Virus record (IMG/VR): IMGVR_UViG_3300045412_000261 | Location: 64,001-128,000 of that record | Origin: a virus | Reading direction: 5' to 3' (one strand) | DNA: 64,000 bases | Shown: positions 1-64,000 of the stretch, piece by piece | Layout: the number at the start of each line of letters is the position of its first letter | Numbering within the stretch: position 1 is the first letter of the stretch | Made by a program: the position numbers and the translations under genes | Notes under the pieces: model-generated | Databases searched by the model: none | What the model saw: only the letters and a program-made list of their open reading frames with translations | Told to the model about the DNA's origin: nothing

Positions 1-729
1 TCTTGCTGGTTCTATCTGACTTCTACCATAAGGTAAAAAATTACTATCCGATAATAGTCTAAAATGAGCTACTTCATGATAATCTAATTCTTTATTTTTT
101 CTTTCTTCATTTCTATAAATTATAGGGCTCATCTGTGTAGTATGCAATCCTTCGTATATAAATTTAACTTCATAAGGATTATGAGGGTTTGTGCCTTCTG
201 TTCTCCTAACCTCGTAGGCGGAAAGAGGTATAACATTTTTAATTCCTAATCCTTCTTCTATATCCAAATACAAATAAAAATCTCCATACTTACACAAAGA
301 TCTAGTCCAGCTCCAAAGATTATACTCTATGTTTAGTATGTCATAAAATAGATTATAAAGAATTTTTTTAATATTTTCGTTTGGAGTATTTATGTTTAGT
401 AAATCTCCTTCCACGGACATTACGGTGCTTTCGTCTGCATAAATATCTAAGGCCGACGCAATAATAGGATCTGTGTCCATCGCTTCGTAATCTGTAAATA
501 TTTGAAGCTTAGAGGAATGGAAGTTTATAGTATTGTTATTCGGAGAGTATCCGTACTGTCTAGTAGTATGTAGACCTGAAAATCTATCTACATAAGCTGT
601 TTTTTCCTTTGCTCCAGCTCCTTGTAATCTAGAGGTGTCTATGACTTTTATACGATCTTTTCCTATCCTTCTAACTATGACTTGTGTAGAGAATAGTCTC
701 TTTAGTTTTGCTTGTATTGAATTGTCCAT
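1..729 (-). CDS. Portal protein (T4 gp20-like), N-terminal 243 codons; runs off the window start
   Basis: Not in the ORF track. Manual translation from ATG at 729 gives MDNSIQAKLKRLFSTQVIVRR...DYEAMDTDPIIASALDIYADEST...NLWSWTRSLCKYGDFYL...EVAHFRLLSDSNFLPYGRSQIEPAR, which are typical gp20-like portal motifs. It lies directly downstream of the terminase. Confidence 0.9.
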   Translation of the reverse strand, partial: MDNSIQAKLKRLFSTQVIVRRIGKDRIKVIDTSRLQGAGAKEKTAYVDRFSGLHTTRQYGYSPNNNTINFHSSKLQIFTDYEAMDTDPIIASALDIYADESTVMSVEGDLLNINTPNENIKKILYNLFYDILNIEYNLWSWTRSLCKYGDFYLYLDIEEGLGIKNVIPLSAYEVRRTEGTNPHNPYEVKFIYEGLHTTQMSPIIYRNEERKNKELDYHEVAHFRLLSDSNFLPYGRSQIEPAR

Positions 730-733
730 TTTT

Positions 734-2314
734 TTATTTTATAAGCCAAGTTAAACTTTCTGATTCATTACTTCTAGTTTTCATAGACCATGAATCGTGT
801 ACTTTGTTAGAATTACTTGGAGTGTATATAGTTTTTGTTGTGTTATTTAGTAAAGTCCGAGAAAAACTTAAACCTAAAGTTTTCATTTTCAAAGAAGTAT
901 CTCGAACCCAAAGACCGATAGCAAAAGACATAACTAAATCATCATTGTATCCATCTCTAGCTTCTGCTTTGTGGTCTTTCCAAACAAATGTAAATAATTC
1001 CTGTATTAATCTCTTACTATATACTATCGGCGATTTTTCTCTAAAATATGTCTCTAATTTAGAAATCATTACAGGCCTTGTTTTAGTAGATGTCGTAAAT
1101 CCGGGAACCATGTTATCTTTAAGTAAATAGTCTTGATTTATATTAACATGCACATCTGGGTCTACAAAAGGATCATTGCGAAAAGTATAGTATAAATTTT
1201 GGTATCCTAAGTCCAAAATAGTTTGTAACACTGCCCATCCAACATAAGCATTTTCAATAGCAAGTAAAGCACCGTTATATTCAGAGGCTATACTCATCAA
1301 CAAATGCCCAAATTCGGTGGTGCCAATCATACTCTTAAATTCTGCAACTTGTTCTAAAGTCTCTATATTTAAAACATGAAATGCAGAAAAATCAGAAGAA
1401 TCTCCCCTAGATACATCCGCACATACAACATAAGTACAATCACTCTCAGGGTACTTCCATATCCACAAATCTCCTGCTTCTCCTCTTTTTTCAATAGGAT
1501 CTTTTACACAATTATTTTCATACCAGACTAATATACTACCGTCAACTACGGTATGTCCGGATGTTAAAAAGTCTCCATCACATTCTTGAGCTGCCGCTTT
1601 TTCTCCTAATAAAATGTCTTGTTCTTTTCTCCATTTCCAATCTCTCTCCGGATGAACAGTCCACGGTAAAAATATAGAAGTAAAATCTCCCCCATTTAAT
1701 GATTCTTGCCAAATTCTATGAAATAAATTACCAACTCCATTTGGTGTAGACAGCAAAATACAACTACCTCCTGTAGCTAATGTAGATTGTGCAGCTGTCC
1801 ATATTTCTTCTGAATTAGTAATGTGTGCTGCTTCATCTATAACTAATAAAGACAATGCCTCCGATCTCGCTGAATCTGGGCTAGATGATACTGCTTTTAC
1901 ACTAGACCCATTATTTTTAAATCTGAGCATCATTTTATTATCTTCTAAGGTTTCTTGTTTTAACCATGATGGTAAAAAATCATGCATCAATCTAATTTTA
2001 AGAACTAAATTTTTTGCTATATCTTGTTTAGTTGCAATAATAAGAACTTTATATCCATTATTAAATATCATATTATGCAAAATGAATGCAGCTGATAATG
2101 TAGAAATTCCTAACTGCCTACCCTTATTTATAATAATGTACCTTTCTTTGTACATCTTTTCTAATGTAGTCTCTTGAAATGGATAAAGACCAAATAAAAT
2201 TCTACCTTTCTTTGGATGTTCTATCTTACAATATTTTTTAGTAAAATATATTGGATCTTTTGCACATTTTTTATATTCTTGAGCTATCGCTAATTTTACT
2301 TTATTCGTTGACAT
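734..2314 (-). CDS. terL: Terminase large subunit (T4 gp17-like)
   Basis: Walker A-like KGRQLGIST, Walker B LLVIDEAA, motif III STPNG, RNase H-like nuclease motifs CADVSRG and NDDLV; adjacent to the portal. Confidence 0.95.
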   Translation of the reverse strand: MSTNKVKLAIAQEYKKCAKDPIYFTKKYCKIEHPKKGRILFGLYPFQETTLEKMYKERYIIINKGRQLGISTLSAAFILHNMIFNNGYKVLIIATKQDIAKNLVLKIRLMHDFLPSWLKQETLEDNKMMLRFKNNGSSVKAVSSSPDSARSEALSLLVIDEAAHITNSEEIWTAAQSTLATGGSCILLSTPNGVGNLFHRIWQESLNGGDFTSIFLPWTVHPERDWKWRKEQDILLGEKAAAQECDGDFLTSGHTVVDGSILVWYENNCVKDPIEKRGEAGDLWIWKYPESDCTYVVCADVSRGDSSDFSAFHVLNIETLEQVAEFKSMIGTTEFGHLLMSIASEYNGALLAIENAYVGWAVLQTILDLGYQNLYYTFRNDPFVDPDVHVNINQDYLLKDNMVPGFTTSTKTRPVMISKLETYFREKSPIVYSKRLIQELFTFVWKDHKAEARDGYNDDLVMSFAIGLWVRDTSLKMKTLGLSFSRTLLNNTTKTIYTPSNSNKVHDSWSMKTRSNESESLTWLIK

Positions 2315-2933
2315 CTATATTTAAATCTTTTTCATTTATATTATATGTTTCCATAATTTCATTTTTTAAATCATTAAAATCTGATTTAATCTTTTCTAAA
2401 AATGATTCTTTATTTTCGATTGACCATTTTTCAATAGATCCATCCGCATTAGAATATCCCATGTTATCAAATGATCTTAATAAAACTTCTACTTCTTTGG
2501 CTGCTTCTTTTAAAAATGAAATGGCATTCTCTTTCTTTTTATCATGAACGTAAGAATCAAATTTTCCATTTAATTTCAATTCTGCTTCGTATTTTATTGT
2601 ACATTCCAAACATCTTCCTGTTTTTTTTCCTAATTTTATATCTGCTTGACCAAATACTTTACCTTCACATGTATCTAAGCAATTTGGAAATTTCTGTATT
2701 TCATCTAATTTTTTTAAGATTTCTCTAACTCCTTTTGCTCTTTTTACTTTATATCCATCTCTTTGTTCCCATTCTGTAACATCCCCCATTGGTGATACTT
2801 CTTCCCAAATATCTCCAACTTTTCTTATTTGTGAATCTTCTACTTTTCTATATCCAATCGTCGTTCTTTTTTGAGATTTATGTTCCCCAACTAGAAGTTT
2901 TTTTACAGCTTCTATATTTTTTAATTTACTCAT
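2301..2933 (-). CDS. Hypothetical phage protein with Cys pairs (CLDTC, CLEC)
   Basis: 210-aa ORF overlapping both neighbours in the operon; possible Zn site; no function recognised. Confidence 0.75.
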
Positions 2934-5900
2934 GATTTTCTCCTTTTTCTAGTTTTGTAACTCTTTTATTTAAATCTTTTACCAAATCATATAGCTCTTG
3001 AATAGCTTTTAAATTATACACCGATAGTTTATCATAGTTAACAGCTAGTACTCCTTTTTGTCCCTCTATCTTAAACTCTTTTAATAATCCTGTTTTAAGG
3101 CCATCGGTTATATCTTGAGCTATAATACCTACTTCTTTATCGTTTACATTAGAAGGAACTCTATGAGATGTTGAATTTTTGTTAACTTCTAATATGACTC
3201 CTTTTAATTCATCCGTGTTCCAATTATAATTAACAGGTTTTATGCTATATAGTTGTTCTAGCACAGGATCTATTTCTTCTATATCCTTTTTTAGCCTTCT
3301 ATCCGAGAATGCTGCAAATGGTCCGCCTATGCCTCTCTCTCCTTTTTGTCCCTTTTGTCCTGTAGGACCGGTAGGACCGGTAGGACCCGTTGGACCGGCA
3401 GGACCCGGAGGGCCGGCAGGACCCGTAGGTCCCGGGGAGCCCGGTAGACCCGTGGGGCCGGTGTTTCCTGTTGGTCCGGTAAGTCCGGTAGGACCTGTTG
3501 GTCCGGTAGGGCCTAAATCTCCTTTAGATCCCTTAGCCCCAACTCCGGCTAATCCTGGGAATCCTATTTCACCCTTTTGTCCCTTAGGTCCGGGGCTTCC
3601 CGTATTTCCTTTAGGGCCTGGAATATTGCTAGGATTTCCGGCTGATCCCTTTGGTCCCGGCCCTCCAGGAGGACCTATTTCACCCTTTTGTCCCTTAGGT
3701 CCGGGGCTTCCCGTATTTCCTTTAGGGCCTGGAATATTGCTAGGATTTCCGGCTGATCCCTTTGGTCCCGGCCCTCCAGAAGGACCTATTTCACCCTTTT
3801 GTCCTTTAGACCCTGTATTTCCTGTGTTTCCTTTAGGGCCTGTTAGGCCAATATCTCCCTTACTTCCTTTATATCCTTTATACCCAATTTCACCTTTGCT
3901 TCCCTTGCTACCTGTAGGACCGGGAATAAAACTAGGATTTCCTTGAGGTCCTATGTCGCCTTTGTCACCCTTACTTCCGGAAAATCCGATTGAACCTATG
4001 TCTCCTTTATTGCCCTTGTCTCCTTTATATCCTTTATATCCAATTTCTCCTTTACTTCCTTTGAAATCACCTTTACTTCCTTTATCACCCTTACTTCCTT
4101 TATCACCTTTACTTCCGGATGGTCCTGGAGGACCTATTTTAGAACTTGGTATAGGAGATGGACTAGGTGACGGTGCAAAAACCCCTATACTCTCCGGAGA
4201 TGACATATTATGTACTAATATGTCTTCAACAAAAAAGTTTTGATTTTTCTCTACACTTAAATTGTATACAGTGCTTGATGTTGCGTATGAAAAAATAGTG
4301 GATATCTTTTCATAAGACAATGTTTTATAATTAAATAGTTCATCATTTATCGATAAATCCTTAGCTTTTTTCCAATATTTGTCATACCATCCTTTAACAT
4401 AAAAGGGATGCTCTTCGGTGCATTGTATGTCATTATTTATTACGTATAAATAATTTGCTTTTCCTACATGTTTGTATATTATTGTATCTTCTTGTAAGAT
4501 TTTGTTATCTATATCATAAGACATGATTGATTGTCCTATTGTAACTTCCTCTATTGTTATATAGCTATTATTTGCTGTTAATATCTTAGTAGATGGTATA
4601 AAGCAAGTAGGGCCTATAGATCCTGAAAATCCTTTGTCTCCTTTATCACCTTTACTTCCAGAAGGGCCAATAGAACCCGAAGGGCCGATAGGACCTGGAA
4701 TAAAACTAGGATTTCCTTGCGGTCCTAATTCTCCCTTTTGTCCCTTAGATCCAATATTTCCCTTAGATCCAATATTTCCCTTAGGTCCAATATTTCCCTT
4801 AGGTCCAGTATTACCTGTATTTCCCTTAGGACCGGGGATAAAACTAGGATTTCCTTGCGGTCCTGTATTGCCTTTATCACCTTTACTTCCAGAAGGGCCA
4901 ATAGAACCCGAAGGGCCGATAGGACCTGGAATAAAACTAGGATTTCCTTGCGGTCCTAATTCTCCCTTTTGTCCCTTAGATCCAATATTTCCCTTAGATC
5001 CAATATTTCCCTTAGGTCCAATATTTCCCTTAGGTCCAGTATTACCTGTATTTCCCTTAGGACCGGGGATAAAACTAGGATTTCCTTGCGGTCCTGTATT
5101 GCCTTTATCACCTTTACTTCCAGAAGGACCGGTAAATCCTAAGTTTCCTTTTTGTCCCTTAAGTCCTATAGATCCTTTATCTCCCTTACTTCCCGACGCT
5201 CCTATGGGACCTTTTTCCCCTCCACCGGCGATAGATACAAAACCTTTAAAACATTCTCCAAAAGTTATTTGAATTGTATTTTCATCTATTGCCGTGTAAT
5301 TTTCAGGTATAACTGAATTCCCGTCATATGAATATATAGTAAAAACAGGATATTCGATTCCTGTTCCGTGATTAACTGTAATAACATTACAACTATTCAG
5401 AGAACCTGTAAATACAGTGTTTCCAATTTCTCCTTTAGATCCGCTATTACCCTTTAACCCTGGATTTCCTTTAGGGCCTATATCTCCCTTATCTCCTTTT
5501 GTTGAAGAACTTGCTATTAATGCTTGAAATGCAGGACTACTGTTAAATGTATTTATTAAAAGTTGTTCATCAATAGTAACGTCAATATTAACTTTTACTC
5601 CATAAACTGTCGTGGAAAAATTAGCAGAGACTCCAATAACATTTAAATACTCTATTTCAAAAATATACTCAGTGTCTATTTTAGCTATTGGTAAATTATC
5701 TAAGGGAATATCTAAACAAAATTCATTAGGAGTTCCTCCATCAGATGCACTTGGGAAGATATCAATATCAGAGACATTCCATTGTCCTGCATTAATAATA
5801 AAGTTAGGTTTTATATTATCTTCTGAAGTAGCTTTAAATGTAAAAGTCTTTTTAATTTCAGACTTGTTATTACCTCCTATTATAGATCCTAAAAAAGTTC

Positions 5901-7536
5901 CAAATGAATTCCTTTCAGCTGTACTAGAAAGAGATGATGCATTTACTTGATTTACAGATAATGGAGATTTTTCTATATCAGGTCCTTGAATATAAATGTC
6001 AAGCTGCGGTGTCTTTCCATTAGCATCTTTTTCAGAAAATGCGGATATTTGTACGGTATATTCAGTATTAGGAACAGATTTAGATAAAAAAGAATCCTTT
6101 ATCGTTATATTTACTACCTCATTTTCTTGTTTATTGTGCTGTACGCCTAAGGCATTTACTAAATTTCCACTATTTGCGGAAGTAGTTATTCCTCCTGTTC
6201 CTATGTTCTCATATGAGGAATTCTGTTTTCTAAACTTATTTATATCAAAATAACTAGATATATCAGAATTATCTTTTATATCCCCCAATTTCTTATTTTC
6301 TATTCCTCCATTAGCAGAGAATGTATAAGAAGATGGATCAGTTAATTTACTAGTTTTTGGGATTTTAAATTCTCCTAAACTAACAGGACTTCCTACACCT
6401 CCTGCTGCTTTAGCCGAAACTTTTACTCTATCAACATCTCCCGAAATGGGTTTTGCATTTTTTACACATATTTTAGCATATCCTGTTTTCTTTTGTCCAT
6501 CGCTTGTATCCGGACTCTTGAAATAGTCTATACATATATTTGATGCTTCAAATTTAGTTATGTAAATTTCTGCGGATTCTTTTTTCTTATTTACGTATGA
6601 TTGCCTATAAAAAAATTGCTTATCTACTTTTATTTGAGTACTACTAATCACTTCTACAATAGTCGCAGTATAAGAAGGGACTGTAGGAGAATATCCAGAA
6701 GGTAAATCTCCGGGTAAATATTTAGAAATGTCAGGGGTTAAGGAAATGGTTCCTTTTTCCATTTCTTTCTTAAAGGGAGCTCCTGTATTGGCTACTATGG
6801 TGCTAAGATTATTAGCATCTGTTGTTATAGAAACGTTTCCAGAGTTAGCTAAACTTCCGGATGTATTTACCGTAGGGGTAGATTCTATAGGCACTCCCTC
6901 AAATAATTCCGGTATATTAGAGGAATAATTGGATGAATATTGAGATGGTGGAGCAGATGAAACAAAAGATAAACTAACAGCGTGGCAGCTTCCTGTAGCC
7001 CTACTTCCGGAAAAATTTTGAAAAGCTCTTGTTTCAGGAGTCAAATCAACTTTAGGAGGTATTGTATATTTAATATCCCCTATTGTTTTTTTCTTTGTAT
7101 TTACGAGTAAGCTACCAACCCATATGATATTAGGAGAAGATAAATTTGTTAATTTTTTACTTCTTAATACGTCATAATTGGCTGTACCTGCTATGTAAAT
7201 TTCACATTTTCCTATGGGTACGTTATCTCCTATATTAACAGTTACAATAGCAGAACCATTGGCATTTGCGGCATTCTTTATTTCGTGAGGGATTAAATTA
7301 CCTTCTGAATCATAAACTTCAACAAAAACTTGAGTTCCTTTTACTAAATTTTGCGTGGGGTTAATTCCAATCTCATTAGCTCCTTTTAAAAATTCACTAG
7401 GTAATGATAATCCAAAATAATTAGAACTTAAAGCATCACCATCAAACAAAGTAAACTCATTTATATAGCTCTTTATTCCAGAACTAGTCAATCTTTTATT
7501 TTCTTCAGATGATGGTGATGTTAATCCAAAAGCCAT
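2926..7536 (-). CDS. Collagen-like tail/virion fibre with an internal Hint (intein-like) domain and a C-terminal peptidase S74 intramolecular chaperone
   Basis: About 680-aa globular N-terminus, long Gly-X-Y runs, Hint motifs (CF..., TEEHPF, VYNLSV, LVHN), and C-terminal [13 protein letters not shown]...KPVNYNWN...GIIAQD...VNYDKL...AIQEL coiled coil typical of S74/ICA domains. Confidence 0.88.
3563..3804. repeat. 111-bp (37-aa) tandem duplication in the distal collagen segment
   Basis: cctatttcacccttttgtcc recurs at 3563, 3674 and 3785. Confidence 0.9.
4207..4605 (-). other. Hint domain (133 aa, mini-intein/BIL-like, no homing endonuclease) inside the collagen region
   Basis: Starts at Cys1 (codon 4603-4605; [11 protein letters not shown]), block B CTEEHPF, block [15 protein letters not shown], ends LVHN (Asn codon 4207-4209); the +1 residue is Met. 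Confidence 0.9.
4640..5127. repeat. 231-bp (77-aa) tandem duplication in the proximal collagen segment
   Basis: cctttatcacctttacttccagaagg recurs at 4640, 4871 and 5102, and the intervening sequence appears identical. Confidence 0.9.
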
Positions 7537-7539
7537 TTA

Positions 7540-10500
7540 TTATGATATTAATTGAGAATGTCCGTTTTCCTTTACAATAAATAGTTCTTTTGATACATAA
7601 TCTTTAACTACATCTAAATGTGATATGCATAATATAAATCTAAAATATGATGTGAGCTCTTCTAAGAATAATCCTACATTAGCTATATTGTCAGAATCTA
7701 ATACACCAAATCCTTCATCTATAAAAAAGAAATCAGGTTTTGGAAGTACAGTAACATGATTTAATGCTGCTCTAATGGCTAAAGATGATATAAATTTCTC
7801 CATGCCAGAAGCTAATGAAAGAGGCCATTTAGGTCCATTTATGTAGCATATATAAACTTCTAATGTTTTATCAGATAACTCAAATTGAACATTGAATGCT
7901 GCTACATTTTTTAAAGCATCATTTACTACATTTTCTAAAACAGGTAAATAGTTTTTAATAATGAAAAGAGGAATTCCATCTCTTCTAGTCGCTTTCTCAA
8001 AAACAAAGTAATTATTATAAGTCAAAGTGTCATCTTTGAACTTTTTCATTTTTAATTTTATGTCTTTAATTTTTGATTCGTTGCTAGTTACTGTAGATTT
8101 ATGTCCACCTATAGTATAAGCTAATTGATATATAGCGTCATCTATTGATTTTTTTTCATCTAGTAACTTAGTTATTTCACTTTCTATTTCAGAGTTCTTT
8201 TGCTTTATATCTTTATATGACTCCTGTTCTTTTAATTTCTCGGAATAATCTAAAATTAAGTTTTTTGAGATTTGTATTTTCTCTTTTATAATATTTGCTT
8301 GATTTTCTATATTGTCCAAATTAGATTTTAGTTTATCTGCTTCGACTTTCTTGTCCTTGTATTTTTTATATAAGGAATCCGATATTTCTAAGTGCTCTAT
8401 ATGTTCTGCTACTTCTTTTTTATTTTGTTTTAGTTTATCTAGTTTTTCAGACAATCCAGGTAATTCTTTTTTAGCCTTTTCCCCATCTAATGCATACTTG
8501 TTGTTTTTTACACAATATACACAGTTAGGATCGTGCTCATAATCTTGTAGATGTTCAATTAATTTATTACTAGATTTTATTTCAGATTCCGTTACAGCTA
8601 TGTCTCTGTCAAGATCAGATAGTTTTTTTCTCACTTCAACTAGATTAGAAGATACATCAACTCTTTCTCCTATATCTTCTAACTCAGATAAATGAGATTT
8701 AAGGGCATTTCTAGCTTCTATAAAAGACTTTCTCTTATCGTCTAAGGATGAACTAAGCATATCTTCATTTCGCCTCTCTGCGTCTATTTTTGTGGCATAA
8801 TCTATATTTTCTTTAGGGTGATGAATTAATTCTTTTCTTTTGTCCTCAATTTTTACATATAGTGCATTAGAATTCTTTTTATTTAGTTCTAAGCTATCTT
8901 CTACTTGAGATAATTTAGTTCTAATTTCTGCTATATTATTTTCACACTCCGTTAAAGATTCATTATACTTTTGCTTTTGGTGGTTCTCAATTTCATATTT
9001 CAATTGCTTCAGATGTTCCTTAGATGTATCATTTAGCTTTTCAAATATATCTATATCAAAATACTTGTATAATAAGTCTTTTTTATCTTTTTGAGTCTTA
9101 TCAATAAAATCAGATTTATTATGTTGATCATACATCGTTATAAGCATAAAATTCTCATAACTTCCTAAATACTTTCTAATAATATCATTCGTCTCATATC
9201 TTTGCTCTCCATTTAAAGAAGTTCCGTCTTCTTTATAAAAATTAACAAGTACTTTTACCTTTCCGTCTTTTCCTTTTTTACCATGTCTTTCTATAAAGTA
9301 AGATTCTCCGGAAACAGATAATTCTAATCTACAATAAAACTCGGTAGATGATGTATTCAGTACCTCCGATCCTAGGCTTGTCTTACTACATTTATCAAAA
9401 ATACAATAAGTCATAGCATCTAGTAATGTGGATTTACCAGAGGCATTTGGTGAAAATAATCCGACAAGTCCACCTAATTCTCCTAGATTGAATACATTAC
9501 CTTCTCCGTATGAAAACATGTTAGAAAATTCAAATCGTATAGGTTTCCAAGTCACGCCTATAAATTCAGAAGGTTCGTCTAATTCTAAAGATGCTGTTTT
9601 ATGTATATCTAAAAACTTATCTGCTTGATATTCCTGTTTTAATTCATTTTGCACATAGTTTTCTAGCATCGAATGTCTCCAATCAAAATCTCTTATAATG
9701 TTTTCTTTTTCTAATGATACTTCCCCTTTGCCTGTATCAACTATGAATTTCGTTATTTTAGGCTTCTTTATTCGGATAACATTATATTTTTTCTCTAATC
9801 CTAAACAAAATGAATCTATAAATTCTTGAGTACAATTTTCGGCAGTGATTGCTACATTAAGATTATAAGGTAAATCTCCAGGTATTTTTTCTACTAATTT
9901 ATCATTCTTTAATTTAAATGTATAATAACAATGAGAAGATGGAATTTTAATAAACTCACTTTTTTTCTTATTTAAATCCCATTCTATAATTCCATGTGTT
10001 AAATCTTCTCCGAAGTTCTGTTGTATCAAACTAGATGGATAAGCTGCTGTTCTTTCTAAATTGAGATATTGATGTTTATGAATGTCCCCTAATAAAATAT
10101 AATCATAATCTGCATGTTCTAATACATCTAAATAATTTCCTTCTAATAGATATCCGTATGCTGTTGCCGAATTTTTTACCGGTCCATGATACAATAATAT
10201 TTTTGTGTCTGCATCAAAAGATTTTGCGGGGATTACATTTTCAATTTTATCTTTAACATGTAATAAACTAAATGCTATTTGTTCATATTTATATACATTT
10301 GTTTCATTCAAGAAATGTATTGTAGGTAAATCTAAACTTTTTATAATGGGAGTTAATGCATCTAATCTTGTTCTATTATTTAGATTTAAGTCATGGTTTC
10401 CTAATATTACTATTGTAGGAAGCATGTTTGCTAATGTAGATAATAATGTAGATACCACTGAGAATAATTCTGGAGACATGTTTGTTTTTGAATGTACGAT

Positions 10501-10671
10501 ATCCCCGCCCAAAAATATAATAGAATTGGGAGTCATTCTTTTCTCAATGATTTTATACAATTTCTCAAACACTTCTATGTATTCTTCATGTCTTTGATAA
10601 TTATAAACATGAATATCTGAAATGTGAAAAATTTTATCGACTTTTCTTCCCGTGTCCTTTAATAGAATCAT
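7540..10671 (-). CDS. Fused SbcD/Mre11 nuclease - SbcC/Rad50 ATPase (gp47+gp46-like)
   Basis: N-terminal metallophosphoesterase motifs (SDIH, GGDIVH, GNHD, LGDIH), then Walker A SPNASGKST, coiled coil with Zn-hook CVYC, signature LASGME, Walker B FFFIDEGFG and H-loop ISH, all in one ORF. Confidence 0.92.
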   Translation of the reverse strand: MILLKDTGRKVDKIFHISDIHVYNYQRHEEYIEVFEKLYKIIEKRMTPNSIIFLGGDIVHSKTNMSPELFSVVSTLLSTLANMLPTIVILGNHDLNLNNRTRLDALTPIIKSLDLPTIHFLNETNVYKYEQIAFSLLHVKDKIENVIPAKSFDADTKILLYHGPVKNSATAYGYLLEGNYLDVLEHADYDYILLGDIHKHQYLNLERTAAYPSSLIQQNFGEDLTHGIIEWDLNKKKSEFIKIPSSHCYYTFKLKNDKLVEKIPGDLPYNLNVAITAENCTQEFIDSFCLGLEKKYNVIRIKKPKITKFIVDTGKGEVSLEKENIIRDFDWRHSMLENYVQNELKQEYQADKFLDIHKTASLELDEPSEFIGVTWKPIRFEFSNMFSYGEGNVFNLGELGGLVGLFSPNASGKSTLLDAMTYCIFDKCSKTSLGSEVLNTSSTEFYCRLELSVSGESYFIERHGKKGKDGKVKVLVNFYKEDGTSLNGEQRYETNDIIRKYLGSYENFMLITMYDQHNKSDFIDKTQKDKKDLLYKYFDIDIFEKLNDTSKEHLKQLKYEIENHQKQKYNESLTECENNIAEIRTKLSQVEDSLELNKKNSNALYVKIEDKRKELIHHPKENIDYATKIDAERRNEDMLSSSLDDKRKSFIEARNALKSHLSELEDIGERVDVSSNLVEVRKKLSDLDRDIAVTESEIKSSNKLIEHLQDYEHDPNCVYCVKNNKYALDGEKAKKELPGLSEKLDKLKQNKKEVAEHIEHLEISDSLYKKYKDKKVEADKLKSNLDNIENQANIIKEKIQISKNLILDYSEKLKEQESYKDIKQKNSEIESEITKLLDEKKSIDDAIYQLAYTIGGHKSTVTSNESKIKDIKLKMKKFKDDTLTYNNYFVFEKATRRDGIPLFIIKNYLPVLENVVNDALKNVAAFNVQFELSDKTLEVYICYINGPKWPLSLASGMEKFISSLAIRAALNHVTVLPKPDFFFIDEGFGVLDSDNIANVGLFLEELTSYFRFILCISHLDVVKDYVSKELFIVKENGHSQLIS

Positions 10672-11576
10672 AGTAAATTTGTTATTGCTGAGTATTCATT
10701 AATTTCAACTGATCCGTTTATAGCGTCCCATGTTCCTACATATCCTAAATCGCTAGGGTCTTTTGTACCTAAGTCAACTAATTTAGTAGGTATTCCAATA
10801 GCTCCTAGTTCTATACAATATTTTATAGCTTGTTTCTTCTTATCCGGGTCAATAGCAATATAAACTAATGGAGTTTCTTCCATCAGTAATCTATATTTTA
10901 GTTTTTCTGATATTATACTTCCGGTCAAGTAAGTAACATTCCTTTTAACTGAAATGCTATCAAAAAAACCTTCGACAATAACAATAGGATATTTGAAATC
11001 TAAAAAGAATTCATTCACTATAATATCATTTATTTTAACAGAAGCTCCTAAATATTTGTACGGAGAAAGACCCGTAAAGTCTCTCCCCTCAAAAAAATTT
11101 AAATTTCCGTTTTTATCGTATGAAGGTAGTATAATTCTTCCTGCATATTTACCTGATAAGCAATAACCTACTTTATGTCTTATTATATCATGAGCAGTAA
11201 AAAACGGCTTATACTTTTTCAAAAAATCTAAAACAGTTTTGTTAGGTACTTTGTGCAATGACAAATATTCATCAGGCAATTTCAATAAATTAGTCGGAGT
11301 GTCTATTAGGCTATCATTTTTCATTTGATAGTATTCTAAGACATTCTTAAGTTGTTCAATCTGATTTTTTGCTGCTCCGCATTTATAGAAGAGGTTCACA
11401 ATGCTTCTTCCTTTAGTTTCGCAAATCCAACAATGATACTTTTGATTAGTTAAATTTACACTTAACTTCTTTTTATGATGGTTGCAAAAAGGACAATGGA
11501 ACACAATGTCTGATTTACCTGCTGATTCCGAAGAACCTAACACTTCTTCTAAAACTGATAATAATCTAAAACGCAT
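10668..11576 (-). CDS. DNA primase (Zn finger + TOPRIM)
   Basis: CPFC...CWIC Zn finger, GRIILP, TOPRIM IVEGFFD and DPD, KDPSD. Confidence 0.88.
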   Translation of the reverse strand: MRFRLLSVLEEVLGSSESAGKSDIVFHCPFCNHHKKKLSVNLTNQKYHCWICETKGRSIVNLFYKCGAAKNQIEQLKNVLEYYQMKNDSLIDTPTNLLKLPDEYLSLHKVPNKTVLDFLKKYKPFFTAHDIIRHKVGYCLSGKYAGRIILPSYDKNGNLNFFEGRDFTGLSPYKYLGASVKINDIIVNEFFLDFKYPIVIVEGFFDSISVKRNVTYLTGSIISEKLKYRLLMEETPLVYIAIDPDKKKQAIKYCIELGAIGIPTKLVDLGTKDPSDLGYVGTWDAINGSVEINEYSAITNLL

Positions 11577-11582
11577 ATATAA

Positions 11583-12008
11583 TTACTTTTTTTCTTCAAA
11601 CCATTGTTTAGGTATGGAATAAGCTGCCCATTTTATATTGTGTTTATTACACCACTCTGCATATGTTGTTTTTGCTCCTTTAGAAAGTCTTACATGCGGA
11701 TCTTGAAATACAATCCTAATATCTAAATGTGGATTACATGTAAGTATATCCAACATCTTCTTACGTTCCTCTAAAGTCCATCTACCTTTAGCTTCTATAA
11801 TAATATTATTAGGTAACTCAAAATCTGCTAAATATGTTCTAGGAGTTTCTGGTTTTACATATTTTATTACTTTCTTCTCATAAAAATCTTTTGGGTTAAT
11901 TCCTAAAGAACCTGATATTTGTAATGCAATAGATTTTTCAAAATTAGACCTATATCCTTCTTTTTGAGCTAATCTAGTTTTAAAAGAATTGTTAAAAAAT
12001 CCTGCCAT
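11583..12008 (-). CDS. Endonuclease I-like Holliday junction resolvase (T7 gp3 family)
   Basis: GYRSNFE, YLADF, IIEAKGR, DIRIVF, TTYAEWC; likely start at 12008 (MAGFF). Confidence 0.85.
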   Translation of the reverse strand: MAGFFNNSFKTRLAQKEGYRSNFEKSIALQISGSLGINPKDFYEKKVIKYVKPETPRTYLADFELPNNIIIEAKGRWTLEERKKMLDILTCNPHLDIRIVFQDPHVRLSKGAKTTYAEWCNKHNIKWAAYSIPKQWFEEKK

Positions 12009-12009
12009 G

Positions 12010-13665
12010 TTAATAATCAAATTTAACAATAATATTTAAATCAACGTCATCTCTTTTCTTTATTGCCTGTCCCATTTTGCCTACTGCAATTAATTCATTG
12101 TATTTGTTATATAAACCAATAGTAGTTATATAAGGAGATAAAGATCCGGTAAAATCATCTAAATACTCCGTACTCTTAACAGTTTTAGTAGAAGAAGGGT
12201 TCAATGTAAGATTAAAATCACCTTTCTTGATTCTACACAACATTTCAAATTCATACAAAGTTAAAGTATTTTTGTAATAAAGAAACCAATTATTAGATAA
12301 AATTTCATGATATTTTTTATCTATGCTAGTTATTACTAAATTGCCTGTTCTGTAAAAAATATTTCCTACTCTATTTGTCTGATAACATGATATAGATGAT
12401 GTATTATATAAGCTAGATACATTTTGAGATGTTGCTGCCTTATTATAAAATCTTAATTCATCAATAAGTCCTGTATATCCATTTCTTCCATCAAATGAAG
12501 ATGCTCCTATCATAATATCACTCACATTAACAGTTTCATCTTTAACATCTGCTCTTGATGAATTTAATGTTCCATCTACATATAATTGAATATTTGATCC
12601 TGTCTTAACTAAACATACATGATGAAAATTATTATCTAAAATGGAATTAGATGATGTTAACTGCAATGTAGAAAATCCATCAGATCTAGTAAAAGATAAT
12701 TTTCCTGGATGTGGGTGGGTGTGATTATGTACAGAAAAATCGTATGGATAATAATTTACTGGGTAATATTTAAAAGAGGATGATGAAAAAACATCTGTCA
12801 CTAATAAATTACCTTTGTTTATTCTTTTTAATCTACCAAATTCTTCTCTATATAGTATGGATTTTTTGTCAATTAGTGTGTTTTTATTGCTAGTTAATAC
12901 GCTTTGAGATACTGGTGCTTTTAGCCAAAAACTTATTGTAAAATTATCCGCTGATTCAAAACTAACGGTATCAAAATTTTTAGTATGGATATAACCGTCT
13001 CCAAAAAATTCCGCAGCTAATCCTGTTCTAGTTCCATTGATAGGAATACCACTTGAGTAAGCTACTTGATACGCTTTTGATTTTTCTTGCGGTTCTATTA
13101 CTTCACTCTCGTATCTTATATACAAAGTCTTCTTTCCTCCTCTACCGTATCTATATGCCTTATGCGCATCCTGAAATCCCCAATATCCACACAAATTATC
13201 AGGATTTAAAAAAGAACTTGTATTTATACTTCGGTCATATAAATTATTGTGTCCATCATCTACTAAATGTAGATTATTATTTAATCCTTTTAAATATAAA
13301 GTTGTTTCTTTTACTTTATCTCCAAAATTTAAAGATGGTATTGATATTAGACTAGCAGTTAAAAAAAGATTTTTTGATGTTTTATTTCTATCCCATCCCT
13401 CTAATGAATTAGTCCATGTAAATCCTTTTTTATAGTATAAATGATTGAGAGACTTATAAACAATGTATTTATAAGACCCATCCGAATTTTTAGGATATGT
13501 TATATCTTTTGAAGAACTTATATGAATAGGTCCATTATAATAAAGTCCTTGTTGTACTTTATAACCTTGTTTAGAATAACTTCCGGTAAGAATATAATAC
13601 TCTTTATTCACCTCAAAAGGCGCAATATTAAAATCCTCACCTCTTATTGGCGCAAATGTACTCAT
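12010..13665 (-). CDS. Virion protein with a LamG/concanavalin A-like domain
   Basis: FTISFWLK...FHHVCLV...LYVDG...IDELRFYNKA; the C-terminal YITTIGLYN..ELIAVGK motif is shared with the next two ORFs. Confidence 0.8.
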   Translation of the reverse strand: MSTFAPIRGEDFNIAPFEVNKEYYILTGSYSKQGYKVQQGLYYNGPIHISSSKDITYPKNSDGSYKYIVYKSLNHLYYKKGFTWTNSLEGWDRNKTSKNLFLTASLISIPSLNFGDKVKETTLYLKGLNNNLHLVDDGHNNLYDRSINTSSFLNPDNLCGYWGFQDAHKAYRYGRGGKKTLYIRYESEVIEPQEKSKAYQVAYSSGIPINGTRTGLAAEFFGDGYIHTKNFDTVSFESADNFTISFWLKAPVSQSVLTSNKNTLIDKKSILYREEFGRLKRINKGNLLVTDVFSSSSFKYYPVNYYPYDFSVHNHTHPHPGKLSFTRSDGFSTLQLTSSNSILDNNFHHVCLVKTGSNIQLYVDGTLNSSRADVKDETVNVSDIMIGASSFDGRNGYTGLIDELRFYNKAATSQNVSSLYNTSSISCYQTNRVGNIFYRTGNLVITSIDKKYHEILSNNWFLYYKNTLTLYEFEMLCRIKKGDFNLTLNPSSTKTVKSTEYLDDFTGSLSPYITTIGLYNKYNELIAVGKMGQAIKKRDDVDLNIIVKFDY

Positions 13666-13666
13666 A

Positions 13667-16600
13667 TTAATACTTGAGTTTTACAGTAAAGATAGACTCC
13701 TCTGTAAAGTTTTTTAGTATAGGTTTAGTTAATTTACCTACAGCAACAAGTTCTCTTTGAGCATTATATAGACCTACGGTAGTAATATAAACTTGAGGAT
13801 TATTTACAAAATTTTCGTATATTTCCCCGTTTGTTTCGTTAAGTCTTTTAGCAAGCTCCTGTCCTTCCGGAGAATTAGGATCCAATGGCATAGATAAATC
13901 TCCTGGATTCGTTGGATTTTCTTTCTTGTTGTAAATAAAATAGCTGCTATTATTTGTAAAATTAAATTCTCTATTATTAATTCTTATAAAATAGTAATCA
14001 TTATATTCTCTAATTATCCTTCTAGCTTTCATTCCTAAATAATCTCCACTAATATCTTGAATTAGTGCAGATCCTGAGAATGATTTATATAATTTAATAC
14101 CATTATATCCTTCTATTTCTGATGCCTTTGATGTTGCAAAAGAAGCAGATAAATCTAATTTATTACCGTCTAAAATAGCTATGCCTAAAGAAGGGATTAA
14201 TTTACCGTAATAATGAGGATTAGATTCATTATAAACTCCTGTCTCTAAAGTTCCGGATACTATGTTATATGAATACCCTACATCTGTATAATCTGGGTTT
14301 ATATTTATTTTTGAATCGTCAATCAATCTTAAAACTTTATTGTTTCCGGCTAACTTTACATTTGATCCCGTATGAGTAGATATAGTTCCTCCTCCGGCTA
14401 AGAATTGAGAGCCTGATAGATGAGCAATATTGAGTTCTAAAACTCCTGCATCTAATCTATCTTTTAATCTTTTAGACTGATAATTAATAACATAAATACT
14501 ATCCGTTTCTTTTCCGGTAAGATTAAATTTAATATCTCTTTTTCCTAATACTAGATTTCTGTATTGTGCATAGATGGCTTTTGTTGGTGTAATGTTTATT
14601 TTATTACCTTCATCTAAAGATCCCGAACCGCCACTATGTCCATAAGCTATACTAAATTGAATAGAAGCTGTTAAGGACGTTTTTGGATTTTCATCATATA
14701 CATGTGTATAATATCTGCTGTAATTTTCAGAAGTACTTCCTGTAAAGAATGTAACTAAATTTCTTACATTGTTTGAGAATAGCCCTTCTGTTATATCAAA
14801 CACATATTTTCTATTATCTATTTGATTTATTTGCTTCAACCATGAAGCTCTAGGTATAAATCTAGTAGTTGTTGGAGGTGGGGGCGGCGGAGGTGGGGGC
14901 GGGGGCGGGGATACTGGTCCTGGTCCGCTAGGTACTGGAGGTGGGGGCAGTGTTCCAGGGTCAATTGGTCCTGTAGGTCCAGTAGGTCCTGTAGGTTCGG
15001 TAGGTCCTGTAGGTCCAGTAGGGGGAGTTCCTGTAAATCTAGTATAAGTAACTCTTAAATAATTTCCGAACTCTCTCCGCCCAGGAGGTACATTATCTTC
15101 AACTCTGTTTAAAACAAAAGTAGCCTGGGGAGGTGTTTCCCACCCTGTAACAGGGCTAAAAGTTATTGTATTTACCGAAGTTGATTTACTAAAATATTGT
15201 TTATTACCTATTTCGTAAGTATAGGAAGATGCAGAAGGTCCGAGTTGAGATAAAGTAATGTCTGTAAATGAAGGGACAGATAGACGCGTTGTTTTATCAT
15301 TAGATATTGTTACAATAGGCTTCGGAAAACTAGATGCGTTTAATATACGACCATTTTCTACAAATTGAACTTGAATTCTTAAAGTACCATCTTCTGAATA
15401 AATAGAACTTCCTCCTGTTTCTGTTCCTCCCCCTGGAGTTCCACAACTAGGATCAGGTGGATTAGAATCAAATCTATAATTAAACCCAGGTAAGTTTTGA
15501 TAGTCTTTTAAAAAATCATCTAATGTTTTTTGAGTTAAAGCGGGTTGATTTCCATCATAATATAAAGCTCTTGAAACTCTTTTAACCATACCTCCTTCGC
15601 AGTATACAACGTATATTGTTTTAGTATCCGGGATACATATAGGATTTTCTGGTTCTTTATCTATGGCAAAAGTGTAATTGCCTCTAATTAAAAAATCTTT
15701 GCTGTTTAATTCTCTAGATTTAAACTCTTGTAATTTAGCATTAAAATTAGATTCGCTTCCGTCAAAAGGAATATATGATGATGCTACATCATAATTTTTT
15801 ATAATTCCGTCTTCACAATACTTAACATTTACTTTTCTAAAAACAGGAGGGGGTGGAGTCCCTGTTCCAGTTGCACAAACAGCTTTAACCGGTTTTACGT
15901 CATAACTAGTAGCGAGTCCTCTACCAAAGCCTAAATTTTTAGCTGTATTTTCATAATCTATTTTCTTTTTTTCTAATTCAGATTCATTGTTATATTGTAT
16001 TGTTACAGAACTTTCTACCGCCCCTGATTCAGTACAATATGTAACATATAAAATTTTAGATTTTGATAAACAAGAAGGTATGGAAACAGGCTGAGTATCT
16101 ACTATGGCGTTTGGATCTATTAATCTATACTCTCTTTGAATAGAAGCTATTTTATTATTTCTATCATCATTTGAACTGACAGATATTGTTCTTATTCCAA
16201 ATCTTGGTTGACCGCCTTCACAATATGCGTAATATAAATTTACATTTGAACTAGATGGAGGCGAGCTAGGAGGAGTAGATGAAGTTCCAGGTCCAGTAGG
16301 TCCTTGTGGCGGTGAAACTATAGGTACGCAAGAAGATGGAGATGCAGGAGATAAAGTTACGGATACTTCTGTGAAACCTAAATTTTCTAAAGATCTCTGT
16401 ATGCCCCGTATTTTAACGGATCTATCATTTAAATCTGTATATGTTATTGTATCTCGAGTAAATACTGGTGTTGTATTATTACAATAGGTTATGTATATTG
16501 TAGATGATGTTGAACGTGATATATCTTCTATACCACCAAGATTTCCAAAATCAGGAGTAAAACATGTTATAGGGGGAGCGGGTGAATTTATTCCTATAGT

Positions 16601-16909
16601 GTAAGGAATGTTCGCAGCTCTATAATTACTAGTAGCTTGATCAATAGCATTTTGTATAGCATTAGGATCATTTGTATTTATATTATAGGTAAAACTAATA
16701 TTATTTGAATTATTATTTATGCAATAACTTATATTAACGGTTAAACTAGTTGTGCTTGGAGTTTTGGTTATAGGATTATTTGGATCATAAAACCATTGGT
16801 CATAGTTATTTTGATAATTCTGCCTATCAAAAAAAGATAAACTATTTAAAAAAGTTTGTTGATCTTGTTCAGATAGGTAATAAAATACTGCGTAATCTAT
16901 AAAATCCAT
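13667..16909 (-). CDS. Virion protein: six Cys-paired repeats, Pro-rich linker, and a C-terminal domain paralogous to 16944..18041
   Basis: The C-terminal ~390 aa align by eye with the 365-aa neighbour (QFSIAYG, TPT.AIY.QY, AHLSGSQF.AG, THTGSNVKLAGN, YITTVG.Y). Confidence 0.8.
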   Translation of the reverse strand: MDFIDYAVFYYLSEQDQQTFLNSLSFFDRQNYQNNYDQWFYDPNNPITKTPSTTSLTVNISYCINNNSNNISFTYNINTNDPNAIQNAIDQATSNYRAANIPYTIGINSPAPPITCFTPDFGNLGGIEDISRSTSSTIYITYCNNTTPVFTRDTITYTDLNDRSVKIRGIQRSLENLGFTEVSVTLSPASPSSCVPIVSPPQGPTGPGTSSTPPSSPPSSSNVNLYYAYCEGGQPRFGIRTISVSSNDDRNNKIASIQREYRLIDPNAIVDTQPVSIPSCLSKSKILYVTYCTESGAVESSVTIQYNNESELEKKKIDYENTAKNLGFGRGLATSYDVKPVKAVCATGTGTPPPPVFRKVNVKYCEDGIIKNYDVASSYIPFDGSESNFNAKLQEFKSRELNSKDFLIRGNYTFAIDKEPENPICIPDTKTIYVVYCEGGMVKRVSRALYYDGNQPALTQKTLDDFLKDYQNLPGFNYRFDSNPPDPSCGTPGGGTETGGSSIYSEDGTLRIQVQFVENGRILNASSFPKPIVTISNDKTTRLSVPSFTDITLSQLGPSASSYTYEIGNKQYFSKSTSVNTITFSPVTGWETPPQATFVLNRVEDNVPPGRREFGNYLRVTYTRFTGTPPTGPTGPTEPTGPTGPTGPIDPGTLPPPPVPSGPGPVSPPPPPPPPPPPPTTTRFIPRASWLKQINQIDNRKYVFDITEGLFSNNVRNLVTFFTGSTSENYSRYYTHVYDENPKTSLTASIQFSIAYGHSGGSGSLDEGNKINITPTKAIYAQYRNLVLGKRDIKFNLTGKETDSIYVINYQSKRLKDRLDAGVLELNIAHLSGSQFLAGGGTISTHTGSNVKLAGNNKVLRLIDDSKININPDYTDVGYSYNIVSGTLETGVYNESNPHYYGKLIPSLGIAILDGNKLDLSASFATSKASEIEGYNGIKLYKSFSGSALIQDISGDYLGMKARRIIREYNDYYFIRINNREFNFTNNSSYFIYNKKENPTNPGDLSMPLDPNSPEGQELAKRLNETNGEIYENFVNNPQVYITTVGLYNAQRELVAVGKLTKPILKNFTEESIFTVKLKY

Positions 16910-16943
16910 TTCACACTATGTTTTCGCTATTAAATATTGATTC

Positions 16944-18041
16944 TTAGAAATCTAATTTCACCTTCAAAAGAGCTTCTCTAGTGAAACTTTTTTGTAGAGG
17001 CTTTGACAGTTTAGCTACTGCAAGTAATTCATAAGAATCGGAATACATACCTACTGTTGTAATATACACTTTAGGATCATTTATAAAAGTAGGTTGAGCA
17101 AAATCTCCCTCCGACCCAGTTATGAAAGTTGGATTGTTACTAAAATTATATCTATCATTTCTGACTCTAACAAAATAATGGGTAGATTTTACTTTTTCAG
17201 AACTTCTAGCTTGGAATCCTAAATAATCCCCTGATAAATCTTGAAATTTAGCAGATCCAGACATAGACCTATATAATTTAAAAGCATTATCTCCGGCAAT
17301 TTCAGAACCAGAAACGGTACCAAACGAAGCTGATTTATCTAATGCTGCTCCATCCATTACAATAATGCCTAAATTTGGATACACTAAACCAAATTTTTTA
17401 GGACTGTTAGGGTTATGTATGCCAGATTCCAAAGATCCTGATACTAAATTATAAACTTTACCAGCGGTAGTTACAGAAGCGGGGTTAGATTTTGAATCGT
17501 CTATTAATCTTAAATATTTACTATTTCCAGCTAGTTTTACGTTTGAGCCAGTATGAGTAGCATTACTTCCAGGACCAGCAATAAATTGTGAGCCTGATAG
17601 ATGTGCTAAATTAATTTCTAGAGTTCCTACATCTAAGGATTCCCTTAATCTAGCTCTATTTACGTTAATTACATAAATACTATCAGAAGTTTTTCCGTTG
17701 ATTGTAAATTTCCTTTCTCCGGGATCTAAACATAATTGTTTATATTGTCCATAAATAGCTCTAGTTGGCGTATCATTTATTTGACCACCTTCATCAGCCG
17801 ATCCGGAACCATTGTATTGACCATAAGCAATACTAAATTGGGCTTCTGAACCTAATGCGTTTGAAGAGCTATTGAATATTTCATAATAATATCTCTTTTG
17901 TGTAGCCGTTTGTCCAGAAGATGTAAAAAAGGTAGTTAGGTTACCGTCATTATTAGAAAACAAGGCTCTAGTAATTACTTCCTCTTGGTTAGGTACAATA
18001 TCGGCTGTATTGAATGTAGTAAATATATCTGTGTTTGCCAT
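16944..18041 (-). CDS. Conserved virion (baseplate/tail-associated) structural protein
   Basis: Lies within the structural operon; ends VYITTVGMY...ELLAVAKLSKPLQK...KVKLDF. Confidence 0.7.
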   Translation of the reverse strand: MANTDIFTTFNTADIVPNQEEVITRALFSNNDGNLTTFFTSSGQTATQKRYYYEIFNSSSNALGSEAQFSIAYGQYNGSGSADEGGQINDTPTRAIYGQYKQLCLDPGERKFTINGKTSDSIYVINVNRARLRESLDVGTLEINLAHLSGSQFIAGPGSNATHTGSNVKLAGNSKYLRLIDDSKSNPASVTTAGKVYNLVSGSLESGIHNPNSPKKFGLVYPNLGIIVMDGAALDKSASFGTVSGSEIAGDNAFKLYRSMSGSAKFQDLSGDYLGFQARSSEKVKSTHYFVRVRNDRYNFSNNPTFITGSEGDFAQPTFINDPKVYITTVGMYSDSYELLAVAKLSKPLQKSFTREALLKVKLDF

Positions 18042-18056
18042 TTTTTAATTTATTAT

Positions 18057-18740
18057 TTATTCAGTTATACCAGCTCCAGGAGTTGTTCCTGTAGTAATTC
18101 TATTCACTGTTATGCTAATTGACACTCTACCTCCTGTTTCATTTCCTACAATCGATAATGTAGCCTTCCTTTGATTTAAAGTAGAACCTTTTGCTTTTAA
18201 TGTGAAAGCAAGTCCTGTAACACTTATTGCTTGTGCTGCCTCTGTGTCTGTAATAATTCTTGGAGTAGACGGAGCTACATCCTGACCGTTATTTTGAGCA
18301 GGAGTTCTAGTAACACCAACAAAAGAAGCTACATCGCTATCAGATAAAGTTGCAGTATATCCAAAAGTAGTATTTCCGCCTTCAAAATTTATAGTTCTTG
18401 GGGAAATCGTAATTTCTTCTCCGTTAGTTAAAGTCACTGCTGTTTGACCTACGGATATAATAGGTATTCTAACTGTTCTTTTTGGTAGTGTGACTAACTT
18501 ATACTTCATCATTTGAGTTTCATCCACTACAGCTTCGGTTAGTGGCATGTTCTCTAAAGTAATGCCATAATATGCAGTACCTAATGGATGATCTGTGTTC
18601 CACAATGAATAGTCAATTTCATCATCAGCTAATGCAAAATGTGTAATTTGAAACTCATTTCTGCCTCTTGCGAGTAATTCCCGTCCTCTACGGGTTAAAA
18701 TAGCATCTACTGTTATTTGGTTATTATTTAGATATCCCAT
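18057..18740 (-). CDS. Virion structural protein
   Basis: N-terminus MGYLNN...VDAILTRRGRELLA...ITHFALADDEIDY recalls tail-collar/baseplate proteins; preceded by a candidate late promoter. Confidence 0.65.
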   Translation of the reverse strand: MGYLNNNQITVDAILTRRGRELLARGRNEFQITHFALADDEIDYSLWNTDHPLGTAYYGITLENMPLTEAVVDETQMMKYKLVTLPKRTVRIPIISVGQTAVTLTNGEEITISPRTINFEGGNTTFGYTATLSDSDVASFVGVTRTPAQNNGQDVAPSTPRIITDTEAAQAISVTGLAFTLKAKGSTLNQRKATLSIVGNETGGRVSISITVNRITTGTTPGAGITE

Positions 18741-18749
18741 TTTGTTTGT

Positions 18750-18762
18750 TTTATAATAAATA
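18750..18762 (-). promoter_or_regulatory. Candidate late promoter TATTTATTATAAA
   Basis: 9 nt upstream of ATG 18740; the same 13-mer occurs at 29326-29338. Confidence 0.55.
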
Positions 18763-18779
18763 CTTTGAAATATAATATT

Positions 18780-21700
18780 TTAAACTATTATTTGGTTTGC
18801 GCTAACTTCTCTGTATTCTACTACAGGTCCACCATCAATTGTATCTGTTGTGTCTACATTAAAATCTAATCCGGTTAATTTACAGCCAGTAAATCTAATT
18901 CTATTAGATACGGAGTCTTCGACATATTGATAATTAGCAGGTACTAAGGAAGATGAATAGTAATTTTTAGTGTTTATCAATGTTGCTAAATTTAAATTTT
19001 TTTGATATTGTGAGGAATAATTTACGGCGGTACTAGATGAATAATGATATACTACTTTCTTATATTTTAAATTAGATTTTTCAGATTGTATAATAGATTG
19101 AGTAACATATGAACTATTCCTATAAATGTTTCCAGCATCATTTATCACATATTCATTTTTATATAAATATTCTTTTAGCTGTAATTTAGTTAATGTAGAA
19201 TTAAAATTATGGAAACTAGATGAAAGAACATAATTATATGAATTATTATCATTGTAAAAATTATCAATATTAAAATTAGTAACTTTACCCACTATGTTTT
19301 CTATCTTATAAAATGAGGAATCCAATTTAAAATCATTAGATATTACATTTGTATTTCCATCATAAAAATTAATCTTTCTTCTATTTAATACTCTATTCTT
19401 ATATGTTCCATTTCTTTTAAATCTATATGCAATGTTTTCTTCTATAGATCCACTTCCATGTAACACATTGCCTATAAACGATAAATGTCTGTTTAAAGTT
19501 GCATATGATTCAATTAATTTTCTTTCATTATCAAAATAGTATAAGGATTCCATGTTTGATGTAATATCATTTTCTTCATTTGTATTAAGTAGATGTATAT
19601 TACCTTTTATATGTTCTAATGTTCCTAAATCTGAAATAGAGTATATGTTTGACATGTCTCTATTTATTTCTGAGATGTCAATTAGATTTTCATATTTATA
19701 TAAGTACGTGTCCCCGCCAAATTCATATAAATTACCTTTTTGATTTACTTTGTGAGATTCTAAATCTGAGAATACTAAAGAATAATCTCCATAGTAATTC
19801 AATGTAGATGTTATTTTTTCATGCTTAAAATCTGGAGTTATGGATATAGGTAATTCTGATTTATACTTCCTGTACTCTAATTCTAAATCAGGAGGCATTT
19901 CTGTATTTGTACTATATTTTATTTGTTCAAAATCAGGTGCTATATCAAATTCTAAAGATGACGTATATTTTTTATGTGATATTTCGACAGGAGGGGCATA
20001 GCTTATAGAACCTGTATACAAAATATATTCTCCTACCTGACTATCGGTTTTTATAATTGTTTTCTCATATTGTGGATTAGTTAGAGATGGATTTTTTCTA
20101 GCAACTTTAGCTCTCTCCAATACATTCTCTTCTAATAATATCCCTGCTATAAGATTTGCTCTAGCTGGAACTAATTGTTTTATCTGTTCAAATATGGAAT
20201 AATCATACAATGAAAATATCTCTATGTACTTGTTGTAATTATTTCTGTTTTTATATTTTTTCCAATAATTTTCCCTGTTTAGCCTAAGATTATTATACTC
20301 GTCTCTATATAAATCGGAAGGGTCTCCAATTAAATTATCTAAATCTATTCCTCCATATTGATTTGCTATATCTCTATTTACTTGGTCTGTAGGGCTAAAT
20401 ACTACAGCTAATTTATTTGAATCTACAGGGTCTGTATCAAAAGTATTTATTTGAACTCTTTTTTCCGAGGATAGTTGGTTTGTATAAAAAGATTCTTCTA
20501 TTCGTATTTTATCACTTTTAACTATACTCGCACCAATTGAAGGAGAATAGCTGTAGTAAATTTCTGAATATGGCTTGTATTGATTTTCTTGAGAACCTGT
20601 AAAACCTATAAAACTAGCTGTTGTATATTGTGATTTTACTCTATTTGGATGACTTGATGATACAAACTTATATGCAGAATGATTATATCTGAGAGCATCT
20701 ACGCCCATTGGGTAAAATCTATTTAACGTATCAAAAGAGGAAGTGTAAGAAGAACCATGATATGCAGCAGGGTTAAGTGTGTGTTCTTCAAATATTTTTT
20801 CAGAGTATATATCACTATAATCCTTATAAGCTTGTAAAAATCCTCTATATCTACTAGAATTTACTCCTGCAAATTGACTTCCCGTAGAACCCCCTAATAT
20901 TATATTATGAGGTATCAATAAGGAACTAGTTGATCCCCATGTAAATGATATATCAGCTGACGAAGTCACAATCATAGATCCAGAAAAACTAATCCAATTC
21001 TCAAAGTCACCACTAGATTTTTTCCACTCTATGTGTATAGAACCTGTTTTTTTAGTATTCGATATATTTCTATCTGTGTATATTCGAACATTCCAAGCAT
21101 CTCCGTCAAAAAAAGGATAGTACTTAGATTGTATTGTTTTTATTGTGAAAGAAGATGTTGAATTTGAAGTACTTTGAGCGCTTTTATATCTTAAATAGCC
21201 ATAAGCATAACTACCACTCCTTGATGAAGTAGAAAATGCTCTGTAACTTACTAGCTCTAAATTATTATATACTTTGTTACTATTTTTAGAATCCTCTATA
21301 GACCATAAACTCATACTAAGGCTAGATGAATTTGTTGTCCTAAACCTAAATTCAGATACACGAGGTGCGGAAACCTGATTTTCATTTGGAGGGATTGATT
21401 GTCCCCACGGAATTTTTACAAATTGATTTCCGTCAAATTTTAGTAAATACTGATATCTGTAACTTTTATGCGTCGGGTTGTACTTAGGAGGTCTTGCTCC
21501 ACCGTATTCCTTTATGCTAATTAATGTCTGAGGTATTCCATATATAGACAATAGCGTTTTTAAACTACGTTCTGTGCCCTTTGTTTTTAAAAGAGTCGGT
21601 ATGTTATTTACTATTCTTCTCCAAATCTGATGTGTGAGATATTCATGAGCCTGAGAAGCTAAAGTACCGGTTTCTAAAAAACTTCCTGTATTATCAGTAC

Positions 21701-23237
21701 CTAGTTTATATAGCCAAAGATTACTTAATTGATATCCATTATTTACTTCCCATCCTAATGATTTCGCATAAGTTTTTAAAAGCTCATTAGGAATTCCTCT
21801 TTTAGGATGTTCATCTCTTCTATGAATAGAAGTAAGTTCTTTAGTAAAAGCATATAAATTATCAAAGTGCTGTCCTATCATATCAAGAAAAACAAAATAT
21901 TCGGAGTTGTCCGGATTGTTTACGATATGACCAGGAGTAGCTTCATATAAGGTATTATAATTTCTACTATCGAATCTACTAGCTTTTGATAAAGAAGATG
22001 AATACCAATAATTGTATGCAGAAGATGTTATATGATAGTTATAATACTTATTGTTTGATATATACTTAGGAGCCGGGGTAATGCTTCCTGTTATGTCATA
22101 AGAAAAAATACTACCAGAAGAATAGTACAAATAATTCTCAAATTCATCAAAACTATTTTTAACCTGATAAGACCTTTTTATTATTTTGTTATAATCAGCA
22201 ATACCAAACAGACTCCCCGAACCATTGCTATTTTTTATCGCATTACTTTGGCTATTATAAAATTCTATTAACTGTAATTTATAATTATAATTCTTTAATC
22301 TTTCTTGAGCAGATCCATAAAATACAAAATTAGAAAAATCAGAATAGTCTATATTTAAAGGAACAGAAGCGGAGGATGATATAACTCTGTTTATTATAGT
22401 GTTGGCTGTTTCATACTTTGAATCCAATAAAGTATCCCAATAGTGATAAATATTTTCATCTTTTGAAGGCAATAAACTATTCCATGTACTATAATTAGTA
22501 GATTCTCCGCTAGTTGTATTTATCGAATAATTTGGAGTTAAAGTTCTAGGTTCACTAACTACTTCAGGGGATGTAACAGTAAATGAATCAAAATAATCTT
22601 CTGCTACTTTATAGCATATATGAAGTAGATTTCCTGTTTTTAAATTTTCTACAGGATTAAATAATTTAACATAAATTACATATTCATCTTCACAATCTAC
22701 TTTTATATTTATAATTGAATAAATTTTATTCTCCCCTAAATTTATTACAATATTATTAATAAATCCTAATGTTCTTAAATAAGATGCTTTTTCTTTAAAT
22801 AACTCTAATTTATTTATTATATCGGGATTATTTTTTAGGTAATTAGGCCTTATTGCTAATTTTAATTCTAACTCATCCGGACTTATTTCTTGAATATAAA
22901 AATATTGATTATCTATATCACCAAAAATATTATACAAAAAATTAAAACATAATTTATAAGTTCCTTCAAATATTTCAGAATCAAAAAATAATTTACATAC
23001 ATCAAAATTTATATCATCATAAGTAGAATCAAAATCATTTCTTACATTATAAGCAGATTTAACTAAATCATAGTTTGTATTATAAATGTGAGAATCTATT
23101 GAAAATGGATTTTTTATATCATCCACTATTCCTTTTGATATATCTAAACTCATAAATGGTTCATAATCAAATGATACTCCTTCAATTAATGATGATGAAT
23201 CCTTTATTTTATCTTTATTTATGAATCTATCTATCAT
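18780..23237 (-). CDS. Large virion/baseplate-associated protein (1485 aa)
   Basis: Contains a tail-P2-I/baseplate-like segment (MIGQHFD...LLKTKGTERSLKTLLSIYGIP); structural operon context. Confidence 0.65.
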   Translation of the reverse strand: MIDRFINKDKIKDSSSLIEGVSFDYEPFMSLDISKGIVDDIKNPFSIDSHIYNTNYDLVKSAYNVRNDFDSTYDDINFDVCKLFFDSEIFEGTYKLCFNFLYNIFGDIDNQYFYIQEISPDELELKLAIRPNYLKNNPDIINKLELFKEKASYLRTLGFINNIVINLGENKIYSIINIKVDCEDEYVIYVKLFNPVENLKTGNLLHICYKVAEDYFDSFTVTSPEVVSEPRTLTPNYSINTTSGESTNYSTWNSLLPSKDENIYHYWDTLLDSKYETANTIINRVISSSASVPLNIDYSDFSNFVFYGSAQERLKNYNYKLQLIEFYNSQSNAIKNSNGSGSLFGIADYNKIIKRSYQVKNSFDEFENYLYYSSGSIFSYDITGSITPAPKYISNNKYYNYHITSSAYNYWYSSSLSKASRFDSRNYNTLYEATPGHIVNNPDNSEYFVFLDMIGQHFDNLYAFTKELTSIHRRDEHPKRGIPNELLKTYAKSLGWEVNNGYQLSNLWLYKLGTDNTGSFLETGTLASQAHEYLTHQIWRRIVNNIPTLLKTKGTERSLKTLLSIYGIPQTLISIKEYGGARPPKYNPTHKSYRYQYLLKFDGNQFVKIPWGQSIPPNENQVSAPRVSEFRFRTTNSSSLSMSLWSIEDSKNSNKVYNNLELVSYRAFSTSSRSGSYAYGYLRYKSAQSTSNSTSSFTIKTIQSKYYPFFDGDAWNVRIYTDRNISNTKKTGSIHIEWKKSSGDFENWISFSGSMIVTSSADISFTWGSTSSLLIPHNIILGGSTGSQFAGVNSSRYRGFLQAYKDYSDIYSEKIFEEHTLNPAAYHGSSYTSSFDTLNRFYPMGVDALRYNHSAYKFVSSSHPNRVKSQYTTASFIGFTGSQENQYKPYSEIYYSYSPSIGASIVKSDKIRIEESFYTNQLSSEKRVQINTFDTDPVDSNKLAVVFSPTDQVNRDIANQYGGIDLDNLIGDPSDLYRDEYNNLRLNRENYWKKYKNRNNYNKYIEIFSLYDYSIFEQIKQLVPARANLIAGILLEENVLERAKVARKNPSLTNPQYEKTIIKTDSQVGEYILYTGSISYAPPVEISHKKYTSSLEFDIAPDFEQIKYSTNTEMPPDLELEYRKYKSELPISITPDFKHEKITSTLNYYGDYSLVFSDLESHKVNQKGNLYEFGGDTYLYKYENLIDISEINRDMSNIYSISDLGTLEHIKGNIHLLNTNEENDITSNMESLYYFDNERKLIESYATLNRHLSFIGNVLHGSGSIEENIAYRFKRNGTYKNRVLNRRKINFYDGNTNVISNDFKLDSSFYKIENIVGKVTNFNIDNFYNDNNSYNYVLSSSFHNFNSTLTKLQLKEYLYKNEYVINDAGNIYRNSSYVTQSIIQSEKSNLKYKKVVYHYSSSTAVNYSSQYQKNLNLATLINTKNYYSSSLVPANYQYVEDSVSNRIRFTGCKLTGLDFNVDTTDTIDGGPVVEYREVSANQIIV

Positions 23238-25378
23238 ATTTGATTATTGAATTGATTTTGATTATTTACAATATTTGAATAATCTGCAAACTCTATAGTA
23301 TTACCGGGAATCCCAGAACCGTAAACTCTATCTCCTGTTCTGTCAGACCCGCCGGTTCCTCCTGTATCTCCTCCTCCTGTACTTCCACCTGTTCCCCCAC
23401 CGGTATTACCTCCTGTTCCATTACCACCACCAGTATTACCTCCTGTTGTAGAACATTCTAAATTGCCTATTTCTATATTAACACTAGTTACTTTTCTACT
23501 TCCTAATTCTGTTTCATTGATAGTCATTGAGCCACCTCTATATTGATAAGTTTTATAGGAAGTCAGACCTGTAGTTAGTGTTGCTATTTGACCTACTATA
23601 TCTATTTTTTGATATGTGTAAATAACTTCTCCTTGTCCGTCACATGGATGTAACGCATATATAGTTACATCTTTTCCACCAGAAGGTCCGGAACCACCAC
23701 CGACTTGAAGACAACTAGTTATCCCTTCCGCTTTTCTAAGTGATGTAAATAAAGTAATTCCATTAACTGTCTTTAAAAATTCAGGATTTGATCCGTCCCA
23801 ATAATAAAAACCCTGATTAATAATATTGAAATATATTTGATTTCTTAATGGCTCAACAGAAGTATAGCCAGGACCTTTACTAGGATCACAAGAATAAACT
23901 TTCCAATATCTATTACCTGCTCCGGTACCAGTACCTGTTCCTGTGCCTACATTTATTGTAGTAGTGGTACTTGTGGTAGAAGTAGTACTTGTAGTAGAAG
24001 TAGTACTTGTAGTAGAAGTAGTACTTGTAGTATTTCCGGTACCTACATTTATTGTAGTTGTGCTTGTAGTAGATGTAGTACTTGTATTATCTTTTGGACA
24101 TTCAGGACAAATAGAATTAGTTCCGGATGCTCCAGTTGGTCCAGCAGGTCCTTGAGGGCCTAGCCCGCCAGGTTGACCATTCTGTCCGGGTTGTCCATTT
24201 TGCCCACTTGGTCCTGTTGGTCCTGTGTTACCAGGCTGTCCGATTGGTCCAATAGGTCCTGTTGGTCCAATAGGTCCAGCAGGTCCAGCAGGTCCGGGTT
24301 GCCCGTCCCTTCCATCTCTTCCATCTCTTCCAGCAGGTCCAGGTAATCCACTACCTCCACCAATTACATTCAATCCATCTTTACCATCTTTGCCAGGTCT
24401 TCCTTCAGAACCGCTAACAATTATAACAATAGGTTCCTTGTCTTCGCAGCAGTTGGACGGTATGTTGTTTATAATTGGAACAACAGGGTCAATAATGTTT
24501 CTTACTTTTTTCCTAACCGCAGGTGTCCATGATGAAGATAAATCAACACAATTTCCATTATTGTTAGTGTTTATAAAATAGTATGTATATCCTTCTAATG
24601 GTCTTGCTCCAACTTCTGCAATCTTAACAAAAGTTCCTAATGGGTAAGTAGATAATTCAGAGAAATCTACTCGTTCAATAGATATTACATCGTTATATGT
24701 TTTATTTCTCTCAAACATCATAACTTCCAATGTCTCGTTATTTGGAATAAGACATACAGAAATATCAGTCAATGCTTGTTCATTTGCTCCAATAAAATAG
24801 TTGAAATTTGCGTCGATTAATTTAGATATAACAAAGTCAGAAACAATTACTTTTTCAGGCCTAACAAAATAATACCCGGGGTCTACCGATAGACTTGTTC
24901 CTTGTAATTTATAGCTTATAGGAACGTATTTTATTCCTTTGAGATTTACTTTTAATTTTGGTTTGTTTGCTTTACTTATATCTTCGGAGGAGTATCTATT
25001 TTTATTCTGTCCTTCGATTTCAGGAATTCTTTCATTTATTGTTCCAAATATTACTTTTTCTACATTTCCCTCATATCTTCTAATAATCTTATAATTTATG
25101 TAATCATCATTTGAGTCAGATGTCAATATAACATTTTTAGGGATTGGAAGAGTTATTTCTAATTTATTATTTACATTTAATGCATCTCCAATTTTTATTA
25201 ATTCTTTAGATTCTGCCGTGGTAAATCTTCCAGACATATATTTCACAAACTCATCTACATGATATTGACCTTTATAGATGTCTCCATTTAAATAAGTAAA
25301 TTCACCATTAGATAAATTAGGACCTGTTCTTCTATTATTAGGGTCAGATACTCTATGTATGTCTTTCTTTTCCTCCAC
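23234..25378 (-). CDS. Virion protein with short collagen, Thr/Ser-rich and Gly/Thr-rich linkers and Cys-paired modules
   Basis: Gly-X-Y run (GPAGRDGRD...), (TTS)n tract, modules VYSC...ITSC and LHPC...NLEC; GTG start. Confidence 0.7.
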   Translation of the reverse strand: MEEKKDIHRVSDPNNRRTGPNLSNGEFTYLNGDIYKGQYHVDEFVKYMSGRFTTAESKELIKIGDALNVNNKLEITLPIPKNVILTSDSNDDYINYKIIRRYEGNVEKVIFGTINERIPEIEGQNKNRYSSEDISKANKPKLKVNLKGIKYVPISYKLQGTSLSVDPGYYFVRPEKVIVSDFVISKLIDANFNYFIGANEQALTDISVCLIPNNETLEVMMFERNKTYNDVISIERVDFSELSTYPLGTFVKIAEVGARPLEGYTYYFINTNNNGNCVDLSSSWTPAVRKKVRNIIDPVVPIINNIPSNCCEDKEPIVIIVSGSEGRPGKDGKDGLNVIGGGSGLPGPAGRDGRDGRDGQPGPAGPAGPIGPTGPIGPIGQPGNTGPTGPSGQNGQPGQNGQPGGLGPQGPAGPTGASGTNSICPECPKDNTSTTSTTSTTTINVGTGNTTSTTSTTSTTSTTSTTSTTSTTTTINVGTGTGTGTGAGNRYWKVYSCDPSKGPGYTSVEPLRNQIYFNIINQGFYYWDGSNPEFLKTVNGITLFTSLRKAEGITSCLQVGGGSGPSGGKDVTIYALHPCDGQGEVIYTYQKIDIVGQIATLTTGLTSYKTYQYRGGSMTINETELGSRKVTSVNIEIGNLECSTTGGNTGGGNGTGGNTGGGTGGSTGGGDTGGTGGSDRTGDRVYGSGIPGNTIEFADYSNIVNNQNQFNNQI
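23957..24085. repeat. 9/18-bp repeats encoding a mucin-like (TTS)n linker
   Basis: Repeated gtagtagaagtagtactt units. Confidence 0.85.
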
Positions 25379-26502
25379 TATTTACTGACTTTAAAATATA
25401 TAGAATCATCAATTGTTTTTTCAATGTCTCCTCCATCCATTTTCACTTTAATTAAAACTTTATAATATCGATTTGGAAGAAATGTATTAAAATTTACTTT
25501 AAAATAATTTCCTTTACTATCACAGCTTATTACATTATTATCATCAAATGGGACAACATACATAGATGTTTGTTCATCTTGTATAGCATAGTAAGAAGAT
25601 GTTGGTAATCTTTTACTTGATATATAATTAGATGATGTAGAATATGTTTTAACTGGGATTCTATCTCTTACTAAGAATCTAAATTTTGTTTTATCTGTTG
25701 GGTAGTAAGATGCTTTTTTATTTTTTAAATGTATGATGAAGTCTTCATTAGGTACTTGAGTGAATGAAGATGTTCCGGAGAAGTCTGCATCATTCCATAC
25801 GATATCTATTCTTGGTATGAATATAGTGTGAGTTTCCCTGCCGAAAAATTTGATTGAGCCCATTTCTTCTGAACTCTTTTCATCAACATCACTTCTTTTT
25901 ATTATAAGTCCATTATTTTGAATAGAACCTGAAATCCATTTGTGAACAATGTTAGTTATGTCCATTCTAATATCAGGAATTTCTTGATCAAATGACTGTG
26001 ATGCAACATAACCACTTTGGTAGTACCAATTACCACCTCCTTTTTGAGTAACATAAGAACCTGTAGTTCCAGCAACAAAAGAACCAGTAGTCCATTTTTT
26101 ACCTGTATTGTTAAAATAACCATCTCTATATGTCCACGAGACTCCTTCTTTTATATAAGGTGCAGCAATAAAATATCCTTTTCCTTGATTCCACGATTGA
26201 CTCACTGGATAAGCATATAAAGAATATGATAAAGATAAATTTTCTGCTTGAGCGGAGAATAAATTAAGGTAATATTTACTAGATTTTTTTATAGTTCCAT
26301 TTTGAATTAATTTATTTATCTCAGCAGTATCTAGTTGCAATAATATTCTAGAATTGTAGTTATAATCCCAATAGATATTATCAGAATCTATTGTTTTTGC
26401 TGTTATTTTTTCCAACTCAATTATTTGATCTAAACCTGTATTCATATCAGGTTTTCTCTCATAAATAGTTGCGTCTCTTGTTGGATATACTGAATATTGC
26501 AT
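25378..26502 (-). CDS. Virion protein, DNRLRE/CBM96-like
   Basis: DATIYE..PDMNTG, SRILLQLD, MDITNIVHKW...NNGLIIK, P.I.IVW pattern. Confidence 0.55.
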   Translation of the reverse strand: MQYSVYPTRDATIYERKPDMNTGLDQIIELEKITAKTIDSDNIYWDYNYNSRILLQLDTAEINKLIQNGTIKKSSKYYLNLFSAQAENLSLSYSLYAYPVSQSWNQGKGYFIAAPYIKEGVSWTYRDGYFNNTGKKWTTGSFVAGTTGSYVTQKGGGNWYYQSGYVASQSFDQEIPDIRMDITNIVHKWISGSIQNNGLIIKRSDVDEKSSEEMGSIKFFGRETHTIFIPRIDIVWNDADFSGTSSFTQVPNEDFIIHLKNKKASYYPTDKTKFRFLVRDRIPVKTYSTSSNYISSKRLPTSSYYAIQDEQTSMYVVPFDDNNVISCDSKGNYFKVNFNTFLPNRYYKVLIKVKMDGGDIEKTIDDSIYFKVSK

Positions 26503-26503
26503 T

Positions 26504-28390
26504 TTATGATAGATTTACTACTCTTCCTAATATGTCTTTATTTTTAAATTTAACTTCAAAAATAGATGGGTCTAAAGCAGGATATAAAATATTATTTCTA
26601 GTCGCTGTAGCTATATCGTAATAATTTCCTGAATATCCCTCATCTTCTTTGTATTTATTATGTATATCAAAATTCAATATATTTTTTACACCGGGTACAT
26701 CCTTAATTAAACACATAACTTCACTTATATAAATAGGTTGACCTATCTGCATTTTATCATTAGAAAAATAATCTCTAAGATTTGATAAACATTGTAAAAG
26801 AACTTCATTTGAATTATAAGTAGGGGATGTCAATATTTCAAAACTTATTGCTATATTAATAATGAAAGCATCTCTAATATTTATAGCGTCTGTCAACATC
26901 CTATATTGAAGTAAATAATTTTTAAGATTCATTTTTACTGCCATGTTTAAAGGAGTAAAATTCTTATTATTATCATATCCTAATAAATATAAATTTAAAG
27001 ATAATGGATTTGGAACAAAATCAAATGTTCCATAGGCTCTAGTTTGTGCATCTCTTTCAATATGAGATTTAGCAATAGCTCCAAATTTAGGTGGCATAGT
27101 GTAACATCTTACCATATAGTCGTCTTTTGTCACCGCCCTATTTTGTGATGCAAAGTGATTTATAGCCTCCTCTCTTAAAACTTCTATGGGCTTGTCAGAA
27201 ATACCTCCTCTTGCTGGTTCTGGGTTATTTATAGCAAGAGATCCTATAGCTGCATTATATAGAGTAGAATCTAAAGCACCTAAAGGAGTAAGTACATTTA
27301 TTGATGATATAGTAGTTATAGAATTAGCCGGAACATTATCAGGAATTCCTCCTCCTATTGTATATCGAACAGTTAAAGTAGTATTTGATGGAGCACTACC
27401 ATAAGTCTTCGTGTACAAAAAGTTTTCAGGAGATATGCTTAAATCTACAATTCTTTCAAAATAGTTTAAACCAGATCCTACATTGAAAGGATTTGGTACA
27501 ATTTCTTCGTCTACTTCACTACTAACACCTCCTCCAAATTGTATTTCAGTTCTGTCATCTAATCTAAGTCTAGTAACAAATCTTTTTTCAGTTTGTAAAT
27601 ATGTCAATAAGTATGGAGCCGAGTCTCTATATTGAGATAAATTTTGATCATTATGCGGTAAATTCTGGACTGGAATAGGTATTGTGTCTTGAGCTAAATA
27701 AGGAACTTCGTACCATTTATTTCCGTCCGAATCTGTTATGCTTAGTATTTCTAATACATTAGTTTCTGGTAAAGTTATCTTATTGTAAGGTTTAGGTGTA
27801 GCAAACGTATATTCTCTAGATATAATAGTCCCAGAAACAGCTTTTACTTTTTTTCTAAACAAGTAGTTTTCAACTTCTCCTGTATTATCAATAGAATATA
27901 CAGATATTTCAGTAGGGTCTAATGAAGAACTATATCTAAAATCAATAGAATCTATAGCCCTAAAAGTTACAGCTTCGTCACTAGAAGCTATCATATTAGC
28001 ATCTATAGCTAATGCATATTTAAAATCAGGTTTATTATTAGGTCCAGTTCCAGTAGCAGGAACTATTTGATATATATCCAAATCTACAGATGCTCCTGTT
28101 ATAAGGGCAGGTTTAAAACCTAAAGAATTAGCTATATTATATAAATTAATTTTTTCTTGTACAGTAGATAAAAGAGATTCTCTTAATTGTATATCAGTGT
28201 AAAAAGATAGAACATCTCCAACATAAGATGCTAACTCTATAAACATCATACCCGGGGAGGCTTCATTGAAATCATTATAAGTATCTGGAAAATAGTTTTT
28301 AGAAAAATCTATAAGAGATTGCCTAAATTCTCCAAAATCTTTATTTACATATTTTACATCCTTGCTAATTAAATTACTTCTTTTACTCAT
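26504..28390 (-). CDS. Baseplate wedge protein (T4 gp6 / baseplate J-like)
   Basis: YVNKDF...DFNEASPGMMFIELASYVGDVLSFY, YTIGGG, QNRAVTKDDY. Confidence 0.88.
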   Translation of the reverse strand: MSKRSNLISKDVKYVNKDFGEFRQSLIDFSKNYFPDTYNDFNEASPGMMFIELASYVGDVLSFYTDIQLRESLLSTVQEKINLYNIANSLGFKPALITGASVDLDIYQIVPATGTGPNNKPDFKYALAIDANMIASSDEAVTFRAIDSIDFRYSSSLDPTEISVYSIDNTGEVENYLFRKKVKAVSGTIISREYTFATPKPYNKITLPETNVLEILSITDSDGNKWYEVPYLAQDTIPIPVQNLPHNDQNLSQYRDSAPYLLTYLQTEKRFVTRLRLDDRTEIQFGGGVSSEVDEEIVPNPFNVGSGLNYFERIVDLSISPENFLYTKTYGSAPSNTTLTVRYTIGGGIPDNVPANSITTISSINVLTPLGALDSTLYNAAIGSLAINNPEPARGGISDKPIEVLREEAINHFASQNRAVTKDDYMVRCYTMPPKFGAIAKSHIERDAQTRAYGTFDFVPNPLSLNLYLLGYDNNKNFTPLNMAVKMNLKNYLLQYRMLTDAINIRDAFIINIAISFEILTSPTYNSNEVLLQCLSNLRDYFSNDKMQIGQPIYISEVMCLIKDVPGVKNILNFDIHNKYKEDEGYSGNYYDIATATRNNILYPALDPSIFEVKFKNKDILGRVVNLS

Positions 28391-28392
28391 TA

Positions 28393-28905
28393 TTATAGTA
28401 TTTGAGCTGCCAAATCATTATTGGAATTATATATTATTATGGTTCGATTAGCACCTCTTTCTGTTACGGAAAAATTTATTCTAACATTAACGGAATTTTC
28501 TGCTTCAGAATATCCGTAATTTTGATTCCCTCCAATAACAACATCTAGACTTATAAGTACTATATAAGGTAGCCAAAAACCGATATCCTCTTCTAAAGAT
28601 GTTTCTAAAAAACCTCTATTAAAAGAACTATTTTGCTCAAATACAAAATCTCTTAAGATAGTTCCAAAAGTAGGATGCATATATCTCTCTCCTTTTCTAG
28701 TCATTAGTAAATTTATTAAATTACTAATAGCTTGATCTTCTGTTGTATAAGATAATTGAAAAGCTCCAACATCTCTAGCGGGTTTTTTATTATAAGCTTC
28801 TAATGGACTTTTAACATAAGTATTTCGATTAAAAGGAAGTAGTATGCCTACTGCTTTATCTAATTTTACATCAGGTGGATATGCCTTATATATTATTCTA
28901 GCCAT
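28393..28905 (-). CDS. Baseplate gp25-like protein
   Basis: NLINLLMTRKGERYMHPTFGT...WLPYI. Confidence 0.88.
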   Translation of the reverse strand: MARIIYKAYPPDVKLDKAVGILLPFNRNTYVKSPLEAYNKKPARDVGAFQLSYTTEDQAISNLINLLMTRKGERYMHPTFGTILRDFVFEQNSSFNRGFLETSLEEDIGFWLPYIVLISLDVVIGGNQNYGYSEAENSVNVRINFSVTERGANRTIIIYNSNNDLAAQIL

Positions 28906-29324
28906 TATTTTATTTTTTCCGCTTTCTTAAGCACAGGAGTATAATTTCTAGAAAGTAGCTTATTCATTAAATTACCTCCTTCCGATGAAGGTAATACTAC
29001 TTTTCCATCCATATCAATAACAGGTTCATTTAGATAAGAATTTGATACGTTCGTATTTTCTGTGGTAACAGAAGGGCCGTAATCCATTTCAGAACTATTA
29101 AAAGGAGAAGTACCTGAAAGTAAGGAATCTAAAGACTTATAAGTTTTTGACTTATCGTTTTCATTTTTATATATAGGGGTTGTAATCTTATTTGAATTTA
29201 TAGAAGTGCTAAAATTACTATATGATAATTTATTAAATTCATCCCTAATAATAGATCTTACTTCTTTTTTTAGTTCTTGGGATATCTCTTTTATTAAAAA
29301 TTTTATAAGTGAGTTCTTATCCAT
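28905..29324 (-). CDS. Hypothetical protein
   Basis: 139-aa ORF with a candidate late promoter immediately upstream. Confidence 0.7.
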   Translation of the reverse strand: MDKNSLIKFLIKEISQELKKEVRSIIRDEFNKLSYSNFSTSINSNKITTPIYKNENDKSKTYKSLDSLLSGTSPFNSSEMDYGPSVTTENTNVSNSYLNEPVIDMDGKVVLPSSEGGNLMNKLLSRNYTPVLKKAEKIK

Positions 29325-29325
29325 G

Positions 29326-29338
29326 TTTATAATAAATA
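29326..29338 (-). promoter_or_regulatory. Candidate late promoter TATTTATTATAAA
   Basis: 1 nt upstream of ATG 29324, which implies a near-leaderless transcript. Confidence 0.55.
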
Positions 29339-29350
29339 TTTATTTTGTTA

Positions 29351-31303
29351 TCAATTTAAAAAATTAACTTGAACTATTTTACTAAGGTCAACTAATTCAT
29401 GAGATATATGAGCATAATTATCTTTATATAAATAAATTTCTAATTCTTTTCTTATGCAATCAGAATTAACTAATAATTTTTTCTCTACGAGCATAGAATC
29501 TTCTAATATAAATAAATTAGTATTAAGTAATTTGTTTATATCAGTATTGTATTTAAACTTATTCCCTACAATATACCAACCCGGCTTACAGTTTTCTCTT
29601 ATTATTAATATCAAATAAACTACATCTGAAATAATAGCTTGAGTTCTTTTACTTTTTATTATCGAGACTATTTTATAAAAATGACCATAACATCTTCCAT
29701 CAGGATATATGTAATTAATTGGTATGCTTATTAAATCTAATTCAGGATTATAGGGGATTCCAGGGTTTCCAGGTCCACCTGGTCCATTAGGCCCTCCAGG
29801 CCCTCCAGGTTGTCCTGGCGGATTACCTGCACTTGGTCCTTCCGAAGGTGAAGAATTACCTTCACCTTGTGGTGTTCCGGGTAAATTTGCAGGAGTACCA
29901 TCTGGTTCTGTAGCATTTCCACCAACTTCGGGAGTAGGATTTGTATTAGTATTACTAGCACCTCCTAGAGTTCCTGGTAGTTTTACATTAATTGAATTTA
30001 TATAAGAGTCGATAGATAAATCAGGTAAATTACTAGATGGATTACCTATTGAATTAGTTTCAGATTCAGAACCTCCGGGCATATCAGGAGAAGATGTTAT
30101 AGAGCCTCCCACTTTACCGTCCATTCCGGGTATGCTATTTGTGAAGCCCGTAGGAGCAACTCTTGATAATCCATCAGTACCTAATTTGTAATTTGCAGGT
30201 AGTGCAGGAGGTTGTGGAAATCCTTGTGGACATCCTCCTTGCCAAAAAGGACTTATCGTATATCTTTGAAGAGCTAATATGCTAGGAAGCCATTGAGAAA
30301 CTAAAGAGGGTCCAGCAGCTGTCGCTATTCCAGATATTCCGGCTACATTTTTTAATTGTTCCCATAACCCTTGAACAAAGTCAATAAGATCATCAAAATC
30401 AACATCATGTATATCTGTAGTTAATCTTATTTTAGATGCAGATAAATATAATGTTTTTTTAGCAATTAGCATCATATCATCTTTTTTTGCCTGCATAACA
30501 ATCCTATCCGCATTTGTAGCAGATTGAGCTTTACTAAAACTTGGAATACTAGATAAAGGAGCGGGACAAGCTCTTACAGAAACAAACCTAGATAATGCTT
30601 GATCAGAGGTCCAGTAAGTTGTGGAAAAATCATTTGCAGCATCCTCTATCGCATAAGATAATGAATCTTTTATTTGTCTATTTGGTATATCTTTAACTTC
30701 GTTTGGTAATGGTTTATTAGGACCTAAAGGTTTATTTGCCACTATCGTTATTGGATTCCCTGCCTTACCGGATTTCCATGTAGGTTGAACAGCATGTTGT
30801 GGATGATTTCCAGTTCCAATACCTAATCTAATTGAAGATCCTCCTCTCCCCGTAAAAGTTGTATCTCCTTCAAACGGTTGCATAAAATTAAAAGTGTAAG
30901 GCCTAGTAGGAAATGTATTACCGGGTTTTACAAATTCGGGTGCAGGTTTATTATCTTTAATTTTAGACCTATTAGTTACATGAGGGATTTGATTTATTAC
31001 CGGATCATTCGTGGTATTTATCGGGAGAGGAATATAATACATTACTTTATCCAAATTGGGAGCATCTGTACCATCATATCCAGTTAACTCAAATACAACT
31101 ACATGCTCTCCTTTTAATGGAATATTTCTAAAATTTGTAAATAAAGGTCTAGCATAATGAGCTCTAACATTACCTATTAATGATTCCGGATGCAATTTTA
31201 CTTTTACGGATCCTAGTGGAAGAATTCTACCTTTATCGTCTTTTTGATTTTTACCATACGCCTTAAAGGTCTCTATCACTTCCGCCGATACTAAATAGCC
31301 CAT
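29351..31303 (-). CDS. Putative baseplate hub/spike (gp5/gpV-like) with a Pro/Gly-rich extension
   Basis: OB-fold-like N-terminus (ARPL...IPLKGEHVVV), FEGD..F.GR.GSSIRLG, beta-rich segment; sits next to gp25/gp6. Confidence 0.55.
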   Translation of the reverse strand: MGYLVSAEVIETFKAYGKNQKDDKGRILPLGSVKVKLHPESLIGNVRAHYARPLFTNFRNIPLKGEHVVVFELTGYDGTDAPNLDKVMYYIPLPINTTNDPVINQIPHVTNRSKIKDNKPAPEFVKPGNTFPTRPYTFNFMQPFEGDTTFTGRGGSSIRLGIGTGNHPQHAVQPTWKSGKAGNPITIVANKPLGPNKPLPNEVKDIPNRQIKDSLSYAIEDAANDFSTTYWTSDQALSRFVSVRACPAPLSSIPSFSKAQSATNADRIVMQAKKDDMMLIAKKTLYLSASKIRLTTDIHDVDFDDLIDFVQGLWEQLKNVAGISGIATAAGPSLVSQWLPSILALQRYTISPFWQGGCPQGFPQPPALPANYKLGTDGLSRVAPTGFTNSIPGMDGKVGGSITSSPDMPGGSESETNSIGNPSSNLPDLSIDSYINSINVKLPGTLGGASNTNTNPTPEVGGNATEPDGTPANLPGTPQGEGNSSPSEGPSAGNPPGQPGGPGGPNGPGGPGNPGIPYNPELDLISIPINYIYPDGRCYGHFYKIVSIIKSKRTQAIISDVVYLILIIRENCKPGWYIVGNKFKYNTDINKLLNTNLFILEDSMLVEKKLLVNSDCIRKELEIYLYKDNYAHISHELVDLSKIVQVNFLN

Positions 31304-31715
31304 CTTGTAATTCTTTATCTATGCCTGTAAATTCTTTTAATAAGTCATCATCCCCTTTTTGTAACATCTTTAATTCCGTCAATTCTTTTTGTGTTTCTAG
31401 AGATAATTCTTGAAGTAAATGCTCTTTTTCCTCCTCAGTTAAATTAAAATCACCATTAGATATAGACGATGCTCTACTATGCATTCTTTGTACAATAGCT
31501 GCCATTTTTATAAGTTGGTCATCATTTTTAACCATAACATCAAAAAATTCTTTAACAACAGGTAAAACAACAACAGCATCATTTATACTTTGTACAACTC
31601 CATCTAATCCTTTTAGCGTCTTATCTAATTCTTTCCCTCTTTTCTTTGAGTTACTGTAAATCTCTTTTAATAGATTTGACATGCTAAAATCATCAAATAA
31701 TTTTATATCATCCAT
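31263..31715 (-). CDS. Hypothetical helical protein
   Basis: 150-aa ORF in the operon; function not recognised. Confidence 0.7.
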   Translation of the reverse strand: MDDIKLFDDFSMSNLLKEIYSNSKKRGKELDKTLKGLDGVVQSINDAVVVLPVVKEFFDVMVKNDDQLIKMAAIVQRMHSRASSISNGDFNLTEEEKEHLLQELSLETQKELTELKMLQKGDDDLLKEFTGIDKELQDGLFSIGGSDRDL

Positions 31716-31716
31716 A

Positions 31717-32376
31717 TTATTTTTTCATGTATTTATTAAATTGTAAATCAAAATCATCTTTAAATATTTTTACTATTTTAGTGATTCTATTAGTATTAGT
31801 CATAGGGATGTTAGATCGTTCTCTTATTAATACATATAATGCTTTCTTATTAAATGCATATAAAGATTTTCGATGTTTAAAGATGTCTATAATAGAATCT
31901 GCAATAGATTTATCTAAATTGTTTTTAAATGTATGTCTAAATTTTTCATATAAATCATCTGTCCATAAATTCATAAAGTCATCTAAAGATTCTTTATAAT
32001 GTTTAATCACCACCTCATTTATTATATCTCTTTCTTCATCTATCTCCCATAACTCTGCTTCTCCTACTCTATTTTTATAACCTTTTTTATTCTCCATAAT
32101 AAGATAATTTATGGCAATACGGGTAAAAAAAGAATAGGCTTTAGCTCTTTCTTCATTATATCGATGCATTTTTATAGTCAACATGGAAACTAATTGACAA
32201 TGTAAATCTTCGTAAGGTAAATCAATGTACATGTATTTACCCATGTTTATTAAATTCTCCGCTAGTTTACAAAATGCAGGATAAATGTTAGTTTCATATA
32301 TTATATTTTTTTCTTTTTGTGAGTTTGAATTATTATAGTTTACTATAGAATTTTGTACGGTTTCATCAAAATACAT
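31717..32376 (-). CDS. Putative late-transcription sigma factor (T4 gp55-like)
   Basis: CKLAENL...YEDL...MHRYNEERAKAYSFFTRIAINYL resembles sigma region 2 of gp55-type factors; no region 4; heads the virion operon. Confidence 0.65.
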   Translation of the reverse strand: MYFDETVQNSIVNYNNSNSQKEKNIIYETNIYPAFCKLAENLINMGKYMYIDLPYEDLHCQLVSMLTIKMHRYNEERAKAYSFFTRIAINYLIMENKKGYKNRVGEAELWEIDEERDIINEVVIKHYKESLDDFMNLWTDDLYEKFRHTFKNNLDKSIADSIIDIFKHRKSLYAFNKKALYVLIRERSNIPMTNTNRITKIVKIFKDDFDLQFNKYMKK

Positions 32377-32396
32377 TTTTTCTTTAATTTTATAAT

Positions 32397-32409
32397 TTTA
32401 TATTAAATA
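32397..32409 (-). promoter_or_regulatory. Candidate late promoter TATTTAATATAAA upstream of the sigma gene
   Basis: Variant of the TATTTATWATAAA motif, 20 nt before the ATG and just downstream of a terminator. Confidence 0.45.
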
Positions 32410-32436
32410 AAAAAGTCACCCTAAAAGGTGACTTTT
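32409..32436 (-). terminator. Intrinsic terminator
   Basis: Perfect 10-bp stem aaaagtcacc/ggtgactttt with a 6-nt loop and a U-tract on the minus strand. Confidence 0.8.
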
Positions 32437-32444
32437 CATGTTGA

Positions 32445-32747
32445 TTATTTTTTTTCCGAAGTGAAAAGTAAATCTAAATCTTCTATTGTCTTACTTAACT
32501 CTTTAAAAACTACCCCTACTTCGTCATCTGATTCAAAAGCTCCAATCCTATCTAAGGTTCTCATTGTTGCTAGTGAATCTCTTACTCTTGCTCTTATTGA
32601 TAATATTACATTAAAATAATTATCATTTTCTTTCTCTAAATCATTTAAGTACTTTTCTGTTTCTTTTAGTAATTTTTCATTTTTAGAGAAATTTATTATG
32701 GCTATATATAAAAGTATTACGTTTAATATTATTGATGCTATTAACAT
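32445..32747 (-). CDS. Small membrane-anchored coiled-coil protein
   Basis: N-terminal hydrophobic helix followed by a coiled coil. Confidence 0.7.
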   Translation of the reverse strand: MLIASIILNVILLYIAIINFSKNEKLLKETEKYLNDLEKENDNYFNVILSIRARVRDSLATMRTLDRIGAFESDDEVGVVFKELSKTIEDLDLLFTSEKK

Positions 32748-32758
32748 GTATTTATTTT

Positions 32759-33358
32759 TTATGGAGAAATCATTTGTCTTGCTGCGTCTGTGGAAGCCAT
32801 AATGATTGATCCCAATGTTACTTTTTTAGTTTCTGGGATTTGTAAATATTTGGATGCAGTGTCATCGTATAGCCCCGCCTGAATTTTTATTGATACGTAT
32901 TCATTGTAAGATAAAGTCACATATTTCTGTAAAAGATATAAAGATTTATCGGAGGCTACTAGAAATTTAGCTCCGTCATTAAATTTATATCCTCTGTTTA
33001 GATTTTTTCTATGCCAATCCGAAGTTTCTTCTACAAAGAATGGATCCTCGTCAACTCCACATAAACCAATAGAATTAAATAAAGCAGCAACTGTAAACTC
33101 CTCTAAATTAAAATCTAAAGCAATTTCTGTAGACTTATACAATTTGCATAGACCTAACCCAAAATTATAAGTGTTAATTGCAAAATGTAGTAAACCTCCT
33201 TCGTAGCAGTAATTGTTGTCCAAAAACATAGAAGCAGGCGAACTTTTTAATGTAGTTTCATAGTCGGTTAATAACTTCAAGAACTTTTCTTTTCTTTCGC
33301 CTACTACTCGCAATTCTAATAAATCCGTAAATTCTTTAAACAACTCTTGTGATTTCAT
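32759..33358 (-). CDS. HD-domain-like protein with degenerate metal ligands
   Basis: Scaffold SPAS...YEGGL...AALF..IG...SDWHRKN...D.SLYLLQ...NE...IK...GLYD matches phage YhaM/Cbf1-like HD proteins, but HD is replaced by NS and HDG by QAG. Confidence 0.65.
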   Translation of the reverse strand: MKSQELFKEFTDLLELRVVGERKEKFLKLLTDYETTLKSSPASMFLDNNYCYEGGLLHFAINTYNFGLGLCKLYKSTEIALDFNLEEFTVAALFNSIGLCGVDEDPFFVEETSDWHRKNLNRGYKFNDGAKFLVASDKSLYLLQKYVTLSYNEYVSIKIQAGLYDDTASKYLQIPETKKVTLGSIIMASTDAARQMISP

Positions 33359-33440
33359 AAAAACTTTTTTGGTGTAACAATTTATTTATTATTTTTGTTT
33401 ATTTTGTGCCATTCTTTTATTTGAGCCGGGGACATATTTC

Positions 33441-34952
33441 TTAACTCCGATTCAGAGAGTTTTTTTTTACATTTGATTTTGGTTCTCTATAATTTCTACT
33501 TTTTGCTTGATTTGTAGGAGGAGGGAGTATAATTTCTTCTTCTTGCTCACCTGAAGAAATATCATAATCCTCATCTATAGGTTCAAAAGTAATATCTTCA
33601 ACCATTTCTAATTCCTCTTCATTTATACTTGAGCTATTAAAACTACTAATTACTTCCGTTTTTATTTTAGGTTCGTAAATATCAAATGAGTTAGTATCTT
33701 CATAAACTTCATTATCTATTTGTAGAGATCCTGCCATAACAGGAATATCAATAAGTTCATTTGTAGATTCTATACTATTATTTTTTACCTTATTCTTACT
33801 TCCTGTAGGTCTACCTCTTCTTTTTGGTTTTGGTAAGTCTACAAATTTAGACCATGAAAAAGGACCTTGTAAATTATGTGGATTTGTAGGTACTATTGAA
33901 CCAATTATAGGCTCTCCAAAATAACTATTATTTTCTACAAAAGAACTAGTAAATTTTACTTTTTCATCAAAGTGTTTAATATACTCTGCATCTTCTGGTG
34001 TCAAATCATCTGAATAAAATTCCGCTAAAGGGCTTCTCTTTTTTTGTTTTTCTGGGGTAGGATTTTCTTCAATAGTATTATTATCTTTCTCATTATCTTC
34101 TAATATTACTTTTTGAGTATAGTGATAAGCAGTCAAAAGAGCGATAGCTAATGGGTCTGCTAAAAATACGATAACTAATAAAAACCAAAATAGTACTTTA
34201 TCTAAACTTGTATTAGTTACTTCAGAAAGGTAAATGAGAGGACCTAATTCTACAGCTACATCATTACTTGACTTTATTTCAATAATCTTTGTCTCATAAT
34301 AAAAGATAGAATCGGAGATATTTGTAATGTCCACATATACTCCATCTCTCCTATTTTCCATTTTTCCAATGTCAGAATTAAGACCCTCAACTTGCTTTAA
34401 ATAATCTTTTCTGGTAGATGCATTTGATCTTGTTGATGTTCTTCCTCTACTATCTGTATAAACATCTTTAGAATCATTCATCATCCCGGAAGATGTCGTA
34501 TTTCTTTGTAATCTTGTTTGAGCAATGTCTGAAATTATTTGCTTGTATTCATTTTGTAAGTCATTTTTCTTATCCTCGAAGAATTTCTTTTTCTCTTCAA
34601 CCAATGCGACTTCTGATTTAGAAGCCATTAATTTATTCTTATTTTCAGTATATGCTTGAGATAGGATACCATAAACTCCAGAAGATGTTACAAAGATGAC
34701 AAGAATCAAAAAAATTAATCCTCCTACTTTATATCCGAATGTCAATTTATCCCAATATCTATGAAGGAATGATGCGATTACAAGTTTTGATACTTCTATA
34801 CCGGCTCCTAAAAGAACAATAGCTATTCCTGCTCCGGCGAAAACTTGCGCTAGTCCTTTAACTGAAAAAAAACCTACGACAGATGCAAGAAAAATAGCGC
34901 AGGTTAAAAGAAGATATGATATTCTCTTTTGTGTTTTAATGTCTTTGGTCAT
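33441..34952 (-). CDS. Multi-pass membrane protein with a coiled coil and an acidic tail bearing an AT-hook
   Basis: Three N-terminal hydrophobic segments, a long coiled coil, a fourth TM (VLFWFLLVIVFLADPLAIALL), and tail motif KPKRRGRPTGSKNK. Confidence 0.75.
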   Translation of the reverse strand: MTKDIKTQKRISYLLLTCAIFLASVVGFFSVKGLAQVFAGAGIAIVLLGAGIEVSKLVIASFLHRYWDKLTFGYKVGGLIFLILVIFVTSSGVYGILSQAYTENKNKLMASKSEVALVEEKKKFFEDKKNDLQNEYKQIISDIAQTRLQRNTTSSGMMNDSKDVYTDSRGRTSTRSNASTRKDYLKQVEGLNSDIGKMENRRDGVYVDITNISDSIFYYETKIIEIKSSNDVAVELGPLIYLSEVTNTSLDKVLFWFLLVIVFLADPLAIALLTAYHYTQKVILEDNEKDNNTIEENPTPEKQKKRSPLAEFYSDDLTPEDAEYIKHFDEKVKFTSSFVENNSYFGEPIIGSIVPTNPHNLQGPFSWSKFVDLPKPKRRGRPTGSKNKVKNNSIESTNELIDIPVMAGSLQIDNEVYEDTNSFDIYEPKIKTEVISSFNSSSINEEELEMVEDITFEPIDEDYDISSGEQEEEIILPPPTNQAKSRNYREPKSNVKKNSLNRS

Positions 34953-34965
34953 GTTATTTTTTTTA

Positions 34966-34995
34966 CAAAGGTAGTCAATTTTTTTATATAATCAA
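34966..34995 (-). promoter_or_regulatory. Bacteroidota-type sigma70 promoter (TTG-N19-TACCTTTG)
   Basis: -7 element TAnnTTTG at 34966-34973 and -33 TTG at 34993-34995; 13 nt upstream of ATG 34952. Confidence 0.75.
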
Positions 34996-35385
34996 CTTTT
35001 TGCATATTTTTTTTACATGTTTTTTACATGAATGCTATGTAATATAAAGAAAACAATTATGTATATAATTATGTTAAAATTACATGTTTATTGTTTTAAC
35101 ATTTTGTTTTAAAGATATTAATGAGCATTAACATGAATATACATTTATACATGAATGTATGTCAACATATTTTTTTTGACAAAGGTTGAATATTTGAATG
35201 AAAGCATATAATTTTAACATTTTATTAACATGTATAGATTTTTGGCAGGGAAAACTTGATAAGACATCCCAGCAAAAAATAAAAAATTTAAAAAAACATG
35301 AAAAATACATGTAAAATCTATTTATAATAAACATGTAACAAACATTTATTGATAATTGATTATAAATTAAAACACATTATACATT
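34996..35385. other. AT-rich divergent intergenic region with clustered ACATG motifs; candidate replication origin
   Basis: Nine ACATG (five ACATGT) between 35015 and 35336; the coding strand switches here. Confidence 0.5.
35319..35331 (+). promoter_or_regulatory. Candidate late promoter TATTTATAATAAA
   Basis: The same 13-mer occurs at 36825 and 56617, each upstream of an ATG. Confidence 0.5.
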
Positions 35386-35745
35386 ATGACAACAATGATA
35401 AAAGCAATATCAGATTTTGAACATACCGGACATATGGTTTACTTAAAAAAAATATTTCCGGAAGCATTCTTTAAAATCAAAGCATTAACTGTACATTTTA
35501 AAGAAAAAGAAACATTAATTCCCATTGGAGGAGATGATGGGGAGATGAAAGCAGAAATTACATTATGCCCCACAATAAAATGTCAATTCTACATCTATGC
35601 AAATAAAGATGTTTTCGATAATAAAGGAAATGCTTTAGTTCCTTACATTATAGATTTAGATGTTGATGAAACCAATGATGTAGAAGATTTGTTAGATAAA
35701 TTAAAACAAATGCTACAGGATGAATTTAAAGAAAAGATTGAATGA
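35386..35745 (+). CDS. Hypothetical protein
   Basis: 119-aa ORF, first gene of the plus-strand block. Confidence 0.65.
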   Translation: MTTMIKAISDFEHTGHMVYLKKIFPEAFFKIKALTVHFKEKETLIPIGGDDGEMKAEITLCPTIKCQFYIYANKDVFDNKGNALVPYIIDLDVDETNDVEDLLDKLKQMLQDEFKEKIE

Positions 35746-36301
35746 CACATTGTCTTTTATGTCAGAACATGATAGGGTGATGTTTTTGTATAATAACATC
35801 TTGCTAAAGAATCCCGATGACAATTTTGATTTAAATAAGGAAACATTTAACATGCTATTTTCTAATGATTCTACCAATTCTGACATTTTTGGTAATATGT
35901 TGCATGATTCAAGAGAAATGAATGACTTTTTTTCATTTTTAGACAATAATGAAAATTTTATAAGTCCCGAGGATGAAAACTTCGATGCTTTTTCTTATTC
36001 CGATGAAGAAATGGATAGCATGTTAGATGAATTAGGAGATGAAGAACATTTATTTAATTCGGATGATAGCTTAGAAGTAGAAGTTATTATAAATGATGAT
36101 ATCTTATTGGTGTTTTCTAATACTGAGGAGGATATACATACTTATATCTACAATTATTGTTTTTTAGATGGTTACATATATACTAAAATACCTGATCAAG
36201 AAATAGATAAGATAAAAACATTAGACATAGTAACTGGTTATAAGTTTAAGAAAGTATATAAGATTCTTGGGAAATTAGAAAATGATATTTGTTACAATTA
36301 A
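35720..36301 (+). CDS. Hypothetical acidic protein
   Basis: 193-aa Asp/Glu-rich ORF. Confidence 0.65.
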   Translation: MNLKKRLNDTLSFMSEHDRVMFLYNNILLKNPDDNFDLNKETFNMLFSNDSTNSDIFGNMLHDSREMNDFFSFLDNNENFISPEDENFDAFSYSDEEMDSMLDELGDEEHLFNSDDSLEVEVIINDDILLVFSNTEEDIHTYIYNYCFLDGYIYTKIPDQEIDKIKTLDIVTGYKFKKVYKILGKLENDICYN

Positions 36302-36374
36302 TTTAACATAAAATGGCACATATTTTGAAGATTTGATGATATATATTATTAGTTAACTCTTTAAAATAAATAAA

Positions 36375-36755
36375 ATGGCAAATTTTGATGATTTAGGTTA
36401 CGACGAAGTGGTAGATACTATCTGCGACGTAATTGAACTAGGTAAAAATGTAAAAAACGTATTTGCTGACGGATTCCAATTAATTCCTGATCTTATTGCG
36501 TTGACACCTGAATTCTTTAAAGTTCAAGAGATTATTTCTGATGCTCCTATGGCAATCAACCAACTTAAAAACTTGAGTGTTGAAGAAGCTAAAAAAGCAC
36601 ACGCAGAAATCGCAAAGCGCACCGGCGTAGCTCAAGACAAGGTAGTTGACACGGTAACTAAGGGCTTCGGAATTATCGTAGAATTGTATGAAGTATTTGC
36701 TTGGAATCAGGCAAAATTCTTCGCAATCAAGCAAAAAGTTCAAGACCTAGTGTAA
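36375..36755 (+). CDS. Hypothetical helical protein, probably highly expressed
   Basis: 126 aa; many C-ending codons (ATC, TTC, GAC, AAC) for an AT-rich genome; followed by a terminator. Confidence 0.75.
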   Translation: MANFDDLGYDEVVDTICDVIELGKNVKNVFADGFQLIPDLIALTPEFFKVQEIISDAPMAINQLKNLSVEEAKKAHAEIAKRTGVAQDKVVDTVTKGFGIIVELYEVFAWNQAKFFAIKQKVQDLV

Positions 36756-36776
36756 TTGTAAACTATTCGATTTTTC

Positions 36777-36806
36777 GCCCCGCTAAAAAAATTGGCGGGG
36801 CTTTTT
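36777..36806 (+). terminator. Intrinsic terminator
   Basis: Stem gccccgc/gcggggc followed by TTTTT. Confidence 0.85.
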
Positions 36807-36824
36807 AATTAATACAAAATGCAA

Positions 36825-36837
36825 TATTTATAATAAA
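36825..36837 (+). promoter_or_regulatory. Candidate late promoter TATTTATAATAAA driving the fibre cluster
   Basis: Lies between the terminator and ATG 36846 (8-nt gap). Confidence 0.6.
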
Positions 36838-36845
36838 GGTTAATC

Positions 36846-39800
36846 ATGCTAATTTACAGGCCTACGATTATTTCTGGATCAGGATATTACTCCGGGTCTT
36901 TCGATGGAGACGGGTCTAGGTTATATAACATAAGATCCTCCTCTTATGCTCTAACTGCATCTTACGCTCTAAATGGAGGAGGTGGTGGTGGCACAGGAGC
37001 TGGCTTTCCTTTTTCCGGAGCAGCAGTAATAACAGGATCTTTGACCGTTTCTGGTTCTTATGTTGACTTTTCCGATGTAGTTTATATAACAGGTTCTAGA
37101 TTAAGAGTTTCTAAATTAAATGTATTATCTGAATTAACTGCGAGTGGACTTAAATATCCGAAGATAGATGGTATTGCTGGTCAAATTATAGAGACAGATG
37201 GAGCTGGTAATTTGTCATTTGGTAATATTGATACTATTGTAGAGAATGTAAAAAACGTATCTGGATATACCTTGTATAAAGGAACGCCTGTACATGCAAC
37301 GGGTTCCGGAACATCTGGTAATGTTGTTGGAGTTATTGCTGCTAGTGCTTCCGTAGCTTCTACAATGCCTGCAACTTTTATATTAGCTCAAACATTAGCA
37401 GCAGGAGCTGAAGGTCTAGGTATAATATCTGGATTAATAACAGGAGTAAATACATCTGCCTTTAAAAATGGAGAAGTTATATATGTTGGAGCTAGAGGGG
37501 GATACACTAATGTTGCACCTACTGGTTCAAATCTAGTACAAAATTTAGGTATTGTAACTAAAGTACACCCTACAAATGGCGGAGGTGTTGTTCTTGGTGC
37601 GGGTAGAGCAAATGCAACTCCTAATTTATTAAACGGTCAAATTTTTTACGGAGTAGGAAATAAATCTGTAGCTAGACCTTTGAGAGATGTTATATCAGGA
37701 AGTGCTTTTGTTTTCTCCGGATCTTTTAAGGGAGATGGTAGTGGATTGACAAATGTTTCAGGAGAAAAAGGGCAGAAAGGAGAGGCGGTAGCGTATATTT
37801 ATACATCTTCTTTACAGGGAGTTGTAGTTAGTGTAAATCATAATTTAGACCTTGCTTACCCCGTTTACAATATATATGACAATTTAGGTAATGAAACAAT
37901 ACCAAAGTCTTTTTCTATAATAAATAATAACACTGTAGAAATAGATTTCGGAGTTCCTTTTACCGGCTCTCTAACCATATCTTCCGGGGATAAAGGATTA
38001 AAAGGAGACAAAGGAAATTTCAAAGGGCAAAAAGGAGAGAAAGGAGATAATAAAGGAAGTAAAGGAAATATAGGACCCAAAGGAAATATTGGACAAAAAG
38101 GAGCTACAGGAAATAAAGGACAAAAAGGAGATATAGGACAGAAAGGTTCTGTAGGTTCAACTGGATTAAAAGGTTCTATCGGTGAAAAAGGATATAAGGG
38201 AGATTTAGGATATAAAGGGGAGATAGGACTAAAAGGTCAAAAAGGAGAAATAGGAGCTTCTGGAAGTAAGGGAAATGCTAGTACAGTACAAGGACCTAAA
38301 GGTATAAAGGGAGATATAGGCCCTTCTGGTAGTAAAGGTAATGCTAGCTCTATCCCAGGACCTTTGGGACCAAAAGGACAAAAAGGTGAACTTGGTTATA
38401 AAGGAAGTAAAGGTAATGCTAGCTCAGTCCAAGGACCTTCGGGAAGTAAAGGCAATAAAGGAGATAATGGTTCTCTATTTACGAGTCCGTTATCTGGTTC
38501 TTTAGTTACTCTTAATCATGGATTAAACAATAAGTACCCAGTATTTGTAGTTTATGATATTACAGGTTCCGCAATATTCCCCAACTCTTTTGTTTCTGTA
38601 AATTCTAATACATCCCAAGTTTCTTTTGTTGATACTTTTTCCGGCTCTATCAGTATAATGTCAGGAGGACAAAAAGGAGTAAAAGGAGAAAAAGGAGAAT
38701 TTAAAGGAGAAAAAGGAACAAAAGGACAAAAAGGATTAAAAGGTGAAGGTACTTTATATACAACTTCTATTAGTGGGTCTATAGTAACTATAAATCACAA
38801 TACAGGACATTTATATCCTATATTTTCTGCTTATAATAAAAATAAAATAGCTGTTCAACCAAAAACCGTACTTGTTATTGATTCAAATACGTTACAAGTT
38901 GATTTTGGAACTTCTTTTAGCGGGTCTATTTCCGTCGGAAGCGGAGGATTAAATGGATTAAATGGATTAAAAGGAGAGAAAGGAAATTTCAAAGGAGAGA
39001 AGGGAACAAAAGGACAAAAAGGAAACAACGGTCTTTTTCCTTTTTCTGGAGCAGCTTCTATAACCGGGTCTTTAAGCGTAACTAATTCTAGTTCATTTTC
39101 TCATGTACTTCCTAAACAAAATAATTTATATGATTTAGGAAGCTCAAGTAATAGATGGAGAGATTTGTACTTAACAAGTGCCTCGATATATTTAGGCAGA
39201 ACAAAAATAACATCTGGCCCAAATGGTAAGATATCTTTTGTAGATTCTCAGAATCCAAATCAAAAAATAACAGGAAATTATACAGGATCTTTCTCCGGTA
39301 GTTTTAACATATCAGGAATAAGACAAGGATCAAATGAAAATAAAGTTTTACTTTTAGATAGCAATAATAACATTATATATAGAAATAATTTAGCTCTCAC
39401 GGGATCTAAAGGAAATAAAGGAGATATGGGCCCATCGGGTTCAAATGCAGGAATTCAAACTTATACAAATCCATCTAATAATAGAGTTATAACATCAGTT
39501 TCATCAACAGAAATAAATGCTGAATCAAATTTAACTTTTGATGGCTCTATTTTGTCTGTAAATTCTAATTCAGCAATAAAATTACCTTCTGGAACAACTA
39601 ATCAAAGACCTGTAAGCTCATCAGCTGGTATGATTAGACTAAATTCCACAAACAGTAGTGTGGAATCCTATATCAGTGGATCTTGGCACTCGGTACCATC
39701 TTTTCCGGGGCTTAATTCTCAAGTTACTATTATAGGTGGTGGAAGTAGGGGTGGTGTCGGAATTGGTTACTTCTCTATAGGTTCTGGAGGAGGAGGAGGA

Positions 39801-40409
39801 GGAGGAGGAGAGGTAATAAATTTAGATTATTTGTTGTATCCGGGTAGTTATACAGTTATAGTTGCAGCAGGAGGTGGAAATTCTTCTTTCGGAAATATAA
39901 TAGCCACCTCAGGAAGTGTTGGAGGAAATGCATCAGTGTATATTGGCGGATCTGGTGGAGCGGGTAGCTTAACAAAATCAACAGGTGGACCCGGAGGTAG
40001 CACAAGTGGAGATTTTTATCCATACGATATTTCATTTCCCGGAGTTGGATGCACTGGGCTCTTCTCTGTTTGCACTGGGGATACGAGAGCTGGAGGAGGA
40101 GGAGGAGGAGGAGCTAGCACTGCTAATCAACTCAATGGAAACACGATATACTCTGGACCGGGAGCAATAGGTTCTTCTGGCGGTGGTGCGGGAGGAGATG
40201 CTTATGTAAATGGAGGCAATGGAGTTGGTAATACAGGAGGAGGAGGAGGAGGAGGAGGTAGTCAAGGAGCTATAGGAGGTAACGGAGGTAGTGGTATAGT
40301 TGTTATAAAATACGTGGGAAATCCTAAAGCAACCGGAGGTACTATAAGTACTTCAAACGGTTATACAAAACACACATTTACTATGACGGGAACATTAGTA
40401 GTTTATTAA
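36846..40409 (+). CDS. Tail fibre: Lys-rich collagen segments, three small beta-domains and a C-terminal Gly-rich adhesin domain
   Basis: GEK/GQK/GSK triplets; three NH...YP..F..Y...P...N..F...FSG domains; LPSGTTNQRP...GMIRLN motif; poly-Gly domain ending GGSGIVVIKY...HTFT. Confidence 0.85.
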   Translation: MLIYRPTIISGSGYYSGSFDGDGSRLYNIRSSSYALTASYALNGGGGGGTGAGFPFSGAAVITGSLTVSGSYVDFSDVVYITGSRLRVSKLNVLSELTASGLKYPKIDGIAGQIIETDGAGNLSFGNIDTIVENVKNVSGYTLYKGTPVHATGSGTSGNVVGVIAASASVASTMPATFILAQTLAAGAEGLGIISGLITGVNTSAFKNGEVIYVGARGGYTNVAPTGSNLVQNLGIVTKVHPTNGGGVVLGAGRANATPNLLNGQIFYGVGNKSVARPLRDVISGSAFVFSGSFKGDGSGLTNVSGEKGQKGEAVAYIYTSSLQGVVVSVNHNLDLAYPVYNIYDNLGNETIPKSFSIINNNTVEIDFGVPFTGSLTISSGDKGLKGDKGNFKGQKGEKGDNKGSKGNIGPKGNIGQKGATGNKGQKGDIGQKGSVGSTGLKGSIGEKGYKGDLGYKGEIGLKGQKGEIGASGSKGNASTVQGPKGIKGDIGPSGSKGNASSIPGPLGPKGQKGELGYKGSKGNASSVQGPSGSKGNKGDNGSLFTSPLSGSLVTLNHGLNNKYPVFVVYDITGSAIFPNSFVSVNSNTSQVSFVDTFSGSISIMSGGQKGVKGEKGEFKGEKGTKGQKGLKGEGTLYTTSISGSIVTINHNTGHLYPIFSAYNKNKIAVQPKTVLVIDSNTLQVDFGTSFSGSISVGSGGLNGLNGLKGEKGNFKGEKGTKGQKGNNGLFPFSGAASITGSLSVTNSSSFSHVLPKQNNLYDLGSSSNRWRDLYLTSASIYLGRTKITSGPNGKISFVDSQNPNQKITGNYTGSFSGSFNISGIRQGSNENKVLLLDSNNNIIYRNNLALTGSKGNKGDMGPSGSNAGIQTYTNPSNNRVITSVSSTEINAESNLTFDGSILSVNSNSAIKLPSGTTNQRPVSSSAGMIRLNSTNSSVESYISGSWHSVPSFPGLNSQVTIIGGGSRGGVGIGYFSIGSGGGGGGGGEVINLDYLLYPGSYTVIVAAGGGNSSFGNIIATSGSVGGNASVYIGGSGGAGSLTKSTGGPGGSTSGDFYPYDISFPGVGCTGLFSVCTGDTRAGGGGGGGASTANQLNGNTIYSGPGAIGSSGGGAGGDAYVNGGNGVGNTGGGGGGGGSQGAIGGNGGSGIVVIKYVGNPKATGGTISTSNGYTKHTFTMTGTLVVY

Positions 40410-40420
40410 AAAATTATTTT

Positions 40421-40846
40421 ATGGCACATTTCGCACAAATAAATGAAAATAATAAAGTTATAAATATTGTTGTCGTTTCTGATATTGACTTACAAAGTGG
40501 TCTTCATTTAGATATAGAAGAATTAGGAGTTCAATACCTTAAGTCTCTTGTAGGAAACGATACAAATTGGGTAAAAACATCCTATAACACTAAAGGCGGC
40601 ATACATTATAACCCGATAACAAATAAACCAAACGAAAATCAATCAAAAGCGTTTAGAAAAAATTATGCTCAGTACGGATATACTTACGACAATCAAAGAG
40701 ATGCTTTTATTCCTCCAAAACCATACCCATCTTGGATACTAAATGAATTCTCTTGTTTATGGGAACCTCCTATACCCTATCCTAATGATGGTAATCTGTA
40801 TGAATGGAATGAAGACACTAAATCATGGGATTTATACACGCCTTAA
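40421..40846 (+). CDS. Fibre-associated small protein (MAHFA family), copy 1
   Basis: MAHFAQI...W.KTSYN...FRKNYA..GY.YD...DAFIPPKPYPSW...W.PP.PYP.DG..Y.WNE; paralog of 48593..48955. Confidence 0.8.
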   Translation: MAHFAQINENNKVINIVVVSDIDLQSGLHLDIEELGVQYLKSLVGNDTNWVKTSYNTKGGIHYNPITNKPNENQSKAFRKNYAQYGYTYDNQRDAFIPPKPYPSWILNEFSCLWEPPIPYPNDGNLYEWNEDTKSWDLYTP

Positions 40847-40858
40847 ACATAAAGTAAA

Positions 40859-41314
40859 ATGGATTTATATTTTCCTAACATAATTACAGGTTCCGGGTAT
40901 TTCTCTGGTTCTTTTATTGGGGATGGCTCTCAATTATCCGGGGTTACGTCATACACGAATACAGATACATTAAACTATATAAATTCTATAGGTGTATTAT
41001 CCGGTTCTTTACCAGCAAATATAATATCAGGCAGTGGGACTAATTCTTACATTCCAAAATACATAGGATCTAAATACATAGGAAATAGTACAATTCAACA
41101 AGTAGGAAATAATGTAAGAGTTACAGGAAGTCTACAGATAACAGGTTCTGTTTTAGCAGAAACCTATTTAGCAAGTAAAATATTCTACAGGAATGCAGTA
41201 ACAATTAGTTTTAATTACACTATACCATCATCAGAAAATGCTATGAGTGCAGGTGATATTTATATAAAGAGTGGATCTACTGTGACGGAAAATGGTAATT
41301 GGTCAATCGTATAA
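40859..41314 (+). CDS. Short fibre/adaptor protein with the shared SGSF.GDGS N-terminus
   Basis: N-terminus like 36846/43982/44722; C-terminal YTIP...NAMSAG.I.I..G.TVT..G.W.IV. Confidence 0.7.
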   Translation: MDLYFPNIITGSGYFSGSFIGDGSQLSGVTSYTNTDTLNYINSIGVLSGSLPANIISGSGTNSYIPKYIGSKYIGNSTIQQVGNNVRVTGSLQITGSVLAETYLASKIFYRNAVTISFNYTIPSSENAMSAGDIYIKSGSTVTENGNWSIV

Positions 41315-41323
41315 TACAAATAG

Positions 41324-41923
41324 ATGAGTTCAAAATTAAAAGTAGATACAATAACAAACCAAAGTGAGAGTCAAACATTGATGTCTAATGGTGTAATAAC
41401 AGTAGGAAATAATGTATTAGAGGATTTTACATTACTTTGCGATGGAGGTTCTTACGTTGGAAAAAATGGAACATTCACATCTCAAAATGTTACTTCTCAA
41501 TATTCTATTACATCAACTTATACTGATTTAAATGGTTCTTCCATATCATATTTACCTCCCATCGGCACTACATGTGTCGTGTATTCTTTTCACTATACTC
41601 TATATTGGCAAGGTACTAATGCTCATTCTATATCTCACGCTAAATTTTTTATAGATGGAGTTGAAGTAGTGTTCTCAAGATTTTCCCACTCTGCACAATA
41701 CTTAGAATCTTTGCTTACTTTCACCTGGCCTATTTTTATTGGGGGGATAACAAACAATAATACAGGAAGACAATCTACATGGACAACCCAGAAAACATTA
41801 AAATTGCAAATGAGAGAATATGGAGCATCTAATAACATGGATGCACACGGAACTGTCTATTGGGATGGAGGAGGAGGAAATCAATTTCACATGCCATCTA
41901 TAAGCATAAAAGCAATAAAATGA
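41324..41923 (+). CDS. Small fibre-tip protein 1
   Basis: MSSKLKVDTI N-terminus and a beta-rich C-terminal domain. Confidence 0.7.
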   Translation: MSSKLKVDTITNQSESQTLMSNGVITVGNNVLEDFTLLCDGGSYVGKNGTFTSQNVTSQYSITSTYTDLNGSSISYLPPIGTTCVVYSFHYTLYWQGTNAHSISHAKFFIDGVEVVFSRFSHSAQYLESLLTFTWPIFIGGITNNNTGRQSTWTTQKTLKLQMREYGASNNMDAHGTVYWDGGGGNQFHMPSISIKAIK

Positions 41924-42477
41924 GTACATTAATTGTAGATAAAATAACATCATTAAATAATAACATAACAATAGATGGAAATCTAAATGTTAGTGGATCA
42001 ATTAATGTAAATGGAACAAACATCATTACTCCATTAGCTAACGAGATAGTTCAACAAGTATATGTTCAAACTTATAATCCAAATCACATAACTGTTACAT
42101 CTACATCTGAAGTAGCATTATCCACAACTATTTCAATTACTCCAAAATATTCAAATAGCATTATAAGAGTTGAATTTTATTCTACCATGATGTACGGAGC
42201 AGCTAACGCAATAGTAGCAGCATTATACAGGAAAATAGGAGCAGGATCATTTACATCTATAATTGCCATAACTCAAACAAATCCTTTAACTTATTATGGC
42301 TGGTTTTATCATACTAGTAGTTGGGGCCCTTATAAAGCTATATATTTTGATTCACCTGCAACAACGCAACAAGTTACTTACGAATTAAGATACCGAAACA
42401 TATCAACTACAGCAACAAATTATTTAGTTCATGCTACACAATATTATGGTTGGATATTAACAGAAATAAAAGTATAA
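41920..42477 (+). CDS. Small fibre-tip protein 2
   Basis: Likely start at ATG 41920 (ATGA overlap, MSTLIVDKI); EIVQ...SITPKYSNS.I.V...DSPATTQQVTY...ILTEIK. Confidence 0.75.
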   Translation: MSTLIVDKITSLNNNITIDGNLNVSGSINVNGTNIITPLANEIVQQVYVQTYNPNHITVTSTSEVALSTTISITPKYSNSIIRVEFYSTMMYGAANAIVAALYRKIGAGSFTSIIAITQTNPLTYYGWFYHTSSWGPYKAIYFDSPATTQQVTYELRYRNISTTATNYLVHATQYYGWILTEIKV

Positions 42478-42478
42478 T

Positions 42479-43042
42479 ATGGGAAATACAAGTTTAAATA
42501 AAATAGACCCATTATATAATAACACCTTAAATATAAAATCAAATATTAATTTATCTGGTTCGGTATCTTTAAATTCATATAGCTTAAATAAATCATCTCC
42601 CGGAGAAATAGTACAAGTAAGATATGTTCAATCTACAAGTCCCACTCATATAGAGACAACAACTACTAATGAAGCCATTCTTGATTTAACCGTTTCTATA
42701 ACACCAAAATATAAAGACAGTACTATAAAAGTAGAGTTTAATTCCTCGATGATGCACGGAGGAAATTCCGAAGCCATAGTTGTAGCCTTATATAGAAAAA
42801 TAGGAAAAGATGTCTTTTTTCCTATATTACCTATAAATGGTTCTGGCCCCTTAACTATTTATGGCTGGTTTTATGATTCTAACACATGGAGAAATATGGA
42901 AATACCTTATTTTGATATGCCTAATACTACAGAGCAAGTTACTTATCAAATAAGATATAGAAAATGGGGTGGAACAATCGTAAATTATCTAGTACATCAA
43001 ACAATGTATTATGGGTGGATATTAACTGAAATAAAATCATAG
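42479..43042 (+). CDS. Small fibre-tip protein 3 (close paralog of protein 2)
   Basis: Shares SITPKY, ALYRKIG, PLT.YGWFY and YYGWILTEIK with 41920..42477. Confidence 0.75.
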   Translation: MGNTSLNKIDPLYNNTLNIKSNINLSGSVSLNSYSLNKSSPGEIVQVRYVQSTSPTHIETTTTNEAILDLTVSITPKYKDSTIKVEFNSSMMHGGNSEAIVVALYRKIGKDVFFPILPINGSGPLTIYGWFYDSNTWRNMEIPYFDMPNTTEQVTYQIRYRKWGGTIVNYLVHQTMYYGWILTEIKS

Positions 43043-43044
43043 AA

Positions 43045-43605
43045 ATGGGAACACTTAGCGTAAACAAATTACAAGCTCAAGTAGGTAGCAATATAGAATT
43101 AACAGGTAACATGGTAGCATCCGGGGCGATAACTGACAGCCATGCTAAAGTTGTTCAATATCTATATGCTATTAGCGGTCCCGCACGTCAAACAATAAGT
43201 AGCCTAACCCCTGTTACTATAAGCGGATTATCATTAACGATTACTCCAAAATATTCAAACAGTTTAATTGTTATAGAAGGCGTAATTCTTAGCTCTAATA
43301 CTCACGTATCTTCGTATGGGGTTTTCAAGGATGGTGTCGCTACTGTGTCTACTACTGGACAGACAAATTCTAACGAGCCCAATATGCAAGTAACTAATTA
43401 TATAGGAAGTGCTACTACTGATGAACTATGGACAATTCCTATTAGACATCATGAAATATCTTCTACTTTACTTGCTAGAACCTATGATATTAGAGCTACG
43501 GCAGGATGGTCCGGAACTGCTTATGCTCTATACATAAATAACAGGTCATCTAATGATATGGCAGGATTTAGTTATATGATTGTAAAAGAGATAAAAATAA
43601 GCTAA
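43045..43605 (+). CDS. Small fibre-tip protein 4
   Basis: MGTLSVNKL, KVVQ, LTITPKYSNSLI, MIVKEI. Confidence 0.7.
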   Translation: MGTLSVNKLQAQVGSNIELTGNMVASGAITDSHAKVVQYLYAISGPARQTISSLTPVTISGLSLTITPKYSNSLIVIEGVILSSNTHVSSYGVFKDGVATVSTTGQTNSNEPNMQVTNYIGSATTDELWTIPIRHHEISSTLLARTYDIRATAGWSGTAYALYINNRSSNDMAGFSYMIVKEIKIS

Positions 43606-43606
43606 C

Positions 43607-43978
43607 ATGAAATATCAAATAGAACATGCTTTAAAAATATTATCTCCGAATGCTCAATATAGTATAATAGGAGACGATTATGAAAATATATATTGGATTG
43701 ATGAAAATGAATATAAGCCCTCTATAAATGAAATACAAAATAAAATAGAGGAATTACATGTAGAAGAACCTATGAGATTACTTCGCATTGAAAGGAATAA
43801 ATTATTGGCAGATGTAGATTGGGAAGTTATAAAATCAATTTCGAGAGGTGAGCAAATAAGCATAGAATTATCCACTTACATGCAGGAGTTAAGAGATTTA
43901 CCCAATAACTCAAATCCAACATTAGACAATACTTATAATTTAGACATGTCATCTGTAAATTGGCCAATAAAACCTTAA
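43607..43978 (+). CDS. Tail fibre assembly chaperone (XkdW-like N-terminus)
   Basis: AL..L.PNA...I.W...P, then LR.ERN.LL...DW...Y.QELRDLP...WP.KP. Confidence 0.8.
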   Translation: MKYQIEHALKILSPNAQYSIIGDDYENIYWIDENEYKPSINEIQNKIEELHVEEPMRLLRIERNKLLADVDWEVIKSISRGEQISIELSTYMQELRDLPNNSNPTLDNTYNLDMSSVNWPIKP

Positions 43979-43981
43979 TAA

Positions 43982-44701
43982 ATGAAATTTTTATATCCTA
44001 CTATAATATCGGGTTCTGGTAATTTTAAAGGACATTTTACAGGTTCTTTTTCTGGTGACGGATCTAATTTATTGAATGTCATATCATATACTAATTCCGA
44101 TACTTTAAGTTATATAAATTCTAGAAATGTTGTATCTGGATCATCTCAAATATCATATCCATCAATATCTAATAGACCTCCATTCATAATATCTGGAAGT
44201 GGCATGTATTTTAATGGAAACAATATTGGGATAGGTGTAAAAAATCCATCATCTAAATTTCAAATATCTGGATCTTCGTCATCTTTAGTCAATGTAACAA
44301 GAGGTGGTAATTCATATTTTTACATTAGCGGTAGCGGAAATATTGGAGTATCTACAACATCTCCTACTCATAAATTTACTATAAGCGGTTCTTTAAAAAC
44401 TACAACTATAGCGGATTCATCTAACTCTATAGGTTCTTTAAATCAAGTTCTAACATCTACCGGAAATTCATTATCCTGGATTAATCCACTAATAAAACAA
44501 ATTCAAATAGGTTCCACCTTAATAGGAACTACTTCTAGCGATATTAATTTTTCTACACCTTTTACTAATACTCCGGTAGTTGTATTGTCATCTGCCGTAG
44601 GAGCAGCTATTTCTATAACATCAATAACAACTACTTTTTTTAGGGTAACTAATCCGACATCGGCTCATACAATATACTGGATAGCTGTTACATTAAACTA
44701 A
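43982..44701 (+). CDS. Short fibre protein with a C-terminal H-type-lectin/gp53-like domain
   Basis: Shared N-terminus, GNIGIG..P repeats, ending INFSTPFTNTPVVV...SITTTFF...YWIAV. Confidence 0.7.
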   Translation: MKFLYPTIISGSGNFKGHFTGSFSGDGSNLLNVISYTNSDTLSYINSRNVVSGSSQISYPSISNRPPFIISGSGMYFNGNNIGIGVKNPSSKFQISGSSSSLVNVTRGGNSYFYISGSGNIGVSTTSPTHKFTISGSLKTTTIADSSNSIGSLNQVLTSTGNSLSWINPLIKQIQIGSTLIGTTSSDINFSTPFTNTPVVVLSSAVGAAISITSITTTFFRVTNPTSAHTIYWIAVTLN

Positions 44702-44721
44702 GTAAATATAAAATTTAAAAA

Positions 44722-47700
44722 ATGAGAATACTTTTTCCTACTATTTTTTCTGGTTCAGGCTACTTCTCTGGTTCTTTAGAGGGAGACGGGTCTAGGTTAT
44801 ATAATATTGTATCCTCATCTTATGCACTAACCGCATCATACGCTTTAAATAATAACGGAGTTGGATTTCCTTTCATAGGTAATGCTAAAATAACAGGTTC
44901 TTTGAGTATTTCCGGTTCTAATGTAGATTTTACCAATGTGAGAGCTATATCCGGTTCTATATTTTCCGGGTCATTTGTAGGAGATGGTAGTGGATTAACA
45001 GGTATTACAGTATCTCAAGTCGCAACAGCTAAGTCTAATTTTCATGCAGTATATAGCGCATCTGTATACCATAATTTTAATTCTAGGAATGTAAATGTAT
45101 CAGTTTACGATAATAACAATAGATTATTTTTCCCTGATTCTATAGTTTTATCTACGCCAAATAGAGTTGACATAACTTTTTCTGGTCCTTCTACTGGATA
45201 TGCAGTAGTATCTAAAGGCGGACATATAATAGAGCCTGCATCTGGTAGTGGTATAGGCTTCCCCTTTTCTGGGAGTGCTGTTATAACGGGTTCTTTTCTT
45301 GTATCCGGCTCTAAAGTAGATTTTACAAAAGTACAAGTAATATCCGGTTCCATATTCTCCGGTTCTTTCGTAGGAGATGGAAGTGGTTTGACAGGACTAA
45401 CAGTATCTCAAGTAGCCACAGTTCAACATAGTTTTGTATCTACTTATAGTGCTTCTATAAATCACAACTTTAATTCTAGGAATGTAAATGTAGCAGTTTA
45501 CGATAATAATAATAAACTATTCTTTCCTGATTCGATAACTCTAGCCACTCCGGACAGAGTAGATTTAAGATTTTCGGGTATATCTTCTGGATATGCTGTT
45601 GTATCTAAAGGAGGACATTTAGTGACAGGAGTATATCCTATTTCAGGTAGCGGAATCGGTTTCCCCTTCTCTGGTAGTGCAGTTATAACAGGATCTTTAT
45701 TAGTATCAGGTTCACACGTAGATTTCACTAATGTAAAAGCTATATCAGGTTCTATATTCTCCGGTTCTTTTGTAGGAGATGGAAGTAACCTAACTGGACT
45801 AACAATATCTCAAATAGCTACAGTACAACATACTTTTACTTCTGTTTTAAGTGCTTCTATAAATCATAACTTTAATTCTAGGAATGTAAATGTAGCAGTT
45901 TACGATACTAATAATAAACTATTCTTTCCCGATTCAATAAGATTAACCACACCAAATATAGTTGATGTAACTTTTTCCGGTTTATCTTCCGGATATGTTG
46001 TTATTTCAAAAGGTGGTCATTTAGTAACAGGAGTAGCTATACCTTCCGGTAGTGGGGTAGGATTTCCATTTTCCGGTAGTGCGGTTATAACAGGTTCATT
46101 ATTTGTATCAGGTTCACACGTAGATTTAACTAATGTAAAAGCTATATCAGGTTCTATCTTCTCGGGATCTTTTGTAGGAGATGGAAGTGGTTTAACGGGT
46201 TTAACAATATCTCAAGTAGCTACAGTACAAAGTAATTTTACTTCTGTATTTAGCGCTTCGGTAAATCACAACTTTAATTCTAGGAATGTAAACGTATCAG
46301 TTTATGATACTAACAATAAATTGTTTTTCCCGGACTCAATAACTTTAACTACGCCTAATAGAGTAGATATAATATTCTCCGGATTATCTTCTGGGTATGT
46401 AGTGGTATCTAAAGGAGGTCACCTCATAGCTCCATCCTCAGGTAGCGGAATCGGTTTCCCCTTCTCTGGTAGTGCGGTTATAACAGGATCTTTACTAGTA
46501 TCAGGTTCACACGTAGATTTCACTAATGTAAAAGCTATATCAGGTTCTATATTCTCCGGTTCTTTCGTAGGAGACGGAAGTAACCTAACTGGAATTACTG
46601 TATCCCAAGCTACTACAGTACAAAGTAATTTTACTTCTGTATATAGTGCCTCTGTAAATCATAACTTTAATTCTAGGAATGTAAACGTAGCAGTTTATGA
46701 TACGAATAACAAGTTATTTTTCCCTGACTCAATAACCCTATCTACACTTAATAGAGCTGATATTATATTTTCAGGTCTGTCTTCCGGATATGTGGTGGTT
46801 TCTAAGGGAGGACATATACTAAGCGGGTCTTTACAAAACGCAGTAACTTTAGATAACCAACTACCTTCTTATTATTTAGACTATAATAATCTTACTAATG
46901 TTCCCCCAACAAGTAGTGGTGATGGTTTTCCTTTTGCCGGAGACGCGGTTATAACAGGTTCATTATTAGTATCAGGATCTAAGGTAGATTTTTCAAAAGC
47001 TAAAGTAATATCAGGTTCTTTATTTTCCGGCTCATTTGTTGGAGACGGAAGCGGGTTAACAGGAATAACGGTATCTGAAATAGCAACCATACAATCTACT
47101 TTTAATTCTGTATATAGCGCTTCTATAAATCATAACTTTAATTCCAAAAATATAAACGTAGCTGTATATGATAATAATGATAAGTTATTTTTTCCTGATT
47201 CGATAACTTTAGCTACTCCCAATAGAGTTGACATAATATTCTCAGGATTATCCTCCGGATATGTCGTAGTCTCTAAAGGAGGCCATATTGTTACAGGAAC
47301 ATATCCAATTTCAGGGAGTGGTATTGGATTTCCATTCTCAGGTAAAGCAGTTATAACTGGATCTTTGTTTGTATCTGGGTCAAAAGTAGATTTCACTAAT
47401 GTAAAAGCTATATCAGGTTCTATATTCTCCGGTTCTTTCGTAGGAGACGGAAGTAACCTAACTGGAATTACTGTATCCCAAGCTACTACAGTACAAAGTA
47501 ATTTTACTTCTGTATATAGTGCCTCTGTAAATCATAACTTTAATTCTAGGAATGTAAACGTAGCAGTTTATGATACGAATAACAAGTTATTTTTCCCTGA
47601 CTCAATAACCCTATCTACACTTAATAGAGCTGATATTATATTTTCAGGTCTGTCTTCCGGATATGTGGTGGTTTCTAAGGGAGGACATATACTAAGCGGG

Positions 47701-48480
47701 TCTTTACAAAACGCAGTAACTTTAGATAACCAACTACCTTCTTATTATTTAGACTATAATAATCTTACTAATGTTCCCCCAACAAGTAGTGGTGATGGTT
47801 TTCCTTTTGCCGGAGACGCGGTTATAACAGGTTCATTATTAGTATCAGGATCTAAGGTAGATTTTTCAAAAGCTAAAGTAATATCAGGTTCTTTATTTTC
47901 CGGTTCATTTGTTGGAGACGGAAGCGGGTTAACAGGAATAACGGTATCGGAAGTTGCTACAATTCAAGCAACTTTTGTATCTATATATAGCGCTTCTATA
48001 AATCATAACTTTAATTCTAGAAATGTAAACGTAGCAGTTTATGATAGTAGCAATAGACTATTTTTCCCTGATTCAATAACTCTTCCAACATTAAATAGAG
48101 TTGATATAACTTTTTCTGGTCCTACTTCCGGATATGCAGTAATATCTAAAGGAGGACATATTGTTTCTGCTATATCATCCATATCAGGTAGTGGAACCGA
48201 CGGTAGATTAGCAAAGTTCAAAGGTTCTAACTATGTAACAGGTAGTTTAATACAAGAAAGTACAGCTGGTATAAAATTAGTTGGTAATATGCAATTAACA
48301 GGATCTTTTGCTGTTTCCGGTAGTAGAACTTCGGGCGGGGCTAGATTTTTAGCATCAATGACTATCCCAGTGGGAACAACAGCACAAAGACCCATAAGTC
48401 CACTAGCAGGATCCATTAGATTTAACACAAGTACAAATTTATTGGAGATATATACAGGTACTACATGGAGAACTATTTAA
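44722..48480 (+). CDS. Long repetitive fibre with eight tandem ~130-150-aa modules
   Basis: Eight copies of GFPF.G.A.ITGS...SGSFVGDGS...HNFNS.NVNV.VYD...FFPDSI...SG...GY.V.SKGGH; C-terminal IPVGTTAQRP...GSIRFNT. Confidence 0.85.
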   Translation: MRILFPTIFSGSGYFSGSLEGDGSRLYNIVSSSYALTASYALNNNGVGFPFIGNAKITGSLSISGSNVDFTNVRAISGSIFSGSFVGDGSGLTGITVSQVATAKSNFHAVYSASVYHNFNSRNVNVSVYDNNNRLFFPDSIVLSTPNRVDITFSGPSTGYAVVSKGGHIIEPASGSGIGFPFSGSAVITGSFLVSGSKVDFTKVQVISGSIFSGSFVGDGSGLTGLTVSQVATVQHSFVSTYSASINHNFNSRNVNVAVYDNNNKLFFPDSITLATPDRVDLRFSGISSGYAVVSKGGHLVTGVYPISGSGIGFPFSGSAVITGSLLVSGSHVDFTNVKAISGSIFSGSFVGDGSNLTGLTISQIATVQHTFTSVLSASINHNFNSRNVNVAVYDTNNKLFFPDSIRLTTPNIVDVTFSGLSSGYVVISKGGHLVTGVAIPSGSGVGFPFSGSAVITGSLFVSGSHVDLTNVKAISGSIFSGSFVGDGSGLTGLTISQVATVQSNFTSVFSASVNHNFNSRNVNVSVYDTNNKLFFPDSITLTTPNRVDIIFSGLSSGYVVVSKGGHLIAPSSGSGIGFPFSGSAVITGSLLVSGSHVDFTNVKAISGSIFSGSFVGDGSNLTGITVSQATTVQSNFTSVYSASVNHNFNSRNVNVAVYDTNNKLFFPDSITLSTLNRADIIFSGLSSGYVVVSKGGHILSGSLQNAVTLDNQLPSYYLDYNNLTNVPPTSSGDGFPFAGDAVITGSLLVSGSKVDFSKAKVISGSLFSGSFVGDGSGLTGITVSEIATIQSTFNSVYSASINHNFNSKNINVAVYDNNDKLFFPDSITLATPNRVDIIFSGLSSGYVVVSKGGHIVTGTYPISGSGIGFPFSGKAVITGSLFVSGSKVDFTNVKAISGSIFSGSFVGDGSNLTGITVSQATTVQSNFTSVYSASVNHNFNSRNVNVAVYDTNNKLFFPDSITLSTLNRADIIFSGLSSGYVVVSKGGHILSGSLQNAVTLDNQLPSYYLDYNNLTNVPPTSSGDGFPFAGDAVITGSLLVSGSKVDFSKAKVISGSLFSGSFVGDGSGLTGITVSEVATIQATFVSIYSASINHNFNSRNVNVAVYDSSNRLFFPDSITLPTLNRVDITFSGPTSGYAVISKGGHIVSAISSISGSGTDGRLAKFKGSNYVTGSLIQESTAGIKLVGNMQLTGSFAVSGSRTSGGARFLASMTIPVGTTAQRPISPLAGSIRFNTSTNLLEIYTGTTWRTI
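46513..47948. repeat. 563-bp near-perfect direct repeat (46513-47075 and 47386-47948)
   Basis: Offset 873 bp; I found one mismatch (47031 C vs 47904 T). Confidence 0.9.
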
Positions 48481-48592
48481 TTTGTTTAAAACATGGAAAT
48501 AAATATCATAAACAACAAAAAAAAACTATTTATGATAAATAACATTATTTGATTTTTAACATCAATAATTATATATAGTAAAAAGAATAAAC

Positions 48593-48955
48593 ATGGCACA
48601 TTTTGCAAGATTAGGATTAGATAATATAGTTGAAGAAGTTGTAGTAGTTAATAATGTGGATATAATGACACCTCAAGGTGTTGAAACCGAGTCAATAGGA
48701 ATAGAATACTTAAAAAAATTATTTGGACAGGGTACTATATGGGTTCAAACATCATATAATGGATCCTTTAGAAAAAATTTTGCGGGGAAAGGATATGTAT
48801 ATAATTCAACATTAGACGCTTTCATTCCTCCAAAAAATAATAGTACATGGATATTAGATGAAAGTACATGTCAATGGATTCCTCCAATTCCTTATCCTAA
48901 TGATGGAAATACATATAATTGGAGTGAAGAAAATCAAGAATGGTATTTAGTTTAA
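48593..48955 (+). CDS. Fibre-associated small protein (MAHFA family), copy 2
   Basis: Clear paralog of 40421..40846; TATTTATGATAAA at 48527 upstream. Confidence 0.8.
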   Translation: MAHFARLGLDNIVEEVVVVNNVDIMTPQGVETESIGIEYLKKLFGQGTIWVQTSYNGSFRKNFAGKGYVYNSTLDAFIPPKNNSTWILDESTCQWIPPIPYPNDGNTYNWSEENQEWYLV

Positions 48956-48997
48956 ATATTAGTTTCAAAATGATAACTAATGAAATAATACATAAAA

Positions 48998-51900
48998 ATG
49001 AGAATAGACAAATTAACAGTATCTAGTTCAATACAAATAATAGATAGTAATAAGAATCCATTACAAATAAATGATAATGTTCTATTTGTTTCTAGTAGTG
49101 GAAATGTAGGTATAGGAACATTAAATCCAAAACATAAATTACAAGTACATGGAGTGGTATCTGCTTCTGTATTTTTAGGAGATGGAAGTGGACTAACTGG
49201 AATATCAAATATAACTTTTGCTAGTTTAACGGGAAAACCAACAGGACTTGTTAGTAGTTCAGCCCAATTAGCTAACACTACAATTCCGGGTAATTTAACT
49301 ATATCTGGTAAATTAACTGCTGAGGAATATTTTACTGAATTTGTTAGCGCATCTATTATATACAAATCAGGTTCTTCTAAGTTTGGTAATAGTCTTAATG
49401 ATAAGCATCAATTTACTGGATCTATGTATGTTACAGGTTCAGTTAGAGCCACTAGTTTTATAGGTGACGGAAGCGGATTAACAGGAGTTTTACTAGAGGG
49501 AGATTTTACACATACTGCATCTTTTACTAATACTACTAACGCAACAGTAGTACATAACCTAAATACTAAAAATGTTGTAGTATCTGTTTATGATACTACT
49601 AACAAATTAATTATTCCTGATGAGATTATATTAACAAACGATAATACGGTTAATGTATTATTTGTTAATCCTCGTTCTGGATTTGCAGTAGTTAATACCG
49701 GAGGTCATATTGTATCCGGAACTTCATATAATATAACTGAGTATAATAATATTTTAAATAAGCCAGTAGGTATAGTATCAGGTTCGTCTCAAATACTATA
49801 TTCCGGCATATCTAATAAACCTACAAATTTAATATCAGGATCTTCTCAAGTATCTTATTCCGGAATAATAAACAAACCAACAGGGATTATTAGTAGCTCC
49901 GCTCAATTAGCAAATGCTACCATTCCTGGAAATTTGACAGTTTCAGGAAAAATAACAGCAGAAGAGTTTCACACAGAATTTGTAAGCGCGTCAATAGTTT
50001 ATAAATCGGGGTCATCTAAATTTGGAAACAGTTTAGATGATAGGCACCAGTTTACCGGTTCTGTAAGTATCACAGGTTCTTTAAGAGCTTCTTCCTTTAT
50101 AGGTGATGGTAGTGGTTTAATAAATGTCCCTAATGCAAATATAGGTTCTAACTTTGGAAGATTGAACAGTTATGCAATATATAATACCACATCCTCATTA
50201 ACTAGAGCTAGATTATACGATGCTCCGATAACTTGGGAAATGAGAGATGATTTTGGAATTGTAGTATCAGAAAATGTTAGAAAGGCAGGACCTTCTACAT
50301 ACTTAAAAATTGCTCCTACTACATCATCTTATAATGCCACATTACATTCTATACAAGCGTATGGTACATCATCTTATGTTTCAGCTAAAGCAACTAGTGT
50401 ATCATCAATAGCTGCTTTTGGATTGAATAATGACCCAAGAGCTAATACTCTTTTTACTAGTATAGATTACGCATGGTTATTAGCTACAGGATCTTCTAGA
50501 ATCTACGAAGGAACTACTTTTGTCGGTACCTTTGGAACTCACACAACAGATACAGAACACAGTATTGAGTTTGCGGGCTCTAATGTAATTTATAAAAAAG
50601 CAGGAGTAGTTCAAAGATCTGTATTTAGAAATACTAGACATGCCCTAGCCTTAGACACAGCTTTTACTAATAACAATGAACAAGGATTAAAGAATCTTAT
50701 ATTTTCGGCATCTGGTAGTATAGAAGATAATAATTGGACATCTGTAACATGGTCTCCACAATTAGAAAGATATGTTGCAGTAGCAGAGTCCGGATTATAC
50801 CCTATAGCATATTCTACAGATGCTACCAACTGGATTCCGGCAAGTTTAGACGAGCCTATAACTTGGACTAGAAATTTTTTAGGCACAGGAGTAGTTGAGT
50901 CTGGAAGTAATCATTTTAGAAAAACTTCGGGTACAACTGCCTTTAATGCCTCTGTTTATTCTTCGGAGAGATACCCTAGATTGGTATACACTCAAGCAAG
51001 ATATAGTGCACAATCAACCGTAGGATCTCTGATGTTTGGATTAAATACTGATCCGGCGGTATCTGCAAATTATGAGTCTATAGATTACGCTTTTTATGTT
51101 ATTGATGGGACACTCCAAATATATGAGAGTAGTGTGGTGAGTAATCTTTCTGCTTCATTTAATACTTATACATCAACTACAGTACTTAGAATAGAATATG
51201 ATGGAACATACGTGAGTTATTTAAGAGATGGAGTTACAGTAAGAAGAGTACAAAGAAATCTATCCGGATCTTTAGGATTTGACACGTCTTTTAATTCCGT
51301 TACTCCTACTGGCGGGATAAGAGATGTGGAATTTGGACTCAGATATACTCCAAACCATCAATGGTCTTCAGTTACTTGGTCTCCGCAACTAGGTCTATTT
51401 GTTGCAGTATCAAAAACAGGTACTAGAAGAATTAGAACTTCATCAAACGGTATAAATTGGAATAGAATACAAGAACCTGAATCAAACGCATGGGAATCTG
51501 TTATATGGTCGCCTGAATTAGCTTTGTTTGTAGCCGTTTCGAGTACAGGAACAAGTAGAGTAATGACCTCTTCTGATGGAGTAACATGGACATCTAGAAC
51601 CGCCGCCGAGCAAAACAGCTGGGTTTCTGTAGCATGGTCTCCTTCTTTGTCTTTATTTGTTGCAGTGTCTAGTGACGGTACAAATAGAGTAATGACTTCT
51701 TCTAATGGAATAACATGGGCTACTAGATCAGCAGCTCAACAAAATAGTTGGGATTCAATCGCATGGTCTCCTGAATTAGGTTTATTTGCAGCGGTTTCCA
51801 CAGATGGTGTAAATAGAGTTATGACCTCAACTAATGGTATAAATTGGATTGCTAGATTAGCAGCAGAGCAAAATAGCTGGAAATCTATTACATGGTCTCC

Positions 51901-52450
51901 GGACATACTAATGTTTATGGCTGTAGCTAGTAGTGGGACTAATAGGAGCATGTATTCCCGAGATGGGATTACCTGGGTATCTTTAGCAACTCCTAGACAA
52001 AACGAATGGACATCCGTCGTATGGTCTCCTAGAAATAGTTCTTTTGTAGCCGTTGCTAGAACAGGTATTCAAAGAGTTATGGAGTCTGTTCAAAAAACGT
52101 CTTTAAATTCATTAAATCCGACAACAGGCTTTGTTGTATCAGCGACTGACGCAATACAATTACCTGCTGGTACGGAAGGACAAAGACCGGAGCTTGCAGG
52201 TAGGGGCATGATTAGATATAATACGAGTAGAGATAGAATGGAGTACTATGGTAGTAGATGGACAGGTTTATCTGACGATAATAACTCTGGAATCCTCCCA
52301 ATAGGATCTACCGCTCAAAGAGTTGCTTTACCACAAACAGGATCTATAAGATTTAATACTCAAACTAGAAGAGTAGAAGTATTTACAGGATTTGGAGGAT
52401 TTGATGGTAGAGGATGGAATACTTTAGTTTTCTCAGGTAGTGCTGTATAA
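48998..52450 (+). CDS. Fibre/adhesin with two ConA/SPRY-like domains and a 7-repeat beta-propeller
   Basis: Seven W.S(V/I).WSP...(F/Y).AV repeats with a 43-aa period; two ITW...FGLN.DP...SIDYA domains; two P.G...QR...G.IR.N motifs. Confidence 0.8.
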   Translation: MRIDKLTVSSSIQIIDSNKNPLQINDNVLFVSSSGNVGIGTLNPKHKLQVHGVVSASVFLGDGSGLTGISNITFASLTGKPTGLVSSSAQLANTTIPGNLTISGKLTAEEYFTEFVSASIIYKSGSSKFGNSLNDKHQFTGSMYVTGSVRATSFIGDGSGLTGVLLEGDFTHTASFTNTTNATVVHNLNTKNVVVSVYDTTNKLIIPDEIILTNDNTVNVLFVNPRSGFAVVNTGGHIVSGTSYNITEYNNILNKPVGIVSGSSQILYSGISNKPTNLISGSSQVSYSGIINKPTGIISSSAQLANATIPGNLTVSGKITAEEFHTEFVSASIVYKSGSSKFGNSLDDRHQFTGSVSITGSLRASSFIGDGSGLINVPNANIGSNFGRLNSYAIYNTTSSLTRARLYDAPITWEMRDDFGIVVSENVRKAGPSTYLKIAPTTSSYNATLHSIQAYGTSSYVSAKATSVSSIAAFGLNNDPRANTLFTSIDYAWLLATGSSRIYEGTTFVGTFGTHTTDTEHSIEFAGSNVIYKKAGVVQRSVFRNTRHALALDTAFTNNNEQGLKNLIFSASGSIEDNNWTSVTWSPQLERYVAVAESGLYPIAYSTDATNWIPASLDEPITWTRNFLGTGVVESGSNHFRKTSGTTAFNASVYSSERYPRLVYTQARYSAQSTVGSLMFGLNTDPAVSANYESIDYAFYVIDGTLQIYESSVVSNLSASFNTYTSTTVLRIEYDGTYVSYLRDGVTVRRVQRNLSGSLGFDTSFNSVTPTGGIRDVEFGLRYTPNHQWSSVTWSPQLGLFVAVSKTGTRRIRTSSNGINWNRIQEPESNAWESVIWSPELALFVAVSSTGTSRVMTSSDGVTWTSRTAAEQNSWVSVAWSPSLSLFVAVSSDGTNRVMTSSNGITWATRSAAQQNSWDSIAWSPELGLFAAVSTDGVNRVMTSTNGINWIARLAAEQNSWKSITWSPDILMFMAVASSGTNRSMYSRDGITWVSLATPRQNEWTSVVWSPRNSSFVAVARTGIQRVMESVQKTSLNSLNPTTGFVVSATDAIQLPAGTEGQRPELAGRGMIRYNTSRDRMEYYGSRWTGLSDDNNSGILPIGSTAQRVALPQTGSIRFNTQTRRVEVFTGFGGFDGRGWNTLVFSGSAV

Positions 52451-52467
52451 AAATAAAAAATTAAAAA

Positions 52468-53721
52468 ATGAAAGTAGAAAAATTAACTGGGATATTTACA
52501 GGTTCTTTTATTGGAGATGGCTCTCAATTGTCCGGAGTTGTATCCTATACTAATACAGATACTCTAAATTATATAAATTCTAGAAATGTTATTTCCGGAT
52601 CTACCCAAGTTTCTTTTACAGGACTTAGAAATAGACCTACTTTAGTTTCCGGTTCATCTCAAATATCTTTCGCAGGTATAACAAATAAACCGTCTATTAT
52701 ATCTGGAAGTGGTGTTAATGCATACATACCAGTATATCAAGGTAAGAATTTTATAGCTTCTAGTTCTTTATTTCAGACAGGAAGTAATATTAGAATCCAA
52801 TCAACAGGTTATTTACAAATACCTGTAGGAACAACTGGACAAAGAATATTTTCCCCTCCCGGTTCAATAAGATATAATACAACATTAGGAGTAGCCGAAA
52901 TATACAGCGGAACTAGCTGGGTTTCGTTTGCGGAGGGGTCTTATACAATAGAATATATAGTAGTTGCCGGGGGAGGTAGTGGTGGTCAAGGTGGAGGAGG
53001 AGGAGGAGGTGCCGGCGGATTTCTCTCAGGATCCTTGGTTGTGCAAAAAAATAGAACTTATCCAATAACGATAGGTGCAGGAGCAGCAGCAACACCAAAC
53101 TCAGCAGGTCCTGGTGATGTAAATGGTTTAAGTGGAAATAACTCTAGTATATCAGATATAATAGTATGTATAGGCGGTGGAGGAGGTGGAGCTTTCGTTA
53201 CTAATAACTCAGGTCTTTCAGGAGGTTCCGGTGGCGGTGGAGGAGCTACAGTAGGATCCACAGGAGGAGCCGGTAATAGTCCACAAGGGAAAAGAGGTGG
53301 AGACACTGTTTCAAGCAATCTTGGAGCAGGCGGAGGCGGTGGCGCTATGGTTAACGGAGGCGCAGGGCAGCCAACCGCGGGTACAGGAGGCGCAGGAGCT
53401 ACAACTAGATTCACAGGACCTATAACCTCATACGCAGGAGGAGGTGGAGGTGGAGAGTATGGAGGCACGGCTGCCGCAGGTGGTGTTGGAGGAGGTGGTA
53501 CAGGGAATAGTAACTCAAATGGAACCGCTGGTACAGTAAATACAGGTGGAGGCGGTGGTGGTGGTTCTTTCAACACTACTTTCTTTGGAGGGGGTGCCGG
53601 AGGTTCGGGTATAGTAATCTTAAAGTATTACGGAGGACCAAAAGGAATAGGAGGCATAGCTACAACATGGTCCGGTTCTACTATTCATACTTTTACAGGA
53701 GCAGGTTCCTTTACAGCATAA
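52468..53721 (+). CDS. Fibre with a C-terminal Gly-rich adhesin domain
   Basis: TGSFIGDGSQLSGV.SYTNTDTLNYINS shared with 40859; IEYIVVAGGG...GGSGIVILKY...HTFT. Confidence 0.8.
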   Translation: MKVEKLTGIFTGSFIGDGSQLSGVVSYTNTDTLNYINSRNVISGSTQVSFTGLRNRPTLVSGSSQISFAGITNKPSIISGSGVNAYIPVYQGKNFIASSSLFQTGSNIRIQSTGYLQIPVGTTGQRIFSPPGSIRYNTTLGVAEIYSGTSWVSFAEGSYTIEYIVVAGGGSGGQGGGGGGGAGGFLSGSLVVQKNRTYPITIGAGAAATPNSAGPGDVNGLSGNNSSISDIIVCIGGGGGGAFVTNNSGLSGGSGGGGGATVGSTGGAGNSPQGKRGGDTVSSNLGAGGGGGAMVNGGAGQPTAGTGGAGATTRFTGPITSYAGGGGGGEYGGTAAAGGVGGGGTGNSNSNGTAGTVNTGGGGGGGSFNTTFFGGGAGGSGIVILKYYGGPKGIGGIATTWSGSTIHTFTGAGSFTA

Positions 53722-53747
53722 TTTATATAACATAATAAAAAAACAAA

Positions 53748-54281
53748 ATGCCAGCAAAATCAGAAAAACAACAAAAATTCTTTCAGTTAGTAAAAGCATA
53801 TAAAGATAAAAAAATGTCGGCAGCGGATGTAGGAAAGAATGTAGAAGATGTAGCTAAAAATATGTCAGATAAAGAAATTGAGAAATTTACGAAATTGACA
53901 AAAGAAGATATCCAAGAACTAAAAGAATTATTAAACATAAAAAAAGAAAATGCAATGTCGGATGTAAAACCTAATGATGTGGAGAATGCGGAAGAAGGTA
54001 AGATGGCAAAATATCAAGCTAAAGACATTATGAAATATGCTTTAGAGATTCATAAGATGATAAATGAAAGAGATGATTTACCAGAATGGGTAGAATCTAA
54101 AATAACAAAAGCTCATGATTACATGTCAACTTTATGTCAGTATATGTCAAATGAATTAGAGAATGATCCTAATGCATTTAAGAAAACAGATGAAGGGTAT
54201 TATAGTAGAAAACCTAAGTCAGGAAAAGTAGGAGGCATTGGAAGATTGGTTGGTGCTGCAATGTCAATAGGAAAGAGGTAA
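53748..54281 (+). CDS. Hypothetical phage protein (MPAKSEKQQKF N-terminus)
   Basis: 177-aa ORF; DLPEWVESKITKA.DY segment; probably late or head-associated. Confidence 0.7.
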   Translation: MPAKSEKQQKFFQLVKAYKDKKMSAADVGKNVEDVAKNMSDKEIEKFTKLTKEDIQELKELLNIKKENAMSDVKPNDVENAEEGKMAKYQAKDIMKYALEIHKMINERDDLPEWVESKITKAHDYMSTLCQYMSNELENDPNAFKKTDEGYYSRKPKSGKVGGIGRLVGAAMSIGKR

Positions 54282-54322
54282 ATGTTTTATATATTTTTTC
54301 GATTTTAAAATAATGTAATAAA

Positions 54323-55207
54323 ATGCAAGACATGGAATTAATAAAAAAAATTCAAGAGTTTTTTGGATTTACTAAGACTGGAGAATATGATTCATTAACT
54401 GAAGCAGCAGTAAAGAATGTGCAAAGAAGTAATGAAGTTTATCCCGACGGAAAATTAGATGATTATACGGTTAACCTTATTTTCGAAGGAGAACTCACAA
54501 CTGATTTTCTAAGTAGAGTAGAAGTGTCCGGCGATTTAGTTATTGATAGAAGACATATGCCCGAAAAGGAATATATAAAAACAGAAACAAAAAAAGAGTA
54601 TATTTTCCTACATCATACAGCCGGATGGGATAATCCATATAATGTTATAAATGGATGGGCTACAGATACTAGGGGTAGAGTAGGAACTCAATATGTTATA
54701 GGTGGACAAAATATTACAAATGTTTCCCATAAATACGATGGTATTATTGTTGAAGCATTTCCAAAAGAGTATTATGCTTATCATTTAGGCATTGGAGCTA
54801 CTTACATGCATTCAAGATCAGTAGGGATTGAATTATGTAATTTCGGATACCTAACAAAAGAGGGTACTAAATTTTACACCTATACAAGAAGGGAAGTGCA
54901 CCCAAGTCAAGTAGTAACATTGAAGAAAGATTTTAGAGGATTTAGATATTTCCATAAATATTCTGACAATCAAATATCTGCATTGAAAAAATTACTTATA
55001 AAAATATCTAACGATCATTCTATTGATTTAAAAAGCGGGCTACACACATATTTCAATTCACAAGATCCATTTATAGCTTTAGATTATAAAGATGACGTAA
55101 AGAAAGGTCTTGTGAAAGGTGTATTCTCTCATACTAATGTTATCATGTCCGGCAAATGGGATATTTTCCCGCAGGATGAAATAGTAGATATGATGAGAAG
55201 TATTTAA
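54323..55207 (+). CDS. N-acetylmuramoyl-L-alanine amidase (Amidase_2), probable endolysin
   Basis: IFLHHTAG, YAYHLG, SVGIELCN, Q..AL..L, SHTNV...K.D; degenerate PG-binding-like N-terminus. Confidence 0.88.
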   Translation: MQDMELIKKIQEFFGFTKTGEYDSLTEAAVKNVQRSNEVYPDGKLDDYTVNLIFEGELTTDFLSRVEVSGDLVIDRRHMPEKEYIKTETKKEYIFLHHTAGWDNPYNVINGWATDTRGRVGTQYVIGGQNITNVSHKYDGIIVEAFPKEYYAYHLGIGATYMHSRSVGIELCNFGYLTKEGTKFYTYTRREVHPSQVVTLKKDFRGFRYFHKYSDNQISALKKLLIKISNDHSIDLKSGLHTYFNSQDPFIALDYKDDVKKGLVKGVFSHTNVIMSGKWDIFPQDEIVDMMRSI

Positions 55208-55782
55208 ACAACAGGATCATAAGTCTCTGTTTCTTTAGGATTTCTTATTTTTTTGGAAAGAGGTATAAAGAATTTGTCTTCCTTACCATCTATATCTTTT
55301 GACAGGTCATAAATATTTCCCATGACTTCAAAAGGGCATATTAAATCAGTTAAATCTTCATTAGAGAAATTATGTCCTATTATTTTTTGTATCTCCTTTA
55401 GTTTATCTTTTGTTATGTTACTAATGATATTTAATCTTTTGAGTTCTTGGTATCTATATAATGGATAGTCCCCGCAGAAAAATTGTAAAGTGATTGGATT
55501 CCATCTTACCCTTTCTAGCTTTATATATAGCTTGTAATCATCACCAATAAATCTACTAAGTATGTTATCATTTTCGTAGATTCTATTCCCTAAAGAGTCC
55601 CTAAAGCCAGTCCATGCATCACAGGATTCGAGAGAAAATCCTCTATGTGTTCCTGTATAAACATATCCTAAATCCTTATTGTCATTATCAAATATGTTCT
55701 CAAATACCTCAATGATTTCTCCTTTTTTTAATTCAGCAAAACTTTTTTCCGCTCTAAATCTCAGTCTAAAAATAGTCTCCAT
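55204..55782 (-). CDS. YopX-family protein
   Basis: LRFRA...WTGFRDSLGNRIYENDNI...FEVMGNIYD; likely start at 55782. Confidence 0.75.
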   Translation of the reverse strand: METIFRLRFRAEKSFAELKKGEIIEVFENIFDNDNKDLGYVYTGTHRGFSLESCDAWTGFRDSLGNRIYENDNILSRFIGDDYKLYIKLERVRWNPITLQFFCGDYPLYRYQELKRLNIISNITKDKLKEIQKIIGHNFSNEDLTDLICPFEVMGNIYDLSKDIDGKEDKFFIPLSKKIRNPKETETYDPVV

Positions 55783-55816
55783 AGTGTGTTCGTGTTTTAA
55801 ATAGTAATAATAAGCG

Positions 55817-55847
55817 CAAATATAATAAAAACAATCCACTTACGCAA
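55817..55847 (-). promoter_or_regulatory. Bacteroidota-type sigma70 promoter (TTG-N20-TATATTTG)
   Basis: -7 element at 55817-55824 and -33 TTG at 55845-55847, upstream of the YopX gene. Confidence 0.75.
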
Positions 55848-55896
55848 CTATTTTTTTAATTTTTACGTTAAATAATTGTTTATAACATTGTATATC

Positions 55897-56574
55897 ATGA
55901 TTATATCTCACAAATATAAATGTATCTTCATAAGAATTCCAAAGACCGGTTCAACTAGTGTAGAGACATATTTAAAAGAAGTTGACCCGGATTGTATTTC
56001 ATCAGGGGATAAACCTCCGTATGGGCACGACACATGTTCTCAATTACTAGAACAGCATGGTCATACAATATGGAACTCTTATTATAAATTTACTTTCATT
56101 CGAGAGCCTTATCAGTGGTACAAATCCTACTACTCGGATCTTTTGAATTATTCATGGGATAAAGATAGTGAACTAGCAAAAAAAAGTTTAGGTTTAATAT
56201 TGACAGATGATAATACTTTACCCGAACCTGTTAATTACACATTATATGAAAAGCACATAATTATAATTCAATTACTCAATGATTTTTGGTTTTATCCTAC
56301 TATAAATGAAAATATAATGGATAGTCATGTAACTCAAGTATCTTGGATAGATAAACCCATTAATTTTATTGGAAGAACAGAATTTTTAGATGAAGATTTT
56401 AGGGATATATGTAATAAATTAAGTATTCCATTTACAGAATTAAAAAGATTGAATACATCAGATTCACATAAATTAAGTCATAGTGAAGGATCTAAAAGAC
56501 TGATAAAATGTTTAGCGGAAAAAGATTTAGAATTATACTACAATCTAAAACCTTTAACAAATAATCGTTATTAA
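55897..56574 (+). CDS. PAPS-dependent sulfotransferase (Sulfotransfer_2-like)
   Basis: MIISHKYKCIFIRIPKTGSTS (5'-PSB loop), FTFIREPY..Y.SYY (3'-PB), FIGRTEFL.EDF; likely start at 55897. Confidence 0.82.
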   Translation: MIISHKYKCIFIRIPKTGSTSVETYLKEVDPDCISSGDKPPYGHDTCSQLLEQHGHTIWNSYYKFTFIREPYQWYKSYYSDLLNYSWDKDSELAKKSLGLILTDDNTLPEPVNYTLYEKHIIIIQLLNDFWFYPTINENIMDSHVTQVSWIDKPINFIGRTEFLDEDFRDICNKLSIPFTELKRLNTSDSHKLSHSEGSKRLIKCLAEKDLELYYNLKPLTNNRY

Positions 56575-56616
56575 TGTGTAATTATACAAAAGAGTAAGTT
56601 TATAGCAAAATAACAC

Positions 56617-56629
56617 TATTTATAATAAA
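56617..56629 (+). promoter_or_regulatory. Candidate late promoter TATTTATAATAAA
   Basis: 10 nt upstream of ATG 56640. Confidence 0.55.
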
Positions 56630-56639
56630 AGCAAATATT

Positions 56640-56918
56640 ATGGGAAGACCTAAAAAAACAGAAGTAGATTCTAAAATAGAGAATCCGGAAACAAAAAAAC
56701 CGAGAAAAGCATCTACTAAATCTAAAGAATTTATGGATGCCTCAGGTTTTAGAACTACAATACCTCCAGGGGATGCTTATAAATTAAAAATGACTACTTC
56801 AGAAGGTGAAAAAATTATTATTAGCGAAAATTTGTCACAGATAGTGGATGCGATAAAAAAATTAAAACAAGATTTTAAAAAGGTTAAAATAGATTTTAGT
56901 AAAGTTATTAAGACTTAG
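56640..56918 (+). CDS. Small basic protein (MGRPKK N-terminus)
   Basis: 92 aa, Lys-rich, AT-hook-like start; possibly DNA-binding. Confidence 0.65.
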   Translation: MGRPKKTEVDSKIENPETKKPRKASTKSKEFMDASGFRTTIPPGDAYKLKMTTSEGEKIIISENLSQIVDAIKKLKQDFKKVKIDFSKVIKT

Positions 56919-57013
56919 CCTAGAATGATTAATGAGAATCTCGGTAAATCTATATTATATAAATTAAAAGATGCTACACTAAATTTTTTAGATGTTTTAA
57001 AAAATAGTTTTAC

Positions 57014-57523
57014 ATGAGTGGTATTATTATTACTGATTATTTGAGGAGGTATTTACGAAAAGATTTAGATAATTTTCATAAGTATTTACAGATTATAGCG
57101 GAAGAAGGTGCTGATTATAGTGATAGATTAATTCGCCGCAGGGATAAACTACATTTAGATGCAATTAAAGGATTGTTTGCATTTGTTGTAGATTCCAAAA
57201 CATTTAATGATATTTCTTCCGCAGATAGAATATATTTTTTAATTGATGCCATGTATTATTATTTTCCATTCGGAAGACATGAAAAAATGAGAAAAGATGA
57301 AGCATTCATTTATGATGTGTTTATAAAAGAATGTAGAAAAGAAGATGTATTAAGAAGACAAGAATATGAGAAATGGTTAGTTAAAAAAAAGGGCGGGGAT
57401 TATTGGAAATGGATGCACCAGATATTAGGAGCTGATTGGGAAGAATCCAAAAAAGAATCAATGAAAATGAAAAAAGCATATAAAGAAAGAGTTAAAAGAA
57501 AAGAATTAAGAAATGAATCTTAA
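57014..57523 (+). CDS. Hypothetical protein
   Basis: 169-aa ORF with a basic C-terminus. Confidence 0.65.
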   Translation: MSGIIITDYLRRYLRKDLDNFHKYLQIIAEEGADYSDRLIRRRDKLHLDAIKGLFAFVVDSKTFNDISSADRIYFLIDAMYYYFPFGRHEKMRKDEAFIYDVFIKECRKEDVLRRQEYEKWLVKKKGGDYWKWMHQILGADWEESKKESMKMKKAYKERVKRKELRNES

Positions 57524-57538
57524 AAATAAATAAACAAC

Positions 57539-57856
57539 ATGAATTATAATGATGAAGATTTTTTAAGAAGAATAGTAGGAGTAGGAACATTAGGATACTC
57601 ATTAGAAAAAATAATAAATGTATTAGACATTCCTACATCTGAAATAACAACATTTAGCAACGAATTTTATAATAAAAATAGTGAAGTATATAGAGCATAC
57701 AAAAAAGGAATAGATAAAGCAGACTACGTCATAGACATGAAACTATTTGAAGAAGCTAAAAGTGGAAACATAAGAGCTTTAAAAAAATATGAAGAAAGAA
57801 AAGATAAAGAAATATATAGACAAAGAAGAGCACAAACATTAAAAGATGAAGAATAA
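57539..57856 (+). CDS. HTH protein resembling temperate-phage terminase small subunits
   Basis: LGYSLEKI..VLDI...F...AYKKG...L...A.SGN..A pattern; precedes the ParB genes. Confidence 0.5.
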   Translation: MNYNDEDFLRRIVGVGTLGYSLEKIINVLDIPTSEITTFSNEFYNKNSEVYRAYKKGIDKADYVIDMKLFEEAKSGNIRALKKYEERKDKEIYRQRRAQTLKDEE

Positions 57857-58460
57857 TATTGAATATATAGATGTAAATAGATTATCGGAGAATCCAAGAA
57901 ATAGTAAAATACATCCGGATGAGCAGATAGGTAAATTAATGAAGAGCATTACAGAGTTTGGGTTTAACATTCCCATTCTCATTGATAAAAAAAACATGAT
58001 TATTGCTGGACATGCTAGATTTACAGCAGCTAAGGCATTACATATAGAATCAATCCCATGTATCCGCATTGAGAATTTAACAGATGATCAAATAAGAGCT
58101 TATTCCATAGCAGATAATAAATTAACAGAATTAGGGGAATGGGACTACACAAAACTAAGCGATGAATTAGAATATCTCAATTCTATTGACATAGATGCAA
58201 TGGCCATGGGATTTGATTATGAAGATTTTGAAATGCTTAATGAATCTTTTCAAAATGATACTGACATCTTATCCACAAATAAATCTGAATCTTCTCCTGC
58301 ATCTAAAAATAAAAAAAGCATTGTCTTCTCATATAACATAGAAGATTATACAAACATGATGAAGAAATTCAAGACAGTAATGAATGAGAACGACCTAAAA
58401 GCTAATTCTGAAGTTATAAGATTATTGATTGAACATTACAATGAAAGACATCATGAGTAA
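57846..58460 (+). CDS. ParB/Srx N-terminal domain protein 1
   Basis: L..NPRNSKIH...QI..L..SI.EFGF..PILID...IIAGHAR..AA...AY.IADNKL.E..EWD. Confidence 0.88.
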   Translation: MKNNIEYIDVNRLSENPRNSKIHPDEQIGKLMKSITEFGFNIPILIDKKNMIIAGHARFTAAKALHIESIPCIRIENLTDDQIRAYSIADNKLTELGEWDYTKLSDELEYLNSIDIDAMAMGFDYEDFEMLNESFQNDTDILSTNKSESSPASKNKKSIVFSYNIEDYTNMMKKFKTVMNENDLKANSEVIRLLIEHYNERHHE

Positions 58461-59031
58461 ATTAAATATAGAAATTGTCAAAATAGATGAAATAAAAGAA
58501 TCAAATTATAATTCGAGAATACACAGCGAAGTTCAAATAGAGAAGATTGCCAACAGTATTAATGAATTTGGTTTTGTTAATCCCATTATTGTAGATGAAA
58601 ACAATGAAATAATAGCTGGACATGGTAGATATAGAGCAGCACTATTTAATAAATTAAAAGAAGTTCCTATTATACGTCTAATCCATCTCACCGAAGATAA
58701 TAAGAGAGCATTTATCATAGCGGATAATAAAATAGCGCTTTCCGGAGAATGGGATTATGATATGTTGAAAGATGAATTTGATATTATACTTAAGAGTGAA
58801 ATGGATATTGACTTGTTAGGATTCAATAAAAAGTTTATAGATTCAATGTTTAAAGAAAAAAATCCGGATGCTTTAGTTGTACATAAGTTAAAGACATTGA
58901 AAATAAATTTCGATGCTGACGATTATGATACTACAATTGATTCAATAAATGATATTATGGATAAAGAGGGTTGCGTAGATCATGAAGAAGTCTTAGTTAG
59001 ATTACTTGATTTTTATTTAGCAAAAGCATAG
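58453..59031 (+). CDS. ParB/Srx N-terminal domain protein 2
   Basis: Same motif set (NSRIH, EFGFVNPIIVD, IIAGHGRY, ADNKIA..GEWD); likely start at 58453 or 58441. Confidence 0.88.
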   Translation: MSKLNIEIVKIDEIKESNYNSRIHSEVQIEKIANSINEFGFVNPIIVDENNEIIAGHGRYRAALFNKLKEVPIIRLIHLTEDNKRAFIIADNKIALSGEWDYDMLKDEFDIILKSEMDIDLLGFNKKFIDSMFKEKNPDALVVHKLKTLKINFDADDYDTTIDSINDIMDKEGCVDHEEVLVRLLDFYLAKA

Positions 59032-59037
59032 TACAAT

Positions 59038-59753
59038 ATGAAATTATCCGATATAAAACCAAATCCTAAGAATCCGCACACAATATCAGAGGAAAAATTA
59101 GAAAAATTAAAAAATAGTATTGTAGAAATGCCCAAGGGTCTTTCTATAAAGCCAAAGTAATTTATATAAAAAATAGAAGAAAAGTTTTTTTGGACTTTTA
59201 CGAATTTCACTTAAAAAACAAGGCTCACGCAGGAGCCATATATTATGCATTTCCATATATTTTTGAATCATTAAATATGAGTATGAATCAAAAACTTTGG
59301 TTCTCCTTTATAAATGGATGCACTTAGAATGTAGTAAGTACTTATTTAATATATAAAGAATTCCTAGACTTAGATAATATAGATGTATTTAAATTATATG
59401 ATTTTTTTAGAAAAAATTATACTAAATTTGGCTAGGATATAGATAGAAGATATGCAAAAAATAAATTTGAAGATTGTATAAAAAATTATATAAAAAAACA
59501 GAATAAAATAGCAATTTTTGAAGGTGATAGATTTTCTAATTCAAAATTTATAAATAAATCTAACCCGTGTATCCTTAAGATACTAGGAGATGGAGAAAAA
59601 GGAAGAATTATAAGAAAAAGTAATCAATCCCTTAGACATATAAAAAGTATATCTACTAGGGTGAACAATATAAAAGCACATAAAAACTTTAGTAATTCAT
59701 CAGATTTTTAATTCTATATACAAAATTTAATTTCAGAAATAGAAAATAAATAA
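59038..59753 (+). pseudogene. Composite pseudogene: ParB N-terminal fragment + amino-acid:DNA transferase (aGPT-Pplase2-like) fragment + P-loop kinase-like C-terminal fragment
   Basis: 59038-59160 reads MKLSDIKPNPKNPH...KLKNSIVEMPK.LSIKP*. A shifted frame then reads VIYIKNRRKVFLDFYEFHLKNKAHAGAIYY...KLWFSFINGCT*N...KFG*DIDRRYAKNKF...IFEGDRFSN...GRIIRKSNQS...STRVNN to TAA 59751-59753, with TAGs at 59325 and 59433. Confidence 0.7.
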
Positions 59754-59771
59754 TACTTATATAAAAAAACT

Positions 59772-60137
59772 ATGATAAACGAATATATTGGATTTTTACT
59801 ACATTCTAGTACCCAAACAAGAATTTATCATTTACAAACATCATCTTACGCAAAACATAAAGCCTTAAATAAATATTATGATACTATTTTAGACCTCGTA
59901 GATTCTTTGGCAGAAGCATATCAAGGTAAATATGGTATTATAAAAGATATTAAAGTGCCTGGAAGTATCAAAAATATAGAAACAGATGATGATATTGTAA
60001 AATATTTTGGAACTCTATCCAATTATGTAGATAATAAAGTTAAAGACTTACCCGAAGACACATATCTTAGAAATATCTGTGACGAAATAGCAAGTTTAAT
60101 ATACCAAACGACTTACTTACTTAAGAATCTTGATTAA
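59772..60137 (+). CDS. Ferritin/Dps-like four-helix protein (DUF5856-like)
   Basis: LLHS.TQ..IYHLQT.SYAKHKAL..YY...DLVD.LAEAYQGKYG...NI.DEI...IY.T.Y.L. Confidence 0.75.
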   Translation: MINEYIGFLLHSSTQTRIYHLQTSSYAKHKALNKYYDTILDLVDSLAEAYQGKYGIIKDIKVPGSIKNIETDDDIVKYFGTLSNYVDNKVKDLPEDTYLRNICDEIASLIYQTTYLLKNLD

Positions 60138-60372
60138 ATAGGGATTCATAGTAGTGGCTACCTCTACCATCCCCTGTTTTACCATTTTCATAAGCATTTT
60201 CAATCATTTCTTTTTCTTCTGGTAGTTTTTTATAAATCAAAGCTATTAACTCTAATAGTACATCTAATCTACCTAAATAAAAAGAAGGATTATTAGACAC
60301 TTCCGATAATGTATTATATTGGTCTTTCTTTTTTTCCGCCCAATATAAAATATGTTCTAAAGGTGTTTCCAT
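60121..60372 (-). CDS. Hypothetical protein
   Basis: 83 aa; EKEMIENAYE.G...YY motif, common in small Bacteroidota phage proteins. Confidence 0.6.
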   Translation of the reverse strand: METPLEHILYWAEKKKDQYNTLSEVSNNPSFYLGRLDVLLELIALIYKKLPEEKEMIENAYENGKTGDGRGSHYYESLFNQDS

Positions 60373-60386
60373 AAAAAAATAAATGT

Positions 60387-60415
60387 AAAAGGCCCGCTAA
60401 AAGCAGGCCTTTTTT
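60387..60415 (-). terminator. Intrinsic terminator (possibly bidirectional)
   Basis: On the minus strand, stem ggccugc/gcgggcc with one G-U pair and A/T tracts on both sides. Confidence 0.75.
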
Positions 60416-60416
60416 G

Positions 60417-60851
60417 TTATTTAAATTTAAATTTGCTAGCATAACCACCTTGTTCCAGGAAAAATGAGAACCCACTAATTTCTATTGGAGGAGATGTGAT
60501 AAAAGCATCACAGAAACCAACTCTCTTTAATTTTTCTAAATCGATAGCAGCTTTGCCATAAGAATTATACATACGAGCATAGTAGTAATAATTCTGAATC
60601 CCTAATTTTATTTTAATTATTTCTGGACCTGACTTTATGGATCTGTCATATAGTCCAACTCTAATCATGTAAATAGGAACTTCGTATGTGTCCATTTCTA
60701 TACTGCAAGGAGCTGGAGCTCTTTTTTTGTATTCTATGGTTATACAAATAATACTGTCAATTGATTTTCTAACAGGGTTGTTGAAATTGTAATACTGGGA
60801 AAAACCCTTTAAACTCAACAACAAAAACATAAAAACAAATACTTTTTTCAT
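60417..60851 (-). CDS. Secreted protein with a SPOR-like domain
   Basis: Signal peptide MKKVFVFMFLLLSLKGFSQ; YMIRVGLY...Y.SY..A...L..L...GF.DAFI. Confidence 0.6.
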   Translation of the reverse strand: MKKVFVFMFLLLSLKGFSQYYNFNNPVRKSIDSIICITIEYKKRAPAPCSIEMDTYEVPIYMIRVGLYDRSIKSGPEIIKIKLGIQNYYYYARMYNSYGKAAIDLEKLKRVGFCDAFITSPPIEISGFSFFLEQGGYASKFKFK

Positions 60852-60852
60852 T

Positions 60853-61146
60853 TTAGTTATTTTTTAACATATATAAATAAGCGTCATAAAAATTCGGCAC
60901 TTTTTTTTCTATACAAACGTAAGAACCAGACGAATAAGAATTAATAACATCTTCTTTTGATTCCCAATTTTTATCTCCCCATCTTTTTGCTAATCCGGTT
61001 AATTCTTCAATCCCTCCCCATCTTGTTGTTTTAGGATGGCCTTTTGCGTTCTCTGCTTCAAATATAAATGTTTCTTCTGCTAAATAAGACGTAGAGACAA
61101 TGATAAATTTAGGTAAATCCCTTTTTAAATTTGGTGATTGTAACAT
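60853..61146 (-). CDS. Hypothetical protein
   Basis: 97-aa ORF in the operon. Confidence 0.55.
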   Translation of the reverse strand: MLQSPNLKRDLPKFIIVSTSYLAEETFIFEAENAKGHPKTTRWGGIEELTGLAKRWGDKNWESKEDVINSYSSGSYVCIEKKVPNFYDAYLYMLKNN

Positions 61147-61628
61147 AATAAATTTAAGTTTGTGAATTTATAACGGTCTTTTACTTTTAGAGAACTGTCT
61201 ATAAATAGACGAAGATACTTTGAATCAAAGAATAGTAAATCGTCTATATCGTTTGGATTCTCTGAATCTAAATACTTGAAATCAAAAATGACTTGTTCAA
61301 CTTCTCCATGCTCATCTAAATGTATTTCGCTATCATACCAGCCTGTAGGAGGATATAGAAAATATACATTCTCTATTTTATCCGAAACAAGTCCAATTTT
61401 TTTAATTCCTTTCTTGTCAAACTCATTTTGCTGAATTATCTTAGCATCTTTTCCCGGGTAAACTAAAGATTCTATTCTTATTTCTCCATCTATTTTATGC
61501 ATGATTTCATCAAAAATTATAGTCTTATCATAATTTTCCTTACCATACAGATTTTTTCTGAATACAGAAGCATACTCTTTGCTTCCTATAACTCCTTCAA
61601 TGTAAAAAATACCTTTAGATCTTTTCAT
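61125..61628 (-). CDS. Hypothetical protein
   Basis: 167-aa ORF in the operon. Confidence 0.65.
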   Translation of the reverse strand: MKRSKGIFYIEGVIGSKEYASVFRKNLYGKENYDKTIIFDEIMHKIDGEIRIESLVYPGKDAKIIQQNEFDKKGIKKIGLVSDKIENVYFLYPPTGWYDSEIHLDEHGEVEQVIFDFKYLDSENPNDIDDLLFFDSKYLRLFIDSSLKVKDRYKFTNLNLLCYNHQI

Positions 61629-62478
61629 AACTTCCGTCTAATCCTATTTTTGTGATAAATAATGTTTTAAAATTGTTCTGCAAAGATAAAGAAGTTTTAT
61701 CAAAAATCCAACCTTTATTCGAGAAATGTTTTTTTAATTTTCGTAGACTAGTAAATACAGATATAATATCTCCGTTATTATTTGTCACAATAAACGCTTC
61801 TTCTTTTCTTTCCAAGAGTTCTAAAGATTTCTTAAAAGGATTACCTGGCATGTTTTTTACTTGTTCCAACATATCTGCAACTAAATCTCTAGTTTCTTTT
61901 TGAACATCTTTCTTAATTCTCAATTTAACTAAGTGTATAAAAGCTAAAAAACTCATAGTCCAAATAAAGGTGGTCTCCAAAGATAGAGGAAGTATCGACC
62001 TAGCCTGTTCTTTACTTACTCCTAATTCAATTAACTCTTGATAAGCTGTTTTAGCATTATCTATTATATCATCTTGAATAATATTAGCTATTGTGTTACT
62101 TGTTTCATCTAAATCTTCACCACTACCTTGCTTTGAATCTTTTGACTGTAATCTAAATGTTTGAATAGCATAATAAAAATCAGAGAAATCTACATATCTT
62201 CCTGATATAGAATTTACAGACATATTCTCTATTGGTAAATTAACTTCAACGCCAATTTCATGCTTTCTTAGCTGCCTTTCTACATATAGTGGACACGATA
62301 TCCTAAATTGCAATTGCGCATGTCTAAAGGGAGATACATGCCCTTCTTCCCATAAAAACTCTAATAAATTTTCATTTTGGCTATCTAGATAATTTGAAGC
62401 ATCTTTGTCATAAGAAACTCTAGCAACATTAGCAATCTTAAGATCACTTCCCATAAAATCAATTAATTCTGCTTTCAT
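61615..62478 (-). CDS. thyX: Flavin-dependent thymidylate synthase
   Basis: MGSDL.IANVARVSY, GH.SPFRH, RQL.KH...S.N.ISGRY, GVSKEQARSILP, LR...Q.E.R. Confidence 0.92.
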   Translation of the reverse strand: MKAELIDFMGSDLKIANVARVSYDKDASNYLDSQNENLLEFLWEEGHVSPFRHAQLQFRISCPLYVERQLRKHEIGVEVNLPIENMSVNSISGRYVDFSDFYYAIQTFRLQSKDSKQGSGEDLDETSNTIANIIQDDIIDNAKTAYQELIELGVSKEQARSILPLSLETTFIWTMSFLAFIHLVKLRIKKDVQKETRDLVADMLEQVKNMPGNPFKKSLELLERKEEAFIVTNNNGDIISVFTSLRKLKKHFSNKGWIFDKTSLSLQNNFKTLFITKIGLDGSYEKI

Positions 62479-62536
62479 TGGTTGAAACTTTTTAGTAAAC
62501 TAAATTTTGTGTAATAAACCAATTAAGTTTATTGTG

Positions 62537-62566
62537 CAAATATAACTATATTATTTTGTATTTCAA
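62537..62566 (-). promoter_or_regulatory. Bacteroidota-type sigma70 promoter (TTG-N19-TATATTTG) for thyX
   Basis: -7 element at 62537-62544 and -33 TTG at 62564-62566. Confidence 0.7.
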
Positions 62567-63271
62567 CATTAATTTGAACAATTCTTCACTTCCATCTCCA
62601 TCCGACGGATAATGAACTCCTGATAACTCTCTAACATCTTTTATTTTATTGTAGAGATTTACAAAATATTTTCTAGATGATGGTTTCAATTTCATTAATT
62701 GGTAAATCATAACTAGGAAATCCATGGTATGCCCTGAAGGATAGGCAGCTGAATTTGCATCTGTTCTAGTTATAGGATGCAGCTTAATACCATACTCTCC
62801 GGCTAATTCGTTTGGCCTAGGTCTATTGAAGTAATCTTTAAGGTAGTACACTATAGGAAAAGCCTCATCAGACCAAGAGTTAACTTTTTTCCGGTCTACA
62901 CCTTTAATACCCAATTTTTCCGCCGTTTTCACGAAGAAATCTAAATGATGATGCTCCATATAAAAACACATACTTCTTTCTTTATCCGTAACATTATCAG
63001 AAATTTTTTTAAGATGTTCAAGTTCATTCCTTGTGGTATCGGAAGAATTCTTTGGAGGATGGAACTTTTTTATAAATTCGTCTATCATACCAGAATCTTT
63101 TGCTTTTTCAAGAGTTCCGTATTCATCTTTCTCAATCTTTCTTACATACTCTTCTGGTTGATTTCCAAATTTAACCGAGTCTATTTTCTTAGAATCCATA
63201 ATATCTTTTAAATAAATATGATTTTTTTGTAAAAAGGACTCATACTTGATTATTTTATTTGTCCTTTTCAA
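62546..63271 (-). CDS. Soluble PAP2-superfamily phosphatase/haloperoxidase-like protein
   Basis: All three motifs present: K...NRPRP, YPSGH, R...GVHYPSD. Confidence 0.85.
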   Translation of the reverse strand: MKRTNKIIKYESFLQKNHIYLKDIMDSKKIDSVKFGNQPEEYVRKIEKDEYGTLEKAKDSGMIDEFIKKFHPPKNSSDTTRNELEHLKKISDNVTDKERSMCFYMEHHHLDFFVKTAEKLGIKGVDRKKVNSWSDEAFPIVYYLKDYFNRPRPNELAGEYGIKLHPITRTDANSAAYPSGHTMDFLVMIYQLMKLKPSSRKYFVNLYNKIKDVRELSGVHYPSDGDGSEELFKLMLKYKII

Positions 63272-63479
63272 ACTGATTTGTCACCTCTATATTTATAGGA
63301 TTGTCTAGGATAATTCTTAACATGACATAGAATCCAAAAGATTGAAGGAAAGATAAATCTTTTAATTCAAAATAATCAGCAATTGAAAAATTCCAACATA
63401 CCATAACCATTAAAGACCCAATACAATTTGTTATTAAGAAAAACAATAAAACTAATAAATTAACATAAACTTTTCTCAT
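63255..63479 (-). CDS. Small membrane protein
   Basis: Two hydrophobic segments; WN...F.L..LSF.Q.FG pattern. Confidence 0.6.
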   Translation of the reverse strand: MRKVYVNLLVLLFFLITNCIGSLMVMVCWNFSIADYFELKDLSFLQSFGFYVMLRIILDNPINIEVTNQFEKDK

Positions 63480-63503
63480 ATTTTGTGATATAATTGTGAT
63501 TGA

Positions 63504-64000
63504 TTAGTGTGAATCCCCGACATTATTTTTTTCACTGTATATTAAATAATCTGGGTTTATTACTTTAGCTACTTTCGATCTATTTCCATCAACAGCTTTT
63601 ATAACAATACCTTCGTGAGGAACTTTAGTATTGTTTATAAAATTATTGAATACAAATGAATTTTTTATTTCTTCTGAGTAAAGTCCTTTATATAGGACTT
63701 CAACATAAGGTAATTTTAAATATTTTTCAGTTACATGTTTAGTAGCAGATAAATTTAAATATTTTTTATCTAATTCGATATCAAAAATACAAAGTTGTAT
63801 GTCATCTAATCCGTACTCATAATTTTTTTGGATTCCTTTTCCGTATATTTCACCATATATTATAAAACCGGTCCCTATGCTCATTTCACCTATTCTAGAA
63901 TTTTTATTAACAAGGTTCCATAGTTTACTTTTGATATCGTATTTTGTTTCAATATCATACCAAATATTAGTATCATAAAAACCTTGGCTATCAGATCCTT
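63504..64000 (-). CDS. RNA ligase (Rnl2/DRB0094-like), C-terminal part; starts beyond the window
   Basis: The frame is open to the window end (GSDSQGFYDTNIWY...), then IIYGEIYGKGIQKNY, IFDI, HEGIVIK, KVINPDYL. Confidence 0.85.
   Translation of the reverse strand, partial: GSDSQGFYDTNIWYDIETKYDIKSKLWNLVNKNSRIGEMSIGTGFIIYGEIYGKGIQKNYEYGLDDIQLCIFDIELDKKYLNLSATKHVTEKYLKLPYVEVLYKGLYSEEIKNSFVFNNFINNTKVPHEGIVIKAVDGNRSKVAKVINPDYLIYSEKNNVGDSH

Follow-up and report, generated by a model that had tools for sequence, protein, structure and literature searches.

Several described systems glycosylate surface proteins. In bacterial adhesins this occurs in the cytoplasm: GtfA/GtfB glycosylate serine-rich repeat adhesins and heptosyltransferases the beta-helix repeats of AIDA-I/TibA, these soluble GT-B enzymes modifying Ser in S-x-S-type repeats or strand-loop-strand motifs before export. 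In proteoglycans, glycosaminoglycan attachment sites consist of Ser-Gly with an acidic cluster. Among viruses, virion O-glycosylation by phage glycosyltransferases (GTs) has been described for mycobacteriophages (Freeman et al. 2023, Cell Host Microbe, as cited in PMC12619734). As presented in that account, GTs act in the cytoplasm on capsid and tail proteins, giving a glycan shield, and capsid and tail-tube subunits carry the glycans at their C-termini (PMC12619734). Chloroviruses, as outlined in PMC9614988, glycosylate their own capsids with virus-encoded GTs at atypical sequons.

We analysed a window of 64,000 nt that covers the late half of the 142.6-kb genome of a 'far-T4' myovirus. This uncultured, T4-like phage comes from water and is related to Flavobacterium phage immuto, Microcystis phage Mel-JY01 and Rhodothermus phage RM378, among others. 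The initial annotation had proposed phage-directed, possibly sulfated O-glycosylation of the virion at [ST]GS. The motif excess, its outer location and the existence of enzymes hold; the proteoglycan form is not supported. The reading we prefer, though with somewhat less than even confidence, is that phage-encoded GTs carry out cytoplasmic O-glycosylation with [ST]GS as the acceptor or recognition site, beside collagen and sulfation arms. If this is true, the phage's own enzymes would build a sugar coat on the outer particle proteins.

The virion proteins and their [ST]GS tripeptides

The proteins of the feature are as follows.

2926..7536, minus strand: 1536-aa collagen-like tail fibre, carrying a HINT/intein-like insert and ending in an S74 chaperone domain (Pfam Collagen, E 1.2e-56; Peptidase_S74)
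12010..13665, minus strand: 551-aa protein of the outer baseplate, containing a LamG-like domain (Laminin_G_3, E 3e-19; PHROG baseplate/tail matches), 3 [ST]GS
13667..16909, minus strand: 1080-aa protein in which a 12-Pro linker separates N-terminal repeats from a C-terminal region paralogous to the 365-aa protein, 5 [ST]GS
16944..18041, minus strand: 365-aa conserved virion protein, 7 [ST]GS (0.69 expected from composition)
18780..23237, minus strand: 1485-aa outer baseplate protein, 11 [ST]GS (1.46 expected)
23234..25378, minus strand: 714-aa protein in which (TTS)n and (TG)4 tracts come after collagen that has no Lys in the Y position (Pfam Collagen)
25378..26502, minus strand: 374-aa baseplate-module protein, 3 [ST]GS (0.40 expected)
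36846..40409, plus strand: 1187-aa fibre with Gly-X-Lys collagen segments and Ig-like units between a shared N-terminal module and a Gly_rich_2 end, 25 [ST]GS
40859..41314, plus strand: 151-aa short fibre protein, 7 [ST]GS (0.71 expected), with the same N-terminal module as the 1187-aa fibre
43982..44701, plus strand: 239-aa fibre protein, 7 [ST]GS, again with this N-terminal module
44722..48480, plus strand: 1252-aa fibre with ~190-aa repeats, 49 [ST]GS (PF06598, 57.4 bits, cut-off 27)
48998..52450, plus strand: 1150-aa fibre with beta-propeller-like repeats, 14 [ST]GS
52468..53721, plus strand: 417-aa fibre with a Gly_rich_2 domain, 7 [ST]GS
55876..56574, plus strand: Sulfotransfer_2-family sulfotransferase (Pfam E 3.7e-9, 37.5 bits, cut-off 22)

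The earlier manual counts for the 365-aa, 1485-aa and 151-aa proteins (7, 11 and 7) were exact, and the fibres, described as rich in the motif, carry 49, 25, 18, 14, 7 and 7 copies (1252, 1187, 1536, 1150, 239 and 417 aa, respectively). GPSGSKG was present inside collagen as reported, as were (TTS)n in the 714-aa protein, poly-Pro in the 1080-aa protein and Gly-X-Lys collagen in the 1187-aa fibre. The 1536-aa fibre lies outside the range of the initial annotation, yet is part of the feature; it contains PSPSPS and 158 Gly-X-Y triplets, and 14 of its motifs fall within Gly-X-Y runs. Residues 706-1080 of the 1080-aa protein match the 365-aa protein at 48% identity (E 2e-109), so the sites of these paralogs are not independent; the C-terminal ~100 aa of the 551-aa protein are weakly akin to the same family (BLASTP, 27% identity, E 2e-6).

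Genome-wide, the 157 ORFs contained 183 [ST]GS; the 50 ORFs of the virion module accounted for 175 and the 107 remaining ORFs for 8, by our own sorting from coordinates and Pfam and PHROG matches, which placed 8 enzymes within the late block in the non-virion class. The 42 non-fibre virion proteins held 47 motifs against 13.7 in whole-protein shuffles (0/500 reached 47) and 15.5 in shuffles inside 12-residue blocks (0/200). Non-virion proteins showed no excess (8 vs 8.8), in line with the contrast first seen by hand. Part of the total carries no independent signal, as 20 motifs are by-products of Ser-rich Gly-X-Y collagen and many fibre motifs fall in regular repeats (PF06598); both points weigh against glycosylation at the motif.

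The excess depended on residue order: in the non-fibre virion proteins SGS occurred 22 times (SSG 10, GSS 8) and TGS 25 times (SGT 10, GST 8, GTS 8, STG 2, TSG 2). Of the [ST]xS tripeptides, just two kinds were over-represented, those with G (3.57-fold) and those with S (2.66-fold) as x, and the generic turn tripeptides NGS, DGS, SGN, SGD and AGS were all near or below expectation. Such order and residue specificity favours an acceptor site. It is extremely improbable that composition, repeats, paralogs or a DNA-level motif produced the excess. Ser, Thr and Gly are more frequent in virion proteins, and the raw counts are swollen by repeats and by one pair of paralogs; however, the excess survived block shuffling, removal of the 1080-aa protein (42 vs 12.4; 0/500) and the permutation controls, and more than 30 different codon triplets encode the motif, a diversity that places the signal at the protein level. 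Such an artefact was therefore rejected.

The excess recurred in immuto (SGS 61 vs 13.2, TGS 45 vs 14.0) and RM378 (12 vs 3.9) and was absent from phage T4 (1 vs 6.9) and cyanophage DSL-LC03 (6 vs 5.3). A tandem GT4/GT1 pair, conserved across the clade, followed the same distribution, being present in immuto (48% and 47% identity) and RM378 and not found in T4 or DSL-LC03. This co-occurrence, a check proposed in the initial annotation, favours glycosylation; all genomes with the excess belong to one clade, however, so it counts as one phylogenetic event. Individual sites are poorly retained in immuto homologs (2/11 in the 1485-aa protein, 1/3 and 0/4 in two others). The observed statistics confirm that [ST]GS is order-specific, virion-specific and clade-specific, and in excess of chance.

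Placement of the motif in the particle

The observed distribution was confined to outward-facing proteins and domains: the variable capsid segment, outer sheath domains, neck, outer baseplate and fibres. No [ST]GS was found in the portal, the three tube paralogs, the hub, or the gp6-like, gp25-like and scaffold proteins, and TerL, the SbcCD fusion and the gp6-like wedge had 0 each, as first noted. The exception, a tape-measure-like protein that is presumably internal (4 vs 1.83 expected), speaks against an acceptor role; the restriction to outer parts otherwise speaks for it.

Across 91 family members, the variable segment of the capsid protein contained SGS 91 times against 15.6 expected, with GSS at 16, SSG at 21, NGS at 6 (8.1 expected) and DGS at 12 (9.8 expected), so that generic turn-formers were not enriched. 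At least one motif was present in 76/91 sequences. The family's 175 motifs were spread over 81 alignment columns, 137 of them in the least conserved segment, and SGS occupied 60 columns against 26-29 for permutations. Motif positions in the capsid turn over and their number is kept, again in favour of a recognition site.

Sheath motifs all lie within residues 1-335, outside the Pfam sheath core (337-606); the model of residues 24-450 matches T4 gp18M (Z 18.8). Two sites keep Ser while the middle residue varies (SGS 80/SAS 22/SSS 8 and SGS 43/SSS 41/SAS 8), which favours an acceptor role. Other sheath columns instead keep Gly with varying flanks (NGI, YGT, WGQ), which favours a structural one.

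The motif may alternatively be seen as an unmodified strand-exit or tight-turn element of beta-rich outer domains and fibre repeats, with the GTs acting on poly-Thr tracts, collagen hydroxylysine, DNA or host polysaccharide. We consider this quite possible, though not probable. Usually the motif follows a hydrophobic residue at the end of a strand and leads into a loop; in both AlphaFold2 (AF2) models the strand finishes at the first Ser and the loop starts with Gly-Ser. Position -1 is I/F/V/L in 118/183 motifs, and flanking residues in core proteins are hydrophobic in 24/47 and 25/47 cases (background 0.34). The 1252-aa fibre, for which no PDB relative was found, alternates strand repeats with Ig-like domains, and there hydrophobic-[ST]GS-hydrophobic and FVGDGSGLTGI (Chlorovirus glycoprotein repeat) link short, three-residue strands. 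Invariance in the 365-aa family also fits a structural role: 18/21 motif residues are at least 90% conserved (30 homologs; Fisher p 3e-5), VSGS is retained as far as RM378 (26% identity), and the paralog shares the sites. The 365-aa model has pLDDT 64.5, and no fold or PDB match was found for it. A purely structural element does not, however, account well for the lack of enrichment of other turn tripeptides, for the absence of the motif from T4 and cyanophage homologs that share the folds, for capsid sites shifting through a hypervariable segment, or for the sheath sites that keep Ser rather than Gly.

The outer location, order specificity and turnover would apply equally to a surface recognition site for something other than glycan: another Ser modification (phosphate, acyl or methyl-linked chemistry), docking of decorations or fibres, or a site shaped by environmental proteases. 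The genome does encode methyltransferases, within its GT island, and a subtilase, but neither has any link to the motif, no kinase or acyltransferase was found in the ORFs scanned by profile, and the only enzymes shared with immuto are GTs, beside small unknown proteins. We regard this explanation as unlikely.

Candidate glycosylation enzymes, collagen lysine and the sulfotransferase

Profile searches with Pfam found no GT family match in the 53 window ORFs, in agreement with the initial annotation. Outside the window lies a GT island: five ORFs exceed Pfam GT cut-offs (GT2 twice, GT8, GT4 and GT25) and two more match below cut-off. A sugar epimerase/dehydratase and two 2OG-Fe(II) oxygenases, including a PKHD-type hydroxylase, are also encoded there. 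Of the enzymes that the initial annotation had listed for a search beyond the window, GTs and 2OG-Fe(II) oxygenases were found, and PAPS synthesis genes were not found in the 153 ORFs scanned.

The GT4/GT1 pair would be the prime candidate for glycosylating [ST]GS. The closest solved relative of its GT4 is the chlorovirus GT B736L (E 4.3e-9), a kinship that supports O-glycosylation of the motif. No initiating enzyme is apparent, and an HPAT-like GT does not follow the motif (0/5 records). The island could instead serve DNA or host-surface glycans, and the (TTS)n (residues 432-474) and (TG)4 region of the 714-aa protein is, judged by its sequence, a classical O-glycan-type acceptor tract, more conventional than [ST]GS.

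Collagen provides a second arm. Fibre collagen Lys occupies exclusively the Y position (98/98; 59/59 in the 1536-aa and 39/39 in the 1187-aa fibre), in line with the earlier suggestion of modified collagen lysine, and a 760-aa protein carries GT1-like, GT25 and hydroxylase domains in that order. Its GT25 domain is COLGALT1-like (E 1.2e-13) and its lysyl hydroxylase domain matches human LH3 (E 2.2e-22) and mimivirus L230 (E 8.6e-19), with Fe and 2OG ligands aligned. No full-length homolog was found among 50,697 phage records, the best match covering 43%. This fused enzyme would hydroxylate and glycosylate the Y-position Lys of the fibre collagens. Family membership and Lys position are observed; from these and the motif data we infer sugar attachment as such, [ST]GS as its site and the acting enzyme.

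The Sulfotransfer_2-like gene noted earlier is real, with motifs IPKTGSTS and FIREPY. It probably starts at the ATG at 55897, giving 225 aa, the length of its homologs. Its position is fixed in 14/14 close contigs. In two more distant viral contigs, homologs adjoin an epimerase, GT25 and a collagen gene, or lie within a nucleotide-sugar/GT cluster, neighbourhoods that count in favour of the preferred reading. The gene was not found in immuto, Mel-JY01 or any of the 50,697 phage records, and this distribution marks it as a narrow-lineage accessory gene outside the core system. The PAPS-dependent sulfotransferase probably sulfates a phage-made glycan, in the narrow lineage only.

The analogy with proteoglycans was not supported. 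Xylosylated Ser-Gly extended to a sulfated, glycosaminoglycan-like chain would be in keeping with the Ser-Gly itself, the Sulfotransfer_2 enzyme and one GT with a weak Glyco_transf_7C match (20.7 bits, below the cut-off of 23). Acidic residues near [ST]GS are depleted (0.053 vs 0.117), however, flanks are hydrophobic, no GT14/xylosyltransferase was found in the 153 ORFs, and relatives with the same excess lack the sulfotransferase. We consider such a coat very unlikely. A literature search found no virion mass-spectrometry study of this phage or its relatives.

Comparison with known systems

The phage resembles proteoglycans in having Ser-Gly and a carbohydrate-type sulfotransferase, and differs in its sites, which lack the acidic cluster, and in that no xylosyltransferase family was found. 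To the GtfA/GtfB and AIDA-I/TibA enzymes no sequence link was found: the GT pair, searched against the PDB, matched B736L, trehalose synthases and similar entries, with GtfA/B not among them. Like the mycobacteriophages, it is a tailed phage with its own GTs; as far as the account in PMC12619734 extends, it differs in having internal candidate sites, tube proteins without the motif and a defined tripeptide as the proposed site. With the chloroviruses, as outlined in PMC9614988, it shares a short non-canonical surface motif, a GT4 akin to B736L and the 'Chlorovirus glycoprotein repeat' in its fibres, although chlorovirus sites are N-linked (NTXT and similar) and their hosts are eukaryotic algae. 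With mimivirus L230 and animal LH3/PLOD3 and COLGALT1, it shares a homologous hydroxylase, a COLGALT1-like GT25 and Y-position collagen Lys, and it differs from these in uniting GT1-like, GT25 and hydroxylase domains in one phage protein.

Occurrence of [ST]GS in the contig and in related phages

The window was found to span bases 64001–128000 of a single 142,581-bp contig, on which 157 ORFs were called, covering 96% of the bases. Pfam and PHROG matches identified a T4-type myovirus. The portal Gp20, a T4-type TerL, gp25-like and gp6-like wedge proteins and a tail-fibre chaperone are encoded inside the window; the major capsid protein Gp23, sheath, three tube paralogs, hub, prohead protease and PhoH lie just upstream. 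By capsid protein identity, the nearest named phages were Microcystis phage Mel-JY01 (59.7%), Flavobacterium phage vB_FspM_immuto (54.3%) and Rhodothermus phage RM378 (36.0%). The Bacteroidota host assumed in the initial annotation is only a possibility.

The initial annotation had counted the tripeptide [ST]GS (Ser/Thr-Gly-Ser) 7, 11 and 7 times in the proteins of 365, 1485 and 151 aa, and not at all in TerL, the SbcCD fusion or the gp6-like wedge protein. These counts were exact, and the GPSGSKG and (TTS)n sequences it described were located, as were a Pro12 run and PSPSPS. The six fibres carried 49, 25, 18, 14, 7 and 7 copies. ORFs were divided into virion and non-virion sets by position and family matches, with eight late-block enzymes (GT-hydroxylase fusion, PhoH, prohead protease, TerL, a 210-aa ORF, SbcCD, primase-like and endonuclease I) assigned to the non-virion set. 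Of 183 motifs in the 157 ORFs, 175 fell in the 50 virion-module ORFs (22,013 aa) and 8 in the 107 others (23,488 aa). When eight fibre or collagen proteins were left out, the remaining core set of 42 virion proteins (15,367 aa) held 47 motifs, compared with 13.7 in whole-protein shuffles (47 reached in 0 of 500) and 15.5 in shuffles confined to 12-residue blocks (47 reached in 0 of 200). The non-virion ORFs held 8, compared with 8.8 in shuffles. The genome-wide comparison proposed in the initial annotation thus showed an excess in core virion proteins and none elsewhere.

Residue order mattered. In the core proteins SGS occurred 22 times, compared with 10 for SSG and 8 for GSS, and TGS 25 times, compared with 2–10 for each of its five permutations; among [ST]xS tripeptides, enrichment was seen only at x = G (3.57-fold) and x = S (2.66-fold). 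Composition or low complexity was ruled out as a source by the whole-protein shuffles, block-12 shuffles and permutation counts, and it is exceedingly improbable that the signal is an artefact. A motif at the DNA level was also rejected: more than 30 codon combinations are in use, the commonest accounting for 11 of 183 sites, and this diversity places the signal at the protein level.

Tripeptide counts in other phages (observed / expected)
immuto, 51 structural-block ORFs: SGS 61 / 13.2; TGS 45 / 14.0
immuto, 166 other ORFs: SGS 4 / 7.0; TGS 8 / 6.9
T4, 27 virion proteins, 10,204 aa: SGS 1 / 3.3; TGS 0 / 3.6
DSL-LC03 (cyanophage), 12 virion proteins, 5,393 aa: SGS 3 / 2.5; TGS 3 / 2.8

SGT (37 vs 14.0) and TGT (28 vs 15.0) were likewise raised in the immuto structural ORFs. 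In RM378, 12 [ST]GS were found vs 3.9 expected (34 annotated coding sequences from a mostly structural 33.6-kb stretch). The T4 and DSL-LC03 counts rule out a generic property of T4-like virions. With an excess in immuto and RM378 and none in T4 or DSL-LC03, the [ST]GS excess is a trait of the far-T4 clade (relatives of immuto, Mel-JY01 and RM378).

[ST]GS in individual virion components of the contig
Capsid: 3 vs 0.62 expected; excess
Sheath: 4 vs 0.51 expected; excess
gp13-like neck protein: 4 vs 0.26 expected; excess
Baseplate-module proteins of 374, 1485, 365, 1080 and 551 aa, and fibres: excess
Tape-measure-like protein: 4 vs 1.83 expected
Portal, three tube paralogs, hub, gp6-like, gp25-like, scaffold or core proteins: 0
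Two large proteins of 650 and 672 aa without family assignment: 0

By T4 anatomy, the motif-bearing group presumably faces outward and the motif-free group is buried, "outward-facing" being assigned from protein or domain identity and T4 anatomy.

The motif occurred in three contexts. Twenty copies lay within Gly-X-Y runs: the 1536-aa protein had 14, the 1187-aa protein 5 and the 714-aa protein 1. Lys follows 13 of the 20, and all 20 arise from Ser-rich Gly-X-Lys collagen and so carry no independent signal. Further copies formed regular strings in the fibres. In the 1252-aa fibre, strings such as AVI-TGS-LLV-SGS-HVDF...AI-SGS-IF-SGS-FVGDGSGLTGI are repeated between Ig-like domains, and part of the repeat string is covered by a match to the Chlorovirus glycoprotein repeat (PF06598, 57.4 bits vs a cut-off of 27); a search of this fibre against the PDB returned 0 matches. 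The third context, scattered sites in globular virion proteins, carries the core-set statistics. Four fibres have a common N-terminal module of ~30 aa, PTII-SGS-GYF-SGS-F-x-GDGS-x-L, which is probably the end by which interchangeable fibres all attach to the baseplate. It was located by sequence at:

window 36846-36940 (+), N-terminal fibre module
window 40859-40950 (+), N-terminal fibre module
window 43982-44080 (+), N-terminal fibre module
window 44722-44815 (+), N-terminal fibre module

Two small paralogous ORFs, each located before a fibre gene, may encode fibre assembly factors:

window 40421-40846 (+), PHROG 7759, E 2.9e-43
window 48593-48955 (+), PHROG 7759, E 3.4e-40

The 1150-aa fibre contains about six repeats of the form W-x-S-V-x-W-S-P-x-L-x-L-F-V-A-V-S...G...R-V-M-T-S (window 51300-52100 (+), residues ~780-1030). 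They are beta-propeller-like, with weak WD40-type Pfam matches, and this region is probably a receptor-binding head.

Conservation and placement within virion protein families

Capsid relatives (90 full-length cluster representatives, 33–61% identical to the query) contained 172 [ST]GS vs 55.5 expected. With the query included (91 sequences), 175 motifs were spread over 81 alignment columns, the top two holding 16 and 14 sequences, and SGS fell in 60 columns vs 26–29 for its permutations; the alignment of the hypervariable segment is uncertain and may inflate these column counts, while tripeptide counts are alignment-independent. That segment, aligned to query residues 150–299, held 137 of the 175 motifs and was the least conserved (column conservation 0.27–0.29 vs 0.41–0.61 elsewhere). 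Within it SGS occurred 91 times vs 15.6 expected, with GSS at 16, SSG 21, TGS 46, SGT 30 and AGS 21; NGS (6, 8.1 expected) and DGS (12, 9.8 expected) were close to expectation.

In the sheath family, which has >7,000 relatives, 121 sequences 57–98% identical to the query held 683 motifs in 28 columns, all within query residues 1–335 and outside the Pfam sheath core (337–606). Two sites were SGS in 121 of 121 and 120 of 121 sequences; the invariant sheath sites align with query residues 62–64 and 250–252. Two kept Ser while the middle residue varied (SGS 80, SAS 22, SSS 8, TGS 6; and SGS 43, SSS 41, SAS 8, TGS 7), and two retained Gly with differing flanks. In an AF2 model (pLDDT 68.9), residues 24–450 of which matched T4 gp18M (Z 18.8, rmsd 3.5 Å over 297 residues), S62 and S250 are each the last residue of a strand and the Gly-Ser opens a loop.

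The 365-aa protein also has >7,000 relatives, many of which, like the 1080-aa protein, are extended by a further domain at the N-terminus and a linker rich in Pro and Gly. Over 30 relatives, 18 of 21 motif residues were at least 90% conserved, compared with 151 of 365 residues overall (Fisher p 3e-5). Among four distant homologs VSGS was kept in all four, GSGS in three and an ITGS-type site in two, and the number of sites went from 7 in the query to 4, 4, 3 and 1. The paralog family comprises:

window 16944-18041 (-), 365-aa protein
window 13667-14794 (-), C-terminal part of the 1080-aa protein
window 12010-12330 (-), last ~100 aa of the 551-aa protein

The C-terminus of the 1080-aa protein (residues 706–1080) is a paralog 48% identical to the 365-aa protein, with four [ST]GS sites and one SGT in common. 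The last ~100 aa of the 551-aa protein have the same YITT(V/I)GLYN...AV(A/G)K...K(L/F)D(F/Y) ending. An AF2 model of the 365-aa protein was of moderate quality (pLDDT 64.5); Foldseek found nothing in the PDB at E ≤ 0.001, the best VIA-align Z was 3.6, and a PDB profile search gave 0 matches. Query sites in the capsid, sheath, 1485-aa, 374-aa and neck proteins were mostly not retained in immuto, RM378 or T4.

These patterns bear on whether [ST]GS is an unmodified structural motif, a reading that we regard as possible but leaning towards doubtful. It fits the hydrophobic flanks, the placement at strand ends, the recurrence in ordered fibre repeats, the almost invariant sites of the 365-aa family and its paralog, and those columns in which Gly alone is kept; it does not fit the lack of enrichment of ordinary turn tripeptides. 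That lack, together with the specificity for order and residue, supports a sequon-like function, as do the turnover of positions in hypervariable outer segments while their number is kept, the restriction to outer parts and the two sites keeping Ser rather than Gly. We tentatively read [ST]GS as a glycan acceptor or recognition site, a possibility that falls somewhat short of probable on this evidence. The acceptor and structural readings are compatible, since a strand-loop motif can itself be an enzyme's recognition target. Some other surface function is quite unlikely.

The initial annotation had also likened Ser-Gly to the glycosaminoglycan attachment site of proteoglycans, where acidic residues cluster beside Ser-Gly. 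Here the acidic fraction in the ±4 flanks was below background (0.053 vs 0.117), and no xylosyltransferase-type Pfam family was found among 53 + 100 ORFs, a Pfam-level result under which remote homologs are possible. A proteoglycan-like version of the motif is therefore very unlikely.

Glycosyltransferases, hydroxylases and the sulfotransferase

As originally noted, Pfam detected no glycosyltransferase (GT) within the window. Of the enzymes that the initial annotation had looked for in the rest of the genome, GTs and 2OG-Fe(II) oxygenases were present, and no PAPS synthesis gene was found among the scanned ORFs (Pfam, 53 + 100). The rest of the contig encodes a GT2 (456 aa), a GT8 (246 aa), a second GT2 (256 aa) and a GT4 (497 aa), along with methyltransferases, an NAD-dependent sugar epimerase/dehydratase and a subtilase. 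Five ORFs pass the Pfam GT cut-offs and two weaker GT-B matches (309 and 428 aa) fall below. A 195-aa 2OG-Fe(II) oxygenase is nearest to PKHD/PiuC-type hydroxylases (E 7e-8) and matches prolyl 4-hydroxylase weakly (E 0.004). Pfam at E 0.5 added no matches for 8 unassigned island ORFs, and the 456-aa GT2 and GT8 proteins each had 0 matches in the PDB.

Several of these genes are conserved in immuto: the tandem GT4 (48% identity) and GT1 (47%), GT2 (31%), the 456-aa GT2 (37%), plus two small ORFs, all in an island that is syntenic and adjoins a PD-(D/E)XK nuclease gene. The GT8, 309-aa GT, fusion enzyme, epimerase and sulfotransferase are absent from immuto. The GT4 also occurs in LR756508, RM378 and Mel-JY01. 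The adjacent GT1 occurs in immuto and Mel-JY01, with a weak match in RM378; T4 lacks both, and DSL-LC03 lacks the GT4. In Mel-JY01 a stop codon appears to separate the GT4 homolog (PP395634.1 83441-84929) into two adjoining pieces; the gene may be split or frameshifted, or the sequence may contain an error. The clade-level co-occurrence of the motif with this conserved GT pair supports a sequon-like function, weakly in that all positive genomes belong to one clade. Among solved structures, the GT4 came closest to chlorovirus NY-2A B736L (E 4.3e-9), described as a GDP-mannose-binding enzyme of the GT-B type with no known acceptor (PMC9614988).

A 418-aa protein (genome 17952-19208 (-)) matched HPAT-like clusters in a protein-atlas search (score 0.91–0.92), which is a lead. 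HPAT is hydroxyproline O-arabinosyltransferase. As the motif's enzyme this protein was rejected: it was not found in any of five records (immuto, RM378, Mel-JY01, LR756508 and T4), including immuto, which has the excess. The PKHD-type 2OG hydroxylase is encoded at genome 4079-4666 and a Pro12 linker at window 14860-14910. With the HPAT-like GT, these suggest an arm that glycosylates hydroxyproline in extensin-like fashion. As candidate acceptors, the (TTS)n tract and the Pro-rich linkers are more conventional than [ST]GS, and with the HPAT-like GT and PKHD-type hydroxylase they may constitute a separate arm.

A 760-aa fusion protein with GT1-like, GT25 and oxygenase parts is encoded in the late module, between the neck gene and PhoH. 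Its middle part matched Glyco_transf_25 (60.1 bits vs 24) and human COLGALT1 (E 1.2e-13). The C-terminal domain matched human LH3 at E 2.2e-22 and mimivirus L230 at E 8.6e-19; both the Fe-binding H-x-D...H and the 2OG-binding Arg align (HHDDS, THRH and GVRY vs HHDSS, THYH and GTRY in LH3). Among 50,697 phage records its homologs were partial only (≤43% coverage), mostly in Synechococcus phages. Lys in the collagen of two fibres was exclusively at Y (59 of 59 among 158 triplets, 39 of 39 among 84 triplets); in a third collagen protein it was at Y in 0 of 2 cases. Lys at Y only is the substrate geometry of collagen lysyl hydroxylases, and the fibre Lys residues are likely to be hydroxylated and glycosylated. 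A HINT/intein-like domain of ~120 aa (window 4207-4572 (-)) was observed between collagen segments of the 1536-aa fibre (residues 989–1110), with sub-threshold matches to Intein_splicing (E 1.2e-7, 32.1 bits, cut-off 35.8) and PT-HINT (24 bits, cut-off 27.7). Its first residue is Cys and its last two are His-Asn, but these are followed by Met, not Cys/Ser/Thr, so the domain may cleave rather than splice.

The Sulfotransfer_2-like gene of the initial annotation proved real (PF03567, 37.5 bits vs a cut-off of 22, E 3.7e-9); this family comprises PAPS-dependent sulfotransferases of the carbohydrate type. Its homologs are 225 aa long, which makes the ATG at 55897 the likely start, and 28 of 29 homolog clusters carry PF03567. 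The translation contains RIPKTGSTS (PKxGxT-type) and FIREPYQWYKS (RxP...S), which we take to be the 5'-phosphosulfate-binding loop and the 3'-phosphate motif. It had no match in 50,697 phage records and only noise in the PDB; IMG/VR contained 23 loci. Fourteen of these were 88–93% identical and, as far as the contigs reach, all 14 had the same position, in the order 177-aa ORF, amidase, YopX (-), sulfotransferase, 169-aa ORF, ParB, ParB. Five of the nine more distant loci were scanned. Three at ~40% identity (L028, L029 and L030), the nearest relatives beyond the phage's own lineage, lie on giant-virus contigs, which encode an NCLDV capsid protein, VLTF3 and a P9 minor capsid protein; a homolog at 30% adjoins an epimerase, a GT25 and a collagen gene, and one at 29% lies within a nucleotide-sugar/GT cluster. 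The predicted sulfotransferase is a genuine accessory enzyme confined to a narrow lineage, and its most likely substrate is a glycan made by the virus. Being so confined, it cannot be a core part of the cause of a clade-wide motif.

Implications and comparison with known systems

The phage surface toolkit has four giant-virus links (the sulfotransferase relatives, the B736L-like GT4, the L230-like hydroxylase and the chlorovirus repeat), which are relevant to the exchange of genes between phages and eukaryotic viruses. A combined reading would have virus-encoded cytoplasmic O-glycosylation throughout a clade of aquatic far-T4 phages, at a hydrophobic + [ST]GS sequon on virion domains that face outward, with hydroxylysine-glycosylated collagen fibres, Thr/Pro-rich acceptor linkers and glycan sulfation added in this lineage. 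We think this full combination unlikely; if true, the particle would wear an ECM-like sulfated glycoprotein coat made with a toolkit that it shares with giant viruses. The collagen arm, if true, would extend hydroxylysine glycosylation to phages; to our knowledge it has so far been known from animals and giant viruses. If the sequon is true, glycosylated phages could be recognised from sequence across metagenomes, exact peptides could be named for mass spectrometry in a cultured relative, and effects of the glycan on adsorption, particle stability, grazing and immune recognition would become testable. If purely structural, [ST]GS would still be a clean signature of the clade's outer domains.

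Literature searches returned no report of a Ser-Gly-Ser motif in phage glycosylation and nothing on the Chlorovirus glycoprotein repeat. Among the matches listed there was nothing relevant on a phage lysyl hydroxylase with a collagen-like protein or on a phage sulfotransferase acting on virions, and no structural, proteomic or mass-spectrometry study of Mel-JY01, immuto or RM378. We know of virion glycosylation being shown for only a few mycobacteriophages, and of no known acceptor motif.

In mycobacteriophages, for which no sequon is known, the glycosylated sites are C-terminal (PMC12619734). The C-termini of tail-tube subunits are acceptors there, whereas the three tube paralogs here have 0 [ST]GS. 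Mycobacteriophage capsid acceptor sites likewise lie at C-termini, unlike the capsid [ST]GS of this uncultured phage, at residues 170, 183 and 258 of 547. Phage-encoded GTs are present in both systems, five of those found here scoring above the Pfam cut-offs.

Follow-up and report, generated by a model that had tools for sequence, protein, structure and literature searches.

The probable remains of a thymine-hypermodification cassette in an ORF-free gap of a phage genome

Between two intact genes of the phage genome analysed here lie about 740 bp that appear to encode nothing, and the question raised by this locus is whether a gene module once stood there. The analysed DNA, hereafter the window, is a stretch of 64,000 nucleotides, positions 64,001 to 128,000 of the IMG/VR virus record IMGVR_UViG_3300045412_000261 (142.6 kb, estimated 82% complete). 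The gap extends from the ParB2 gene (58429-59031, + strand) to the gene of a Dps-like DUF5856 protein (59772-60137, + strand; Pfam DUF5856 E 5e-24; phrog_858), and under translation table 11 it contains no ORF of 60 aa or more. An earlier note on this DNA had seen three fused fragments hidden in the ORF-free stretch and had taken them for a collapsed thymine-hypermodification module, made up of a ParB start, a fragment of an aGPT-Pplase2/amino-acid:DNA transferase (AADT) and a P-loop fragment. All three fragments were matched by homology, well past chance expectation, and this identification of the module was supported. We put the probability that 59031-59772 is the pseudogenised remnant of a post-replicative thymine-hypermodification cassette at about 0.9.

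An intact version of the locus, for which a search among relatives had been suggested, was found at the same site in two IMG/VR phages, L014 and L015. Their cassette consists of a third ParB gene (ParB3, 191 aa), a TET/JBP-type dioxygenase (258 aa) and a fusion of an amino-acid:DNA transferase with a P-loop domain (500 aa). The L014 proteins matched the profiles ParB_N, Tet_JBP (E 8e-8) and ADDT (E 3e-22), the last followed by the P-loop domain. The dioxygenase scored 32.2 bits with Tet_JBP, below the Pfam cut-off of 34.9; it also matched phrog_6059 (E 3e-46), and its translation shows HxD and a distal His. Colinear with this intact locus, the gap of the window holds ParB3 codons 1-39, about 107 codons of the transferase N-terminus and the last 90 or so codons of the P-loop domain, and the three blocks share 76-81% nucleotide identity with L014 (blastn). 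When 3.2 kb of the region were compared with GenBank phages by blastn, no match was obtained.

The first block, the ParB3 remnant (59038-59153, + strand), is homologous to the cassette's own ParB in L014, with 92% amino acid identity over 39 codons (tblastn E 1.5e-20). It lies in an ORF spanning 59038-59160, with its stop at 59158-59160, which matched phrog_620 with E 2.4e-5. Together with the 3' end of ParB2, the stub forms a block of 81% nucleotide identity to L014 6472-6725 (blastn). Only 39 of the 191 ParB3 codons are left, and a cognate ParB with its nucleotide-binding and C-terminal domains is absent from the window. The homology breaks off at 59153 (L014 6725) and restarts at 59168 (L014 8090), which places the junction of a first deletion at 59154-59167, with 1364 bp missing relative to L014. 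Lost with it are ParB3 codons 40-191, all of the TET/JBP dioxygenase gene and the beginning of the transferase gene. The proposed one-base restoration, by which the ParB reading would go on as KP(I)VIY, was not borne out, since ParB3 homology stops at 59153 and that of the transferase begins by 59168; VIY is better aligned with IDY at the N-terminus of the transferase itself than with a ParB continuation.

The second block (59168-59488, + strand) corresponds to about codons 8-114 of the transferase, lacks a start codon and contains two TAG codons. The frame from 59118 encodes the stretch RRKVFLDFYEFHLK..., and searches with the stop-corrected translation, of the kind the earlier note had proposed, did reveal similarity to the aGPT-Pplase/ADDT family. 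The read-through translation reached 26.8 bits (E 5e-6) with Pfam ADDT (PF18724; cut-off 26.2), over profile positions 12-111 of 232 only. In a six-frame search of the whole record, there was one ADDT match, at 25.2 bits just below the cut-off, with two TAG stops within it. The fragment also matched phrog_3271 (E 1e-16) and a gene of Glutamicibacter phage Montesquieu annotated as aGPT-Pplase clade 2 (E 4e-14). With the intact L014 gene it shared 69% identity (E 6e-50), and with P0039, the closest intact transferase::P-loop protein (503 aa), 91%; such intact homologues score 80 bits with ADDT.

At the junction of a second deletion (59483-59488), 900 bp are gone in frame, comprising about codons 115-414 of the fusion protein; the blastn blocks on its two sides pair 59168-59488 with L014 8090-8410 and 59483-59893 with L014 9311-9724. 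Inside the lost part lay, in the numbering of the L014 protein, an LE(T/S)xxC motif at position 245 and the Walker A loop at position 350. The LE(T/S)xxC motif is conserved in L014, P0039, a ViI-like Kuttervirus, Mycobacterium phage Fortunato and Glutamicibacter phage Montesquieu, and it probably corresponds to the published essential Cys/Glu residues (PMC8989533).

The third block (59484-59753, + strand), which holds the EGDRFSN... stretch, is the C-terminal part of the P-loop domain fused to the transferase, and shares 69% identity with L014 (E 2e-30). Its identity to P0039 is about 94% and continues beyond a premature TAA up to the ancestral stop at 59751-59753, exactly at the end coordinate of the earlier note. 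In Pfam the intact domain matched generic P-loop families only (best Ploopntkinase3, E 0.07-0.22), and a tblastn search of phages with the domain gave no match; by its gene context, it is a putative kinase. In-frame stops had been recognised before, two being listed; we counted three, namely TAG at 59325-59327 (ancestral Gln), TAG at 59433-59435 (Trp) and TAA at 59709-59711 (Leu). The transferase ORF is thus incomplete, with no start codon, three in-frame stops and 300 codons deleted.

Since both stops before 59709 are TAG and the second deletion is in frame, the frame 59118-59711 might be expressed by stop read-through or recoding as a functional short transferase-like protein. We regard this as extremely improbable. 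TAG is the normal terminator of 17 of the 136 long ORFs, ParB2 among them, table 11 gives dense coding across the window, a suppressor tRNA is absent (the genome's tRNAs are Met and Thr only), and the stops stand for different residues; TAG recoding of the window was rejected on these grounds. Moreover, such a product would have lost the start codon, the Glu/Cys motif and Walker A, and it would meet the third stop, TAA, before the ancestral end.

The decayed allele was seen in one record only, as would be the case if the remnant had arisen through misassembly or sequencing error, or were a rare defective form within a population that really carries the intact cassette. Exact-pattern searches for both junctions in viral contigs, and for the first junction in metagenome contigs, yielded no second copy. 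However, three independent nonsense substitutions and additional substitutions close to the 3' end are not what misassembly produces. At either deletion end, the intact L014 sequence offers no long repeat that could collapse the assembly graph, only A/T microhomology of 2-3 bp, and the genes flanking the remnant are intact and colinear. An artefactual or rare-variant origin is therefore very unlikely.

The remains might alternatively be kept for a new role, for example as the leader, promoter or terminator of the DUF5856 gene, or as a small ORF such as the 40-aa ParB3 stub. The stub retains its ATG and 92% identity, and dN/dS against L014 is well under 1 in the remnant blocks, at 0.13-0.22, compared with 0.04-0.08 in the flanking genes. 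Low values are nevertheless expected if the cassette was inactivated recently compared with the divergence from L014, and the values, set against those of the flanking genes, indicate that most of the remnant's divergence accrued under selection, with some relaxation. The GC content is 23% in the remnant against 28% in the intact gene, which may reflect drift. Furthermore, the site is empty in 12 relatives, where the DUF5856 gene follows ParB2 after about 45 bp with the same leader motif, so that the extra 700 bp are dispensable. Retention for a new role is very unlikely, and we infer that the cassette was inactivated recently after a long functional history. The window remnant is ordinary gene decay, at a site where relatives appear to swap DNA-modification cassettes.

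The chemistry of the intact cassette can be proposed by homology with the systems described in PMC13229309 and PMC8989533. ParB3 would activate the TET/JBP-type dioxygenase, which would convert thymine in double-stranded phage DNA to 5-hydroxymethyluracil; the P-loop domain would then phosphorylate the hydroxyl of 5-hydroxymethyluracil, and the fused transferase, using its Cys/Glu pair, would swap the phosphate for an amino acid. In this phage, the deletions of 1364 bp and 900 bp and the three nonsense mutations would have abolished every step. A search of the 142.6 kb of the record (estimated 82% complete) for Tet_JBP, ThyA-type hydroxymethylase, DpdA and C5-methyltransferase was negative. 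Since every step appears destroyed and no other source of 5-hydroxymethyluracil was detected in the record, ordinary thymine is predicted as far as this pathway goes, and amino-acid-modified thymine or 7-deazaguanine is predicted in close relatives. An ORF-free phage stretch can thus conceal the still recognisable remains of a DNA-modification pathway.

Cassettes of the intact type have been reported previously (PMC13229309, PMC8989533). O'Toole et al. (2026; PMC13229309) described ParB-dependent T-dioxygenases linked to P-loop kinases and AADTs, and their gene set (5mYOX clade C1, ParB, P-loop kinase, AADT) matches L014 and L015 as well as L035, which has a variant version of the thymine cassette. 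Common to that set and the intact relatives are a short two-domain ParB (N-terminal nucleotide-binding domain and C-terminal domain), a P-loop protein, an AADT, and a TET/JBP-type dioxygenase with no neighbouring C5-methyltransferase. Unlike in the published set, AADT and P-loop domain are fused in L014 (500 aa) and the cassette stands behind two backbone ParB paralogues; the window itself has fragments only, nothing functional.

Lee et al. (2021; PMC8989533) described the mechanism of the kinase and AADT, the essential Cys/Glu pair and TET_JBP-bearing metavirome contigs. The aGPT-Pplase clade 2/AADT and 5-hmdU DNA kinase of phages M6, ViI and PaMx11 share the ADDT match with our locus, and the remnant is homologous to the ViI-like Kuttervirus gene and to other annotated clade 2 genes, the Glu/Cys motif being kept in the intact relatives. 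In M6, ViI and PaMx11, however, 5hmdU is made before replication by a dUMP hydroxymethylase, and PLP decarboxylase and radical SAM enzymes serve for tailoring (PMC8989533). The L014 cassette has neither the hydroxymethylase nor the tailoring enzymes, and the copy in the window is without the catalytic motif.

One relative, L017, carries a different module at the same site. It comprises ParB3, a DpdA-like transglycosylase, QueD, QueE and FolE; in a second phage contig, L047, a ParB3-like gene adjoins DpdA. A ParB-fold protein is likewise paired with DpdA in the bacterial DpdA/DpdB 7-deazaguanine modification system (PMC10164549); the phage ParB3 proteins (177-191 aa) are far smaller than DpdB, and the DpdA/DpdB system is absent from the window. 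The L017 ParB3 shares only its N-terminal domain with the ParB3 of the thymine cassette: between the cassettes this domain is about 85% identical over 117 residues, compared with about 17% for the C-terminal domain. On the right, the variable site is bounded by the conserved DUF5856 leader (59754-59771, + strand), whose A/T-rich motif before the DUF5856 ATG is shared by empty, thymine-cassette and deazaguanine-cassette loci.

Near-identical phage backbones therefore have, at one site, no cassette, one of two versions of the ParB/T-dioxygenase/kinase/AADT cassette, or a ParB/DpdA deazaguanine cassette. In trees of ParB2 and DUF5856 the cassette states are scattered among empty-site relatives, with no rooted direction. 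It is plausible that the cassette was acquired from another phage, the direction of gain and loss being unrooted. As a tentative model, which we hold to be somewhat less probable than its negation, the gap between ParB2 and DUF5856 could be a swap site at which ParB3 acts as a modular adaptor, its cassette-specific C-terminal domain picking the partner enzyme (T-dioxygenase or DpdA). Cassettes would be exchanged through recombination at the 5' half of ParB3, which they have in common, and at the conserved DUF5856 leader, and the remnant would represent turnover by stepwise deletion. Comparison of the site also makes it possible to test whether partner specificity depends on the C-terminal domain of the ParB-like activator, a question left open by PMC13229309, and the natural set of near-isogenic genomes lends itself to testing the costs of these modifications and the protection they give.

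The genes upstream of the gap were considered separately. ParB1 (204 aa; 57846-58460, + strand) and ParB2 (200 aa) are ParB-fold proteins, and both score above the curated cut-off of 26.3 for the ParB N-terminal domain (PF02195), at 35.6 and 42.9 bits, respectively; they also matched phrog_620, with E 2e-49 and E 2e-50. As had been noted, both ORFs are intact, and dN/dS values of 0.084 and 0.056 against L014 indicate strong purifying selection; ParB2 is 82-87% identical in 17 loci. The suggestion that ParB1, ParB2 and the adjacent 105-aa gene are repurposed leftovers of the module must be dropped. All relatives covering these genes have them, including the 12 with an empty site, and the cassette comes with a ParB3 of its own; therefore, the three genes are not derived from it.

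An intact thyX had been taken to fit a genome that now makes ordinary T. The flavin-dependent thymidylate synthase gene (61615-62478, - strand; Pfam Thy1, PF02511, 134 bits, E 7e-39) belongs to the backbone and occurs in relatives with and without a cassette, accompanying the intact cassette at 86% identity. Its presence is uninformative, since the pathway oxidises ordinary T already in DNA (PMC13229309).

The label "TerS-like" for the 105-aa gene (57539-57856, + strand) found no support either. Pfam and a PDB profile search returned nothing, PHROG gave weak matches to function-unknown families with no TerS among them, and the protein atlas placed the protein in hypothetical-protein clusters only. 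With the AF2 model, Foldseek gave no significant match (best E 1.1; Sf6 TerS E 3.5), and a wide VIA-align search ranked Sf6 TerS 35th (Z 3.7). TerL lies at 734-2314, 55 kb away. The protein is a conserved backbone product, with 91-93% identity among those related loci that extend over the gene and dN/dS 0.084 against L014; its model (pLDDT 91.5) has five helices and may contain a helix-turn-helix (HTH).

The window covers positions 64001-128000 of an IMG/VR phage record (142.6 kb, 31.5% G+C, completeness estimate 82%). It is densely coding under table 11, and no ORF of at least 60 aa was found under this table in the 740-bp stretch separating ParB2 (58429-59031, + strand) from a DUF5856 gene (59772-60137). 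The earlier note had read this apparently intergenic DNA as a collapsed thymine-hypermodification module, and our comparisons bear this out. A ParB-like start ORF, the ParB3 stub (59038-59160, + strand), matched phrog_620 (E 2.4e-5). The frame 59118-59711 is interrupted by two TAG codons only, and its read-through translation matched phrog_3271 (E 1e-16) and Pfam ADDT (E 5e-6; 26.8 bits, cut-off 26.2), the amino-acid:DNA transferase (AADT) family earlier named aGPT-Pplase (PMC8989533). By tblastn, this transferase frame matched 372 GenBank phage records, among them the ViI-like Ackermannviridae and a gene annotated as aGPT-Pplase clade 2 (E 4e-14). Accessory-type genes near the locus encode a sulfotransferase-family protein (55876-56574, + strand, Pfam E 4e-9), a PAP2-like phosphatase (62546-63271, - strand, E 6e-6, just below cut-off) and an RNA-ligase-family protein (63504-63998, - strand, E 8e-11).

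Against L014, a relative's locus with the cassette intact, the remnant resolved by blastn into three colinear blocks: window 58900-59153 with L014 6472-6725 (81% identity), 59168-59488 with 8090-8410 (76%) and 59483-59893 with 9311-9724 (80%). The first deletion (1364 bp relative to L014) accounts for the loss of ParB3 codons 40-191, the dioxygenase gene and the start of the transferase; the second (900 bp, in frame) cut codons ~115-414 out of the fusion protein, and A/T microhomology at the junctions does not exceed 2-3 bp. P0039 (503 aa, independent assembly), the closest intact protein, has 91% identity over the N-terminal block and about 94% over the C-terminal one. Because its alignment runs past a premature TAA to the ancestral stop at 59751-59753, the remnant frame holds three nonsense codons, all on the + strand: TAG at 59325 (ancestral Gln), TAG at 59433 (Trp) and TAA at 59709 (Leu). 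In the alignment, an LE(T/S)xxC motif is kept among distant homologues (ViI-like Kuttervirus, Mycobacterium phage Fortunato, Glutamicibacter phage Montesquieu), and we take it to be the essential Glu/Cys pair of PMC8989533; this motif and the Walker A loop, at positions 245 and 350 respectively, both fall within the second deletion. The decayed allele was seen once, in this record.

Recoding of TAG was excluded, as TAG terminates 17 of 136 long ORFs, ParB2 included, the genome's tRNAs are Met and Thr only, and the remnant stops stand for three different residues. The ParB2 TAG stop and the ParB3 stub share a frame, and reading TAG as Q joins them into a 243-aa ORF (58429-59160, + strand); we judge this a coincidence, since intact relatives have separate genes there. 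Computed against L014, dN/dS was 0.13 for the N-terminal and 0.22 for the C-terminal block, which suggests that most remnant divergence built up while the gene was still functional; the gene was probably inactivated recently, measured against the age of its split from the L014 allele. The flanking genes gave 0.033 (169-aa ORF, 57014-57523), 0.044 (DUF5856) and 0.084 (a 105-aa gene, 57539-57856), and the two ParB genes, for which the earlier note had proposed this measure, gave 0.084 (ParB1) and 0.056 (ParB2). No Tet_JBP, ThyA-type hydroxymethylase, DpdA or C5-methyltransferase was found in the 142.6-kb, 82%-complete record; given this incompleteness, absence of the rest of the pathway from the phage is not proven.

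A subclass of phage T-dioxygenases requires a cognate short ParB for activity on double-stranded DNA and is linked to P-loop kinases, AADTs and GATases (PMC13229309). 5hmU in DNA is phosphorylated by 5-hmdU DNA kinases, AADTs then transfer glycine or serine via a Cys-dependent exocyclic-methylene intermediate, and some metavirome contigs carry a TET_JBP gene in place of dUMP hydroxymethylase (PMC8989533). The L014 cassette fits this combined scheme: its intact form would carry out ParB-dependent oxidation to 5hmU, kinase phosphorylation and amino-acid transfer by the AADT, and the window's copy has lost every step. What remains in the window is thus a defunct version of a system type already in the literature; the main value lies in the cassette-swap site of the relatives more than in the remnant.

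With ParB2 as query, 17 close relatives were found (viral contigs, 82-87% identity), and site states were read by mapping the window proteins onto them. The site is empty in 12 loci (L002-L013), with DUF5856 about 45 bp after ParB2. The intact locus that the earlier note had suggested seeking is present in L014 and L015 as a 3-kb insert of three genes, encoding ParB3 (191 aa), a TET/JBP-type dioxygenase (258 aa; Pfam E 8e-8, below cut-off; phrog_6059 E 3e-46) and a 500-aa protein in which an ADDT domain (E 3e-22) precedes a P-loop domain that contains a Walker A loop. Two PHROG labels in L014 look misleading: 'queuine tRNA-ribosyltransferase' for phrog_6059 (7224-8000), which matches the dioxygenase at E 3e-46, and 'terminase small subunit' for phrog_800 (9069-9569), whose match is to the P-loop domain (E 2e-5). 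At the same site, L017 (IMGVR_UViG_3300008266_011200, 536-3963) carries, in order, ParB3, a DpdA-like transglycosylase (phrog_887 E 8e-45), a methyltransferase-like gene, QueD, QueE and GTP cyclohydrolase I (FolE), together a 7-deazaguanine DNA-modification cassette; no QueC was seen in this locus. A variant thymine cassette on metagenome contig B570J29032_109944034 (L035, 415-3795) shares ParB3 (99%) and the dioxygenase (100% identity) with L014, and downstream it has a 235-aa gene with a weak GATase_6 match (E 0.009) and, as two unfused genes, a divergent AADT (275 aa, 27% identity) and a P-loop protein (159 aa), a layout suggesting that modules are shuffled within the cassette.

ParB1, ParB2, the 105-aa gene and thyX were found in relatives with empty and filled sites alike, so these are backbone genes, and ParB3 is the cassette's own. 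The earlier proposal that the two ParBs were repurposed after module loss therefore does not hold. The 105-aa protein, previously called TerS-like, has a confident helical model (pLDDT 91.5) and no significant match to TerS or anything else; TerL lies at 734-2314. The ThyX homologue (61615-62478, - strand, 134 bits) had been taken as a sign of ordinary T. The canonical ThyX motif is RHR; by eye, the segment at this position reads LRKHE, which may be nothing. The gene is uninformative on loss of modification, because intact-cassette relatives also carry thyX and the pathway oxidises thymine already present in DNA (PMC13229309).

In ParB2 and DUF5856 trees, cassette-bearing loci are scattered among empty ones, and the DUF5856 of L014 is almost identical to that of empty-site L012; whole-cassette gain or loss is thus recent and repeated, in a direction that these trees cannot root. 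Phages of unrelated background, T4-like and marine contigs among them, also carry this gene set, with AADT and P-loop protein fused or separate, which is consistent with horizontal movement. Between L014 and L017, ParB3 identity is about 85% for residues 1-117 and drops to about 17% in the remainder. Bacterial DpdA works with a ParB-fold ATPase, DpdB (PMC10164549), and on a second, unrelated viral contig (L047, 3341-4733) a ParB3-like gene lies directly upstream of DpdA. On a marine or freshwater metagenome contig (L027, 89-1929), two tandem ParB3-like genes lie directly upstream of a TET/JBP gene, so tandem ParBs beside a dioxygenase also occur outside this phage group.
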